Position numbers and translations under genes: made by a program
The notes under the pieces: model-generated
What the model saw: only the letters and a program-made list of their open reading frames with translations
Database searches by the model: none
Told to the model about the DNA's origin: nothing
Shown here: positions 1-64,000 of the stretch, piece after piece
How the letters are laid out: every line of letters begins with the position of its first letter
Numbering within the stretch: the stretch's first letter is position 1
Assembly (NCBI RefSeq): GCF_964355755.1
Contig: NC_092679.1
Location: 5,734,201 to 5,798,200, forward strand
From: Antedon mediterranea
Lineage: Eukaryota > Animalia > Echinodermata
Length of the DNA stretch: 64,000 nt
Direction of reading: 5' to 3'

Positions 1-311
1 GACATGATCACCGTTTATTTGAGGGGAATTTATTTAAAGATCGCCGTTTATTCGGTGAGTGAACATTGAGGTCAAATATCAAAAGTGATATTATTCTTCA
101 AGTGTACAAAAATACATAGGCCTATATGACAAATTTGAGACAAAAATTAATTCTTTTAAGACCAGTGGTTATCGAAGCATTGTCCTGACGCAAACATTAT
201 TATTATTATTAGCGAACCCAGTCTTTACAGTAAATACAGGGAGTACTATATAATACGTTCGACTATCCTATGATCATGTGTGACAATCTTCAGTTTAAAC
301 CAGGCTATATA

Positions 312-3299
312 CTCTAGTAGCTAGATCAACTTTCGTATGCACTTTGAGGTCCAGAGAATTTGACTTCAGAAATTGGTTTAGGGTGGTCAAACAATCATTT
401 TTGGCTTGGTTACACATTTTGAAAATGTGGCGAAAGGTCAAAAGGTCAGGGTCAAAGGTTATAAAATCAAACACCATTATGTCCTTAAATCTCGACAACC
501 ACTGGTCACAGCGAGGTAATTTTGGTCTTAAATTAATCAGAAGGTATACATTTATATTCAGTCTAATGAAACATTTTAGTCGAAAATGACCGGAAATGCC
601 ATTTCTGACCTTTGACCCATAAACCAGGGCATGTCTGTATCTCCGTAACTATTGGCCGTAGTGACTTGAATTTGGGCTCAAATTGTTCGAAATATACATT
701 TAGTTATTTGTTACACATTTTGAAAAATGTTACAAAAGGTCAAAGGGTCAAGGTCAAGGGTTATTTGAACAAATAAAAAAAGGTACTTGTATCTCGGCAA
801 CCACTGGTCGCAGCAAGACAATTTTGGTCTCAAAATGTTCAGAAGGCATGCATTTATATTCCATCTAATGGGGCATTTTAGTCAAAAATGATCAGAAATG
901 CCATTTCTGACCTTTGACCCACATACCAGGGCATCTTCATATCTCTGTAAGTACAGGTCGTAGAAACTTAAATTTGGTATCAAATTGTTCGAAATATACA
1001 TATTTACATTCATTGTAATAGAAAATGTGGTTAAAAGATGAACAGAAATACTATTACTAATGTTTCAAACAAAAAACATATCTACACAACTTATCATTAG
1101 ACAGTAATGTTATGCAATAACTGATACTTTAAATTGTTTTAATTTCAAGTTATTGCTGTCCCCGAGGACATTTTGATAGAAACGTTAAGCTCAACAGTTC
1201 TTTTCAGAATGCTAGAAGTAACTTGCCATATGTATCCGATTAAACGCTCCAGGCATTTATTGTTCAAAAGGCTTTTTAGGGGGAAAGGAGGCATCTTTAT
1301 TTGGGGTATAATATGGTAACATGTATAATCAAATAAATACCACCTAGATGTAAAAAAATACTGCACAATTAATATCAAAAAGTGATAAAATTATGTCAAA
1401 ATGCTTGGTAAATTGTAGATTATGGTAGTTAATGAAATGTGTTGACGTGATACAATTATTCTGTAAATGTATGTGGCGGGGCGTTTATTCCACATGGTGT
1501 TCTATTGGAGGGAATGGTGGCGTTTATTTGAAGGAATACTCTAATTTTAATTTTTGTATTTCGTTTCTCAACTGATAAAAGGTACTTTACATGATTCGTT
1601 TTCCTCTTTATGCTTTTTAACGAAATGTTTCTGTCTTTTAAAATAAAAGTGATAGATTCCATTAAATGGATCTTCTCCTCCAGGTGCCAGTATAATGATA
1701 TAAAACAATGACACATCATTATCCTGACACGATTGCACTCATAATGGATCTTCGTTCTATCATCTATTTGTTTGTAACTACAATTTGACAACAATCTTTT
1801 GCATAGTTTTAAATGCCAATACATAGTTTCATTACTATTGTACAATATGTCCAGCTTTCCTGAAAACACCCTTGTGTATTGTAGTACAGTGTTGTAGTAT
1901 GATTTTATCATGATAAACTTCTGATGCTTTTATTGTCAATGCATTCAGTACCTAAAACATGTCAAAGTTTCTAGTGGTATTGATAATAAATCTCCAGAAA
2001 TATATATTGTTTTATTATCTACACTGGGAACAGACGTGTATGTATAAGTTTTGTCGTTGACATTCAAAACTATTATGCAACAGTGTTACGTAATAATGAA
2101 AATGACTTGGTTTATTATTGTGGTCTCCGATACCTTTTATTACATGACTGTACTTCCTCCAGGATAGAATGAGGTTTAATCCCGTTATTATTCTTATTAT
2201 ATATATATATATTTTTTTTATATATATATCTGGGGTGTATTTATTTGATTATACATGTTACCATTATTACACCCAACAAAATAAACACCTTCCCTGAATA
2301 AATAAATGCCAGAGGATTTTATTCGGGTAACTACAGTAAATTACTTCTAGCATTCTCAAAATGTTTGAACGTTCGGGGGTCAACAATACTTTCTAGCATT
2401 ATTATAAGCAAAAGTACAATTATTACAAACAGTAAAGGATTTGTTTTAATTCCTACAGTATAATGAAATCATTAAGCATCAATTATTGCATAACATTACT
2501 GTCTAATGATAAGTTAGGTAGATATGTTTTTCATTTAAAAGATTAGTAATTAATAGTATTTCTGATCATCTTTTATCCAAATTTTCTGTTAGAATGAATG
2601 TAAATAATAATGTGTATTTCTAACAATTTGATACTAAATTTAAGTTTCTACGACCTGTACTTACAGAGATAAGAAGATGCCCTGGTATGTATGTCAAAGG
2701 TCAGAAATGTCATTTTCGGTCATTTTTTACTAAAATGTTTCATTAGACTGAATATGAATGTATACCTTCTGAACATTTTGAGACCAAAATTTACTCGCTG
2801 TGACCAGTGGTTGCCGAGATACAAATACCTATTTGTGTTTATTTATATAACCCCTGGCCTTGACCTTTTGACCTTTTGTAACATTGTTCAAAATGTGTAA
2901 CAAATAACTAAATGTATATTTCGAACAATTTGAGCCCAAATTCAAGTCACTACAGCCAATAGTTACGGAGATACAGACATGCCCTGGTTTATGGGTCAAA
3001 GGTCAGAAATGGCATTTCCGGTCATTTTCGACTAAAATGTTTCATTAGACTGAATATAAATGTATACCTTCTGATTAATTTAAGACCAAAATTACCTCGC
3101 TGTGACCAGTGGTTGTCGAGATTTAAGGACATAATGGTGTTTGATTTTATAACCTTTGACCCTGACCTTTTGACCTTTCGCCACATTTTCAAAATGTGTA
3201 ACCAAGCCAAAAATGATTGTTTGACCACCCTAAACCAATTTCTGAAGTCAAATTCTCTGGACCTCAAAGTGCATACGAAAGTTGATCTAGCTACTAGAG
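312..3299. mobile_element. Foldback-type non-autonomous DNA transposon with ~800-bp terminal inverted repeats and TA flanks
   Basis: Left end TA|CTCTAGTAGCTAGATCAAC (312) is the reverse complement of right end GTTGATCTAGCTACTAGAG|TA (3299). The arms ~312-1130 and ~2472-3299 are near-identical in their outer half, so the same ORFs appear on opposite strands. Each arm holds a diverged ~300-bp internal direct repeat. No recognisable transposase in the spacer. Confidence 0.85.
1225..2338. mobile_element. Possible decayed pogo/Tc1-like non-autonomous element nested in the foldback spacer
   Basis: Subterminal GCGTTTATT/GCATTTATT-type motifs (1253, 1480, 1520) face AATAAACAC/AATAAATGC motifs (2280-2310), and the end reads TTATTCGGGTAACTACAGTA. 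The foldback arm similarity (AGAATGCTAGAAGTAA vs TTACTTCTAGCATTCT) stops right at these borders. Confidence 0.35.
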
Positions 3300-3424
3300 T
3301 AATATTTATGTTCAATCTTTTACTTTTGTTTACAATAATGAATAGTAATTCGTCAAAGTAACGAATTAAAATATAGTTATTAATTCCTATTATACACTGT
3401 TGCAGAGTCAGGTTGTTGAATGGT

Positions 3425-4085
3425 CTGGGTGGTAGTTGTCCGTCCGGGGGGTAGTTGTTCTAAAGGGATAGTTTTCTGGGTGGTAGTTGTCCAGGGGTTA
3501 GTTGTCCTACGGAGGTAGTTGTCCTAAAATATTATTTGCCCTCGGAGTATTGTCCAGGTCCAGGAGGTAGTTGTCCTACGGGGAGTATTGTGTCAGAGGT
3601 AGTTGTCCGCGGGGTAATTACCCGGGGGGGGGGGATTGTCAGGGGGTAATTGTTCCTAGGGGATAATAGTCCGGGGGTAATTGTTCCTAGGGGGTAATTG
3701 TCCGGGGGTTAGTTGTCCAGGGGTTAGTTGTCCTACGGAGGTAGTTGTCCTAAAAGATTATTTGCCCTCGGAGTATTGTCCAGGAAGTAGTTGTCCTACG
3801 GGGAGTATTGTGTCAGAGGTAATTGTCCGGGGGGTAATTGTCCGGGGGGTAATTGTCCGGGGGGTAATTGTTCCTAGGGGGTAATTGTCCGGGGGGTAGT
3901 TGTCCGGGGGGTAGTTGTCCTAAGGGGGTTGTTGTCCTAAGGGGGTAGTTGTCCGGGGGGTATTTGTCCGGGGGGTAGTTGTCCTAAAGGGGTAGTTGTC
4001 CTAAGGGGGTAGTGGTCCAGGTGGTGGTTGTCCGGGGGGTAGTTTTCCGGGTGGTAAATGTCCAGGGGGTGAATATCCGGATACG
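3425..4085. repeat. G-rich ~15-bp minisatellite (GGGGGGTA[GA]TTGTCC)n
   Basis: Dozens of imperfect GGGGG(G)TAGTTGTCC/TAATTGTCC units, including a duplicated ~130-bp higher-order block (about 3485-3610 vs 3712-3830). Strong G-strand bias. Confidence 0.9.
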
Positions 4086-4429
4086 GAAAAAATGATCGTA
4101 CAGATATCGTTTTTGTCCATGATTTGCGTTTAAAAAAAAGGGGAATCCCCCCGGTCAGTGAAAACACGTAGCAGTTGTAGATATCGAAAAAGCTGCCAAA
4201 GGCGCAGGGAGGCGCAGCTACGAATTGTTTTCAATTGTGCAATTTGAAATTTTATTAAACGTAAATAAAAGAAAGTTGGTAAAATCATTCCTATTTTTTT
4301 TGCTAAATATATTATTGTCTAAATATTAATATTAATTAAAAGTCAGAATTATTTATAGTTAAAAAATTGTGAAGAAATATTATTTTATCAATCCCATTCA
4401 TTTGCACTTTTTGCGTTCCATACTTTAAC

Positions 4430-4575
4430 GGGGCCGAGTTGACCGATTATTTTTTGGCCGAGTTGACGTGAGGCCGAGTTGACTTGAGGCCGAGTTGACT
4501 TGAGGCCGAGTTGACTTGGGGCCGACTTGACTTGGGACCGACTTGACTTTGGCCGAGACGGTTTGACTTGGATCG
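4430..4575. repeat. ~15-bp tandem repeat (GGCCGAGTTGACTTG)n
   Basis: About 8 imperfect GGCCGAGTTGAC/GGCCGACTTGAC units ending in GACTTGGATCGAAATCG. Probably the subterminal array of a non-autonomous element. Confidence 0.85.
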
Positions 4576-4805
4576 AAATCGTCTTGTCCATCCATCATAA
4601 GACCAATAAGCCAATAATTACGAATGCTTATGCTTTGAATATGTTTGTATGTAAAATTGTCAGGTCTATAAATTAATGGTGGCACCATATTTTTATATGC
4701 TATTATTTTCGATCCATACCTTTTTTCAACTCAAACAATCAATAATCTCCTCCTCTCAGGAGAAAGTACATTTTTGGAAATTTGAATAATAAATATATGT
4801 CCAAT

Positions 4806-7800
4806 TAATGACGCAAAGTATAAAATCCCATAATAGTACAATTAGTAACTAACCATGGAGTAAACTCAGCTACTAGTACTAATACTAATAATAGGATGTA
4901 AAGTAATGAAAAAAATATGTTGCCATTTTTTTTTAAAAGCTTAAGGGTGTCAAATCCAAGATGGCCGCCAATACGTAAAATATCCAATAAATGTACCATA
5001 TTGGACAAAGTAACACCCATTATGAATAATATTTTAAGTTCATATGGGTTCTCTGCTATATAAGAATTATTATAAACCTATATTCATAGTATTCTGACAT
5101 TTTGAATTTCAAAATGGCCGCCATTTTTTTAAAATGGATTAAATTTCTTATTAAAACATGTGCAAGTTATGACATTGATTGAAATCACATAAAATGATAG
5201 GCCTATGGCAACAACATTGGTGATTAACACAAAATGGCGGCCATTTTGAATTTTAAAATGGCCGCCATTTTTAAAAAATGGGTTAAATTTCTTATTAAAA
5301 CTTGTATATGTTAAATAAAATTAGATTGAAATACACAAAATGATATGCTTATGACAACAACATGGTGATTAACACAAAATGTTGACCATCAGGAGGTCTA
5401 CAGTACTGACAGTAGGCCTACACTTCTTCATATTAAAACATCTCATAAACTTCTTCAGTTAAATGACAACTAACTCTGCCAAAGTCCTTCAATGAAATAT
5501 TTCTAATCTTGAATGCGATACAGTAAGTTGACCTTCCTCCGTTCTCTACTACTGTATCCATCAAACTTCCACAGACTGATCTGCGTTCCCAACAACCTTG
5601 TTCAGAAACAAATTGGCAAAATAACTGAAATACCTCATTTCACCGGCAAATAATCTCTATTACTTTGATAAGTTTGTGACCTGTATTCACCGTCATATAT
5701 ATTTTTTGCCGATATTCGTCTTTTTCTTAGGATACCATATAGACAGTTTGCCTTCTACAAGACTTTTACCAATGCCTCAAACATTTTCTGTCCAATTTCA
5801 TCATGACATGGCCAACAAACACCTTTGTGCGAATTGCACCATTCTTCATTAATCGGGATATCATCTCTCTTTAAATGTTAGCTAGATTTGCCAGCTCTGA
5901 TGAAATAATTAATTTGTGTTATTCCAATTATACCACGCTCAATGACCCTGATCAATTGATGTAAATACAGCAAGTCCCACACATACATGTCCTCTCATAT
6001 ACATATAGGGATATAGTTTAACCACATCATTTAGATTTCGTCGACTCTCTGTATTCAAGTTAATATCTTTATGATCAGCCTCTTTCAAACAAAATGATAC
6101 TTAACTTAGAATCTCTTTCTCTATCTGCATTTGTAGAAGCAAGTTGTAGAGAGAAAGCAGAATTAGTGTGCTTTTGTCCTTTAGAGATGTTTTCCATTTA
6201 AGATATTTGTGTCACTGGTTGCAAGGTAATACAAGTTCAGTTTCAACAAAAGCACTTGCCTCAACACTATTTTCACAATGATACATGTCCAAAAGCCATA
6301 TAGTTCACCGGGTCGACATAATAATTGCTTTTTGATGTCATCTCTGTCCACCTCCACTCATCTCGGGCAAGAGTCATCACCAGGCATTCTTGTCTTTCCC
6401 TAGTACATGAGTTTTTATACCACAACCATGTGCACTCATCAAACGAGTGTATAATGCTGGTCTGTCTGTAGAGGGTACGCCTACATATCTAATGAAATTG
6501 GTTGAGATTGTAGAAGATGAGAAGTAGGAGTTCATTCATTTACAAGGTTATTTATAGGCAGAGCTGTATCTGTATTTCTTTCAAGCTTCTGCCAAAAGTT
6601 GACAGGTTGAAAACTTACCATCCATACTGGTGACTATGGCCCTGAAGGTTCAGACATTGATTTCACAATAAGGTATAAATGCACTTGTTTTATATTGTGG
6701 TCCTGTCTCCTGTCAAGTTTCAGTTTCATGAAAAGAAATGAGATCTGTAATTTAGAATCCGTATATATAAATTCTGACATAGGCGAGCACAATGGAAAAA
6801 CTTTGGAACAAATTTCTGCCTTGGATACCTACCTGAACTATCTTAGGTGTACCGCGAAATGTAAAACAGTTTTCACTATTACGATATTGTTCCATATTTC
6901 TATCTTAGGAATATATTATAAAGAGTTTTAAAACAAAATTTCTGATTCATTGGTAGATTTTCAACTCAATTTCAATTGTACGCGGTCAAAATAATTTCCG
7001 GATTCACGATGAGTTCACAGGTTCACCTTGCAACAACTACCTGGTTTCAGTTAAGTTGGTCGTTAGTGGCTATAGCTATTTTAGTTTTTTGTTTATTTTC
7101 AGATCGGACCGCGCGTGTGAAGGTACAGTAGTTAAAAAATAAAATCCCGATAGCCGAGTTTTATTGAGTAAGCTGGCAGGAATAACTGTAGGCTATCTGT
7201 GTCCCATTAGGGCCCATATTGCAAGCCGTCTAAAACATCTTCCTTCTTGGGCCGAAACGGCCTACACTGTCGCGGAAGTTAAGTTTCAAAAGATGTTTAA
7301 ATTAAATAATGTATTATGATGGTATTTATTTGAATAAACGCCTCCACAATAAAACATCACTTTGAATAATAATCGCCTATACCGCCCCCCCCCCCCACCC
7401 TCCTATTTATATACTATTTATAATAGAATTCATTACACTGTTAACTATAATTTTTTACCAAGCATTTATTATAATTTTTTACCACTTTTCATATCTATTA
7501 GAGGATTTTATTTGATTATAAATGTTACGATATTATTAAAACTAAAAAATACTTTTGCAACTCCAACTTTGAACGATTATTTAATTTAATAGTCATAGTG
7601 GGGTATTATATATCTGTTATATAGAGGACATTGACAACTTTAGACAGCGTTATATTTACAATTTACAATCCTGTGAGAAGTGACAATTTTAGAACATTGT
7701 GTACTAACAACAATTTATGCACACATATTTAAAAAAAAATTATTTAAAGAATTTAATTTTTAGTGGCGGCCATTTTGAAATCCAAGATGGCCGACAGATT

Positions 7801-8081
7801 ATCGCTTTACATAGTTAAGATTGTATAATGGGTACAGTAATACCATCAAAATGGACTTTTTCCACATTCATAATTTGTATTATAGGTGATATTCTGATTT
7901 TTAATAGGGTTATTTGAATGTTGGCGGCCATCTTGAATTTGGTCCTTTAAATTTCTTTTGAAAAAATGGCAACATATTTTTTTTCATTCCTTATATTATC
8001 AAGATATGAAATAAAGTCAAAGTTTGCTTTTAACAAAAAATATACACGACATTCATATAAACGACATACCAGCCTACACTA
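4806..8081. mobile_element. Decayed DNA transposon with imperfect long TIRs, possibly Academ-like
   Basis: AATGAAAAAAATATGTTGCCATTTTTT...CAAGATGGCCGCCAA (~4905-4970) is the reverse complement of TTGGCGGCCATCTTG...AAAAAATGGCAACATATTTTTTTTCATT (~7921-7988). AAAATGGCCGCC motifs recur in both arms. The right end ...CCAGCCTACACTA fits the TAG...CTA termini of Academ. The interior (~5380-7050) is more complex than the flanks but has no long ORF. Confidence 0.5.
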
Positions 8082-8749
8082 AAAGGTGCTTCCAAGTAAT
8101 AACATACACGAATAAATAAAATTACAGTATAGTCATTTTAAATAACTTTTACAGTATATTTATTAATTTATTTTTATTTTTTTTATTACCAATGTTTAGA
8201 TTATTGATTTATTATCCGTGGATCCCAATAATAAGCCTTTTTTATTTTTGGGCTATCCTGACATCGAAAAATCGTTTATTTTTTAAATATTTATTTACAG
8301 TCATCTCTTAATTCTATTATACTCGACCAAAACAACAACATGCGTTGTATTTGTGCCGCCTGCCCTCTTTTATTCTATACTAAAAAGAGGGCGCAGTTTA
8401 GGCACCTTACCACACACAGCAGTGTAAAGTGTTTGATTTGCCATAACAACACACTTTACCCGAGTTAAGTTTTAAAATACTTCAAATTATGGTTTTTTAT
8501 AAGATTGGTATCATACAAAGTAAGTAGTGATTCTGTAGAAATATTGCTATTCAGCTAATTAGTCTTCGTGGGGGTGTCGGTAAGCCCACCAATTATATAT
8601 ATACAGCAATACAATAGATACGTATGCCTGCCACCGATTTGTACAAACGGAGTAAGTAAACTTACTTTACTCTGTTTGACTTACTCAGAGTAAGTCAAAA
8701 AGACAATCAAATCAAATTGTTTGAGGTGATGGCCTTGTTAAACTTACAA

Positions 8750-9190
8750 CCGCTAATGTAGAAAACGCCAGCTAATGTTGAAACAACGTTAATGTAGAAC
8801 AATCCACCGCTAATTTAGTAAAACCTCCAGCTTATGTAGAAACATCAACAGCTTGGTAAATAAAAATCAACACCAGCTAATGAATGTAGAAACGGTTAAC
8901 TTTGAAGTAACGAAAATTGCCTCCCAGCTTATGTAGTTACTATATATCGCCAGCTAATGTAGAAAATTTTATATATATTTTACAAAAATTTCTAAATCAT
9001 GTGCAAATTGCATCGATCTATACTTAGCTATCAGTATTTCCACCTCTTGTAAGCAACCAACTTTCTAAAACGACCAAACATCGTAAGCAACCATCTAAGG
9101 GACCGCTTCTCATAATCGACCCCCTCTTGTAAGGGATCACCTCTTCTCACAAAGGACCGCTTCGCATAATCGACCACCTCTCGTAAGCGT
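8750..9190. repeat. Two degenerate short-unit arrays (CAGCTAATGTAGAA-like; GACCACCTCTCGTAAGC-like)
   Basis: About 7 copies of [C]GCTAATGTAGAA at 8750-8965 and about 6 copies of GACC[AG]C[CT]TCT[CT]GTAAG at 9040-9190. Typical subterminal repeats of TE remnants. Confidence 0.6.
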
Positions 9191-9455
9191 TTCAATAAAA
9201 AATAACTTTTGGTTTTTAATCTATATGGGCAATCATTAAAATTTATGAAATCACTCGTAAGTCATGTTACGCAAAAATAAATGCTGCACAATTTCATATA
9301 AATGTCCATATGTTGACAAAGTTATGAAATGTTGTGCTAACACATTTTAGAGATACGTGAGCCACAAAAAAGTGACAAAAAGAAAGAAGAAAAACATAGA
9401 AAAAGAAACAGGACGATTACAAGGGCTTATCTGCCGATTGTGTATAACCAATAAA
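9190..9455 (-). mobile_element. Truncated copy of the Helentron-like family found at 20761-23503
   Basis: The reverse complement matches the 5' part of that family: GAAACAGGACGATTACAAGG vs CCTTGTAATCGTCCTGTTTC, and TGTTGACAAAGTTA vs TAACTTTGTCAACA. Confidence 0.65.
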
Positions 9456-9708
9456 AAAGATAAATGAAAAATTTTAATATTATTGAAGTAAAATTTTACA
9501 CTATTTATAATGAAATGAAAATCTACTACTTTTTAATGTTTTTTTTTACAGTGATTGAGATGCAATATATCAAATCAAAATGAACTGATTTTGATTTTTT
9601 TAAGGGTGATTTACATCACAAAGATTCCACAAGAAAACAAGAAAAGTTGCTGATAAATTCTTGATATAAATATTAATTAACTATATACAGCATATTTATT
9701 AAACAAAA

Positions 9709-12700
9709 ATGGAGTGCGAGGAAAGGGACGATCAAGAAGAGAATAATGCCCTTATAAGGGAGTATACAAACTGTATCCTTCAAATGGATAAAGAAGTAGA
9801 GGAGGCAGAAGAAAATGTTGAAGTTAGAAAGGATGTTAATACTGATGAAGTTAAAGATGCACAAAATACTTTAAAACTTGTTAATGATGTAAAGGAAACT
9901 TTGGTTGTAAATAAACCATCTCTTAAAACTTCTAAAGAAGACAAATTTAATCCTATTTTAACTCCTGTTGAGATTGTACCAAAAGACAGTCAGTCATCTA
10001 AATTAACGGACGTTAGTGAAAGAAATAACATTGAAGTTGCTTCTGATTTGCAAAATGATTTCCAAAAACAGAGTAAAAGTTTAGTTAGTTCTGAAGTCAT
10101 TAATGGTGATATGGAGAAAGAAATTGTGCCAGTAAACAATTGTGAAAAAAATAACGTTAATAATCCGGAATCAATCAGTCCGAAAAGACCTAGGAAGTCA
10201 CGAAAAAGTGCCATAATAGCACCAAATATTCCAATGCTTGTAAAAGAGAAAAGTGGAGATTATTTTGTTAAAGAGAATGTTACTAGAGAGCTTCCTAGGG
10301 TCGATACGAATTCAGATTTTACTTACGAGTCTTTGAACGGATCGCAGAGCGAGTTGATACAAGAAGTGATTGAGATCGAACCTCCAGTTTCGATACGTGC
10401 GTTTAAGGAAAGACCTTCCCACGAAAATTTTATTTTATATGGACTACTTACTCCAGCTCTATGTCTTGTTCCTGGAATTGATGGGGTGAGTTCTTTGCAT
10501 TGTAATAAATCTTAATTCTTCTTAAATATGAATTTAATCAGATGTCTTTTTATGAATGTTTTTAATCTATTGCTGTAAAAAAAACAGGTGCTTCATATTT
10601 GATAAGCTTTTTATCCTGTTTAAATATGTTTTTAAATAAATAAATAAATGATTATATTTAGTTGTATAAACAATTTTACAGCATGTTGGAAAATTATACT
10701 TATTTATAAATTCCTAAATCATAGAATTTAAAAAGAAAAAATAACATGTTAACAACAATGCATTAGAATTTGTTCAAAACCAAAGTTAAGAAAGGTCTTA
10801 AAATGGTACTTATCTGCAAAAGATAATATTGATCATTCCAACACTAACGTCACTGGCTACTTGTACTTTGAACGTCCATTTTGAACTTTTACTTCATTGT
10901 TTATTGCAACTTATTTTAATTTTGTTTACATGGCCTGATCATCAGTTCTAGATTTATTATTTTATTGACATTCCATGAATATTTGATTATATTATAAATG
11001 TTGTGTTAATTCAATAACAGATCTGGATTTTATTGCTAATATTTGTACATGTTTCTAATGTTGATTAAACCTATTGTTAATACATACTGTAATATTTTTA
11101 CATATTTTTACATTTCACTATTTTTTCACATATATATATATATAATATTTTTACAATATTTTTTACATTTCTGATGTTTCTACATATTGTTACATTTCAC
11201 TATTTTGTCACATTTATATTATTTTTACAATATTTTTACATTTCTGATATTTCTACATATTTTTAAATTTCTATTTTTTTAAACATATTTTCACATTTCT
11301 ACATATTTTTTTCATGTTTTTACATTTCTAATATTTCTACATATTTTTACATTTCTAATATTTTTACATTTTCACATTCTAAGATTTCCTACACATTTTT
11401 ACATTTCTAATATTTTTACATTTTCACATTCTAAGATTTCCTACATATTTTTACATTTCTAATATTTTTACATTTTCACTTTCTAAGATTTCCTACATAT
11501 TTTTACATTTCTAATATTTTTACATTTTCACATTCTAAGATTTCCTACACATTTTTACATTTCTAGTATTTTTTTGTATTTTCACATTCTAATATTCTAT
11601 TAAACATTTTCTAACATTTTTACATTTTCAAATATTTTTATTATATTTTAAAAATTATTTTAAAAACCAGCATGATGCATTGACTAAAAGCTTTACAGAA
11701 TTACATGGCGAGAATCGTGAATTGAAATTAGCGGCAGCACACATTGAAGATGCCCTCAGTGGAAGGGGAAAATATGGCAAGGCATGGTCGTATTTCAAAG
11801 ATAAATTTGGACGATGGTAAAGTATAAAATACTTTATAATTAATGGCTGGTTTTCCGCCGTCAATTTTGAAAATAGATATTTAATTATTTTTTACTTTGG
11901 CATTCAGTTTTGTATTTGTTTATTATTTAGTCCTGCAATTTCTTAAATGAAAAATTGTAAATGTAATCAGAGTCTGTGGTTTGAATTGAATCCTCGGAGA
12001 TCAACCTGTAAGTTGTTTTCTCTACACCTTAAGGACTCTTGATCGACTTTAGTCATCAAGTACAGTATATTAAAGAATAGGGTGTTCTAGTCTCGTAATG
12101 GCCCACTTGCCCGGCACAAATACATCTTCATACATCTGTGACAATGAGAATAATACAAAAATAATAATTCAATTCATCTTTTAATGGTTTAATTCATATA
12201 AAAATACGCTCAATTCTCCACCACAAGTAGACTTGCTCCAAGTCTGTATTTATTGTCTTTTTTATGTCATTCCACACGTCGTCGTTTTGATTTTTATCCA
12301 CACTCATATAATACACGTATGAAACGCCATATGTGCAAAAATATTTATATTTTTACTAATATTAAGACGAAAACTCTGTCTGGAGCTCAGACTACACCAC
12401 AAGGTAATGAAGGCACTTTTGGACAGTTTTGGACATAATTACGACGGACGTACAGATGACATACTTGATTCTTTGTCTCTAATTGACTTGATTATTAATT
12501 TACAGGTGCTTTACGATGATAGAGAGTAGTTGGTTTAATCGTCTGGTTTTGTTTATGACTGTAGTTCATCTAATATTAACATTTTTAGAACCACCAGGAG
12601 ATGTGTAAGTAGTTACAGTAATAAAGATTGTCCGTAATACAAGTATTTTGAGATTTAGGCTGTAGACCAAGTTGTGCTTTAATGTATTGTAGGCCTTCGG

Positions 12701-15700
12701 TAAACATAAGCAGATTCCAGGGGGAAGTGGCTCTTGTTCAACCCATTTACGATATTTTTATGCCCGGGCCTCCTATCCGCTATTTAAAAATCCGAGATCC
12801 TTCACTGACAAAGGTAAATGTTTCTGCATTGATGATTGAAATAAATTATTATTCAATGGCTTCGCTTCCCATATAATCTCTAATGGTTCTAAACACAGGT
12901 AAATACTTAAATTACTAATGAATATTGTAAAATCAATACTTCTAGCTGTCAGTATGTACAAACACCTGCAAATCTAATAATGTACAATCTTCTACTGTAA
13001 TTGCTGACCCTCTGTGTGTGTGACCTATTCAATAAGTGCAATCAGAAGTACAAACAATAGATAGATCTTGATGTTTATTAAAGACGTATTGTCCTCCTGA
13101 AAAATTAATTCTTAAACATTTTTCTGTTCAATATGCCATTTTAATGTCACCAAATAATTATCCACTTTGACAAAAAATTGGATCGAAAAAAAAAATATTT
13201 ACCTAAAAAAATGTAATTTAAAACAAAAAATAGTCAAATTGGCTTCCAGTTTAACCATTTATTTTGTAATTTTATAAGTGAAAACATTAATTTTTTTTCT
13301 ACAGAAATGATTTACTTTAATAAAGCTACAAAATAATCTATTCAAAGTCTGATTATATTAATCTTTATCACGCTGCTGCTCTAGCCCGCTACGTCACACG
13401 AGATGACTCATTTATTAGATGAAATCAAGCAGCAGTTATAGTACTACACTTTGACATTTTTGTTAAAATTGAAACTCGACTATAATTTATAGGTACCAAC
13501 TGTATTTCTGATATTTATGAGTCCCATGACAATACTGTATTTGGCTGTCAGATAATCATTGAATTATTATCAAAACAGTCCATGAAGTATCTTAAGGCGT
13601 GATGAAGTGACCTCCAGACTTGACCTTAGCAGTAAAATAAACTAAATTGAGTCTGTTTCATATCAAAGTTATTCACTTCTGTAACAAAATTCACATTATA
13701 AAAAGAGAAAAGAAAAATATTTTTCAGAGAGACAATATATCTTTAAAACTGTTATGTCAATAAGCGAGCAGCGTTTTTTGTAAGAAATATTTCTTGTTTT
13801 ATCATGTTTTTTGGGGGACAATAAATCTTTAATAAATTATAACTGAAAACACAACTTTGCAATCAGAAACACAAATAATAGGTAAATCTCTGTAGTTATT
13901 AATACATTATCATTTAAAATATTATTATCTTATCATTTTTTTTATATTGTAAATATTGTTTGCCATTTTAGGTGGCAATGAGCAAGCTTTGATTATTAAA
14001 ATTTAAGAGAAAAAGTAAAGTTTGTGATATTTGTTTTGGATATATTTTATATACTGTCACTCTTACTATAAACACTATTTCTGCTCAGAATTTATCAAAC
14101 TCAAACTTCAAACAACGCTTTTGGATCAGTGGTAAACGCTTATAAAACGGTGCATTCTAATATTAACAGTTACACAAATAAATTAAATCAAAACTATAAA
14201 AAAATGTAAGTTAATAAACAAATAAATAACAAGGCCATGTACAAGGCTGCAGTCGCGTACTCAAATTTAAATTAGTGTTTACCGACCATCAGACCGAGCA
14301 TCCAACCAATTGACTGACATAGTCAATACATATGTATACAAATGTAGATAAAACTGAATAAATAAACAAATAATTTTAAAATTATTAATTACTCAATTGT
14401 TCTGTAACCATTTTATTTATTACAGCACATATATCGTAGCAGTGTTTGTGCTTACCCCCATCTGTCTGTTAGTATATGCACTGGATGTATTCGTTCGAAT
14501 TAAATTTCTATCATGGAGAATATTTTGGACTTTGGATGAAAATAAATGGACAAGGTAAATACCAACTCATAATTAAATTTTCTTTTCATTGTTATCTTAT
14601 AGAGTATCACGATGCTGACGTCATAACGGTAGGTGGCACTGCGTGGTTGCTAGCCCAACCAAAAATGCGTTCAACCTGCCTGAGTGACTCTCAGGTCACC
14701 AATGATTTGGAATAGGCTTATTGAAGTAGTCATTTTAAAACTTAATCATTTTCAATAAAAACAAACTAAAATTTCAAAAGATCACTAAATATTTGTTTTT
14801 GATAATCTATTTATTCTTCAACTACAGTTTAAGTTTAAAAAAATCAAGCTAAGATACATAATTTGATAGAAATACAGATCTTTACTGTTTATCAACATAG
14901 TAGCGATGAACGCATTTTTTGGTTGACTAGCAACCATGCAGCGCCCTCTATCATTATGACGTCACACCGTGATACTCTATGCATGAGGAATTTATTCCAC
15001 TCATAAAAATAAAGAGCCACCACGTATTTGACATTTAATGATGTTATATCAAATATTAGCTCTAGTCACCAGCTGCGTATACTAATTTAGAGTAAGACTT
15101 TAAGAACCATGTCATATTATTGTGCTGCAGTTGTTTACTCTTTAACATGTTAATGCATATAAGCTTTTCTTTGATACAATATTGTTTACTGCAGTAACTG
15201 CCTCACAAACGTCTACTGAAACAAACTAAAATCATCACAATGTAGCTACTGCAGTAACTCCAGTACATGCAATAATTTTGATAAGATATCCCTTAAATGA
15301 TGCTAAGTGCTCAGTGTACACTGTTGTCAGAGATATTAATTTCCACAATTTTGTTGCAAACAGTTCAAAGTCAACCTGCTTAAATTTTGCATTTTGCAAC
15401 GATTGGTTTCGTATCAGTGGGCATTTCTGACCCCAGCAGAGTTTAATGATTAACATGGACAATAGATTTCATTGTTGACAGTTATCTACATACGTTCTGG
15501 TGTCTATTTCAAAACCTGTGTAGCATGACATTGTAAAACCAATAATAGATTTTTCCTCTTAAATTTGTAATGGATTTTTTAAAACATGATACAATACACA
15601 TTTATTTTGTTGCAAATTTTTATTTTGACATTAACCCTTCTATAAGCCTGTTTGTCATTTAGATAAATTTGTTCGCACAAATCATAAGTGGTGTTTTACA

Positions 15701-18700
15701 TGTACATACATATTCAACCAATCAGAGCTCAGAAATGTTTGATACACATGAATACATTCACTTACATGCTTAATATCTCTTATGTCATTACTTCTCTAGT
15801 ACTTTATTGCTGAATATTAATTAGCTTTTCATTTATTGTGTTAGCTTTAGCTTACTCTTAAAAGCATCTTTTCTTTTTGAAGTGCTCTGTTCAAGCACCT
15901 ACTTTAATGAAGCATTAATATATTAATACAGGCACATTCATATAAAATAATACCAGGACTTAATTATTATAAGTTTAGTAAGATAAAGAGAAACCATTTA
16001 CAGAAATAATATCATGATTAGTGGAAGCTTGATCAATGGTGAATGTGAACCTACAAGAGTGGCTTATCATGATCAGTAAGATTAAGAGAAACCGTTCACA
16101 TAGAAATAATATCATGATTAGTGGAAGCTTGATCAATGGTGAATGTGAACCTACAAGAGTGGCTGATCATGATCAGTAAGATTAAGAGAAACCGTTCACA
16201 TAGAAATAATATCATGATTAGTGGAAGCTTGATCAATGGTGAATGTGAACCTACAAGAGTGGCTGATCATGATCAGTAAGATTAAGAGAAACCGTTCACA
16301 TAGAAATAATATCATGATTAGTGGAAGCTTGATCAATGGTGAATGTGAACCTACAAGAGTGGCTGATCATGATCAGTAAGATTAAGAGAAACCGTTCACA
16401 TAGAAATAATATCATGATTAGTGGAAGCTTGATCAATGGTGAATGTGAACCAACAAGAGTGGCTGATCATGATCAGTAAGATTAAGAGAAACCGTTCACA
16501 TAGAAATAATATCATGATTAGTGGAAGCTTGATCAATGGTGAATGTGAACCTACAAGAGTGGCTGATCATGATCAGTAAGATTAAGAGAAACCGTTCACA
16601 TAGAAATAATATCATGATTAGTGGAAGCTTGATCAATGGTGAATGTGAACCAACAAGAGTGGCTGATCATGATCAGTAAGATTAAGAGAAACCGTTCACA
16701 TAGAAATAATATCATGATTAGTGGAAGCTTGATCAATGGTGAATGTGAACCTACAAGAGTGGCTGATCATGATCAGTAAGCATGATCAATGGTGAATGTG
16801 AACCTACAAGAGTGGCTGATCATGATCAGTAAGCATGATCAATGGTGAATGTAAACCTACAAGAGTGGCTGATCATGATCAGTAAGCATGATCAATGGTG
16901 AATGTGAACCTACAAGAGTGGCTGATCATGATCAGTAAGCATGATCAATGGTGAATGTGCTGATAATTATAACATTTTAGTTAAACATTGTTTTTATTAT
17001 CTTTCAGAGTGGAGTTTGTATTTGTTTTTCTTTACACCATAGATTTTATTATGTTAATATTGGATTCAGCATTATCAATAGTGAGTTTTTAATTAATTTG
17101 AATCTGCAATCATTGTCATACTATTAGCCACGAGCTTAAGAAACTCAAAAGAAAAATTTATATTCTAATCTTTCATTATTTTTATTAGCGTATTGTTCAA
17201 CCTTTTCGATGTCTTCGTGCAGCAGTAATACTTTGTAAATCCAGAAATGTTGGTCATATCTACGATGTTGTAACATCAATTGTTTTAAAATTAGGGAAGG
17301 TTAGTGTGTTTTATCTCAATTTTTCAACTTTGTTGGGGTCGCCGGGGTAGTATATTGTGATGTTTGTGGTTTGAAATCTATGTTTGTCTCATTACATAGC
17401 TCTCATAACGTGGCTTAGTCAATAACGCATGCCAAAGTCGTGTCTGGTCGGGTTTCACAATGCATTTGAATTAGGATGACTATAACGAGGCATTTAATAA
17501 AAAGGCAAATTGCCTTAAAATGTAAATGTGACATGTTTCGAGAAACTATTCTCATCATCAGAACAGTAAACAACGCCTAGAGTGCTTATATACCAATAGG
17601 ACATATTGTATGTAAATAAGTAAGTAATTAGCATAATAAAACAAGGAATGTTGAATTGTTTATCAAAATTTGGGAATACTTTTTGGGTTTTTAGCATCTC
17701 TCAAATGCTAGTCATGTCTAGCCCATCAACACAATATAACCAAGGAAATCTAACAACAGGATACTGAGCTTTGGAGATAAAAGGGTTTATCTGTGGCTGC
17801 AACAGTTCCACGCTCCTTAACAGACACTGCACACCGCAGAGAATACATAATATGTAATTAGTACAGAATTGTTAGTATTTGTCACAGCCAGACATAAAAT
17901 CAAAGGACTGTTAAAAGTTGGCAAAGCTAGCTCTGGCAACTCAGTGTCCTGTTGTTAAATTGCCTGGATATAATTTAGACAAGGATGGCGATTTGATGTA
18001 TCAAAATATGATGTTAGAAAGATATTATTGTAGTCATTGTAAATTATACATAAACAATACGGCCATACTGCGTTGAAACACCGGTTCTTGTCAGATCACC
18101 GAAATTAAGCAACGTTGGGCCCGGTTGGATTCTGGATAAGAGACTATCTAGAAATAGCGGCGGGTGCTGTATATAGAGGGTCAAGTTAGGAGCGTCCATA
18201 TTCATATACACACGGCCCTGGATAAGCTAATGTAGTGTATAGTCAAGCTAGAAATACCATGACTTCGGCTTACCTCAGTGAACTAATCGTAACACCACCA
18301 CAATAGTGGATTCAATTAGAAGAAGACTGTAAATTGATTGTGTCTTATCTTGTGTAGGTGTTTTTCATTATTTTTGCATTCATCATGCTGTTTTCCGCAG
18401 TGGGCGTTCACTTGTTTATGGAGGATTACCAAAGGATACCCATGGACTACAATTGTACAGATAATTATACCACCACCGAGACTAGTGTTTATTTTGGGTA
18501 AAATGTTTTGAAAATTACAAATTTTTTTATTTCATATTCACATCTTAAAATGACGATTTTCTTATATTTGTTTTTGACTTGTGTATATTTCAAATAAATT
18601 TGAAAGTTGTTCTCAACGTTTATAGAAGAACTACTTGAGTTTTTGTTACATCTTTACTCTCTAAAGCCTTGTCTACACTATCAAACTTTATGTGTCAAAA

Positions 18701-21700
18701 AAGTTTGATGTGCCTATATATGGTAGTGCTATGCTTAAATATGGTAGTGATATGACATCATCATGTCCATATATGGGCACATCACATTTTTTTGACACAT
18801 AAAGTTTGAAAGTGTAGACAAAGCTTAACATACTGTATGGAGTGAAACGATTAATCGGTGGCAGAAGCTTTATTCCTCTTTTACCACACTTTGACACAAT
18901 AATAATAATAAATCTTAATTGTTGTTTGAAATTAATAAAAATATTATGTTGAATTTTTGCTTTTCATTTCAGTGCTTTCAATAATATTGGCGTCTCTTTT
19001 TTAAGAATGTTTGTTTTGCTTTCAACTGAAAATTACCCAGTAAGTATTATACAGATATTGACTGCTTAGAGGTTAAATATAAGATTTCAACCAATCGCGT
19101 TCGCGTATTTATATAGGCTATGTAATATAATACTGTAGTGTGTTATTCCCTTTCTGTATGTATCCTGCAATACACAAAAGTAACAGATTTTATTTCAATC
19201 TATTTTTCGTCTTTTTCTGTATTTCAGGAAATAATGATTCCAGCGTATATTCCCAATCCATTTAGTTTTTTCTACTTTGGTATATATTTGTTTGTTGGTG
19301 TTTTCTTCCTCACCGCAATCTTGCTAGCTATTATTGTGGATAGTTATTGGTAAGCTAAAAACATTCTACATTTTCTTTCAAATGAGTTTTTTGTTATATG
19401 CTACGTGCTAGTACTGTACTCAGGCTCCTTCTGGCCTTAACCCCTCTCCCACTCAACTGTGGTTTTAAAATATAGTTTAAGATCTTCGCAATACAATTTT
19501 GGTCATTTTGATTTTTACCCAAAAAGCCAGTATGTTCTTATTATGACCGATTCTGATTGATGAATAAAACTAAACCAAGGCTGTTTAAAGCACCTTGGTT
19601 GGTGCTATCATTGATCAAGGGGCTTCTCTCATCCAGTGCCCACCTTAGTCACCAAATGTACAAATCCAATATAGTTCACTAACAATATTTGACATGAAAT
19701 CTGTGTCTGTAGGGAATTTGCCAAAAAAGATGTTAAAAAGGAAAGGTCTCGAGAAAGAGCAGAGTTAGCCAAGGCATGGAATCTCCTTGATCCTTTGGGA
19801 AGTGGTCGTCTGGACGTCGATGACAGCAGGTTTCTGAAACTTTTCAATATGCTCCGGCCAAAGGTACGGTCTGCTTGAATTCCCTCCTTTGGTTGGTCGA
19901 TCACAGTGGCATACATCAATATTATATCTGCTTGAATTAGTATCTATAAATACCTAGTGCTTTCAGAATCTTGACATCATTTGAACAGGATGTTAGTGGA
20001 AACTACTGTTGTTATAATATGTAAATTTGGATTTGTTTATAAAAAAATATAATTCTTGTGAGTATTGGAGTCAGGAATGATAGAATAAACTGTCTCTCTC
20101 AAATGAATTTTGCCAATCAGAAACTGTTTAGTATATTTTGCTAAATAATATTATTTCGTTATGATTTTAATTTTTTCAGAACACAGAACAAATGAATCTT
20201 CAGTTAATAAATTATTTAGATAGTAATGGCGATCAAGAGATTGATTCTTTTGAGTGGACAATAAGACTTTCTGAAGCTCTTAGCTTTGAGTTTGAAGAGA
20301 CAAAGAATGATGACATTGTGAGTATTGATTAATGAGCTTCTATAGATTGGCTAGAGGGCAAACTCCAATATTGATATTGCACAATATACTCTCAATATGG
20401 CTCTGACACCTTGCAATGATTTTTAAGTGACACTTTTAACATTTTGAACGGCGTTTGTAATGGCATGTGCTTCAGGGTGTTGGACACTGAATTATGGGGT
20501 CGTGGTTCGAATCCAACTCTCGTCGCATTGCTTGTATCCTTAGGCAAGGCACTTTACTTACATTTGCCTCGCCCCACCCAGGTGTATTAAATGGGTACCC
20601 GGTTAGATCAAGACACAACTTTGCCCTGATTACTAGCTGCATTATGGGAGTATGTTTCCAAATTGGGGTAATAATGCTTGTAAAGCGCCTTTGAGCATGA
20701 TTACTCATGAAAAAAGCGCTATATAAATGTGGTATTATTATTATTATTATATATTATTATTAGTTATCCGCTTAGTAGCGGATAACTCCTTGTAATCGTC
20801 CTGTTTCATCAAATTTATTGGTTATCCGCAACTTAGTAGCAGGATAACCCATGTGATTGTAAATATCTTTTTTTTTCATCATCATCTTCTTTGTTCTTCT
20901 TTCTTTCCCTGATTTTTGTGAGCAGCATATCCCCTATAGCTTATGAATATAACTTTTGTATAACTTTGTCATTATATGGGCATTTACCTGAAGTTGTGCA
21001 CCTCCATATTTTGAATGACGTCAGAGTTGCGCAACGTGACTTACGCGCGATTTTATGAATTTCAATGATTGATCATAGGATAAAAAATAAAAGTCATTTT
21101 GAATTGACACTTAGTGAAAATTTAAGTTATATCAAGGTCAAACTTTCTATGGATTAAAAATGGCATGTTTTACAAGAAGTTACGCGCGCACGCGCATTTA
21201 AAGTTTCAAAATGCGCAAAATAAATTTCTAATCAACTTTCTACGCTGATCATGACATTTTAAGCATGTCAAAAATTTCTTGAATTATGATTTTACAGCCT
21301 TTCTTAGTCATTTTAAAAAAGATTTACATCATTTCAAATTAAAATGACTTCATACGAGCACGTTGATTTAGACCATTTGCGCGCGTTTTAGTTGAAAAAG
21401 TTACAAATATTGTCAAAATAATGCCAATTTTGAATCTATTATAGCTCCTCAGGATCATCCACGACACCCAATTTTTTTAATTTAATATGTAAGCAGATAT
21501 GTTGTAGATATGAATTCATGCAGAATCTTTACCTCTCGGATGTTATGACGGCATCGTATGGCCACACGAATGTAAAATATAGGATTTTTTACTCTTTCGT
21601 TATTGCTCATCACATTAAATAGAGCGCATCTCACTTTTACGTGCCCAAAATTCTTCAAATTTGTTTTAATGTAATTATTTAGATAATTATCTTCTAAAAT

Positions 21701-24700
21701 TGTTATCTTTATATGTCAATTTGATGACGTCATTGTGTTAATAATTGGATTTAAAAGATGGGTCTCGTAATTTTGTCTATGCTACACTGTATATAACATA
21801 TACAGTGTATTCTGTAAATACTGTAACATGATGTATGCTGCAAAATATTTACAATTCAGCACTGTAAAGATATTTATTTCATGTCATAGGATGGCATAAT
21901 AATTGTCGAGATTCATATAGTTTAAAGTATGTGCATGTTGCGTTTGCACGGATAACCCGAACTCGTCAAAGTGACGAGTTCAAATCTAGTTTCCTGTATT
22001 ATACTTCTTTCTTTCTGTCATTTTTGTGCGTCGTGTTTCTCTAAAACTTGTAAACAGAACATATCGTAACTTTGTCAACATATCGAAATTTACGTGAACT
22101 TGTGCACCTCCTATTTTTGAATGACGTCAGAGTTGCGCAACGTGACTTACGCGCGATTTTATGAATTTCAATGATTGATCATAGACTAAAAACCAAACAT
22201 AATTTTGTTTTGACACTTTGTGAAAATTTAAGTCATATCAAGCGCAAACTTTCTATGGATTAAAAATAGCATGTTTCACAAGAAGTTACGCGCGCACGCG
22301 CGTTTAAAATTTTAGAAAGCGAAAAATCAACTTCTAATCAACTTTCTATGCGTTTCATGTCATTTTGAGCATGTCAAAAATTCCCACGCGCGCGAAAATT
22401 TTTACGCACGCGGTGCACACGTAGCGTTAAAAACATATTTTTTTCGCGTGATTTATGTTTTTTCAGCCTTTTCTAGTAATGTTACCAAATTTTAAACAAT
22501 TTCGACTTAAAATTACGTCATACGAGCACGTCGAATTAGATAATTTGCACGCGTTTTTGGTGAAAAAGTTCAAAAATTCGTCAAAATTATGCCTATTTTT
22601 AAACATTCATAGATTCTAAACTACATTGGGAACTTTTTTTTAATTACATATTCTGGAAGTTGATGAGTTGTAGATATCGGATCATACATTAATATGGCTA
22701 ACCGGACATTGTGACGTCATCGTATGGCCACGCGAATATAAAATATAGGATTTTTGTCTCTTTCGTCATAGCTCATCACATTTAATAGAGCGCATCTCCA
22801 CTTATTCGTTGTCCATTTTCACCCCGATTTTAATATATTCTAGGTCAATCAACTATCTTTTGCATGAATTTAAATTTTTTTAACGTCATCATTCCTACAA
22901 ATTTAAATTACTTTGGTCATTAATTTCATCTTTACAGTAAATTTTAATCTGTTATAGCTCGTAAGAATAAAATGTGATAATCACGATTAAAACGTTTTCA
23001 GGAAGCTATTGTATTGTAGATACAAAATCATGTGAAAATTGTGCCAATCGAATGTTGTGACATCATCATATGGCCAGTTATATAAAAAAAGTCGTATTTT
23101 CATCTTTTGCGTTATATTTCATTACATTTAAAAGAGCGCGCATCAATATTTCACGTATTCAAATTTCTTCTACACGTTAATATGTTGTTGCTGAGATAAT
23201 TTCATTCTGAAATTTCTACTTTTGCATTTCATTTTGAAGCCGTCAAGATGTTAAAAATTACAATAAAATACGGGTCCCGTAATTTCACCTATTTTACACT
23301 GTTTGTGATATGTATACAGATTGTACTGTGTATACTATGTATATGACACAAAATAACAGAATTCAGAAATAACATTTCATATTCTTCAGTTCAGGTCATA
23401 ATGCCTTAATATTTTTCTGTGTGCAATATTCTAACGTATGACGTGCACGTGGCGTTTGTCGAGCGGATAACTAACTCGTCAAAGTGACGAGTTTCATGTC
23501 TAGTTATTAATTGTTTTTGCTCGCTAATGAAATGGTGTTACAAACATTGTGGTATATAAATTTTTATGTATAGGAAAAGTTTCCAAAATGGTTCCAGGCA
23601 ATATGTCGAACAGCACGAACAATTGATCGATCTGTTGCATTCTCCAAGACTATTCTTGTGCTGATATTTATTCACAGGTAAATCTACGTTTTAGAAAACT
23701 GCCTTAAAACATTTATTTTAATACTAAAGAATTAATTAATTCCCTGACCACGATCTTGTGAAAAGTGTGATGTTTTTTTGTACATTTGCTTTTTACAAGT
23801 TCATCAATACCTTCATGTTTTTTTTTAAAAACTCAAAAATGTACATGAATAAAGTGCATTGTGTAGGATTGTAGATAGTAATAATATAAATCATTTTGTT
23901 TGACAAATCCAGTAAAGAATTTACTCACAAAAATTTGCATTTTGTTTTACTTGCTTCTGCATTTTCGTTTACTTATGCACTGAGACACTAGTTGCACTAA
24001 TATCAAATACAAAATTAAGAAACTATACCTTGTTTTTACAGCCTACTGTTTTGTATTCGCTGGAAAGGACAAAGTATTGAGGAGATATTTGCAATACAAA
24101 TTACTAAATCAGTCATTGTTAGCATATTCTTTGTAAGTATGCATCCTTAAGCCACTGCTACATAATGGTACAGTAATATACTTTCAACATTAAGCATACT
24201 TACTTTCCAAGGAGTTTTCAATGATTGGTGAATGATCAGGAACTGAGTTATGATAAGCAGATTGTGAACCCCTTTTGGTTTGTGTTACTGGATGTAGTAT
24301 GATGGCCATTGAAAGACTGATTTGTGGACTATGATATATTTTAGTAACTTGTTTGGTTTGTGTTACTGGATGTAGTATGATGGCCATTGAAAGACTGATT
24401 TGTGGACTATGATATATTTTAGTAACTTGTTTGGTTTGTGTTACTGGATGTAGTATGATGGCCATTGAAAGACTGATTTGTGGACTATGATATATTTTAG
24501 TAACTTGTTTGGTTTGTGTTACTGTATGTACTATGATGGCCATTGAAAGACTGATTTGTGGACTATGATATATTTTAGTAACTTGTTTGGTTTGTGTTAC
24601 TGTATGTACTATGATGACCATTGAAAGACTGATTTGTGGACTATGATATATTTTAGTAACTTGTTTGGTTTGTGTTACTGTATGTACTATGATGGCCATT

Positions 24701-27700
24701 GAAAGACTGATTTGTGGACTATGATAATATATTTTAGTAACTTGTTTGGTTTGTGTTACTGTATGTACTATGATGACCATTGAAAGACTGATTTGTGGAC
24801 TATGATATATTTTAGTAACTTGTTTTGTTTGTGTTATACATTGTTATATTCTTTGATAATTTTTTTAAATATTTATGTCAACTTCATCACTGTTTACTTG
24901 ATGCAATGCAATAAAGGAAATAAATAATTATACAAAAAACTGTATACTCAAGTCTATTATACATGTAAAAAGTTATACCATCCATGCCAAACTCAACTGC
25001 CTAAGTTGTATAAGTTCAATGTTGTAAAACCATCTGTAACCTTAAACCAAAACCAAGTCTCTTAACCTTTTTGTACTGGTACTGTTATTGACCTTGAGTG
25101 GTCATGCAGGATTTGAACACAAGATCTTGGGATTAGTAATGATTACAACCAACTTACGATGCCACAAACTGTCCATACCATGTTTCAATTTGTTGTAGAA
25201 AAAAGTTACGTTGGATGTCTATGTTGTATAACCACTTGCACCAACTCTGTCCTTTCTATACTAATATAGACATGATGATGTCATATCACTACCATATTTG
25301 GCCATACCAATACCATATTTGGCCATATCACTACCATATTTAAGCACATAACACTTTTTTTTGTCTCACTAGTTTTATAGTGTAGACAGAGCTTAAGTCT
25401 CTCAAGTTTTTTGTACTGGTACTTGGTCATGAGAACACTCCTAGTTCTGTGACCAAGCATAGATTTAAACCCAAGACTCTATCATTGCTAATGCTACCTA
25501 CTATACAGTGCCACTACTATTGGAACATATCCAGATTTAAATTAATTTTTTTGAAGATTGAATTGGCGCTAAGGATTATTGGAGAAAACACAAATTTACT
25601 TGATCCTGTAGAACTGCTCGATGTAATGCTTCTGATTACTGCTATTGTTTCCAACCTTCTTTGGTACATTGATGATATGGACGACGCGTTTACGTCACTT
25701 CACACTACGTGCACAGTTGTCTCGGGCCTTGCGGTGTTCTTTAGACTTGGATTCAACCTGTACCAGGTACGTTATACTGTTATACACATTATTTTGTACT
25801 TGTCCGAAATATACAATGTACAAAATAACATGTTTATCGTGAAAAGGATGCTATAAAAAACATTTATTATTATAAGCATATAGAATATCAATTTCAATGA
25901 TTTGTGTATAAAATTTATGTTTTTTAGACGAAGAAGCTGATTATACTGTTTAAAAACAGAATATTTCCAGTCATGTTTGACCTTATTGTTCTCGTCTTCA
26001 TCATAATGTGAGTTTTTCTTTGAGAATTCTATGAAAAATGTACAGTGGTGGTGTTATAATTATGGTATTCTTAATCCTAATACAATGTGTTTATTATTTT
26101 CAATTGCTGAGTGTCATTAAATTTATTTTAATTTCTTAAAATCCACAGTTATTTCTACGCCATAATTGGATTTGAAGCATTCAGTAATAAAGAGCGTGAC
26201 CCTACATACTCTTCCAGTCACTATGACTACTGCTGTGGGCTTGGCTTTGATACCTTTTCGTAAGTTGCCTGAAGAATGTCTCTCAAAATTGTCTCTTTCA
26301 AGCGGCTATCTATTGCTCTTTATCAAGGAGTTCTATATGGAAACTCACATGAAGCAGACATAGGAGAGTTTATAGACTATTTCCTAAGTAATAACACCAA
26401 TATTTTTTATAATGGCATCGCTTCTTTCCGTTCTATTATTTTACATCACTTAGTTAACCTGTAATATCATTTTCCTATGTTCGATCTTGTTTTTCTGTCT
26501 GTTATAAAGAATTATATTTTTAATGTTAAGTAGTTTTTCAGTCGCTTGCAACGCGACTCTATAGCTCACTATGTCGGTCGGTCAGTTGGTTGGTAAACAC
26601 TAAATTTGAGCACGTGACTGCAGTCATGTATATGGCCTTGTTTATATTAAGATTTTAACCAGCCTGTTTAGTGGCGATGATTAGCTGTGGGTTTGAAATG
26701 ACTCTGAATTTGAGATTCCTTCCCTCAACCCCTTTTAAGTTTGTAAGAAGGTTACTTCCCAAAAGGTCCTATTCTGTAGTGAACACATTTCAAAGTTTCA
26801 GGTTCAGTAAGATTTTGTTGAAAACTACCGTTATTGTCTTTTTCAGGTGTGCTCTTCTTGTAATCTTCCAAATAGTGACAACTAGCAACTGGCATGAGAT
26901 TATGAACTCTGTAAGTACTAAAATATTACATTAATCGTTAACATCTTAGGATGACAATAATAGCTGAATGATAACAGTTTTATTCAAAATTATATCACTG
27001 TTAACCTCTGTCTACACTATAAAACTAGTTATGACAAAAAAAGTGTAATGTGCCAAAATATGGTAGTGATAAGCCCAAGTATGGTAATGATATAACATCA
27101 TCATGTCCATATATGGGCACATCACATTTTTTTGTCACATAAAGTTTAATAGTGTAGACTGATCTTAAGGATATGACAATGATAACTTAATGATTTTTAA
27201 TACAGTATATTCGTTTGGATTATACATTTAAAAATACATTTGTATTGTTTTTTTTTATTTTTAGGTCATGAAGTCAGTATCTGATGCTACATGTCTCTAC
27301 TTTGTGTCGTGTTATGTTGTCATCAACTTAGTTGTGATGAAGTAATTATTCCACTGCATTCAATAATTAAGTTCTGTCCACACTATCAAACTAGTTGGAT
27401 AAAAATAGTGTAATGTGCCCAAATATTGTAGTGATATGGCATCATCGTGTCCATATATGGGCACATCACATTTTGTTGTCACATAAAGTTGAACTCGGAA
27501 CCATCTGATTTATAAACCAATCATGTTAAACACCAACCTACACTGTTACTATACTAGGCTGAACAATTCTAGTAAAAACTGTATTTAGTCAAATTCTTAA
27601 AAAAAACCTATCCTAAACTTTGTTTTGCTACCACAATTTTGAATTTTTAAATCTATTTTTTTTACCAGCTTGTTTGTTGCCATAGCAATTGAAGCATTCA

Positions 27701-30700
27701 ATAAGTTAGGAACAGAGAAGGAATTGGAAGCCGCAGAGAAGGAAAGTGAAAATGAGACACAGGAGGAGGAGGAGGATGAAGAAGAGGAAAAGGTTAATAT
27801 TAGTATTTTTATTATTAGTAATTAGATTTATTAAATAGTTTCATGACAATCGGAAATATACTGTGAACGTTTGATGAAGAAGGAAGTTACAGATTTGAAG
27901 ATATGACAAATGAAAATGTACAGAAAAAAAGCAAAGAAAATAAATCTTCTTGTCATTTAATCGACATTGAAAATTGAGTCTATACCTCCATGTTGGCTTT
28001 TCCTGTGCGCTTGGATAATTCTGATGAAAGTTGAAAACATGGTGAAGTTATAATTGATATTAATACTGTTTATTTCAGGGTAAACTGAATTCTGCGAAGA
28101 CGTTCCTCAATAACATATTTGAAAGCTCCCGAGTATGTATTATATTGTCTTTTATTATTAAAAATTTTCATTTTATGTGAGGTGAACAAATTTCTTTTAT
28201 TATCAGTATACATACAGTTTTACTTGAATATTAATATTTTTTTCTAGCTGGCAAATGTAATATGTAAGTTCTGTCTACACAATCAAACTTTATGTGACAA
28301 CAAAATGTGATGTGCCCATATATGGACACATTGATGTCATATCACTACCATATTATTTGGGCATATCACACTTTTTTTGTCAAACTAATTTTATTGTGTA
28401 GATAGAGCTTTACAGTACAGTAAATCCCCTCATTTACATACGGCACGAGCCTGCTGCTGTTTGTAATTCAAAATATTTGTAAAATTGAGGTTACATACAG
28501 ATTTAAGCTATATACATCGTATCACATAGGCATCATAGACGGGTCAAAGTTTTAGGCCTAAAAACAGCCACACGTCTTGGTCCGACACAATGATAGTCCA
28601 ATTCTTTCTCATTGTACCTTCTTGTGTGCTCTCAATTTGTTTGAGTAAAGTTTGTTTTAAGGGTTCGTATTTATAAATAAAAAATGAGGTGTATCAGAAC
28701 AAAAATATTATGCGTTTATCAGGTGGAAGAAGAAAAGGAGCGTAGTGTTAGACCAACAAATAGTCCTCGTATGAGGAGGCCGAGTAGAGTTGTAAGTAAA
28801 CAATGTCAAAGGTCATTGAACATCGCATATATAAGTAGTGATAGATTCAGTGCACTCATAATCACAAGTTATGGATATGACAAGTTTGAATTTCATTTAA
28901 TTATGCAGTAAGGCATGCTTTTGAACATTATATCATTGCAATATATGTAACGCACACCAGCCAAATCTCACATCTTAATATGCATGCTCTACACATTTAG
29001 ACAACATTTGGTGAAATACAATTTTTTCTGTCACATATGTAGTTACTGTACAACATTAAAAGTAATGGGTCATTACTACAGTATAATGTAGCCATGCTTG
29101 CTACACTATCGATTTTACCATACACAAAATCATGGGTACCAACTAGAACCAACATCTTGAACAAACTAAAGAAATGCACCATCTTTTTTACCAACATCAA
29201 TTACAATCACAGCCAATCGTTGCAACTGCAGTGATAGCATAATTCCCCTCCCCAACCCCAAATAAACTTCAGTTACAGTTGAAACTTTATTCAACAATCA
29301 CTAGTAAACAAAAACAAGTAGTAAGTAAGAAGTAAACTGGTCACTATCAAATTCATTGCATTAATTCTACCACAATCTAATTGATTAAATTTGAGTAAGC
29401 AACCAATGCATGTAATAAATTGTTTAGTGGTTCATTTTCAGTTTCATTCATGTTTGTAAAATTATTTTTCACAAATTATAATTATTTATAACCAGTAATT
29501 TATTTTTGTTGTGCAATATTATAGTGTGTTAATGTTTGCATATTTAAATGTTTAAAATATTATAAACATTATATAAAATCATTCACTAGAATTTGTGTTG
29601 CATTTCATTGAGTTTCCATAATTATTAACATTTGATAATTCTTTTATTTTTACAGTTTAATTTTCTACATCCTTTAATATTTTTTATATAGAGCATTGTT
29701 CATCAAAACCCTGGCATGTCTCCATTTGTGATGTCTCCAGTGTTAAGTCCACAATTAAGCCCTACTACAGTAGTTGAAGAAGATGCAAGTCAGAGTGTAA
29801 GTGATCTGTTGTATTATATAAATCCAAAAGAAAATTACTAAAAAATGACAATGCTGTGGGTGTCAGTGACTGAATCTCAATGGAGATACAAAAAAATAGC
29901 GAAAAGCTACATCAAAACGATAAAGTAAAACAGCCAGAAAAATTATCAGAGCTTTCGGGCAACACTAGACCTTCACAAGTATTACGTTGCACTGGTTTTA
30001 ATTATACACTTATAACATGCAAAAAGGAAGTATGATATAATGTGAACATTCTATTGCAATTCAGTATATAAAACAAAATTGAAGTTTCATGTTGTTTGTA
30101 TACCCATCAGTGATGATATTTGTATTTTAGCCCAATATGTGTTGATTGTTGAATTAAATATAAACATTTTTCAATAAAGTACACCTTCAAAAAGGCAAAA
30201 TGAGATAAATACAGGAATTTGTTTTATATAATATTGTTTACTATTGGAGAACTTGTTATTTTTTATTTTATTTAAATGAATACTTTATCATAGGATGAAG
30301 ATACTTCAGATTTAAAGAACATGACACCAGAAGAAAAGAGAGAACACAGGATAAAGAAAAAAAGAGCAAAAAAGAAGAAGAAAAGGTTGAATAAAACTAA
30401 TCCAAAAACAAAGATCATGGTGGTGACTGCTTATCGGGGAACTAAAGACCAAGAACTCGATCTTATTGTTGGAGATGAAGTTGAAGTAATACAAAAGGTA
30501 AGCCTTAAGATTATTGAATTGCACACAATGTGCACGTTCTTACCTTTAAGTGTTCTTACCTTTAAGTATTCTCACCTTAAGTGAATCAGGAGGCAAGTAC
30601 TCATATTGCCTCTTCTCTTGGATATGTAAAATTAATTTGTCTACGATTCTTGTGTCAAAAGAATTGTCTCTTGTTTTTGGTGTTGTGCCTGGATTTTGAT

Positions 30701-33700
30701 AGTGTCTTGGAGTGGCCTCTGAGAAGGTGACCTCCTGGTTTGTGACGGATGGAAAAGAAGGTTGCAACGTCCAGGTCATCAAATCCATTTATTATCTTGA
30801 AAGTTTCAATCATGTCACCGTGGTCTCTTCTCTGTTGCATGGTACGGAGTCCTAATCCATGTAGCTTTTCGTCAGGAGTTCTGGTACTAACTTGGTGGCT
30901 CTATTTTGCACTTTTTCAATCCCACATAATTAGTTTTCACATACTTAAAGGAGAGTCCTGTTTGATCCAGCACCTCATTCAGTTCCTCAGTGGTTTTTAG
31001 AGCAATTATAGTAACAGTCATTTGTCACAGATCACCTGAATACATTTATTTAACTTCTTCTTTAAGCTCTGTCTAAACTATCAAACTAGTTTGACAACAA
31101 AAGTATGATGTGCATAAATATGGTATTGATAATGTGCCCAAATATGTCAGTGATATATATCATGTCCATATAATGTATGGAATTTCGTGTATAAAAATGT
31201 TTATTTTGTTCACGAACTAAAATGGTATAAATATATTTACAACTACAGCAAGATGATTGGTGGGAAGGCAAGATCCGAGGTCGTAAAGGATGGTTTCCAG
31301 CCTCCCATGTTAGAGAGGTAAAACGAAAACCTGTAGAGCAACCTGAACTGCAAGAGAGGCAAGGTTCCAGCCCACCAGTTGCTGCCTGGACAGATAATCA
31401 CAGAAACAGCAATCCAAACTCTAGTCTTGTAAGCATTGCATTTGTCAATTACAAAAACAGAGTGTACAATAACAATATATACTTCTTTTTTCTTCTTTCT
31501 TTCAAATAAAACTTAAACATTTGACAAAAAAATCTATCAAAAAGAAGAGACAAGAGCCCTAGAAGTTAAACATCAATTGGATTATTCCAATCGACACTTG
31601 TGGCGGGCAAGCCATGTACAATAAATGTAGTAATGAAGAAAGGAAAAAACAACATAAAGACAAATCAAAACGCACACAAAACAAACGAACAGGAAGCATC
31701 AAGAAAATGAACGACACAAATGGTATCGTGGTATAATAAAACAATTTGTAAAATTAAATCAATTCCTCCGTTTGAATTATTAAGATAAAGTTTTTTTTTC
31801 TTTATTAAGCCTCTTACAAGTCAAGCCAATAATGGCGTCAATCGCTCACCAAATCCACCGGCCCATCGTAATGCGGCACCACCACAACGTAAAGTAGGGC
31901 CACGTGAAGTTGTGACGGCAATGAATGCTGTTCCTAAGTTGAAAGTGAAGAACAAAGGTGATTGGAGACGAGAAATTCTTGGTGACATTACGGTTATGAA
32001 TCCAGAAGAGGTAAACAATTTGTTTTATCTGGTAAAATCTCTTAAAAAAATGAAAATAAGAACACAATTCATGCACAACCAGACATATATTTTTACATCT
32101 AAAGTTTCGAAATACATTTCTGATTTCCAATAAAATATCTAAATCGTAATTCCTCTTGGATATACAAAAACATCCCAATATAATAGTACATATACTATTT
32201 AGACCCCACTACTGAACCCCTTTATGGGTAACTAAATATGATTCATTTCATGCCTCGATAAATTTTAGCTTCAATTTAATTTCTTTCTTAGATGAAGGCG
32301 TTGAATAAGATTCTTCGATCAGGTTCACTTGGTGGGGTAAGTAACTGTTATATAATCACACTGGTTTTCACTTTCGTATTATTGGATATAATGTTGCAAA
32401 CTTTCTAGCTGTTGCAATAGTAACAGTGAGTGTATTTTGAAAACAAATTTCACTTCAACATGCCCAATTATGCCCCAGCCAAAAGTGGAATAATTTCAGA
32501 TTATTTGTGCATCCAGTATCTAAACACAACACCTAATGAATCTTGGTTTAACTTTTTTTTTACACTTTTCAGTCTTTACCCATCAAGAAGCAATCCCTGA
32601 TGTAAGTTTCTGAATATTTATTTCTTGTTAAAGTGTTAAATTGAAACAAAAAATATATAATTAGGCTTCAACAATGAAGTTTGCTCCTAAATGGGAGAAA
32701 AAGATTTTATTCAAGCATACCACACTGTAGTCAATAAAACATTCCCACAATCTTATACCTTTTCACATCTGCATAAATTGTTACAACTTGTAACCAGGTT
32801 TGATCTCCTAATTTATTACACGTTTTCATACACGCACACGCGCCCCTGAGAAATCTTGCAGGGAAAGCGTATTTGCGCGCTATTTGATTACTATGATTGG
32901 TCAGTTTAATACCAGGGCAATACAAATGCGCGCATTAAGAACTTAGAACATCTCGGAACAAAACAGACCTCTCATCAGTGTGTTTTTCTGTGCAGTCTAG
33001 GGAGATTTTCCACAAAATTGTGTTCACACTATGCAAACCTGGTTACAAGTTGTTACATTTTACAGGTGTGGAAAGGGTATTAATCTTACTTAATTAAACG
33101 ATTCTTCCTTAAGTTAGTCTTTTCAATTAAATGTTTAATTTGATCAGATCTGATATAGTAGAGGAAGAAGAGGAACCAGCTGCACCTGTGAAACCTGATG
33201 AACCAACTTCGCCATTTACACTTCCAATAGTAAGTGCATTTTTGTTGATTCTCTTGTTCAATTTAAGATCCTGCTGCTGGTGTTCCAATGCCTAAATAGT
33301 TGCGCTCCCAAATACCTTAATAATAATTATTGACAATCAGGGAGAGAAAGCGAGAACTAAGGTCTAGTCATCAGGTGCTACTGGACATTCCGAGGAGCAA
33401 ACATAGTTGGGGAGATTGGACTTTCAGTATTGCTGGACCTAGGCTCTGGAACCACCTACCTTTGAACATTAAGCAAACATCATTATTGAGCACCTTTAAG
33501 TAACTACTCAAAACTCAGTAGTTGTTGAGCGCCATGAGCAATGACTGTTGGAATGGCGCTATATAAATTGAACGATAGATGATTTGATTGATTAATTGCA
33601 TTATTTATGTATGACATTTAAATGTCAAGTCTACCAACTGATTTGTATACTTAAACCACATTGATTGACAGCCATATAAATCAGTCTTTTTTCAGCGTTT

Positions 33701-36700
33701 TTATAGTACAAACAATATGTTTATCAGACCTGTGGCCTTGAATATTTCTACTTCACCATCAAAAGAAGAATTAAATTAATTCTGCAGAAAATAGAATGCT
33801 TATTAATTTAATTTTAATTTGTCATTTATTAATAGTTTAACTTTGAAAGGGCGCCAACCTTAGATTTTGTAGAAGAGACAGTAGAGTCAGAATCTGCTGA
33901 TAAAACAGGTAACTATGACATTTTCCAAATATGGTATCGTTTTTTTAATCTCTAGCCATCCAGTGGTATAAACTTGGTAATACCATGGAGAAATAAGTTA
34001 TTTCTCCATGGTATTATGAAAAAAAAATTTACTAAATGTTTAAAAGAACAATAATGGTTGTTCATTGTACTCGAAACGAATGTGTATTGTGTTATTATAT
34101 CGATACATAATACGACCTTTTTCTAAATTCTGGATCCACCGCCACAACACTTATGTGTTTACTATACAATATGTCAAAATAAATTTATTCCTAACAAAAA
34201 TGTTCCCTCTAACATTTTTAATAACATAGACGACGACGATGATGATATGAAAGACGCAGAGTCGCTCATAAATCATATTGGTAAGTTTGTTGGTGATTAT
34301 TGCTGCTACAAATAAATGGATGTGGGAATGCTAAACGTACGCTAATGTATATTTGTGCATCATGGGATTCAGTGAGGGATCATGGGAATTGTGTAATAGC
34401 ACCATTTATAGGCTTTCTTTGTTGTGCATGTTTTGGTGTCAAATTGAAAATTATGATTTTTTTTTATTTCAGCACGTAAATATGTTTAGTTTTGAAAATT
34501 GAAATTGTTTTATAGTGTTGTTTTTTTTTTATTTCTGTTGACAATACATTATGTCTATTTATTGAAACAAATATCGATAGAGGTCAAAGTTCAATGGGAA
34601 AATTGCATATGTATGACTATTTCTATGATTTATTTGTTACAAAACTCTCCCAAAACCAGACTTTTCATCCAAATTTGTATCTAATATACAGTATATGGGA
34701 GGTGGCAATCATCAGGGTTTTTGTGCCAGATAATTGAATAAAATAAATAAATAATAATGAATGTTTTTGAGTGTGATGGTACAAATAATTTCAAAAGGTG
34801 AAAGATGGAGGTTATATTTTCATAAGACCTATTTCAGAATGAATACAGGACTCACCTTTTACTCTACTGTTGTTATTGATTAACTCCAGCTTCCGAAGCT
34901 GAAATACATAACTTGTATGTTATTATTTGTTTGTTTTCATTTATTTATATTGGGTAACCTCTTCAGTCAAAGACTGGTCTCCCAGTGGGACTAGCAATGA
35001 TCAGTGGCTGTAATGTACTATAGTTCACCAGGGTAAAGGCCCATTTACACTAGGGCGATAACGATCGACGATAAAAGATAAATATGCATTTTCCATACCT
35101 AAAACAAAGAATTTAAAAAAGTTTTCATCCTAGAACTATAGGATTATCATCTATGCTGCCTTTGATGAAAATAATATTTCCACACGTCCAGTCAAATGAC
35201 GTCATGATTAGTAAGAGCAATAATATCGTTACAATACAACGATTTTATTGTTTTATTGATTATGACGTCATTTGATTGGATTTTCAAAAATATTATTTTT
35301 ATCAAATACAGCATACATGATTGTCCTATAGTTATAGAACGAAAACTGTTCTAATTTCTTTCGTTTTATCCAAGAAAAATGCATGTTTATCTATTTATCG
35401 TCGATCGTTATCGCCCTAGTGTAAATGGGCCTTAACCCTCTACTCATCTCGGAAGATATACTACAGTACAGTAGCTTCTTTAAAGTGCACATGAGCTAGA
35501 TGTATACACTTGACCTGTTTATACAGTCCTTATCCGACAAGACTCGTTCTACCACCAGAACCATGGAGCGAGTGAGACTCAAAGCCTTGCCGATGTTATG
35601 ACTACGTAATTACGGTTCCACTGTCTCAGCCACTCACTCAGCCGAATTTAAATAATGAAAAGATTTAATTTGGTGGTAAATCCTTGTTTGAGTTCCGTCG
35701 TCTTGTCAGGAATGAAAAATGAAACTAGTAATTTTTGTTTAGATACCCTGACTGTAGAAACACCAGAAATACCGTCAGAATTGAAAAAGAAGAAACAGAA
35801 AGAGAAAACAAAACCAGGAGAGATGCCGGCCTGGATGAAAAACTTTGTCGCCAGTAAGCAAATCAATATTGCTGCCGATCAGTTTGACGAAACAGATCTT
35901 GACAAGGAGTCAAATAAATCAGACAAAGATCCAGGGTATGTAATGGAATAATATTAATTGAGGTAGGAGGGGTTCATGGGGGCATGGTAGAAGTGAGTAA
36001 AATCTCACAAATTTATAGAAATTAAACAAGTTTATCAAACCAATTTTTATCTTAAAGTGTAGGTTCATGTAAAAAAAGGTTACAAATTTAGCTGTTGAGT
36101 CGAAAAGTCATTCTATTGACAGTTTGCATAGTTCCATGGCAATAGTGAAAGGTTGCTATAGTACAACATTATGTTTAATGTGATGCAGGTTCCATTTGTG
36201 CAATAATTGTCAGTTCACTACACCATTACTGTATGTTTAATGTGATATAGGTTCTTCCTGTCATATCGCTTCACCAATATGTTTAATGTGATACTAAAAT
36301 ATGTTGTTTTATTATAGACCATTATTGCTTAGCCCCTTGATGCATCATATTCCCCTGTTTTCTTGTCTCAATATGCCATTTAATGTCAATACAACGCATA
36401 CACGGCTCCCTGGGGAAGTTTTCCATCGTTATATTGCAGCATTTATTTGTCAAATAATAAAAAATACATTTTGGAACAATATTGCTGAAACTCAACTTAT
36501 CAAATCTAGGTCAAGGAGTTTAAAAGCATTATGCTAAAATGGTGTACATTATATTATGCTAAATTATGGGTGAAATAAGTTTTTTATTTGTATACCTTTA
36601 ATATCCTAACACAAATTACAAAAATGACAATGCTGTGGGTATCAGTAGCTGGATCTCAAAGGACATGTAAACAAAATAAGCAGAAAGTTAAATCAAAATG

Positions 36701-38196
36701 ATTAAACAAAAATGCCTTATACAAAACATGTACACGATATAATAACATTTTATTTTTAGTGAAAATAGAAATCACCAGAACATTCAGCAACAATATTTTG
36801 ATTTTAAATTTTTTTTTAAATAGATTCTTTCTTTGCTTTCAATGATGGAATTGTCATAGTTTTTTTTTGTAATTATGGTATGACCACGGCCAGCCATTTT
36901 AAATGGTGTTCTACCCCATATGTGTAAACCGTCAAACAATATATGCCACATCAATATTTTGATGTTTGGTGTCTGAATGAAATGATTCAACGTCTGTATG
37001 TCTGTACGTTAAATGTCTGTAGAGTTTCTAAAAGTAACTTTGCAGAGAAGAAGAGCTACTCAAGTGTCGTGGAATAACAAACTGAGGTTTACGGTTACTA
37101 GAATCAAATAGTTTAATCTACTTTAGTTTAGTATTCGTTTTTGATTGATGAGTAACAGATGTTTGATCTTCAGGGCTTGTTTATGAACTTTGATTTGAAA
37201 TTTCATCTCTTGAAACAATCCTCATCTCAAAAACATTCATCTCAAAGAAGCCCACTGGGCCTCTTTTCGAGGTTTTACAGTATATACTGTCATAATCGTT
37301 TAACATGATGTCATTTTCTCCTCCTGTTGTCAGGGTTACAACCATAGTCCTGTATATGTGTTCCGCACTTAGTCAAATATTATTTCCTATAAATATTTCT
37401 AAACATTTATTGATTTCCCTTAAAGATGTATTGTCCCCAAAAAAACATGAAAAATGAAGATTAATTAAATCAGACTTTGAATAGGTTATTTTGCACTTTT
37501 AATAAAGTTAATCACATCCGTAGAAAAAAAACTGAAAAAAAAGTAATGTTTTCACTTATAAAATAACATAATAAATGGTTAAATTCATCCAAAAATACAT
37601 TGGCTGGCAGCCAATTTGACAATTTTTTGCTTAAAATTACATTTTTTAAGGTAAATACATTTTTTTTAGATCTAATTTTATCCAAAAGTGCATAACTATT
37701 ATGTGACACTAAAATGGCATATTCAACAAAAAAAAAGTTAAAAATTATTTTTCAGGGGGGACATCTTTAAGTCATAATTTCAGTCAAATCATAGTACTAC
37801 ACAGTGTATACTGTGTATGTTAGTAAAATGATTGTCTCAAACCTTTCTGTAAGCACTGGGTCTTATACAAAGCCCAAGGTTAGAGTTACAATTATGAAAG
37901 TATCATTTAATATTATTATTGCCTACTTATCTTTACCAATTTGTAATTAATTAATACCCTAATTTGTAAAATTTTACTTAATATTATTGGTAATCAGTAA
38001 ACAATTTTTTAGTTATTGTGATCGTTGTTGTTGTTTTTTTTTATTTACTGTACATTTATTTGCGATTTTTAACTAATATAACAATGTTATATAAAAAATA
38101 ATAGATCTAAAAGTATATGACACTATCTTCCTCAGGTCTCTGCTTTCGTTACCAGGAATGGTTGAAATGGACGACGTTAGCACCGTTCAAGATTAG
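9709..38196 (+). CDS. Two-pore-channel-like (2x6TM) cation channel with EF-hand linker and C-terminal SH3 domain, ~1386 aa, 32 coding exons
   Basis: Exons, all GT-AG and phase-consistent with no stops, summing to 4161 nt: 9709-10485, 11671-11816, 12506-12604, 14426-14554, 17008-17080, 17189-17299, 18358-18497, 18973-19039, 19228-19349, 19713-19863, 20180-20317, 23574-23677, 24042-24132, 25557-25766, 25928-26007, 26149-26259, 26847-26910, 27265-27341, 27669-27792, 28079-28132, 28723-28791, 29692-29796, 30294-30497, 31249-31428, 31810-32010, 32292-32336, 32573-32601, 33148-33229, 33836-33908, 34230-34280, 35743-35935, 38136-38196. TPC hallmarks: LAAAHIEDALSGR, HLILTFLEPP, PFRCLR, MFVLLSTENYPEIMIPAY, LLAIIVDSY, YFYAIIGFEAF, FQIVTTSNWHEIM, VMNLFVAIAIEAF. 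Small tail exons could be alternatively spliced. Confidence 0.88.
11085..11640. repeat. AT-rich intronic minisatellite (TTTTTACATTTCTAATA-based, ~52-bp higher-order unit)
   Basis: Repeated TTTTTACATTTCTAATATTTTTACATTTTCACATTCTAAGATTTCCTACA blocks run up to the exon-2 acceptor. Confidence 0.85.
13082..13742. mobile_element. Kolobok-like non-autonomous element (TTAA target duplication)
   Basis: TTAA|AGACGTATTGTCC ... GACAATATATCT|TTAA. Related copies at 37424-37766 and 62448-63042 share internal sequence. Confidence 0.7.
14599..14980. mobile_element. MITE with ~75-bp TIRs
   Basis: ATAGAGTATCACGATGCTGACGTCATAA...CAACCAAAAATGCGTTCA at the left pairs with TGAACGCATTTTTTGGTTG...TTATGACGTCACACCGTGATACTCTAT at the right. 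Confidence 0.8.
15976..16958. repeat. 100-bp tandem repeat (~8 copies) followed by a 53-bp deletion-derivative array (3+ copies)
   Basis: ATTAAGAGAAACCGTTCACA recurs exactly every 100 bp from 16081 to 16681. From 16781 the unit is CATGATCAATGGTGAATGTGAACCTACAAGAGTGGCTGATCATGATCAGTAAG. Confidence 0.95.
18055..18327 (+). mobile_element. 5S rRNA-derived SINE (SINE3-like) or 5S pseudogene with unrelated tail
   Basis: TACGGCCATACTGCGTTGAAACACCGGTTCTTGTCAGATCACCGAAATTAAGCAACGTTGGGCCCGGTTGGATTCTGGATAAGAGAC...GGGTGCTGTA follows the 5S rRNA consensus with many substitutions and no oligo-T terminator. A ~150-bp body follows and ends in AGAAGAAGA. Confidence 0.75.
18665..18825. mobile_element. Harbinger-type MITE family A copy (TIR AGCTCTGTCTACACTATCAAAC)
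   Basis: ~140-160 bp, TAA/TTA flanks, internal CCCATATATGG/ATATGGTAGTGAT motifs. At least 12 copies occur in the window. Confidence 0.8.
20450..20760 (+). mobile_element. tRNA-derived SINE with CORE-like segment and L2-type 3' tail
   Basis: B-box GGTTCGAATCC, CORE-like TCCTTAGGCAAGGCACTTTAC, CCACCCAGGTGTATTAAATGGGTACC, and a tail GTAAAGCGCCTTTGAGCA...AAAGCGCTATATAAAT followed by (TAT)n. Confidence 0.8.
20761..23503 (+). mobile_element. Outer non-autonomous Helentron/HINE-like element
   Basis: 5' palindromic subTIR TAGTTATCCGCTTAGTAGCGGATAACT. At the 3' end, AGCGGATAACTA is followed by hairpin AACTCGTCAAAGTGACGAGTT and terminal CTAG|TT. Confidence 0.75.
20816..21989 (+). mobile_element. Inner related Helentron/HINE-like element nested in the outer one
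   Basis: Has its own 5' GGTTATCCGCAACTTAGTAGCAGGATAACC, 3' CGGATAACC, the same hairpin AACTCGTCAAAGTGACGAGTT and CTAG|TT. Its body is a diverged homologue of 22000-23500. Confidence 0.75.
24275..24836. repeat. 78-bp tandem repeat, ~7 copies
   Basis: Unit TTGGTTTGTGTTACTG(G/T)ATGTA(G/C)TATGATGGCCATTGAAAGACTGATTTGTGGACTATGATATATTTTAGTAACTTGT. It produces the spurious 26-aa periodic ORF. Confidence 0.95.
25243..25393. mobile_element. MITE family A copy
   Basis: Right TIR TAGTGTAGACAGAGCT|TAA and internal CATATCACTACCATATTT repeats. Confidence 0.7.
27004..27165. mobile_element. MITE family A copy (a further partial copy at 27370-27491)
   Basis: CTCTGTCTACACTATAAAACT ... AGTTTAATAGTGTAGAC. Confidence 0.75.
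28267..28410. mobile_element. MITE family A copy
   Basis: AGTTCTGTCTACACAATCAAACT ... GTGTAGATAGAGCTT. Confidence 0.75.
30535..30960 (-). mobile_element. CR1-clade LINE 3' fragment (end of ORF2 plus tail)
   Basis: Minus-strand peptide QQRRDHGDMIETFKIINGFDDLD...LRGHSKTL...RQFF matches the RRxRGD[LM]IE[TV][FY]KI...RGHxxKL...FF C-terminus of CR1 ORF2. It is followed by a hairpin GAGGCAATATGAGTACTTGCCTC and short tandem tail units. Confidence 0.8.
33340..33600 (+). mobile_element. L2-clade LINE 3' fragment
   Basis: Translates as FSIAGPRLWNHLP..IKQ...TFK, the typical L2/CR1 ORF2 end. The tail GAGCGCCATGAGCA...GGCGCTATATAAATTG precedes (GATT)n. Confidence 0.7.
34948..35645 (-). mobile_element. 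Full-length tRNA-derived Deu/Nin-domain SINE interrupted by a MITE
   Basis: Reverse complement of the copies at 49240 and 62652. It keeps the 5' head GGCTGAGTGAGTGGCTGAGACAGTGGAACC and is split at TAA by the element at 35037-35432. Confidence 0.8.
35037..35432. mobile_element. PIF/Harbinger-type MITE with long TIRs and TAA target duplication
   Basis: TAA|AGGCCCATTTACACTAGGGCGATAACGATCGACGATAAA ... TTTATCGTCGATCGTTATCGCCCTAGTGTAAATGGGCCT|TAA. Almost the whole element is an imperfect palindrome. Confidence 0.9.
37424..37766. mobile_element. Kolobok-like non-autonomous element
   Basis: TTAA|AGATGTATTGTCCCC ... GGGGGACATCT|TTAA. Homologous to 62448-63042 and, inverted, to part of 13082-13742. 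Confidence 0.75.
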
Positions 38197-38446
38197 CCGG
38201 ATTAGGAAGCCGGACGTATCAAAATGTCACACCACTGGTTAGTGCAATCCACTAAACCACTGGTCATTTTAAGTGGCCATTAACAAATATAAATGACCAA
38301 TTCAAAATGACACATGTCATCAAACTCGGTTATAATATTATTACGTCATTACTATAAAATGGTACTTTGTTGTGATGAATGTAATGAACATCTGACCCAA
38401 AGCCAATCTGAGGACCCTACGTTATGTGTATGAAACTAATTACCCA

Positions 38447-38792
38447 GGGTACATCACTGACCACTATATGGGTGTGTCTCTAACCACCATATGTGGGTAC
38501 ATCACTGGCCACTATATGGGTGTGTCTCTAACCACCATATGTGGGTACATCACTGACCACTATATGGGTGTGTCTCTAACCACCATATGTGGGTATATCA
38601 CTGGCCACCATATGTGGGTACATCACTGACCACCATATGTGGGTACATCACTGGCCACCATATGTGGGTACATCACTGACCACCATATGTGGGTACATCA
38701 CTGACCACCATATGTGGGTACATCACTGACCACTCTGTGTGGGTACATCACTGACCACCATATATGGGTACATCACTGACCAACATATGTGA
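38447..38792. repeat. 25-bp/48-bp minisatellite in the predicted 3' UTR of the channel gene
   Basis: GGGTACATCACTGACCACCATATGT units; the first three are extended by GGGTGTGTCTCTAACCACCATATGT. Confidence 0.9.
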
Positions 38793-39611
38793 GTGGTGTA
38801 GCTGCACTGTAATATAAACACAATATTATTCTCTCCAATCGTATGGTTCTTTCCAATTAAGTATTCTATATACAGACCATGATCTTTCATCAGTTATAAA
38901 TTCCATGATTATTACAGCAATATATTATATCCACCACCTTGATTTTAAAATGAGCACACATGCAACAATTATGTCCTCCAACCAATGTATAAATTATGTA
39001 ATATATGATTTAATAAATATGTAATTGTATGATTTGTATAAAGCCCATTTTTTATAATTATGATTTACCAGTTACTGTGTTGATGTCTGTTGATTTATAA
39101 TTCGGTCGGTGCAGGAGGAATTCTGGGTTTAACTAACCCAATTTTTCTAAATTAAAACTATTTAGCATGATTGAAAATGACAAAACTGGGTGAAATATAC
39201 CCATTTCCACCCAGTTTACCCTAGTTTTATAATTACCTGTTTCCTTTAAAATTGAAAAAAATTCATCTCTTTCCAACAATGTTATTTGAAACCAAATTTC
39301 CGTTTATTTATGGTGAAGGACAAAATTACGTTGAACTTACCCAACGTTTCATACGTTATCCTCACACTTTTTCAAGGTAGTAAGATGTCAGTTTGGTTTG
39401 CCGACACTGATCATGGCATAGTCACGTGATGTTTCCTTTAATTTCCTAAATGTTATATGTATTCGATTATCCTCAAATAAGAGGTAATTGTCTTACACCC
39501 ATATTTCACCCGGGATAGGTTGTGGATGTTGGGTGTTAAAGAGATGTGGACACCAGATTTATCAAGGACGGGTTGTGAATGATGCGTCCACAGCCATGCA
39601 CTAAACTCTTA

Positions 39612-39837
39612 AGCTTGGTTTCTACTAGGACGCAACGCAAGGACGTTAACGCAACGTAAGCGTGTTGATCAATGACAAGCGACAGCCGAATTTATTCATC
39701 GCTTGTGATTGGTCAAATCCCTTGCGTTGAGTTACGTTGTTGTTTTGTGTCTCTAGTGGAAACCAAGCATAATTGGTCAACTCGCTTGCGTTGCGTCTAC
39801 GTTCTTGCGTTGCGTCTCTAGTGTGGGAACCAAGCTT
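39612..39837. mobile_element. Harbinger-type MITE family B
   Basis: AGCTTGGTTTCTACTAG GACGCAACGCAAG ... CTTGCGTTGCGTC TCTAGT..GGAACCAAGCT. Related copies at ~42655-42808 and 49794-49972. Confidence 0.75.
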
Positions 39838-40937
39838 TGATGGGGTAGGCCTATTTAGGTAGGTTTGCTCTGGATATAATAATGTGAATGCAAGGTTGAA
39901 TATGGTTGTCGTGACATCGGCTTTTACTCATTTGGTTGTAAACGTCGCGTTTTACTTGGAGACACCGGGTTTAATCTGGGGTTGAGGACATACGCCAGTC
40001 ATGAACATTAGTTTATGCTTTACCCGCCTTTGCATTAACATTATCATATGCGTAGGCCTACATAGACTCTATTGTTACTTTTAATCCGTACCGGAATGTG
40101 CAGCATGTTCAGTACTTTACTACTTAGTGTAAAATTAAAAACAGAGTAGACATTCTCACTGGAATTATGGAATGCATTAGAACGTAATGCAAATCTGTCG
40201 CAGTATAATAAATAAGGTCGTTTGTTCGCGCGAAAAAAAAAACATATTGCTCGAATTCCGGTAATAATTTTAGTAGGAATAAACGAAAATGTATTTCACT
40301 TTATAGACTCCATATGCAAAGCCGTAATTCGGTCATTTAGATTGTAATCACACTGCTCCGATAGGTAACAATTATTGAATTCAACGAATATTATAAATAT
40401 AGAATTGCCCTAGCATTTGCTGACATAGCCCGAGTTCACAGGCCTTGATTTTCGTTTTCTTTGCGATATCACACATCATAAGGTATGATCCTTTAATACT
40501 TTAATCTAACCGTTGCTGCACTAAGGTACTTTTAAACCTGTTTTCACAGGGGAAAATCGTTAGTTGATGCCCTTTCACGCTCTGGTTACTGGCTATTAGC
40601 GCATTTAGATTTTACTTATTATCTATCAGATAGATAGACGAGAAAAGTCTAGCGGGCTTGTTGATGAGTTGATGGGATGCCAATAAAGTACAAAATTGAT
40701 CCCGTGGAGAAAAGAAACCGATTTTAATTTAATGAACAACGGCACGTGAACTGTCCCGCTTATACTGATCATTGATACCACCTAAAAAACCTAACCCAAC
40801 CGCAGAAATTAGGCCGTCTCAATTCTCACTCGTCATTTGCGCTGCGGTGTTCGCCGTGATCGTATCGAAAACAGTCAACACTTTAAACCTGTGCAGAGAG
40901 ACTTACCATCACACGAATTTGACATATTTTGCTCAAG

Positions 40938-41342
40938 ATGGTTGTTAATTTTGCTGGAAAGTACAAACTGTCGAAGAGTGAAAATTTCGATGAGTACATG
41001 AAAGCGATGGGTGTCGGTTTGGCGATGAGGAAAATGGCCGGACTGATGTCTCCGTCGTGTGAGGTGACTCAGGACGGGGACGACTTTGAGATCAAGATGA
41101 ACGTACCAATGGTAAATACACATGTCCAAAAGTTTAAAATAGGCGAACCGTTCCAAGATCTTGCACCGACAGGTGAGAAAATTATGGTTATTGTGAGCTG
41201 GGATGGCGATAAGCTTATATTTGATGATGTTGATAAAACGGATCCGCCACATCAGATTATCCGTGAATTAGACGGTGAGGATATGGTGGTGAAATGCATC
41301 AAAGGAGAAGCTGTATGTCGTCGGGTATTCAAACGCACCTGA
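40938..41342 (+). CDS. FABP: Fatty-acid-binding protein (intracellular lipid-binding protein family), 134 aa, no coding introns
   Basis: MVVNFAGKYKLSKSENFDEYMKAMGVG is the cytosolic FABP signature (GxW/YxLxxSENFDEYMKALGV). FKIGEPF and C-terminal IIRELDGEDM...CRRVFKR also fit. Good start context (AAGATGG). Confidence 0.95.
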   Translation: MVVNFAGKYKLSKSENFDEYMKAMGVGLAMRKMAGLMSPSCEVTQDGDDFEIKMNVPMVNTHVQKFKIGEPFQDLAPTGEKIMVIVSWDGDKLIFDDVDKTDPPHQIIRELDGEDMVVKCIKGEAVCRRVFKRT

Positions 41343-43333
41343 GAGAAAAACCCCGCGTAAAACAGAAACACCTTATTGCTTGTATGTATGGACCAAACTT
41401 TTATTTACAATTTTGTGGACCTTGTTATTTAAAGCCGAAACAAGCATATTGTATGAACACCGTTAATGTGGTTGAATCCTGACATATTACTGATTGTTAG
41501 GCCTATACATTTTCGCTAAAACGTAACAACTGACAATATGTTTGGAAGAATATGTTTGAAGACGGACACTTTTTTTCGAAAGGCACCCACGTTCAATATA
41601 TTTAATCCCTGATGTACCCGATATCATAATTTGATTTAGTATAAAGGATTAGTTGTAATCCCGCAGATTAGCAATAGCTGTAATCCCGCAGATTAGCAAT
41701 AGCTGTAGGTCTTCATGTAACGCCTTTTTTTAGCGATTGCAATCTCTCTATTTTCGTTTTTTTACTGTATGCATGATTCATACGCATTGGCCAGTTATAC
41801 GTTGTTCTTTGCTGTTATGTTTTTTTTTTTAATATAAAAGCGGCCTATATTCACAAGATACGTTAAATATGTTTTCCGCAGCTGAGGGCTTTTTGAAGGA
41901 GAACCTAATCCGTAACCTAAAATTCCAATGACGCTTTAAATTACATGGTTTTAAAAACGGATTTGTTATCACATCAAATTAAGTTCGAACCACCACTCCG
42001 GGCGTCTAACAGATTTAACAAGCAACTGCTGGTGTGTGGAATTGGGTTAACTGAAAGTGGTATTGGGGTTAACTAGACAGCGGCGACCTTCATGAGTTAA
42101 ATACATTTTTAAAACGTTTGTCGAAAACCAACCGTGAGAAGCACTTAAGTACAATGAGTAATTAGTGAGAACTAACTAACTAAAGTGGGACACATGCAGC
42201 AGAATTAAAGGACTCTAAGGATGTCATTGTTGTTACAGTAAATAATATTTTATTTAAATTATATAAAAGTATCATAATTTATGCCAGTCATGTGATTATA
42301 GTTTTGCTATACTTCATAGGCTTGCTTATTTTACTTAATAATTCCAATTCGTTCATCTGCATTAGATAGTCATTATTAATATAAATACCCAGTGGTTATA
42401 TTTTGTTTAAGAATAGTTACAGAAAAGGAATTAAATAATATTATTTGAGGATTATGTGTTCATCATCAAGTTCTAAAGTGTTTATCCTAGGATCAGTATT
42501 ATTAGATCACTAAATACGTCCTAGTACTTCTCCCATTGTTGCAGTGACGTCATTGCCAACAAATACAAACCACTAAACCCGGTACCAAGTATGAAAGACA
42601 AATATTTATGCGTAGACTAACGTATGTAGGGCTAATACCTGTAGTTTTAAGAAATGCTTGGTTCCATTACCATTTCCACTACAGACGCAACGCGATGACG
42701 TAAGGGATTTGACCAATCACACGCGATGGATTATTCGAAGTCCCCTGTAATTGGTCAACTCGATTGTCCTGTGTCTACGTAATTACGTTGCGTCTATTGG
42801 GATCCAATCTATATATATTTTGTTATAGCGTTGAAGTTTTGGACTTTATGATAGACCTGATATATAATAGGCTTCATCATGTGAAAGATTGCCAGATTGT
42901 CAAAATAAGTACCAACTCTGCTGCCCGGGCATATTAAGCACCGGAGAGGGATAGGCCTATGTGAAGTAAATATCTCATCTCATCTCATCTTTCTGCATGT
43001 ATATATGTTTATGTATTTCATACAAAATGTTTGAACAGGATGGAATTTTAACGTGGTGTGCATTAACATTCTTGCTAACTTTTATCTTTTAAAAATAATC
43101 CAGAATAAGTTTTGACGTGACAATAGTCAAATCTCCATGAACGATATAAAAGATGTCTACGAGAGCCGCTTGTACTAATTTCATTCATTTCTAATCTACC
43201 GGGGCAGTATTGTTGTCTGGTACATTCGTACAATTGTTAATCGTCATAAATGATTAGTTAGTGGCTTTACCCCGCTTTGCTGTAGTAAGAACGTGTAGGC
43301 CTATCCTTTTGATTGGTTGAAAGTTAATTCGTA

Positions 43334-43474
43334 AGCTCTGTCTACACTACCAAACTAGTTTGACAAAAAATTGTGCCCAAATATGGTAGTAGTATGCTTA
43401 AATATGGTAGTGATATGTCCATATGGGTACATCACATTTTTTATCACATAAAGTTTGATAGTGTAGACAAAGCT
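43334..43474. mobile_element. MITE family A copy
   Basis: AGCTCTGTCTACACTACCAAACT ... AGTTTGATAGTGTAGACAAAGCT. Confidence 0.8.
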
Positions 43475-45023
43475 TTAGAGATGTTGATTCATTTGACCTG
43501 CCCTAAAACTTCGATACTTTTATGCGTTATTCATCTTTCTTTATTTAGGCCTATATAGTGTATTGTAAAAACATGAACACACTCGTTATAAACACATTGC
43601 CTTTCGTCCTTTTTACATTTCTATTTAATTACATTCCAGTTTACTGGTTCGCCAATAATATTTTTTTTTTGAATATTTGAAATTTTTAACATATAATTCA
43701 GGATGACTGTATGTAACTTTACTAGCAATTAATTACATTTTTGTGTGATAAATTTTGATTTATATATAGCATACGGTTGCTACTTTATGTGGGCTATACG
43801 CCAGACAGTGGGGTTCGTTCTAAAATTACCACAGTGAATTTAATTAACCGATTAACCTATTTAAACAAGGTCACCCTTGACGTACAACAACAAATTGTGG
43901 ATTCCACAACGGTTGTAAAGTTGTCACATAACCCATGGGGTGTGTAAACTGAGAAATTGGAACGCAGACTTTTTGATCATACCAACAAATCGTTTCTAAA
44001 AGTACGTTTAGTAATAAATATAGCGCATGCGCGAATCAGTGAACACTTAAAAAAAATTTTACACAAGTCAGCATTGTATTTTCTTTTCACGATGATATTA
44101 TATGAGTATTATAGTCGATATAATTTTGTTTGAGAATAGAACTTTGTTCAATTAGAATGCTAGATAATACAAGTGTGTATTTCCTGATACGATGATGGAA
44201 TTTGTGTAAGTGAAACTTTCGGTTTAAAAAACACATCTCTCTATACTAATCCAATAAAACGTCAGTAAGGTCCAAATACCCGATAGAACCGGCCTACTAC
44301 AATCTGGCATCCCGTGAATTCACAAATATTTCTTTAGTTATCAACTTTTGATTTTAATTGTTGATCTAACGGTAGGCTACATGTTTTATTATCCATGGTT
44401 TTTTACCAGTTGTTGGAGACGAGACAGATTAATGGTTCGATTATGTAAAATGTGAATACTACATTTTTGTCTGGTCTTGTGGGAATTTAAAGGAAACAAT
44501 TCAGACGCCGGATTTCCAAATGTTCATCTTCGGTGTTTGTTTTATCTTTAGACTGCTTTTTTTTTTAAATAATTGTAGGCATATCTATATTGTTTGTATA
44601 TTTTGCTTCAAGAGTTCCGTCGTTTTACAAACATATCCTAGTTATAGCAAATGATCTTTTGTGATGAAACAATGGTTAGTAAAAACCTTTGCTTTTCTCT
44701 GGTATCATCCATCTGCTGCTGTCATTAGATAGAGTCTGACTGACAATCGCAAGTCATCTAGAGTCTGGCTGTATGAAATATTTTACTACTTTATCTACTG
44801 ACCGCTGCGGAAATTATGTTTTGTGCTTTCTAGTCTGCCATGTCGTAATTGAATAGTAACTAATTGTGAAAATATTTTACACGACTGTAGAGTGTCTATA
44901 ACAGCATATGATGCACGTTACCTAGATGTTCCTAATTCCCCTCAGGTAGCTCTCCCTGAACACAACAAAGAAACAACAAATCAACCACAATAGGCCTACT
45001 GTAACAGTAATCATTTAATCCAC

Positions 45024-48000
45024 TTAAAGATATAATTTTCCTATAAAATGATCTTGAAAGGATCCTAGAAATAAGCCCTTTTCTGTATCAAGCACCTCGC
45101 TACATGTGTGAAACATTTCACCATCCGGGTCATGAAGCGTACGGATGACGTCACCGTTCAGATCAAGTTCAAGAACTAACGAATATTTGGGTAATGCCTT
45201 CAGGATGTTCACTGGATGAAAGACCTAAAGAGATAATATTACAAGAAACCGTTTATGAATAATGACTTATTTCATTCTAAAGCAAAATTGTAAATTTTCA
45301 ACCGTAACTACTCTGTAGATCGAAAAAAAAAGGCGGAAAAGTAAAGTCATTGATAAAATATTATGTCTTTACATTGGCGATTCCAACCCACCAATGAATT
45401 TTAAAAAATGTGGTGAACTCAGAATTGACACCTTGAAAATGAAGCGCGTGCATACAAAAGCCGCATCAGTTTAAACGCGTATCAAAGCCTGTGTCCTTTT
45501 TTAGTGTCACTGAAAATTAGCCTCCTACCTTCAGAATCAGCGTTCGTAGCCAAGGTTTATCCGTTACGAAGTCGTAGAGTGAAAAATCGTGTTTTCGAAG
45601 AGCACTAGTGGCAATCCAGTAGGTGTTGTTATTACGCGACAATCTGATATTGTCTGGGAAACTAGGCAGATTTTCGTAGAAAACTTCCACTTTACCGGAA
45701 TTTGGCCCTTTTAGCATTAGTCTGTAATTAAGAAGAAATGTAAAATTATATATTTCGAGTTTATGCCTTAAGCTCTGTCTAGACTATCAAACTTTATGTG
45801 ACAAAAAAATGTCATCACTTTTTTTCACAAAGTTTAATAGTGTATGAGACAGAGCTTTATTATTACTCCTGTTTCGTCATGTAAAAAAGCGCATAGTGGT
45901 TTCAATAAATGAAAAAAAGACAACGACAAAATAGATTAAACTGAACCATGCTATCATCTCAACGCATGCCCACAAAGCTACCGTACCACGTGGCTGACTA
46001 CAGTGACTTTTGACCAATCAGATCACTGAGTGAGAGTCAGACGATGTTTTACGCCAAATTTGACATCGCGAGCGAGTACCGCTGAAAAACTGAAGTCAAA
46101 TAAGTAAGTAATTACTCTACTTAATATTCATTTTGAGAAGGGCTTATCTATATAAAATAAAATTTATCTTTAGAACAACATATTTAGTAACAGAGGCATA
46201 ATATGGGGTTAGTTAATTTAATATCTCCAGACAGACATACACCTAAGCTAGGCCTAATCATTCGCTAAGCATCTTTTCAACGCGCATGCTTGGCCCGAAT
46301 CAGCTTCTTAAACGTTCTCTAGCCTAGGCCGAGCCGTGTAATTTTCATGTGCTGAGGCATAATAAGATTGTCTCATGGTAACGACACGTTCCGATCCCTC
46401 AAACATTATCCTCTAGCCTAATTTCTTATGTTGACGAGAATATGTTTTAAGTTCTCAACCTTCTTATGTCACATCCATGAGGGGCGGCCTAAGTATTACG
46501 GCATGGTAGGAGGGTCCAATGGCGGACGCGTAGTGATATGTAAATGAACTTGTAAGCAGGCTGATGGAGTAAGACTTAAGAGATATTGTTCAAGAAGGTC
46601 ATGTTTAAAAGGATACGTTGCATTATAATATTAGTACACCTGTATAGATGCATACCTTAGTAGCGATTTTTACAAGGTGTGGCCGCCTTATCTGTCGTCA
46701 CGTGCAGCTCTACACAAGAATTTCCGTCAGGTAGGCTAGGTCATGTTAACTTGAAAACCAAGATTTGAAATGGATATGAATTTAAATCAATTTAAGTATC
46801 GGGTTATCTCTGTTTGACTTGACAAATTAGCTGGGCTAAGCAGCATTATTGAATATTTACAAGTTGTTTACTTGAAGGGTATTTACTATTTTACAAGGAT
46901 CGTTGTTATGGGGCGCCATATGCAGCAAATTACACTTTTTCTTCGGATTTTGCGCCCCATCTTTTAAAGGGTATTTTGAAATGTATATTAAACAAGGCCA
47001 TATACATGGCTGCAGTCGTGTGTTTAAGTTAGTATTTACCGACCGACTGATTAAGTGAGCTGTAGAGTAAAAACAATACCATACCGGTACTTACTTCATA
47101 ATACGGGCGAATTGACCTTCTGAGTAGAGCAAGTAGTCCTCCTCGGGAGAGAGTTGTACTCCATTTGCCCAGCCAATGTCTTCAAGTAATGTTACTGTCT
47201 TATTTGTTTTTAGATCATGCTTAATAATTCTGTATAATTTTGAATACCCAAATTAAATTAACCAAATTCACTTATTTTGTTAAGAAGATAGAATAATAGA
47301 ATGGTCTCATTGTTTGAAATAAATATGTTATGGAACTGCTGTGTTTATGGAAGACCACTATTACTAGGCATTCATGGCTCGAAACTCTATATTTAAAACA
47401 AATAATTATATTATTATTTAATGCATATTACTAGGCCTATTTAGGCCTAAGGCTCGAAACTGTTAAAAAATTATCATTATAATGAAGGTATTCATTATAA
47501 CAGTATGTTATTTATGTTGTATAAAACATATATAAATAGTTACCGTCCACTTTTGTCGGCACGCAGAGGAAGGTACCAAAAATCACGACGTTCCAAGTTC
47601 GAGCTCGTATCACTAATATAAACCACGCCTTCTTTAGTGATGTCAAAATCATTGACAAATTTCATTGGTTGCCTAAACGATTGATCGTCCGAGCGTAATA
47701 AATGTATCATCTTACCTTTATATACAGAAAAAAAGTTATTTGGCTGAGGTGTATATGGATAAGTATCAATATTCAATAGATGAAGGCGTAATAGAAAATA
47801 TTTGTTTGTATTGGTTTTCATCAGCTATAACATTATATAGCTCCATGGATGAAATTATAAATAGTGTTAATCGGAATGTTAATAGAAAATTATCGTTATT
47901 AAGTTACATTCGTGTTTAAATAATGGAAAATCATTATACAGAATTGAACAGGGCCGTCTTCCGTTCCATGGAAACGGAACAAGTGATGGAGCTTTATCAT

Positions 48001-50870
48001 GGACCAAAAAGTTTTTATTTTCTGTCAGGATTCTAATACGGTACCTGATGTGACATTTAGTTTATAAAGACCAGAATACGCTTCTACAACGTACAAAAAC
48101 CCATCATTGTGGAAACGCATCCCCAGTGGTCTTCCGCATAGATGTTCCGTCTCGTAACGATCTATGGAAAAAATGTTTAAAAATAATTATCTTGTATAAC
48201 GTCTAACAAGTGTAGGGCGTCCTCTATAGTGTGTTAAAAGTACTGTTAAACTGTAGGCCTACTGCGATATTTTAGTTTCACATTCGTTTTAAGTTACATC
48301 TTTATTTAAGTATCATTCATAACTAGTTTGGAGTTTTTCTCTTCCTTTAAAATTATCATATACATATTTCTTATCTAGGATTTTTCATACAATAGGCCTA
48401 CACTAAAACAAACGTTTTGTTGAGCTGAGCTATCTTTTTAAAAATAATTTGAAGCAAATGAATTACTCCACGAGCATGACGAACAGTAACTCAAAATGCT
48501 ATCCTTTCCTATAATTTAAAATTGAATTATCTAACATCTTATGTATGCGACATTTATATAGCGCTATTTCGTAAAGATTACACTTTGAGTGTTTGTTGAT
48601 TATTAAACTTATCTAGACTCTGAATATTCTACATACCGCATTCAAGTGATGGGTTCTGGTGAAATGTTGCAATTGGTTTTATTTTGTTTTCGTCTTCTAT
48701 TGCTAAAATGTTCCCATCTGCTGTACCAGTGTATAATATACCTGGAAGTAGGAAACAGCAAATCAGAATTCTGGATTAGGCTACTGGAATTATATTCAAT
48801 TTAGATTAATTGATCACATTGATTTATCAATCATTATCAGGGCTTTCATTCCATAATCGTATATCGGTAATTTCAAGATTGTGATTTTTTTCAAGTCAAA
48901 CACATGTTGTAGCGTTTGCTCTTTGTATTGTTTTTTTATTGTCTGTTTTTTGTTTGTATTCATTGTGTAATTTTTCTATATAACATAATGCTCTGTCTAC
49001 ACTATCAAACAAGTTTGACAAACAAAAGTGTGACATGTCCAAAATATGGTATAGTGATATTCCCAAATATGGTAGCGATATGACATCATTATGTCCATAT
49101 ATGGGCACATCGCATTATTTTGTCACTTAAAGTTTGATAGTGTAGACAGAGGTTTAATCATTTTTGTACAAATACTACAATCAGCGTTTCTGCAATGTAT
49201 TTTTGTATAATGATTGAATAAAGATACCAAGTTTGTGAAAGTGGAACCGTAATCACGTAGCCATAACATCGGCAGGGGTTCGAGGCTCACTCACTCCATG
49301 GTTCTGGTGGTAGAACGAGTCTTCTCGGATAAGGACTATAAACCGTAGGTCCAGTGTACACAACTTGCTCGTGTGCACTTTAAAGAACCTAGTACATCTT
49401 TCGAGACGAGTAGGGGGTTTACCCCGGTGTATTAGTACATCACAGCCACTGATCACCAACTGGGCCCTCTGGGAGATCAGTCTTTGACTGAAGAGGTCAC
49501 CCAGTATAAAGATAAAAAAAAAAAAAAAAAAAAATATATATGCATAGCTTACCGTCACGCATCGCGAGTGATTCTGGCCCGACAAGCTTCCCCTCTGCAA
49601 GTCGAAATCCATTCTTTAGTCTCGTATTAGGTTCCAGTATTCCGTCTAGTTTTGGCGGTGAAGGTAATCTTAAAACAAGTTTGTGAAAATCAATTTATTT
49701 TACAACTTTAAGATCATTAACATCGCAATTTTGTAATATCCATGAACTTTATCGTTATCAATTCTCAAAAATCATCAACACAAATAGGCCTAAAGCGTGG
49801 TTCCCACTAGCGACGCAACACAAGGACGTAACGCAACGCAAGTGAATTGACCAATCACAAGCGATGGCTTATTCGCTTGTGATTGCTAACTGTCTATAAC
49901 TTCGCTTGTCATTGGTTAAAACGCCTGCGTTGTGTTTACGTCCTTGCGTTACGTTCTAGTGGGAACCAACCTTAAGTATTATCGTCGTTTTTATTATTAT
50001 TATTTAACCATATTTGTATAGAGGGGGCCATAAACAGCGTACGCTGACAATCAAGGGGCTCTCATATAAACATATAACAAACATTCTGTATATAAAATAA
50101 TTTAGTGACACCTCATTTCTCAGTTCAGAGGGAATCATATTTAGCGATAGGTTGGTGGTGGTGTAAAGTAGGTGGACAGCTCATCATTTCTTTCGTCATT
50201 TTCGTTACTATCAGATACGTTAAAATCCCGTGATTATTATCTCCAACGTCAGAAATATTCTGGCTGTTTAAATGATATTAGCCCTATTGATATTTTACTT
50301 ACTTGTAGGAGAAGGTTTGCCATTGTTCGCTGCCGCCGAACATTAATATCACCAGTATTGACGACACCAGGATCAGTAATGCGCAGCCGAACATCACACT
50401 CTTTGATGCCCTATATAAAACACAGGATTTAAAATAATTATTTCAATGACCACTATTAGGCCTACTCTATTTAATTTCATTCTTGGCTAAACGCGAGTAT
50501 TCCTGGTGACAAACAGAATAATCATTTATTTAGCATATTACTAGTCCGAGGTTTAAATTTATAAGGTACCGTTAAGGCACGGTAGAACTCTTTCTTCATG
50601 CTCTATCATCTGGACCGCCGGGTACTCTTGCCTAATAATAGCAGGGAGAAAAATCTCCCTGGTTATAGACACATAAAGCATTATCTGCAATTCCTGGACA
50701 ACATGGGCCCATATTCTGACAGTCTTACGTAATGCATACCTGGGTTTTCCACCTTGTGTCGTGGTGACTAGTGACGCGCCTTGTGTCGATCTCTGACGGC
50801 TTGTTTCATCAGTAGAGTCTTGTCCTCTATTTATGATTCTGTTTCGGATAGGACGATCACTAATCGGCAT
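45024..50870 (-). CDS. APMAP: Adipocyte plasma membrane-associated protein-like (strictosidine-synthase-like/SMP-30 beta-propeller), paralogue A, ~425 aa, 9 exons
   Basis: Exons 50870-50740, 50410-50303, 49668-49553, 48741-48637, 48161-48045, 47715-47544, 47229-47095, 45721-45529, 45224-45024 (1278 nt, phases consistent). Motifs: TM anchor ALLILVSSILVILMF, GPES, LYTGTADG, CGRPLGMRF, FVNDFDI, ANGVQLS, FPDNIR, LHDPDG, CSEV, LFLGSF. Confidence 0.9.
45771..45856. mobile_element. MITE family A short copy
   Basis: AGCTCTGTCTAGACTATCAAACT ... AGTTTAATAGTGTATGAGACAGAGCT. Confidence 0.7.
48990..49154. mobile_element. MITE family A copy
   Basis: GCTCTGTCTACACTATCAAAC ... GTTTGATAGTGTAGACAGAG. Confidence 0.8.
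49240..49535 (+). mobile_element. Deu/Nin-domain SINE, 5'-truncated, A-rich tail
   Basis: B-box-like GGGTTCGAGGCTC, then GTCTTCTCGGATAAGGACTATAAACCGTAGGTCC...GCACTTTAAAGAACC...TTCGAGACGAGTAGGGG..CCCCGGTGT, resembling the conserved Deu/Nin domain. Poly-A at ~49514-49534. Confidence 0.8.
49794..49972. mobile_element. Harbinger-type MITE family B copy
   Basis: TAA|AGCGTGGTTCCCACTAG ... CTAGTGGGAACCAACCT|TAA. Confidence 0.8.
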
Positions 50871-51378
50871 CTTGTTATTATGCTAAATAGAAAATCCGAA
50901 TGTAGAATGTATCTCCTGAATTCTTATGTGTTGGAAGATAAGTCTGCATGGCGCAGCGGTTTGCAGGATACTCAAGCCTAATACATTCATCTCTTGAAAT
51001 GGAAGCAGGGATCTCAATAAACTAAGTGCTTACTAATATTATATAACAGGTTTACAATAATAATAATATGAAAAACTTACCTGGCGGCGCAGGTAGTTAT
51101 AATAATAATAATAATAATAATAAGATTTTTATAGCGCACATACCACTCCAGAGTGCTCAAGGATAGTTGTTAGACAGAGTCAGAAATATTACCAAATACC
51201 AACATCTATATTAACATCAATGGGTCCATTGAGCGGATAAATATGTAAAGATGAAAGTCGCTGGTATATAACACTATTATGTACGACGCTTAAACCCGCA
51301 TATAAAATAAATATTATTATAATATTATAAATGCATTAACAGTAGCTGAATTAAAGTTGAAATGACGGGTAATGTTAA

Positions 51379-51778
51379 CGGTACAAGCGCGACGGGAGAG
51401 ACGGTACAAGCGCGACAAGGGAGACGGTACCAGCGCGACAAGGGAGACGGTACAAGCGCGACAAGGGAGACGGTACAAGCGCGACAAGGGAGACGGTACA
51501 AGCGCGACAAGGGAGACGGTACCAGCGCGACAAGGGAGACGGTACCAGCGCGACAAGGGAGACGGTACAAACGCGACAAGGGAGACGGTACCAGCGCGAC
51601 AAGGGAGACGGTACCAGCGCGACAAGGGAGACGGTACAAACGCGACAAGGGAGACGGTACCAGCGCGACAATGGAGATGGTACAAGCGCGACGGGAGAGA
51701 CGGTAAAAGCGCGACGGGAAAGACGGTACAAGCGCGACAGGAAATACGGTACAAGCGCGACGGAGACAATGACAAGGT
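51379..51778. repeat. 23-bp GC-rich minisatellite, ~17 copies
   Basis: Unit CGGTAC(A/C)AGCGCGACAAGGGAGA, degenerating at both ends. It lies between the two APMAP-like genes. Confidence 0.95.
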
Positions 51779-52191
51779 ATAAGGAGGACGAACAAATTAT
51801 CCCAAAATAAATGGGTATTTATTTCCCAATGGAAGCGCCACAGAATAAAACCGATGAAATATGTGTTCAAAATATTATTTAATTGCAATACTAAAAAAGC
51901 GTTGTAACATATAAAAAATATATTCTGGAATGTAGCTTAATAAAATATAAAATGACTGGAAACATAATTTACATAGTTATTTTTATTTAAATTGTTTCTT
52001 AGATAATAGTACCATATAAGATTCAGGGTTTGATTAAAGTTTGCAACCGGTTTTAAAACCACCTGTCCTTCATGAACAAAATGTTTCTTTTAAAAATGTT
52101 TATTTATATGCATTTTTTACAAGTTTATATTGGTTCATAGAGGAACATAATTCAAAAATATAATTTGTTTTATAACTATTGCTATTCATTA

Positions 52192-55100
52192 TCACTTTAA
52201 ATCAATTTTTGCAATATAATTTTTATCATAGGAGCCGAGATACAGCGAATCACCAGTGTCAAGGATTTCGCTACAGGCTGGAACTACCTCACCACTTGGA
52301 TCATGCAAACTCTGCTTTATATTGCCAAGTCGATCCAATTCCACAATCAGTCCATATTTTGGAAGATACCGTGGTAATAACTCTAATGGAATAATCTGTT
52401 GAAGAAAAATTCAAAGTAAGTAATGAGTATGTTTGAATTTACTTGTAAAGTCATGGGGTGCTTATCTATTGGATTAGACAGAAGAGGAAGAGCTAGACTA
52501 AAAAAAAATTGAGCAAATATTTAGACTTAAGAATATCTAACAAAGGTATGCTTAACACAAAAAACGACATTCAAGTGTGTACAGTAATGCAAGGATCACA
52601 CTCTCAGGTCTCAATGTCCGATTCTGTACCTTCATGCCATCTTGTGTTCAATAATGCATACATACAGTAGTGGATTTTATTCTTTAATATGGTTAGTAAT
52701 TCAACTACAGTACTGTAAATATACTGCAATTACAAATGAGTGTTTAAACATTGCTGCAACATTTTGGAACCTTACCTTAGACAAGTAGCTTTTAATAAAA
52801 GGCCTATTAGACAGGAAGTCATACAACGAGAACGGCTGTTTGCGAACCTTGGCAAACCCCACCCAGTAACCACCACTACTACTTGCCCGAATGTTATCGG
52901 GCAATCCCGGCAAATTCTCAATGAAACTAACAACTTGACCTTTCATGGTTCCTTTTAAAAACAACCTAAAAAAAGAAATTAAATTATTTCATTTAGCGAC
53001 TTAAATAAAATCCCAGATTCTTTGGTATCTTTGTAGAACATCGATTGAGGTAATAAAAGTCTTCTAAATCAGCAATAAGCAAAAATACAGTAGAAATACC
53101 AAAAAGTACAACTGAATGTTAATATGGTTACATAGTAACATTAAGAACATCTTAAGCTCTGTCTACGCTATCAAACTTTATGTGAAAAAAATGTGATGTG
53201 CCTATATATGGAAACGATGACATCAATCACTACGATATTTGGGCACATCACACATTTTTTGTCAAAATAGTTTGATAGTGTAGACAGAGCTTAACACTCA
53301 CAAATTAATTCTTGCATAAGTCATCTCGGAAAAAAGAAGGAAGTCCTCGTCAGGAGATAACTGCACCCCGTTCGGAAAAGCGAGATCTTCAAGAACAACT
53401 TCAGTACGATCCGTAATGGGATCGTATTTGAAAATCCTTCCATTTGATGAACCCTCGGATATAAGGTAGACATTATCACGTCGTTGCCAACGAGAACTTG
53501 AGTCTGTGAAGTACACCACACCGTCGGAGGTCACATCAAGGTCATTCACAAATTGCATACGATCACCTATTTGCTGGTCATTGTGTTTTGAAAGATGTCT
53601 GGCAGTGCCTAGTAGTAGAAAGATTTATTTGTTATTGTATCTGTCTGGTAGAAAGCAGATAAAAGTCTGTGGGAATCAAGAAGCAGTAACACCATAGATA
53701 TATGAAGAAGAATACTTTATTACTGTAGTAGTAGAAGTGGATTTGTAGGAGCCAATTTATAGGTCAAAGTTCACAAACCTGAAGTTAAATTAATCTTATA
53801 TAATCCTGAATAGGCTTCTGCAACATACAATGAAGATCCGGATTTATCGAATCGTAGGCCTAGAGGCCGGCCACATATATGCTCCACATCTGCAAGACCT
53901 GAACAAAATAATTTATATACTAATGATAAAATATCTTATTATGAAATAATTTTGTTGTTATTCTTTATCCACTTGAGCTGGCTACACTTACCACATGGTA
54001 TCTTCTCACTATCTTGATTGGCATGGAATGATGCTATATTGTTTACATCTGTACCATTTATTGCGATTAATTGTCCATCTCCAGTCCCTGTGTATATAAC
54101 CCCTGTATAATGCAAAAATAATTAATTATAAAACCATATAATGTATATATTTATATAAAGTAATGACTTTATATAGGTATGAAGAAAAAGTGTATTATAA
54201 GTACAGATGTTGGTGCAATGATCTTTTGTTTCTTAAGATGGAGAGAGCACCACATCATCTCCTCAAAAGCTCTGTCTACACTATCAAACTTTATGTGATG
54301 TGTGATGTGCTCATATATGGACATGTCATATTTAAGCATATCACTACCATATTTGGGCACATCACACTTACTTTATTCAAACTAGTTTGATAGTGTAGAC
54401 AGAGCTTAATACCTACCATCTTTAATGGCAAGAGATTCTGGTCCAAACACTTTGCCTTTAAGTAGTATTTTAGCACTTTGCAATTTAGTGTTTGGTGATA
54501 GACTTCCTTCAAATATTGGTGGCGGTGGTAATCTGAAAAAAATATAAACCGATCATTTACATACTGTAAGAAAATATATAATGTGAAATAGAAACAAGTT
54601 TCTAGTTGGCCAAACTGGAGTTTCCAAAAGTAGACTTTTGTTTACTAATATCAGTTGCAGTAGATCCTCCTAGGCTGCATTTCCGCAGCCAAAACAAAAT
54701 TATCGGTTATTTTTTAACCAATAATCATATAATTAATCCTAAGTAAAAAAAAGGTGTGAAGTGAAAATTATAAATTTTTATATGTTAATAATTTTTGTCT
54801 GCATAAACAGAAACATAGATTTAGTTTGCTATTTAGGAATCAGGTAAAGGACAAAATAAAACTAATTATCGGGAACAAAAACTTACTTAAATGTTACTGG
54901 TTGAATTGGAGCATCAAGAAAACAAAAGAACAATAATATTGAGCCTATAAATAGAAAGACTATTTCAAGGAAGATATTGCACTTTGACCTGAAATATAAA
55001 ATAAAGTAGTTTACAACAAAGAACATGACACAATTTATAACCCTCATATGGATTGGCATTTACCTTTTAAAAGCAGCTATTTTATACCTCGACTGTTGTT

Positions 55101-55343
55101 TTTATTTTAAATTTAAAATTAATATGCTACACTTTCAACCAATTACCTTTTTTGTTTTACATAATTTATTGGTTTCTTTTTCATTTGACTATCGTCCCGT
55201 TGTTGGTCGTTTTCCTTTTCTTTGTCATTTTCTTTATCCTTTCCATTGGTAATAATTGGTTTAACAGGCACTTTTCGTCGCCTTTTTCTGCCTTTTAACC
55301 AATCACTTTCAAACAAAATAAGAAGTATTAACTTACTGAACAT
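52192..55343 (-). CDS. APMAP: APMAP-like paralogue B, ~448 aa, 8 exons (start codon less certain)
   Basis: Exons 55343-55147, 54988-54887, 54532-54417, 54102-53992, 53898-53779, 53608-53302, 52965-52776, 52395-52192 (1347 nt, phases consistent). Motifs: TM IFLEIVFLFIGSILLFFCFL, GPES, IYTGTGDG, CGRPLGLRF, FVNDLDV, YFTDSSSRWQRR, FPNGVQLSPDEDF, LPGLPDNIRASSSGGYWVG, LHDPSG, LYLGSY. Confidence 0.9.
53155..53291. mobile_element. MITE family A copy
   Basis: TTA|AGCTCTGTCTACGCTATCAAACT ... AGTTTGATAGTGTAGACAGAGCT|TAA. Confidence 0.85.
54268..54406. mobile_element. MITE family A copy
   Basis: AGCTCTGTCTACACTATCAAACT ... AGTTTGATAGTGTAGACAGAGCT, with perfect TIRs. Confidence 0.85.
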
Positions 55344-57729
55344 GAATGAAGGGTTTCGTTTCGTTTCGTTTATTTATCGTTTTCCACTCACTTATATATA
55401 TATATATATATATCATTTACATAACATATATTAAATGTGGGTGGATGGAAGTCACAGTAAGTTCACTGAACTTTAAGTCGTGACTCCCGTATGCCTATAA
55501 GTATACTAATATTGCTACAGAGTAGACTAAAATATGAATATATAATAGTGAACGTACATAAAATAAAAAAAAAAATAAAAAATTTAAATTATAGAAGTTA
55601 AGATAAACCAGGCAATTATATAATATAATGATAAAAGGGATAATGATAACAATTAGAGTACAATATGAAATATAATTAAATATGGTATAATAACAAGTAT
55701 AACGATACAATGTAGCGGAGATTATTGAATACCAGGGTGAAGGATTTAATGCCATGTATCACCACGAAATAAATAAGGATAATATTAAAAGATCGGCGAA
55801 AATTATGTAGCATATTCTGACACCATTTTGTGTTTGATATTAGATTTAAAACTAGAAAAGGAAGATTTCTGTTTAAGTTTACAACAAGGGTCATGTAAAG
55901 TTTAATAATACTTTTTTCTATCTGTAAATTATTATAATTATTACTTTATATTATTTTAGGCCTAGATTAGATAAATCATAAGAGGCTAAGCTAGTCCATA
56001 TTCGGCGAACAATTTGAAGGAAATCATAAAACTATCTGGAAATGCAAGCTAGGCCTATGTCTGGTAAACACGTAATCTTTTCCATTCAGCTCACACTCAA
56101 AAAGGTTAGGCCTACATGTTTATGTTATCTCAGCAGCTGAAGTAGTCGATTTGTCAGGGCGCCGCCGCACACTTCCTTCCTGCTCAATCGGGCCTAGAAA
56201 TCTAGTCGGCTGTTATTATTGAAAGGAACAACTAGGTTTGGTTAAAATACTTACATTAACATAATTGTGTTTTTGAGGTTACTTTAGTAATTCAGGATCA
56301 TGCCAGGATCGACTGTTTTCAGTGTACACGTATTTTAAAAATATTATTTGGTTTTTATTTACTTCGGGTGCTTCGGGTCAGTAACTTCCTCCTGTTTTTT
56401 TGTACGCGTTACGTTTATACACCGCCCCCACACACCACACAATAGAAAAAAATTATTAGTTATGGAATGCCAACTAAGCATAAACTTACTAGAGGGGTTA
56501 GTTATTTTATTTTGACATCTCAGAGTTGTCAATTCCATATTTTATACATGCTTATACTTCCATTATGAAATTGTTTTAGAACATAACAATACACACACAA
56601 TAACAATAGCAAACTCTATTAAGAATATGTTTTTATTATTTTTTTAAAATCTTCTCTAAACAACAATAAATAATTAATAAACCTGAAACCAACGGCCAGC
56701 ATAAAAACATGACTATTATAATAAGACTACAGTATATAAGAAAACAGTTACATTTCAATAAGTCCAAAAGTCAATCGGGACAAAATAGTGCCAGCCTAGA
56801 TGGAATTTTTTGTCCCGATTGACCTTTAAATATGACGCCCTCTGGAGTTATCGAAGTCGCTTATTCAGTATTTTATATTAAAGTGTTATGAATTGAATTC
56901 AGAGAAATTGAGACAATAAATTTATGAAAATGGAATGAATTCTCGCCAAGTCATCTAATTTACGTCAACTCATACCTCCATGGTCAACTCAAAAACAAAA
57001 AGGTAGTACTAAAAACATATCAAGAGCCAGAGAAATCAAAATAACAGTCATTAAAGTAAATACATTTTTTACTTGAAACAAATATCTAATATTGCTTTTT
57101 CTATGTAAAAAGTTGGCAAGTACCTAGAACGAATAAACTACACAAAATGCTATAAAAATAGTTTACGCTTCACTGAGTACTGTAAATACACATAACATAA
57201 TCTTTTACAATACATACCATTATTGTATTGCAATATAGAGATCAATAAAATACTAATATTTACAGGTTAAGCTTAATATGGGATCCAAGGTTCTTTATTT
57301 TCTCAACTAACTGAAAGCCTAGAACATTTGCATAATTCATGAACATCAATGATATGTTATTTCTTTCTTTGACTTTGTCTTCAACTATGGTGAATTTTAA
57401 TTTATTTTTTTTCTATATTTAATTAAGTAATTTGTAAAGTCTTATTACTATAAAGTTCATGAAAAGTGGAATGTAGTTATTTTAAATTTCTGTTATTTCA
57501 TTTTGAGAAAACTATATAAAAATACAATGGTATATAATGCAACACAATATAGTGTAATATTTAAACTTGAGTATAAAGGATATGAACATTTTATATTTAT
57601 TGTTAAATGTGCCTATAGTGCCAAAGTTAAACTAATGTTATTTTATACATTCCAACTAGCCATCTTGCTATGATCATTCAAATTGTGACAGACTTGCATC
57701 TTATGTCATGATGTAATTGGTTGAAAAGC

Positions 57730-60700
57730 TTAAATTGGGTGTGTTTTTTGGTCAACAGCAGCAGTATAGGCAGGGGCTGGTGGGTACGCAGCTCCTGGTG
57801 GGGGTGGGTACGCAGCTCCTTGTGGGGGTGGGTACGCAGCTCCTGCTGGGGGTGGATATGCACCTCCTGGGGGTGGATAAGCACCGCCTGGAGGTGGGTA
57901 TGCACCTCCTTGTGGTGGATAAGCACCTCCAGGGTGAGTGTAAGCTTGTTGTACCACAACTTGACCTTGTTGCTGAGGAACTGTGAAAAAATAAAAACAG
58001 CAATTTAAAATTTACTTATAATATTATAATAAAGTAGTACATATAGCTGACGATTAAATAATTAAAAATTTTGCTTATTAGCCGTAACTTGTTTTACTAA
58101 TGGCATATATACAAACCATGCTTTGTCTAGAAATAAAATTCCAGCATAATGTATTGTTAAATAAGCCTGTTTTTGAAAAACTGATTTTAATATCTCCCAA
58201 TTACTTCCTCCGGAAAGTGAAAGCAAATAACATATACATGCTTCATTGAAATACATCAGTGTATCCAATTTCTAAAGCCCTGTCTACACTAACAAACTTT
58301 ATGTGATGTGCCCATATATGGCCATGATGATGTCATATTTGGGCACATCACACATATTTTTTTTAAATTAGTTTGATAGTGTACAGACAGTAGTGACAGA
58401 GCTTAAAATGATTTTTATTGGATAAATTGCTTTATTAAGAAAGATGAGATAACTTACCAGTGGTGACAACCGTTCTCGTTCTTGGTTTGGTGGCGCAAAC
58501 ACAGCCGCAAACACAACATGCAATAATGCCACCAACAATACCAACCACGATCAGGATACTGATGACAATTGCTGCAATGACAGCTGAACTGATGGCACTA
58601 CAACCAAAAAACAAACCATACAAATTAGTAATTAGCAACCAGGACTAAAAACTAAGCCAGGTTCATATGGCTCTCTTGCCAGGCTACACTCAATCAGCAG
58701 ATATTGTACTCATGTTAATTCTCAACCAAACATGGGCTACAAGAGTGCGGAGATAAGGTGATTAATACTTCTAAGTTTTAAAATCATCCATCATCCGTGG
58801 CATGTTTGCAAAACCAACAGCTATGTCACAATAGTGATAGTACTGATATTAACATTCAGAAAATGAAATACAGTCATGCATGACATCTGAATACGTTATA
58901 TTAATGAATAAATGACGGCAATGCTGCTCCCTCAACAGAATTTAATCATCCCTGTTTGTGTAAAATACTGTCAGTGGCATATAAACTCAGGAGGCGATTG
59001 CTCCTGGTTTAGCATTCCTAAAAGACTCTACAATACTGGGTAGTTGATAGGACTGCTCATTCTTGGGGCTACTTGCTCTGGGCCACTGGGGTTAGCCAGT
59101 GAATGCTCATAGCCATATGCCACTGATGTAGGCCTACTGTACTTACTCTACAATATCATTGTAACTTTGATAGGCATCATAATCACAGCAGTAATAGTAT
59201 CCTGATTCACCACAGCAGTAACTCTCGTCATTGTCAAAGTCAAAGCTGAAAGTGTTTGGACATGTTAGCTCTGTGTAACCATTATCATCTTTGCAGAAAT
59301 CTGCATTTACTGTTTAAAAAAAATATATAATTAATGAGAAATCTCAATTTTTTACATCTGATTTCAGAAGGTCCAGTTTTATGATTTAGGAGAAATTTAA
59401 TTCTTACAATATGTAATTCTTACTAAAAGTTAAGCTTAATTAAGATGGTCAACTACAGTTAACTCCCAATACCGGACACCTTTAGGTTTGCCAAATATGT
59501 CAAGTTTTCTGGAATATCTGGAACCGTCTACCTTTACTTTAGAAAAATGTCCTCAAAGAAACACTTTAATTTTAAGCTTAAACTTTATCTACTAGAAAAA
59601 AATGATTTGTAAATAATGTTATACTATTATATTTAAACTTATTTATTAATTTAACCTTACAATCAATTGTGTTAATAATTAAAGCATTTACTTAAAGGCC
59701 AAAACTCAAGTAGCAAAAGCGGATTTTTTATGAAGTTAAATTTTTTATGTTATGTTATGAGACTGAGATTGACAAATAAAGTATTTACACACTAGGAATG
59801 TGTTTTTAATGGTAAAAAGAAATTTGAGACATTATGGTCCTCAAGAAAAAAACTGGTATTAGGAGAGTTTCTGGCTTTCAGATTCGGGTATTGGGAGAGT
59901 TGACTATACTGTATATTAAAAATGATAGGACTTGTTCTGTAGAAATTAGTGACTGGAAAAAAACTCTAAACTCTATATAGGATTCCACAGGATTTCTTTA
60001 GGTACACAGATAGAATATTTGTAACTACTCCATTTCAGACTGCAATTCAGTCACATGATGAAGGAAAAGGGCGATTTAACATAGCTACTAGTCAATAACA
60101 AAAGATAAATACACAAAGTGAAAATCAATACTAGAACACACATTGTATGGTGTTTTCATACAATATAGACCTTGATAATGCTGCTCTATCATCTATACCT
60201 ACATACAATGGGACTTACATAAGAAAAGAATAACATACCATGACATAGTATTTATTATTTATGCACAAATACAAAACATAGATCATAAAAATGGTTAAAG
60301 ACCCATTTCCTACAATTGTTGATGTCTTGTAAAAGTATTATTACATATTATATTAAACATTAAACCAGCTAGTTATAGGCCTAGCCTGGCATCTAGTTGC
60401 TGCATTAATTGTCTTTCTAGAATCTGTTAACACAAATTGTTGAAAATCCGATATTTTCGCTGAAAAGTTACGATTCTTTCATTGTTTTGCCTTCACAGTT
60501 GATTGAAAGTTGGTCAGTCGCAGAAGAATCACAATATCAATCCGCTCGCAATGCATGTTGGGATTTATAATACTGTATATGAATTGGATTCAACTTATTT
60601 TTACACTTTTAACCATTTAAAAGACAGAAAAAGTTAGTAATAGGACCATGTAGTATTTATTTTATATTAAATGTAGTTTGGACTTTAAATCATGTTGCCT

Positions 60701-62180
60701 TATCATATGCAAGAGCTTTAAAAAGCATTAAGCATATGTAGGTCCTACATGCCTTTGCTTTCAATTCCACTGCTAGAAATGTAAATAAAATCAGTCTTCC
60801 AAGCTTCTGAAAATTGGGGAAATTCAAAAAGGTCCTTTAAAAATTATTATTTACCTTAAAATACATAATTTAAAAACATAATCCCAATTAATTTTTTGCT
60901 AATTTTAACCATTTATTTTGTCATTTTATAAGTGAAATAAGTAGTTTTTGTTTGTTGGTTTTTTTTTAGGAAGTCACTACATTTATTACATGTATAGTTT
61001 TGTGGTTTTTTATATTTATAGACAAAAGAAAGCTCCACTTTCTATTGACTACAATGGGTATACAAGCAGGTGAAAACAATCTGGTTTTACAGTAGCTTTA
61101 CAGATTGCAATTCAATATGATTCACACTTTTTTAGACAAAGAATGCTTTTATGAACGTTTTTCCGTTGTCAAATCATTTTTTTTCTGCTCTATTGTTATA
61201 GTTTATATTACAGGGGTTTTTTTTCAGGAAAATTTTTTTTTTTTTTTTTTTTTTTTAACCATATTTAATGAGGGTGATCCATCCAGCTATTGCTGATCAT
61301 TAGGCACCCTCAGAGGTTCACAAGCCAAACAATACACAAGATGCTCTACATAAAGTCTTATTACAAGTCTTTGGGAGTGGAGTAATTTGGTCCTTAGAAA
61401 AAATCCCGACATGTGATGGGACTTGAACCCAGGACCCTTGGAGTGGAGGCCAAGCATCATAACCACCAATCCACAACTCCACTCTAAATAATAATGTTTG
61501 TTCTATCCAATTTTTGGTCAAAATGAATAACTATAAAATATGTGAATAAATGTCATTAAAAATTCATATTCAACAGAAACATTTTAATATTGAAACAAAT
61601 TATTTTTTCCAGGGGGATTAATTCAAATTTACATAAATCAATGACAGTAGGCCTTACTGTAACAGTATAATTAGGTATAAATTGTTGTATTAAACAGTCT
61701 AACCATAAATGGATATGAACTCTTTTTTGGTTTTTTTTTGGTTAACAACCACCATTCAGTAGAGTGACTAACTTCCATATTCATACGAGTAAATACATAT
61801 TGGAAATAGTTTGCCAACCGAAGTCGTCATTTCTGAAACCACCAACACATTTAAAAACTGATTCAGATTCGTTGCAGAGGTGAAAAAGACACCCCTCTAA
61901 ACTTACCCATGTATATATCTAAACCAAGGAGTATTTTACAACTCCTCCCTGTCTAAAAACAGCTATATAGGCCTACTATTACTATTAGCTGGGCAGTACG
62001 CCACCAGGGATCTTAGGAAGGTGTTGTAATTACAACTAAATTTAATCTAATTAAAAAACTCCCTGCATCAATTACTCGAAACTAACATCTAAATTGTAAC
62101 CAGTACAACTTACCAAAGTTAATACCAATAATAACAAGCAGGCATAAGATCGAAGAAGTGCTCTTCAAAACGACTCCCAT
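57730..62180 (-). CDS. Shisa-like single-pass membrane protein (six-Cys ectodomain, Cys-rich juxtamembrane, Pro/Tyr-rich tail), 206 aa, 4 exons
   Basis: Exons 62180-62114 (signal peptide MGVVLKSTSSILCLLVIIGINFVNA), 59309-59147 (FC..TCP..YCCG..YCC), 58597-58458 (TM IAAIVISILIVVGIVGGII plus CCVCGCVC), 57980-57730 ((GGAYPPP)n, PAPAY). Total 621 nt, phases consistent. Confidence 0.88.
58275..58403. mobile_element. MITE family A copy
   Basis: AGCCCTGTCTACACTAACAAACT ... AGTTTGATAGTGTA...GACAGAGCT|TAA. Confidence 0.75.
59456..59906. mobile_element. Tc1/mariner-type MITE (TA-flanked)
   Basis: TA|CAGTTAACTCCCAATACCGGA ... TCGGGTATTGGGAGAGTTGACTA|TA, with imperfect TIRs. Confidence 0.6.
61265..61482 (-). 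mobile_element. Decayed tRNA-derived SINE
   Basis: Minus strand reads GTGGATTGGTGGTTATGATGCTTGGCCTCCACTCCAAGGGTCCTGGGTTCAAGTCCC (A/B-box-like head). An A-rich stretch lies downstream on that strand (T-run 61232-61256). Confidence 0.6.
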
Positions 62181-62447
62181 TTTGCTTATCAACCGTTCAG
62201 CCGATTACTGAAAATTATCGATCATAATCACACTGTCACTGTGTCTTTTTGACGCGTCGTCACGGTTAGATGGAATTTACCCGGATATATTTGAGAGTAC
62301 AATGACCATGCAGTGACGTCATCTATCAATCAATAACTTATTTTTAAAAAATACGAGTATTCTATTCAATCTCTGACACACTGACTACCGTAGCTATGGC
62401 CGCAGGATGGTGTGGGTTTTAATCAAGTTTATTCATCCATGGTTTAA

Positions 62448-63042
62448 AAATGTATTGTCCCCCAAAAATATGAAAAATGATAATTAAATCAGACTTTAAT
62501 AAATACTGTAATATGTTATTTTGTAGTTTTAATAAAGTTAATCACTTCAGTAGAAAAAAACGAAAACAAATAATGTTTTCACTTATAAAATGACAAAATA
62601 AATTTGACAATTTGACAATCTTTTGCTTTAAATTACAGTTTTTTCAGGTAAAGACAGTGGAACCGTAATTACGTAGCCATAACATCGGCAGGGGTTCGAG
62701 GCTCACTCACTCCATGGTTCTGGTAGAACGAGTCTTCTCGGATAAGGACTATAAACCGTAGGTCCAGTGTACACATCTAGCTCGTGTGCACTTTAAAGAA
62801 CGTAGTACATCTTTCGAGACGAGTAGGGGGTTACCCCGGTGTATTAGTACATCACACTGATCACCAACTGGGCCCTCTGGGAGACCAGTCTTTGACTGAA
62901 GAGGTTACCCAGTATATATAAATATAAATTTCAATTCAATTCAGTTCAATACATTTTTTTTCGATCCAATTTGGTCAAATCAAAGTGGAATTTGCGGTCA
63001 AAATGTTATTAAGAATTATTTTTTCAGGGGGACAAAATATCT
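62448..63042. mobile_element. Kolobok-like element carrying an inserted SINE
   Basis: ATGTATTGTCCCCC ... GGGGGACAAAATATCT. Colinear with 37424-37766 apart from the insert at 62652-62950. Confidence 0.75.
62652..62950 (+). mobile_element. Deu/Nin-domain SINE, 5'-truncated
   Basis: Nearly identical to 49240-49510, with a (TTCAA)n-like tail. Confidence 0.8.
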
Positions 63043-64000
63043 TTAGTAATGAATTTATAATAGTAATAATAGTTTTTTTCAAATATGAATTAGATGTTTT
63101 GCCAAAATATTGGGATATTTTATCTACCAAAATCGCGGAATAAAACTACTCTCTTTTACATTTTGGTATATTTTAGGCCGTGTTTTTCGCACCCAAAAAT
63201 TAATTTTAATTTTGGTGGCTTTGGAAACACGGCCTGTAGGTAAAAAAACCTTTTTTTAAAATAAAAATACTCTGATCTGGGCCTATTGGCATGATTGTTC
63301 GTCTTTAAACTGTTAAGATGAATCCGGCTGTATTGTTGGGTCGATTGCAATAAAAGGTAACTCACTGTTAGCGACTCGACTGTTCAGAAATAATGACTCA
63401 GTAGCCCGTGCTGCCTTAATAATGTGGTTATATCAATTGAATTCGCATGATGGGATGAGTAAGTATAATAAAAGCCTAATAAAAGTACTATGAACAATTC
63501 TAAAACAAAAAAATGTTTTCAAGATTAATAAAATTCGGAACTATTTACAGCCATTGCTTTTATGCACTAAGAATTCCTTCACTTTGAAATATCTGTAAGC
63601 TAACAAATGAACACATTTTAATGGTTTTTGTTATCTTTTTTGCTACTTTTAATTAAATTGTAGTCTATTTTTGATTTTTTTTTTTTTTTTTTTTTTTGCT
63701 GGTGATTCTTATTATTTACAAATTTCGCGGATTCTAACTCGAATCTACCAGGGATCGGTATAAAAATTATTTAATATTTTTATACCTCCCTGGGCCTACC
63801 AAGCATTGATATCAATGACCATGGCGTTTTACTAACTGAGCTAGCCGTGATTTACGAAAATCATTCTATTCAAAGGATAGGTGTAATTTAAATTAATTAA
63901 AACTTCAACGGAACAGGTGTGAAAGACCCTTAGCCTAATTAATTGCCAAAACTGCAATAGGGTTGGTGAAATCTGTCCATAATAGGTTACTTTTCTGTCC

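Follow-up and report, generated by a model that had tools for sequence, protein, structure and literature searches.

According to the accessible text of two reviews, animals have three two-pore channel (TPC) paralogues, and the acidic-filter channels known as TPCR occur only in protists (PMC12839299, PMC7312350), with the 2026 review among them giving TPCR genes as absent from animals (PMC12839299). TPCR is described as a clade of unicellular eukaryotes with Cav-like filters (PMC4278181, PMC6259924, PMC8490419), and the diatom clade TPCL as one without EF-hands (PMC11085791). The EF-hands of mammalian TPCs are reported to have no Ca2+ ligands, whereas plant TPC1 is Ca2+-activated (PMC6424560, PMC12839299). 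In TPC2, the Asn of filter II gives the channel its Na+ selectivity, filter I lines the pore via backbone carbonyls, and an Ile at position R3 of S4 is the change behind voltage independence; in mouse TPC1, the C-terminal region wraps around the EF-hand domain (PMC6424560).

The channel gene described here shares with the two-pore channel superfamily in the broad sense its two 6-TM repeats in one chain and an EF-hand-type linker, and additionally encodes an SH3 domain in a long tail. An SH3 domain within the channel chain is, to our knowledge, unusual in this superfamily. By the window we mean the whole 64-kb stretch of Antedon mediterranea DNA that was analysed.

Gene model and transcript evidence

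The splice-site model of the gene has 32 exons, with all 31 introns being GT-AG, and encodes 1386 aa, one open frame running through all 32 exons from the ATG at 9709 to the TAG ending at 38196. Its features are as follows.

9709..38196 (+): whole gene; a pair of 6-TM repeats joined by an EF-hand linker, then SH3 and a long tail
9709..10485 (+): exon 1; acidic N-terminus, for the most part disordered, with low pLDDT in the amphioxus model
11671..11816 (+): exon 2; conserved pre-S1 helix (AAAHIEDAL)
12506..19349 (+): repeat I, S1-S6, by gene model and Pfam; 7 exons (12506-12604, 14426-14554, 17008-17080, 17189-17299, 18358-18497, 18973-19039, 19228-19349)
19022..19039 (+): filter I, STENYP; Glu511 occupies the Cav high-field-strength position, register taken against Cav rows
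19713..20317 (+): inter-repeat linker with EF-hand pair (exons 19713-19863, 20180-20317)
20219-20254 (+): EF2 loop, canonical in Antedon mediterranea; EF1 is degenerate
23574..27792 (+): repeat II, S1-S6, by gene model and Pfam; 8 exons (23574-23677, 24042-24132, 25557-25766, 25928-26007, 26149-26259, 26847-26910, 27265-27341, 27669-27792)
25713..25757 (+): repeat-II S4; R5 is the only arginine
26878..26895 (+): filter II, TTSNWH; Ser replaces the Na+-selecting Asn of TPC1/2
28079..29796 (+): S6-SH3 linker, three phase-0 exons (28079-28132, 28723-28791, 29692-29796)
30327..30398 (+): polybasic helix directly before SH3; conserved across members from sponges to amphioxus, with choanoflagellate members showing it too
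30408..31323 (+): SH3 domain, split across exons 30294-30497 and 31249-31428
31930..32318 (+): tail motif A, conserved in the family (WRREILG...NPEE...LN), exons 31810-32010 and 32292-32336
35817..35855 (+): tail motif B, likewise conserved (GEMPxW), within exon 35743-35935
38136..38196 (+): last coding exon and stop, by gene model

The sequence-only reading had placed two SH3 exons at 30294-30497 and 31249-31428 and had followed an open frame into them from the second S6 through phase-0 exons. We find both exons at these coordinates and in these frames, and in the 32-exon model the junctions leading from the second S6 exon (27669-27792) to both SH3 exons are phase 0. The same reading had proposed one gene of about 1390 aa holding channel plus SH3, and this agrees with the length of the model, with the RefSeq protein and with the finding that Ion_trans and SH3 are both present in 29/32 family matches, the other three being two partial sequences and one from Styela. 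The last 30 codons of exon 1 form the start of the family-conserved stretch. A further short exon considered at 13305 was left out of the model, as the frame joins without it and it is absent from RefSeq.

RefSeq protein XP_071963410.1 (Antedon mediterranea, "uncharacterized") equals the gene model in 1252/1252 residues from Met135, and a homology search with one linker exon as query returned a protein 100% identical to that exon. Because the model start at 9709 lines up with the start in Anneissia, the RefSeq entry is probably short at its N-terminus. A Pfam scan of XP_071963410.1, for which two Ion_trans domains, an EF-hand and an SH3 domain had been predicted, detected Ion_trans twice (E 1.9e-45), SH3_2 above the curated cut-off (E 1.8e-11) and EF-hand_7 with a score under that cut-off (E 2.9e-4).

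Sequencing run X1 was counted as RNA on the basis of a software guess and its own spliced contig. This contig, of 1345 nt, was placed on 30294-30495 and 31810-32008 with a spacing of 384 nt, the exact spliced distance of the model, and extends 530 nt upstream of 30294. Under the gene model it would span 26223 to 34230, including the repeat-II pore and S6, and the depth value of 18.6 is found at 26839, 29790, 30385, 31361 and 33847; the reach into the channel is only inferred, from the length of the contig, and 26839 lies 8 nt into an intron. Another X1 contig (depth 8.9) at 34228-34958 (+) runs from exon 30 into the next intron, where a stop follows 10 codons on, and may represent a retained intron, pre-mRNA or a short isoform without tail motif B. 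X1 contigs were also placed on 38135-38512 and 38699-38973, which are likely 3' UTR. In transcript-derived ORFs of Oscarella pearsei (a complete ORF) and of choanoflagellates, channel and SH3 are joined, so these transcripts do not stop before the SH3, as they would if it belonged to a separate gene.

Elsewhere in the window, we observe a degraded 5S rRNA copy at 18055-18175 (+) in an intron of the channel gene (Rfam 54 bits), probably a pseudogene or SINE head, and, 2.7 kb downstream of the gene, an intronless 134-aa ORF for a lipocalin / fatty-acid-binding protein at 40938-41342 (+) (Pfam E 5.9e-14), possibly a retrocopy. Short frames on the minus strand at about 5400-6900, one with a weak UPF0489 match (E 0.007), suggest a head-to-head neighbour gene. 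Long minisatellite tandem arrays at 15990-16960, 24240-24840, 38440-38790 and 51300-51900 lie in introns, in the 3' flank and downstream, and yield spurious repeat ORFs.

Channel core, EF-hands and SH3 tail

The filters and S6 helices of both repeats are the most conserved parts of the family, and the pore residues are almost invariant from sponges to amphioxus, which, as far as sequence can indicate, fits a working pore, as expected. Glu in filter I is kept in 24/24 family rows, and the filter II position is Ser in most rows. Filter I of TPC2 presents backbone carbonyls to the pore, so the side chain of the family Glu may point away from it. The AlphaFold model of the amphioxus member has as its best structural matches AtTPC1, mouse TPC1 and human TPC2 (E 8.5e-17 to 5.4e-14).

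With respect to voltage sensing and lipid binding, the register of the repeat-II S4 was fixed by a TPC2-like reference that carries Ile at R3, as does human Ile551. In this register, the S4 has one basic residue in 24/24 rows, R3 and R4 are uncharged, and R5 is the sole arginine in 21/21. At the PI(3,5)P2 lysine positions of the IS4-S5 linker, the Antedon mediterranea protein has Gly, His and Asp. Across the family, the positions of Lys203/204/207 are basic in 5, 0 and 2 of 21 rows, compared with 5/5 TPC1/2/3 references at all three, and the Lys204 position is His in 21/21. A conserved lysosomal sorting signal was not found in the family rows, in which dileucine-like motifs are present but not conserved.

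EF1 is canonical in only one of the 24 family rows and EF2 in 15, with Asp at EF2 loop position 1 in all 24. EF2 fails the canonical test in the remaining 9/24, including all three sponge rows and the sea urchin, and Ca2+ gating may therefore not be universal in the family.

The canonical PxxP-binding groove of SH3 domains is formed by two N-terminal aromatics, a Trp, a Pro and a C-terminal Tyr. Over 24 family rows, we observe that the Trp is kept in 19 and the Pro in 24, that the first aromatic is found in a single row, and that the last Tyr has become His in 20; two ligand-groove aromatics are thus replaced in nearly all rows (by Thr/Ala and by His), which makes ordinary PxxP binding doubtful. 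The domain had been called a textbook SH3, and the description holds for its fold, which is detected by Pfam and predicted for Antedon with a pLDDT of 94-95 and an rmsd of 0.6-1.5 A to the SH3s of ITSN1, myosin-I and betaPIX; it does not hold for the groove. The proposed role of the SH3 as a protein-recruitment module is accordingly worded here as a possibility: it may recruit proteins.

Tail motif A is present in choanoflagellate members and, weakly, in SH3-less members. In the full-length amphioxus model it has a pLDDT of 72-87 with an added strand, versus 61-78 in the Antedon tail alone, and, because these are two models from different species, the difference is only a weak hint that motif A may fold back onto the channel in the manner of the C-terminus of mouse TPC1. 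When the Antedon tail was modelled by itself, motif A was not placed on the SH3 (pTM 0.36); a predicted complex of channel core and tail motif A, for which the alignment was not used, scored 0.01, which speaks neither for nor against such contact.

Family range and tree position

The family search scored 7,983 candidates and gave 32 matches. Among animals, named members were found in homoscleromorph sponges, in cnidarians (corals, jellyfish and Nematostella), in Lingula, Owenia and two nemerteans, and in amphioxus, a hemichordate, the tunicate Styela and each of the five echinoderm classes. The Styela SH3 is decayed, being below Pfam detection and detected only by the family profile. The names of the 32 matches include no vertebrate, arthropod, nematode or mollusc, which suggests loss of the lineage in these groups; it is only a suggestion, because no more than 7,983 candidates were scored. 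The core of the Antedon protein is 40-82% identical to those of 19 named animal members versus 17-23% to canonical TPCs. An Atlas cluster of 70 members, 96% of them with SH3, is auto-named TPCN1. Two second paralogues were observed, P0078 (Lingula), in which the SH3 is kept and the filter Glu lost, and P0094 (Owenia, partial), with no detectable SH3 and no filter Glu.

A profile search revealed a second tier of two-repeat channels, with 20 named matches, 10 of them choanoflagellate. Four of these 10 relatives carry an SH3 (Mylnosiga, Codosiga, Salpingoeca infusionum and Hartaetosiga); the basic helix stands ahead of the SH3 in at least three of them, and tail motif A comes after it in three. 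The lineage is, on this sequence evidence, older than the sequence-only reading had supposed, with SH3-bearing members in choanoflagellates. As basic helix, SH3 and motif order are shared, a single origin of the fusion is suggested, and, given a single origin, these sequences suggest that the channel-SH3 fusion is older than animals. The clade also includes SH3-less members, namely five choanoflagellates, Sycon, the second Owenia gene and a haptophyte.

As references for the tree we used TPC-type frames from metagenome contigs, chosen by filter pattern, four of which were assigned to TPC1, TPC2, TPC3 and plant TPC1 by best PDB match; filter I of the references is non-acidic by construction, because the filter pattern was used in their selection. 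Three incomplete rows were removed and 14/80 aligned rows were thinned as near-duplicates, and the tree of 66 rows x 484 columns was computed with IQ-TREE (LG+C20+F+G4), with Cav half-channels as the root. A 32-row clade (100/100) unites the 16 named animal rows, themselves a clade (98/96), with choanoflagellates and others. The canonical TPCs, among them TPC1/2/3 and plant TPC1, make up a separate clade (100/99). In this tree the family groups neither with TPC1-3 nor with plant TPC1, and repeat I alone and repeat II alone each give the same split (35 rows). An AU test (32 rows), run with the tree already known, rejects a grouping of the family with TPC1-3 (p 1.5e-75). Both results support the earlier proposal of a separate TPC-related subfamily. 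Each of the 10 named choanoflagellate relatives shares or falls inside the 32-row clade; support for joining the SH3-bearing ones to the animal rows is no more than 92/91, and the tree has several long branches. Two-repeat channels of other protists that share the family filter fall outside both clades. Two further two-repeat channels, P0120 and P0156, have an N-terminal cyclic-nucleotide-binding domain and group with three other two-repeat channels (100/99) outside both TPC clades.

No paper describing a TPC-SH3 protein was found in a literature search that excluded most subscription papers, and hence no sign that this architecture is already a characterised family; the channel-SH3 family is real, conserved and apparently undescribed. 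PMC7312350, whose accessible text does not mention SH3, reports TPC homologues in a sponge (six) and in sea urchin (three), and some of the sponge six could be unrecognised family members. Sea urchin XP_011679870 belongs to the SH3 channel family, SH3 region included; according to the accessible part of PMC5584759, a 1,022-aa starfish egg/early-embryo transcript covers 99% of this protein and was counted as a third TPC. With the family present in sea urchin and starfish and matched in a starfish egg transcriptome (PMC5584759), studies of Ca2+ signalling in eggs may have missed it.

Proposed mechanism and comparison with known channels

The reading that we favour, with a probability of about one in two, is that the protein forms dimers and works as a voltage-independent cation channel that is permeable to Ca2+ and controlled by Ca2+ in the cytosol. 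A dimer built as in TPCs would have a Glu/Ser/Glu/Ser filter ring, and such a ring would make the channel less Na+-selective and more Ca2+-permeable than TPC1/2. No voltage sensing is expected because R3 and R4 of the repeat-II S4 are gone, and PI(3,5)P2 is not expected to be required because the basic cluster is missing. The signal that opens or tunes the channel would most likely be Ca2+ on EF2, as it is in plant TPC1, which would give a Ca2+-induced Ca2+ flux. The polybasic helix, the atypical SH3 and tail motifs A and B probably tether the channel to a membrane or partner and set its site, and its location would by default, in analogy to its relatives, be an acidic organelle.

That the basic helix, the SH3 and the two tail motifs keep their order from choanoflagellates to amphioxus could also mean that gating is achieved mainly by a protein partner or by the channel's own tail, with SH3 and motifs acting as a built-in auxiliary subunit and the EF-hands being structural. 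Cav beta and STAC provide the auxiliary-subunit parallel for such SH3-type tail gating. The 9/24 rows with a non-canonical EF2, the arrangement of the mouse TPC1 C-terminal region around the EF-hand domain (PMC6424560) and the better order of motif A in the full-length amphioxus model than in the isolated Antedon tail point the same way, although the last is a weak hint, drawn from different species. SH3-less clade members (Owenia P0094, Sycon, five choanoflagellates) show, however, that the SH3 is dispensable for the lineage as a whole, and we consider tail gating unlikely, while still the most serious competitor.

Less probable still is a leak channel, either always open or weakly gated, possibly in the plasma membrane. 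It would fit the absence of both known TPC gating inputs (voltage sensor II and the PI(3,5)P2 site) and of a conserved dileucine signal in the family rows, and NALCN and Cch1 are likewise without S4 charges (PMC6259924); the conservation of the EF2 loop across the animal range nevertheless suggests regulation, and TPC-fold relatives are mostly organellar (PMC12839299, PMC11085791). The degenerate voltage sensor, degenerate EF1 and large interaction tail would also suit a non-conducting or silent subunit, serving as a membrane scaffold or as partner of another TPC, but this is improbable, given that conservation is highest in the filters and S6 helices of the two repeats. That two adjacent genes were fused by annotation, to which the inferred placement of the upstream exons of the X1 contig would leave room, or that the protein is a mere fast-evolving TPC1/2/3 paralogue, is highly improbable in view of the 29/32 matches with both domains, the complete sponge and choanoflagellate transcript ORFs that hold channel and SH3, the AU rejection of nesting and the gap between identity within the family and identity to canonical TPCs.

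Beyond the Ca2+-regulated channel that we favour, a broader reading is possible, if on balance doubtful: a fourth animal two-pore channel that would be the metazoan TPCR, Ca2+-activated, Ca2+-permeable and independent of voltage and PI(3,5)P2, with its SH3 gained before the animal-choanoflagellate split, the channel itself lost in vertebrates and ecdysozoans and expressed in echinoderm eggs. If true, this fourth channel could carry part of the organellar Ca2+ release in echinoderm eggs that is now credited to TPC1-3. A fourth animal lineage with a Cav-like filter Glu, with members in sea urchin, starfish, amphioxus and Nematostella, would moreover offer an expressible two-repeat channel from an animal for testing how Ca2+ selectivity came about before the duplication to four-repeat Cav/Nav channels.

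Compared with known systems, the SH3s of intersectin, betaPIX, CIN85, SHANK3 and STAC2 have the fold of the Antedon SH3 (rmsd about 0.6-3 A, 28-38% identity); the Antedon domain differs in sitting within a channel chain and in having two groove aromatics replaced. Unlike four-repeat Cav/Nav/NALCN channels, the Antedon protein has two repeats, followed by a stop-terminated tail. TPC1, TPC2 and TPC3 (6c96, 6nq0/8ouo, 6v1q) share 2 x 6-TM and the EF-hand linker with the family at about 20% identity, and TPC2 is also voltage-independent, via loss of R3; in contrast to TPC1-3, the family lacks the Na+-selecting Asn, the PI(3,5)P2 lysines and R4, and has a filter Glu, a Ca2+-type EF2 and the SH3. 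The best two-repeat match by sequence (E 1.7e-30) and by fold is plant TPC1 (Arabidopsis; 7fhn, 5dqq, 5e1j), which resembles the family in its EF-hand with Ca2+ ligands and in having neither the PI(3,5)P2 cluster nor the filter-II Asn, but belongs to the canonical TPC clade, keeps R3-R5 in the repeat-II S4, has no filter-I Glu and, at about 730-750 aa, no SH3. With TPCR, the family has in common two repeats, a position outside TPC1-3, a Cav-like acidic filter residue and choanoflagellate members, a likeness judged by published descriptions, which in their accessible parts mention no SH3 and give animals as being without TPCR. Compared in this way by description, the family is probably the animal branch of TPCR.
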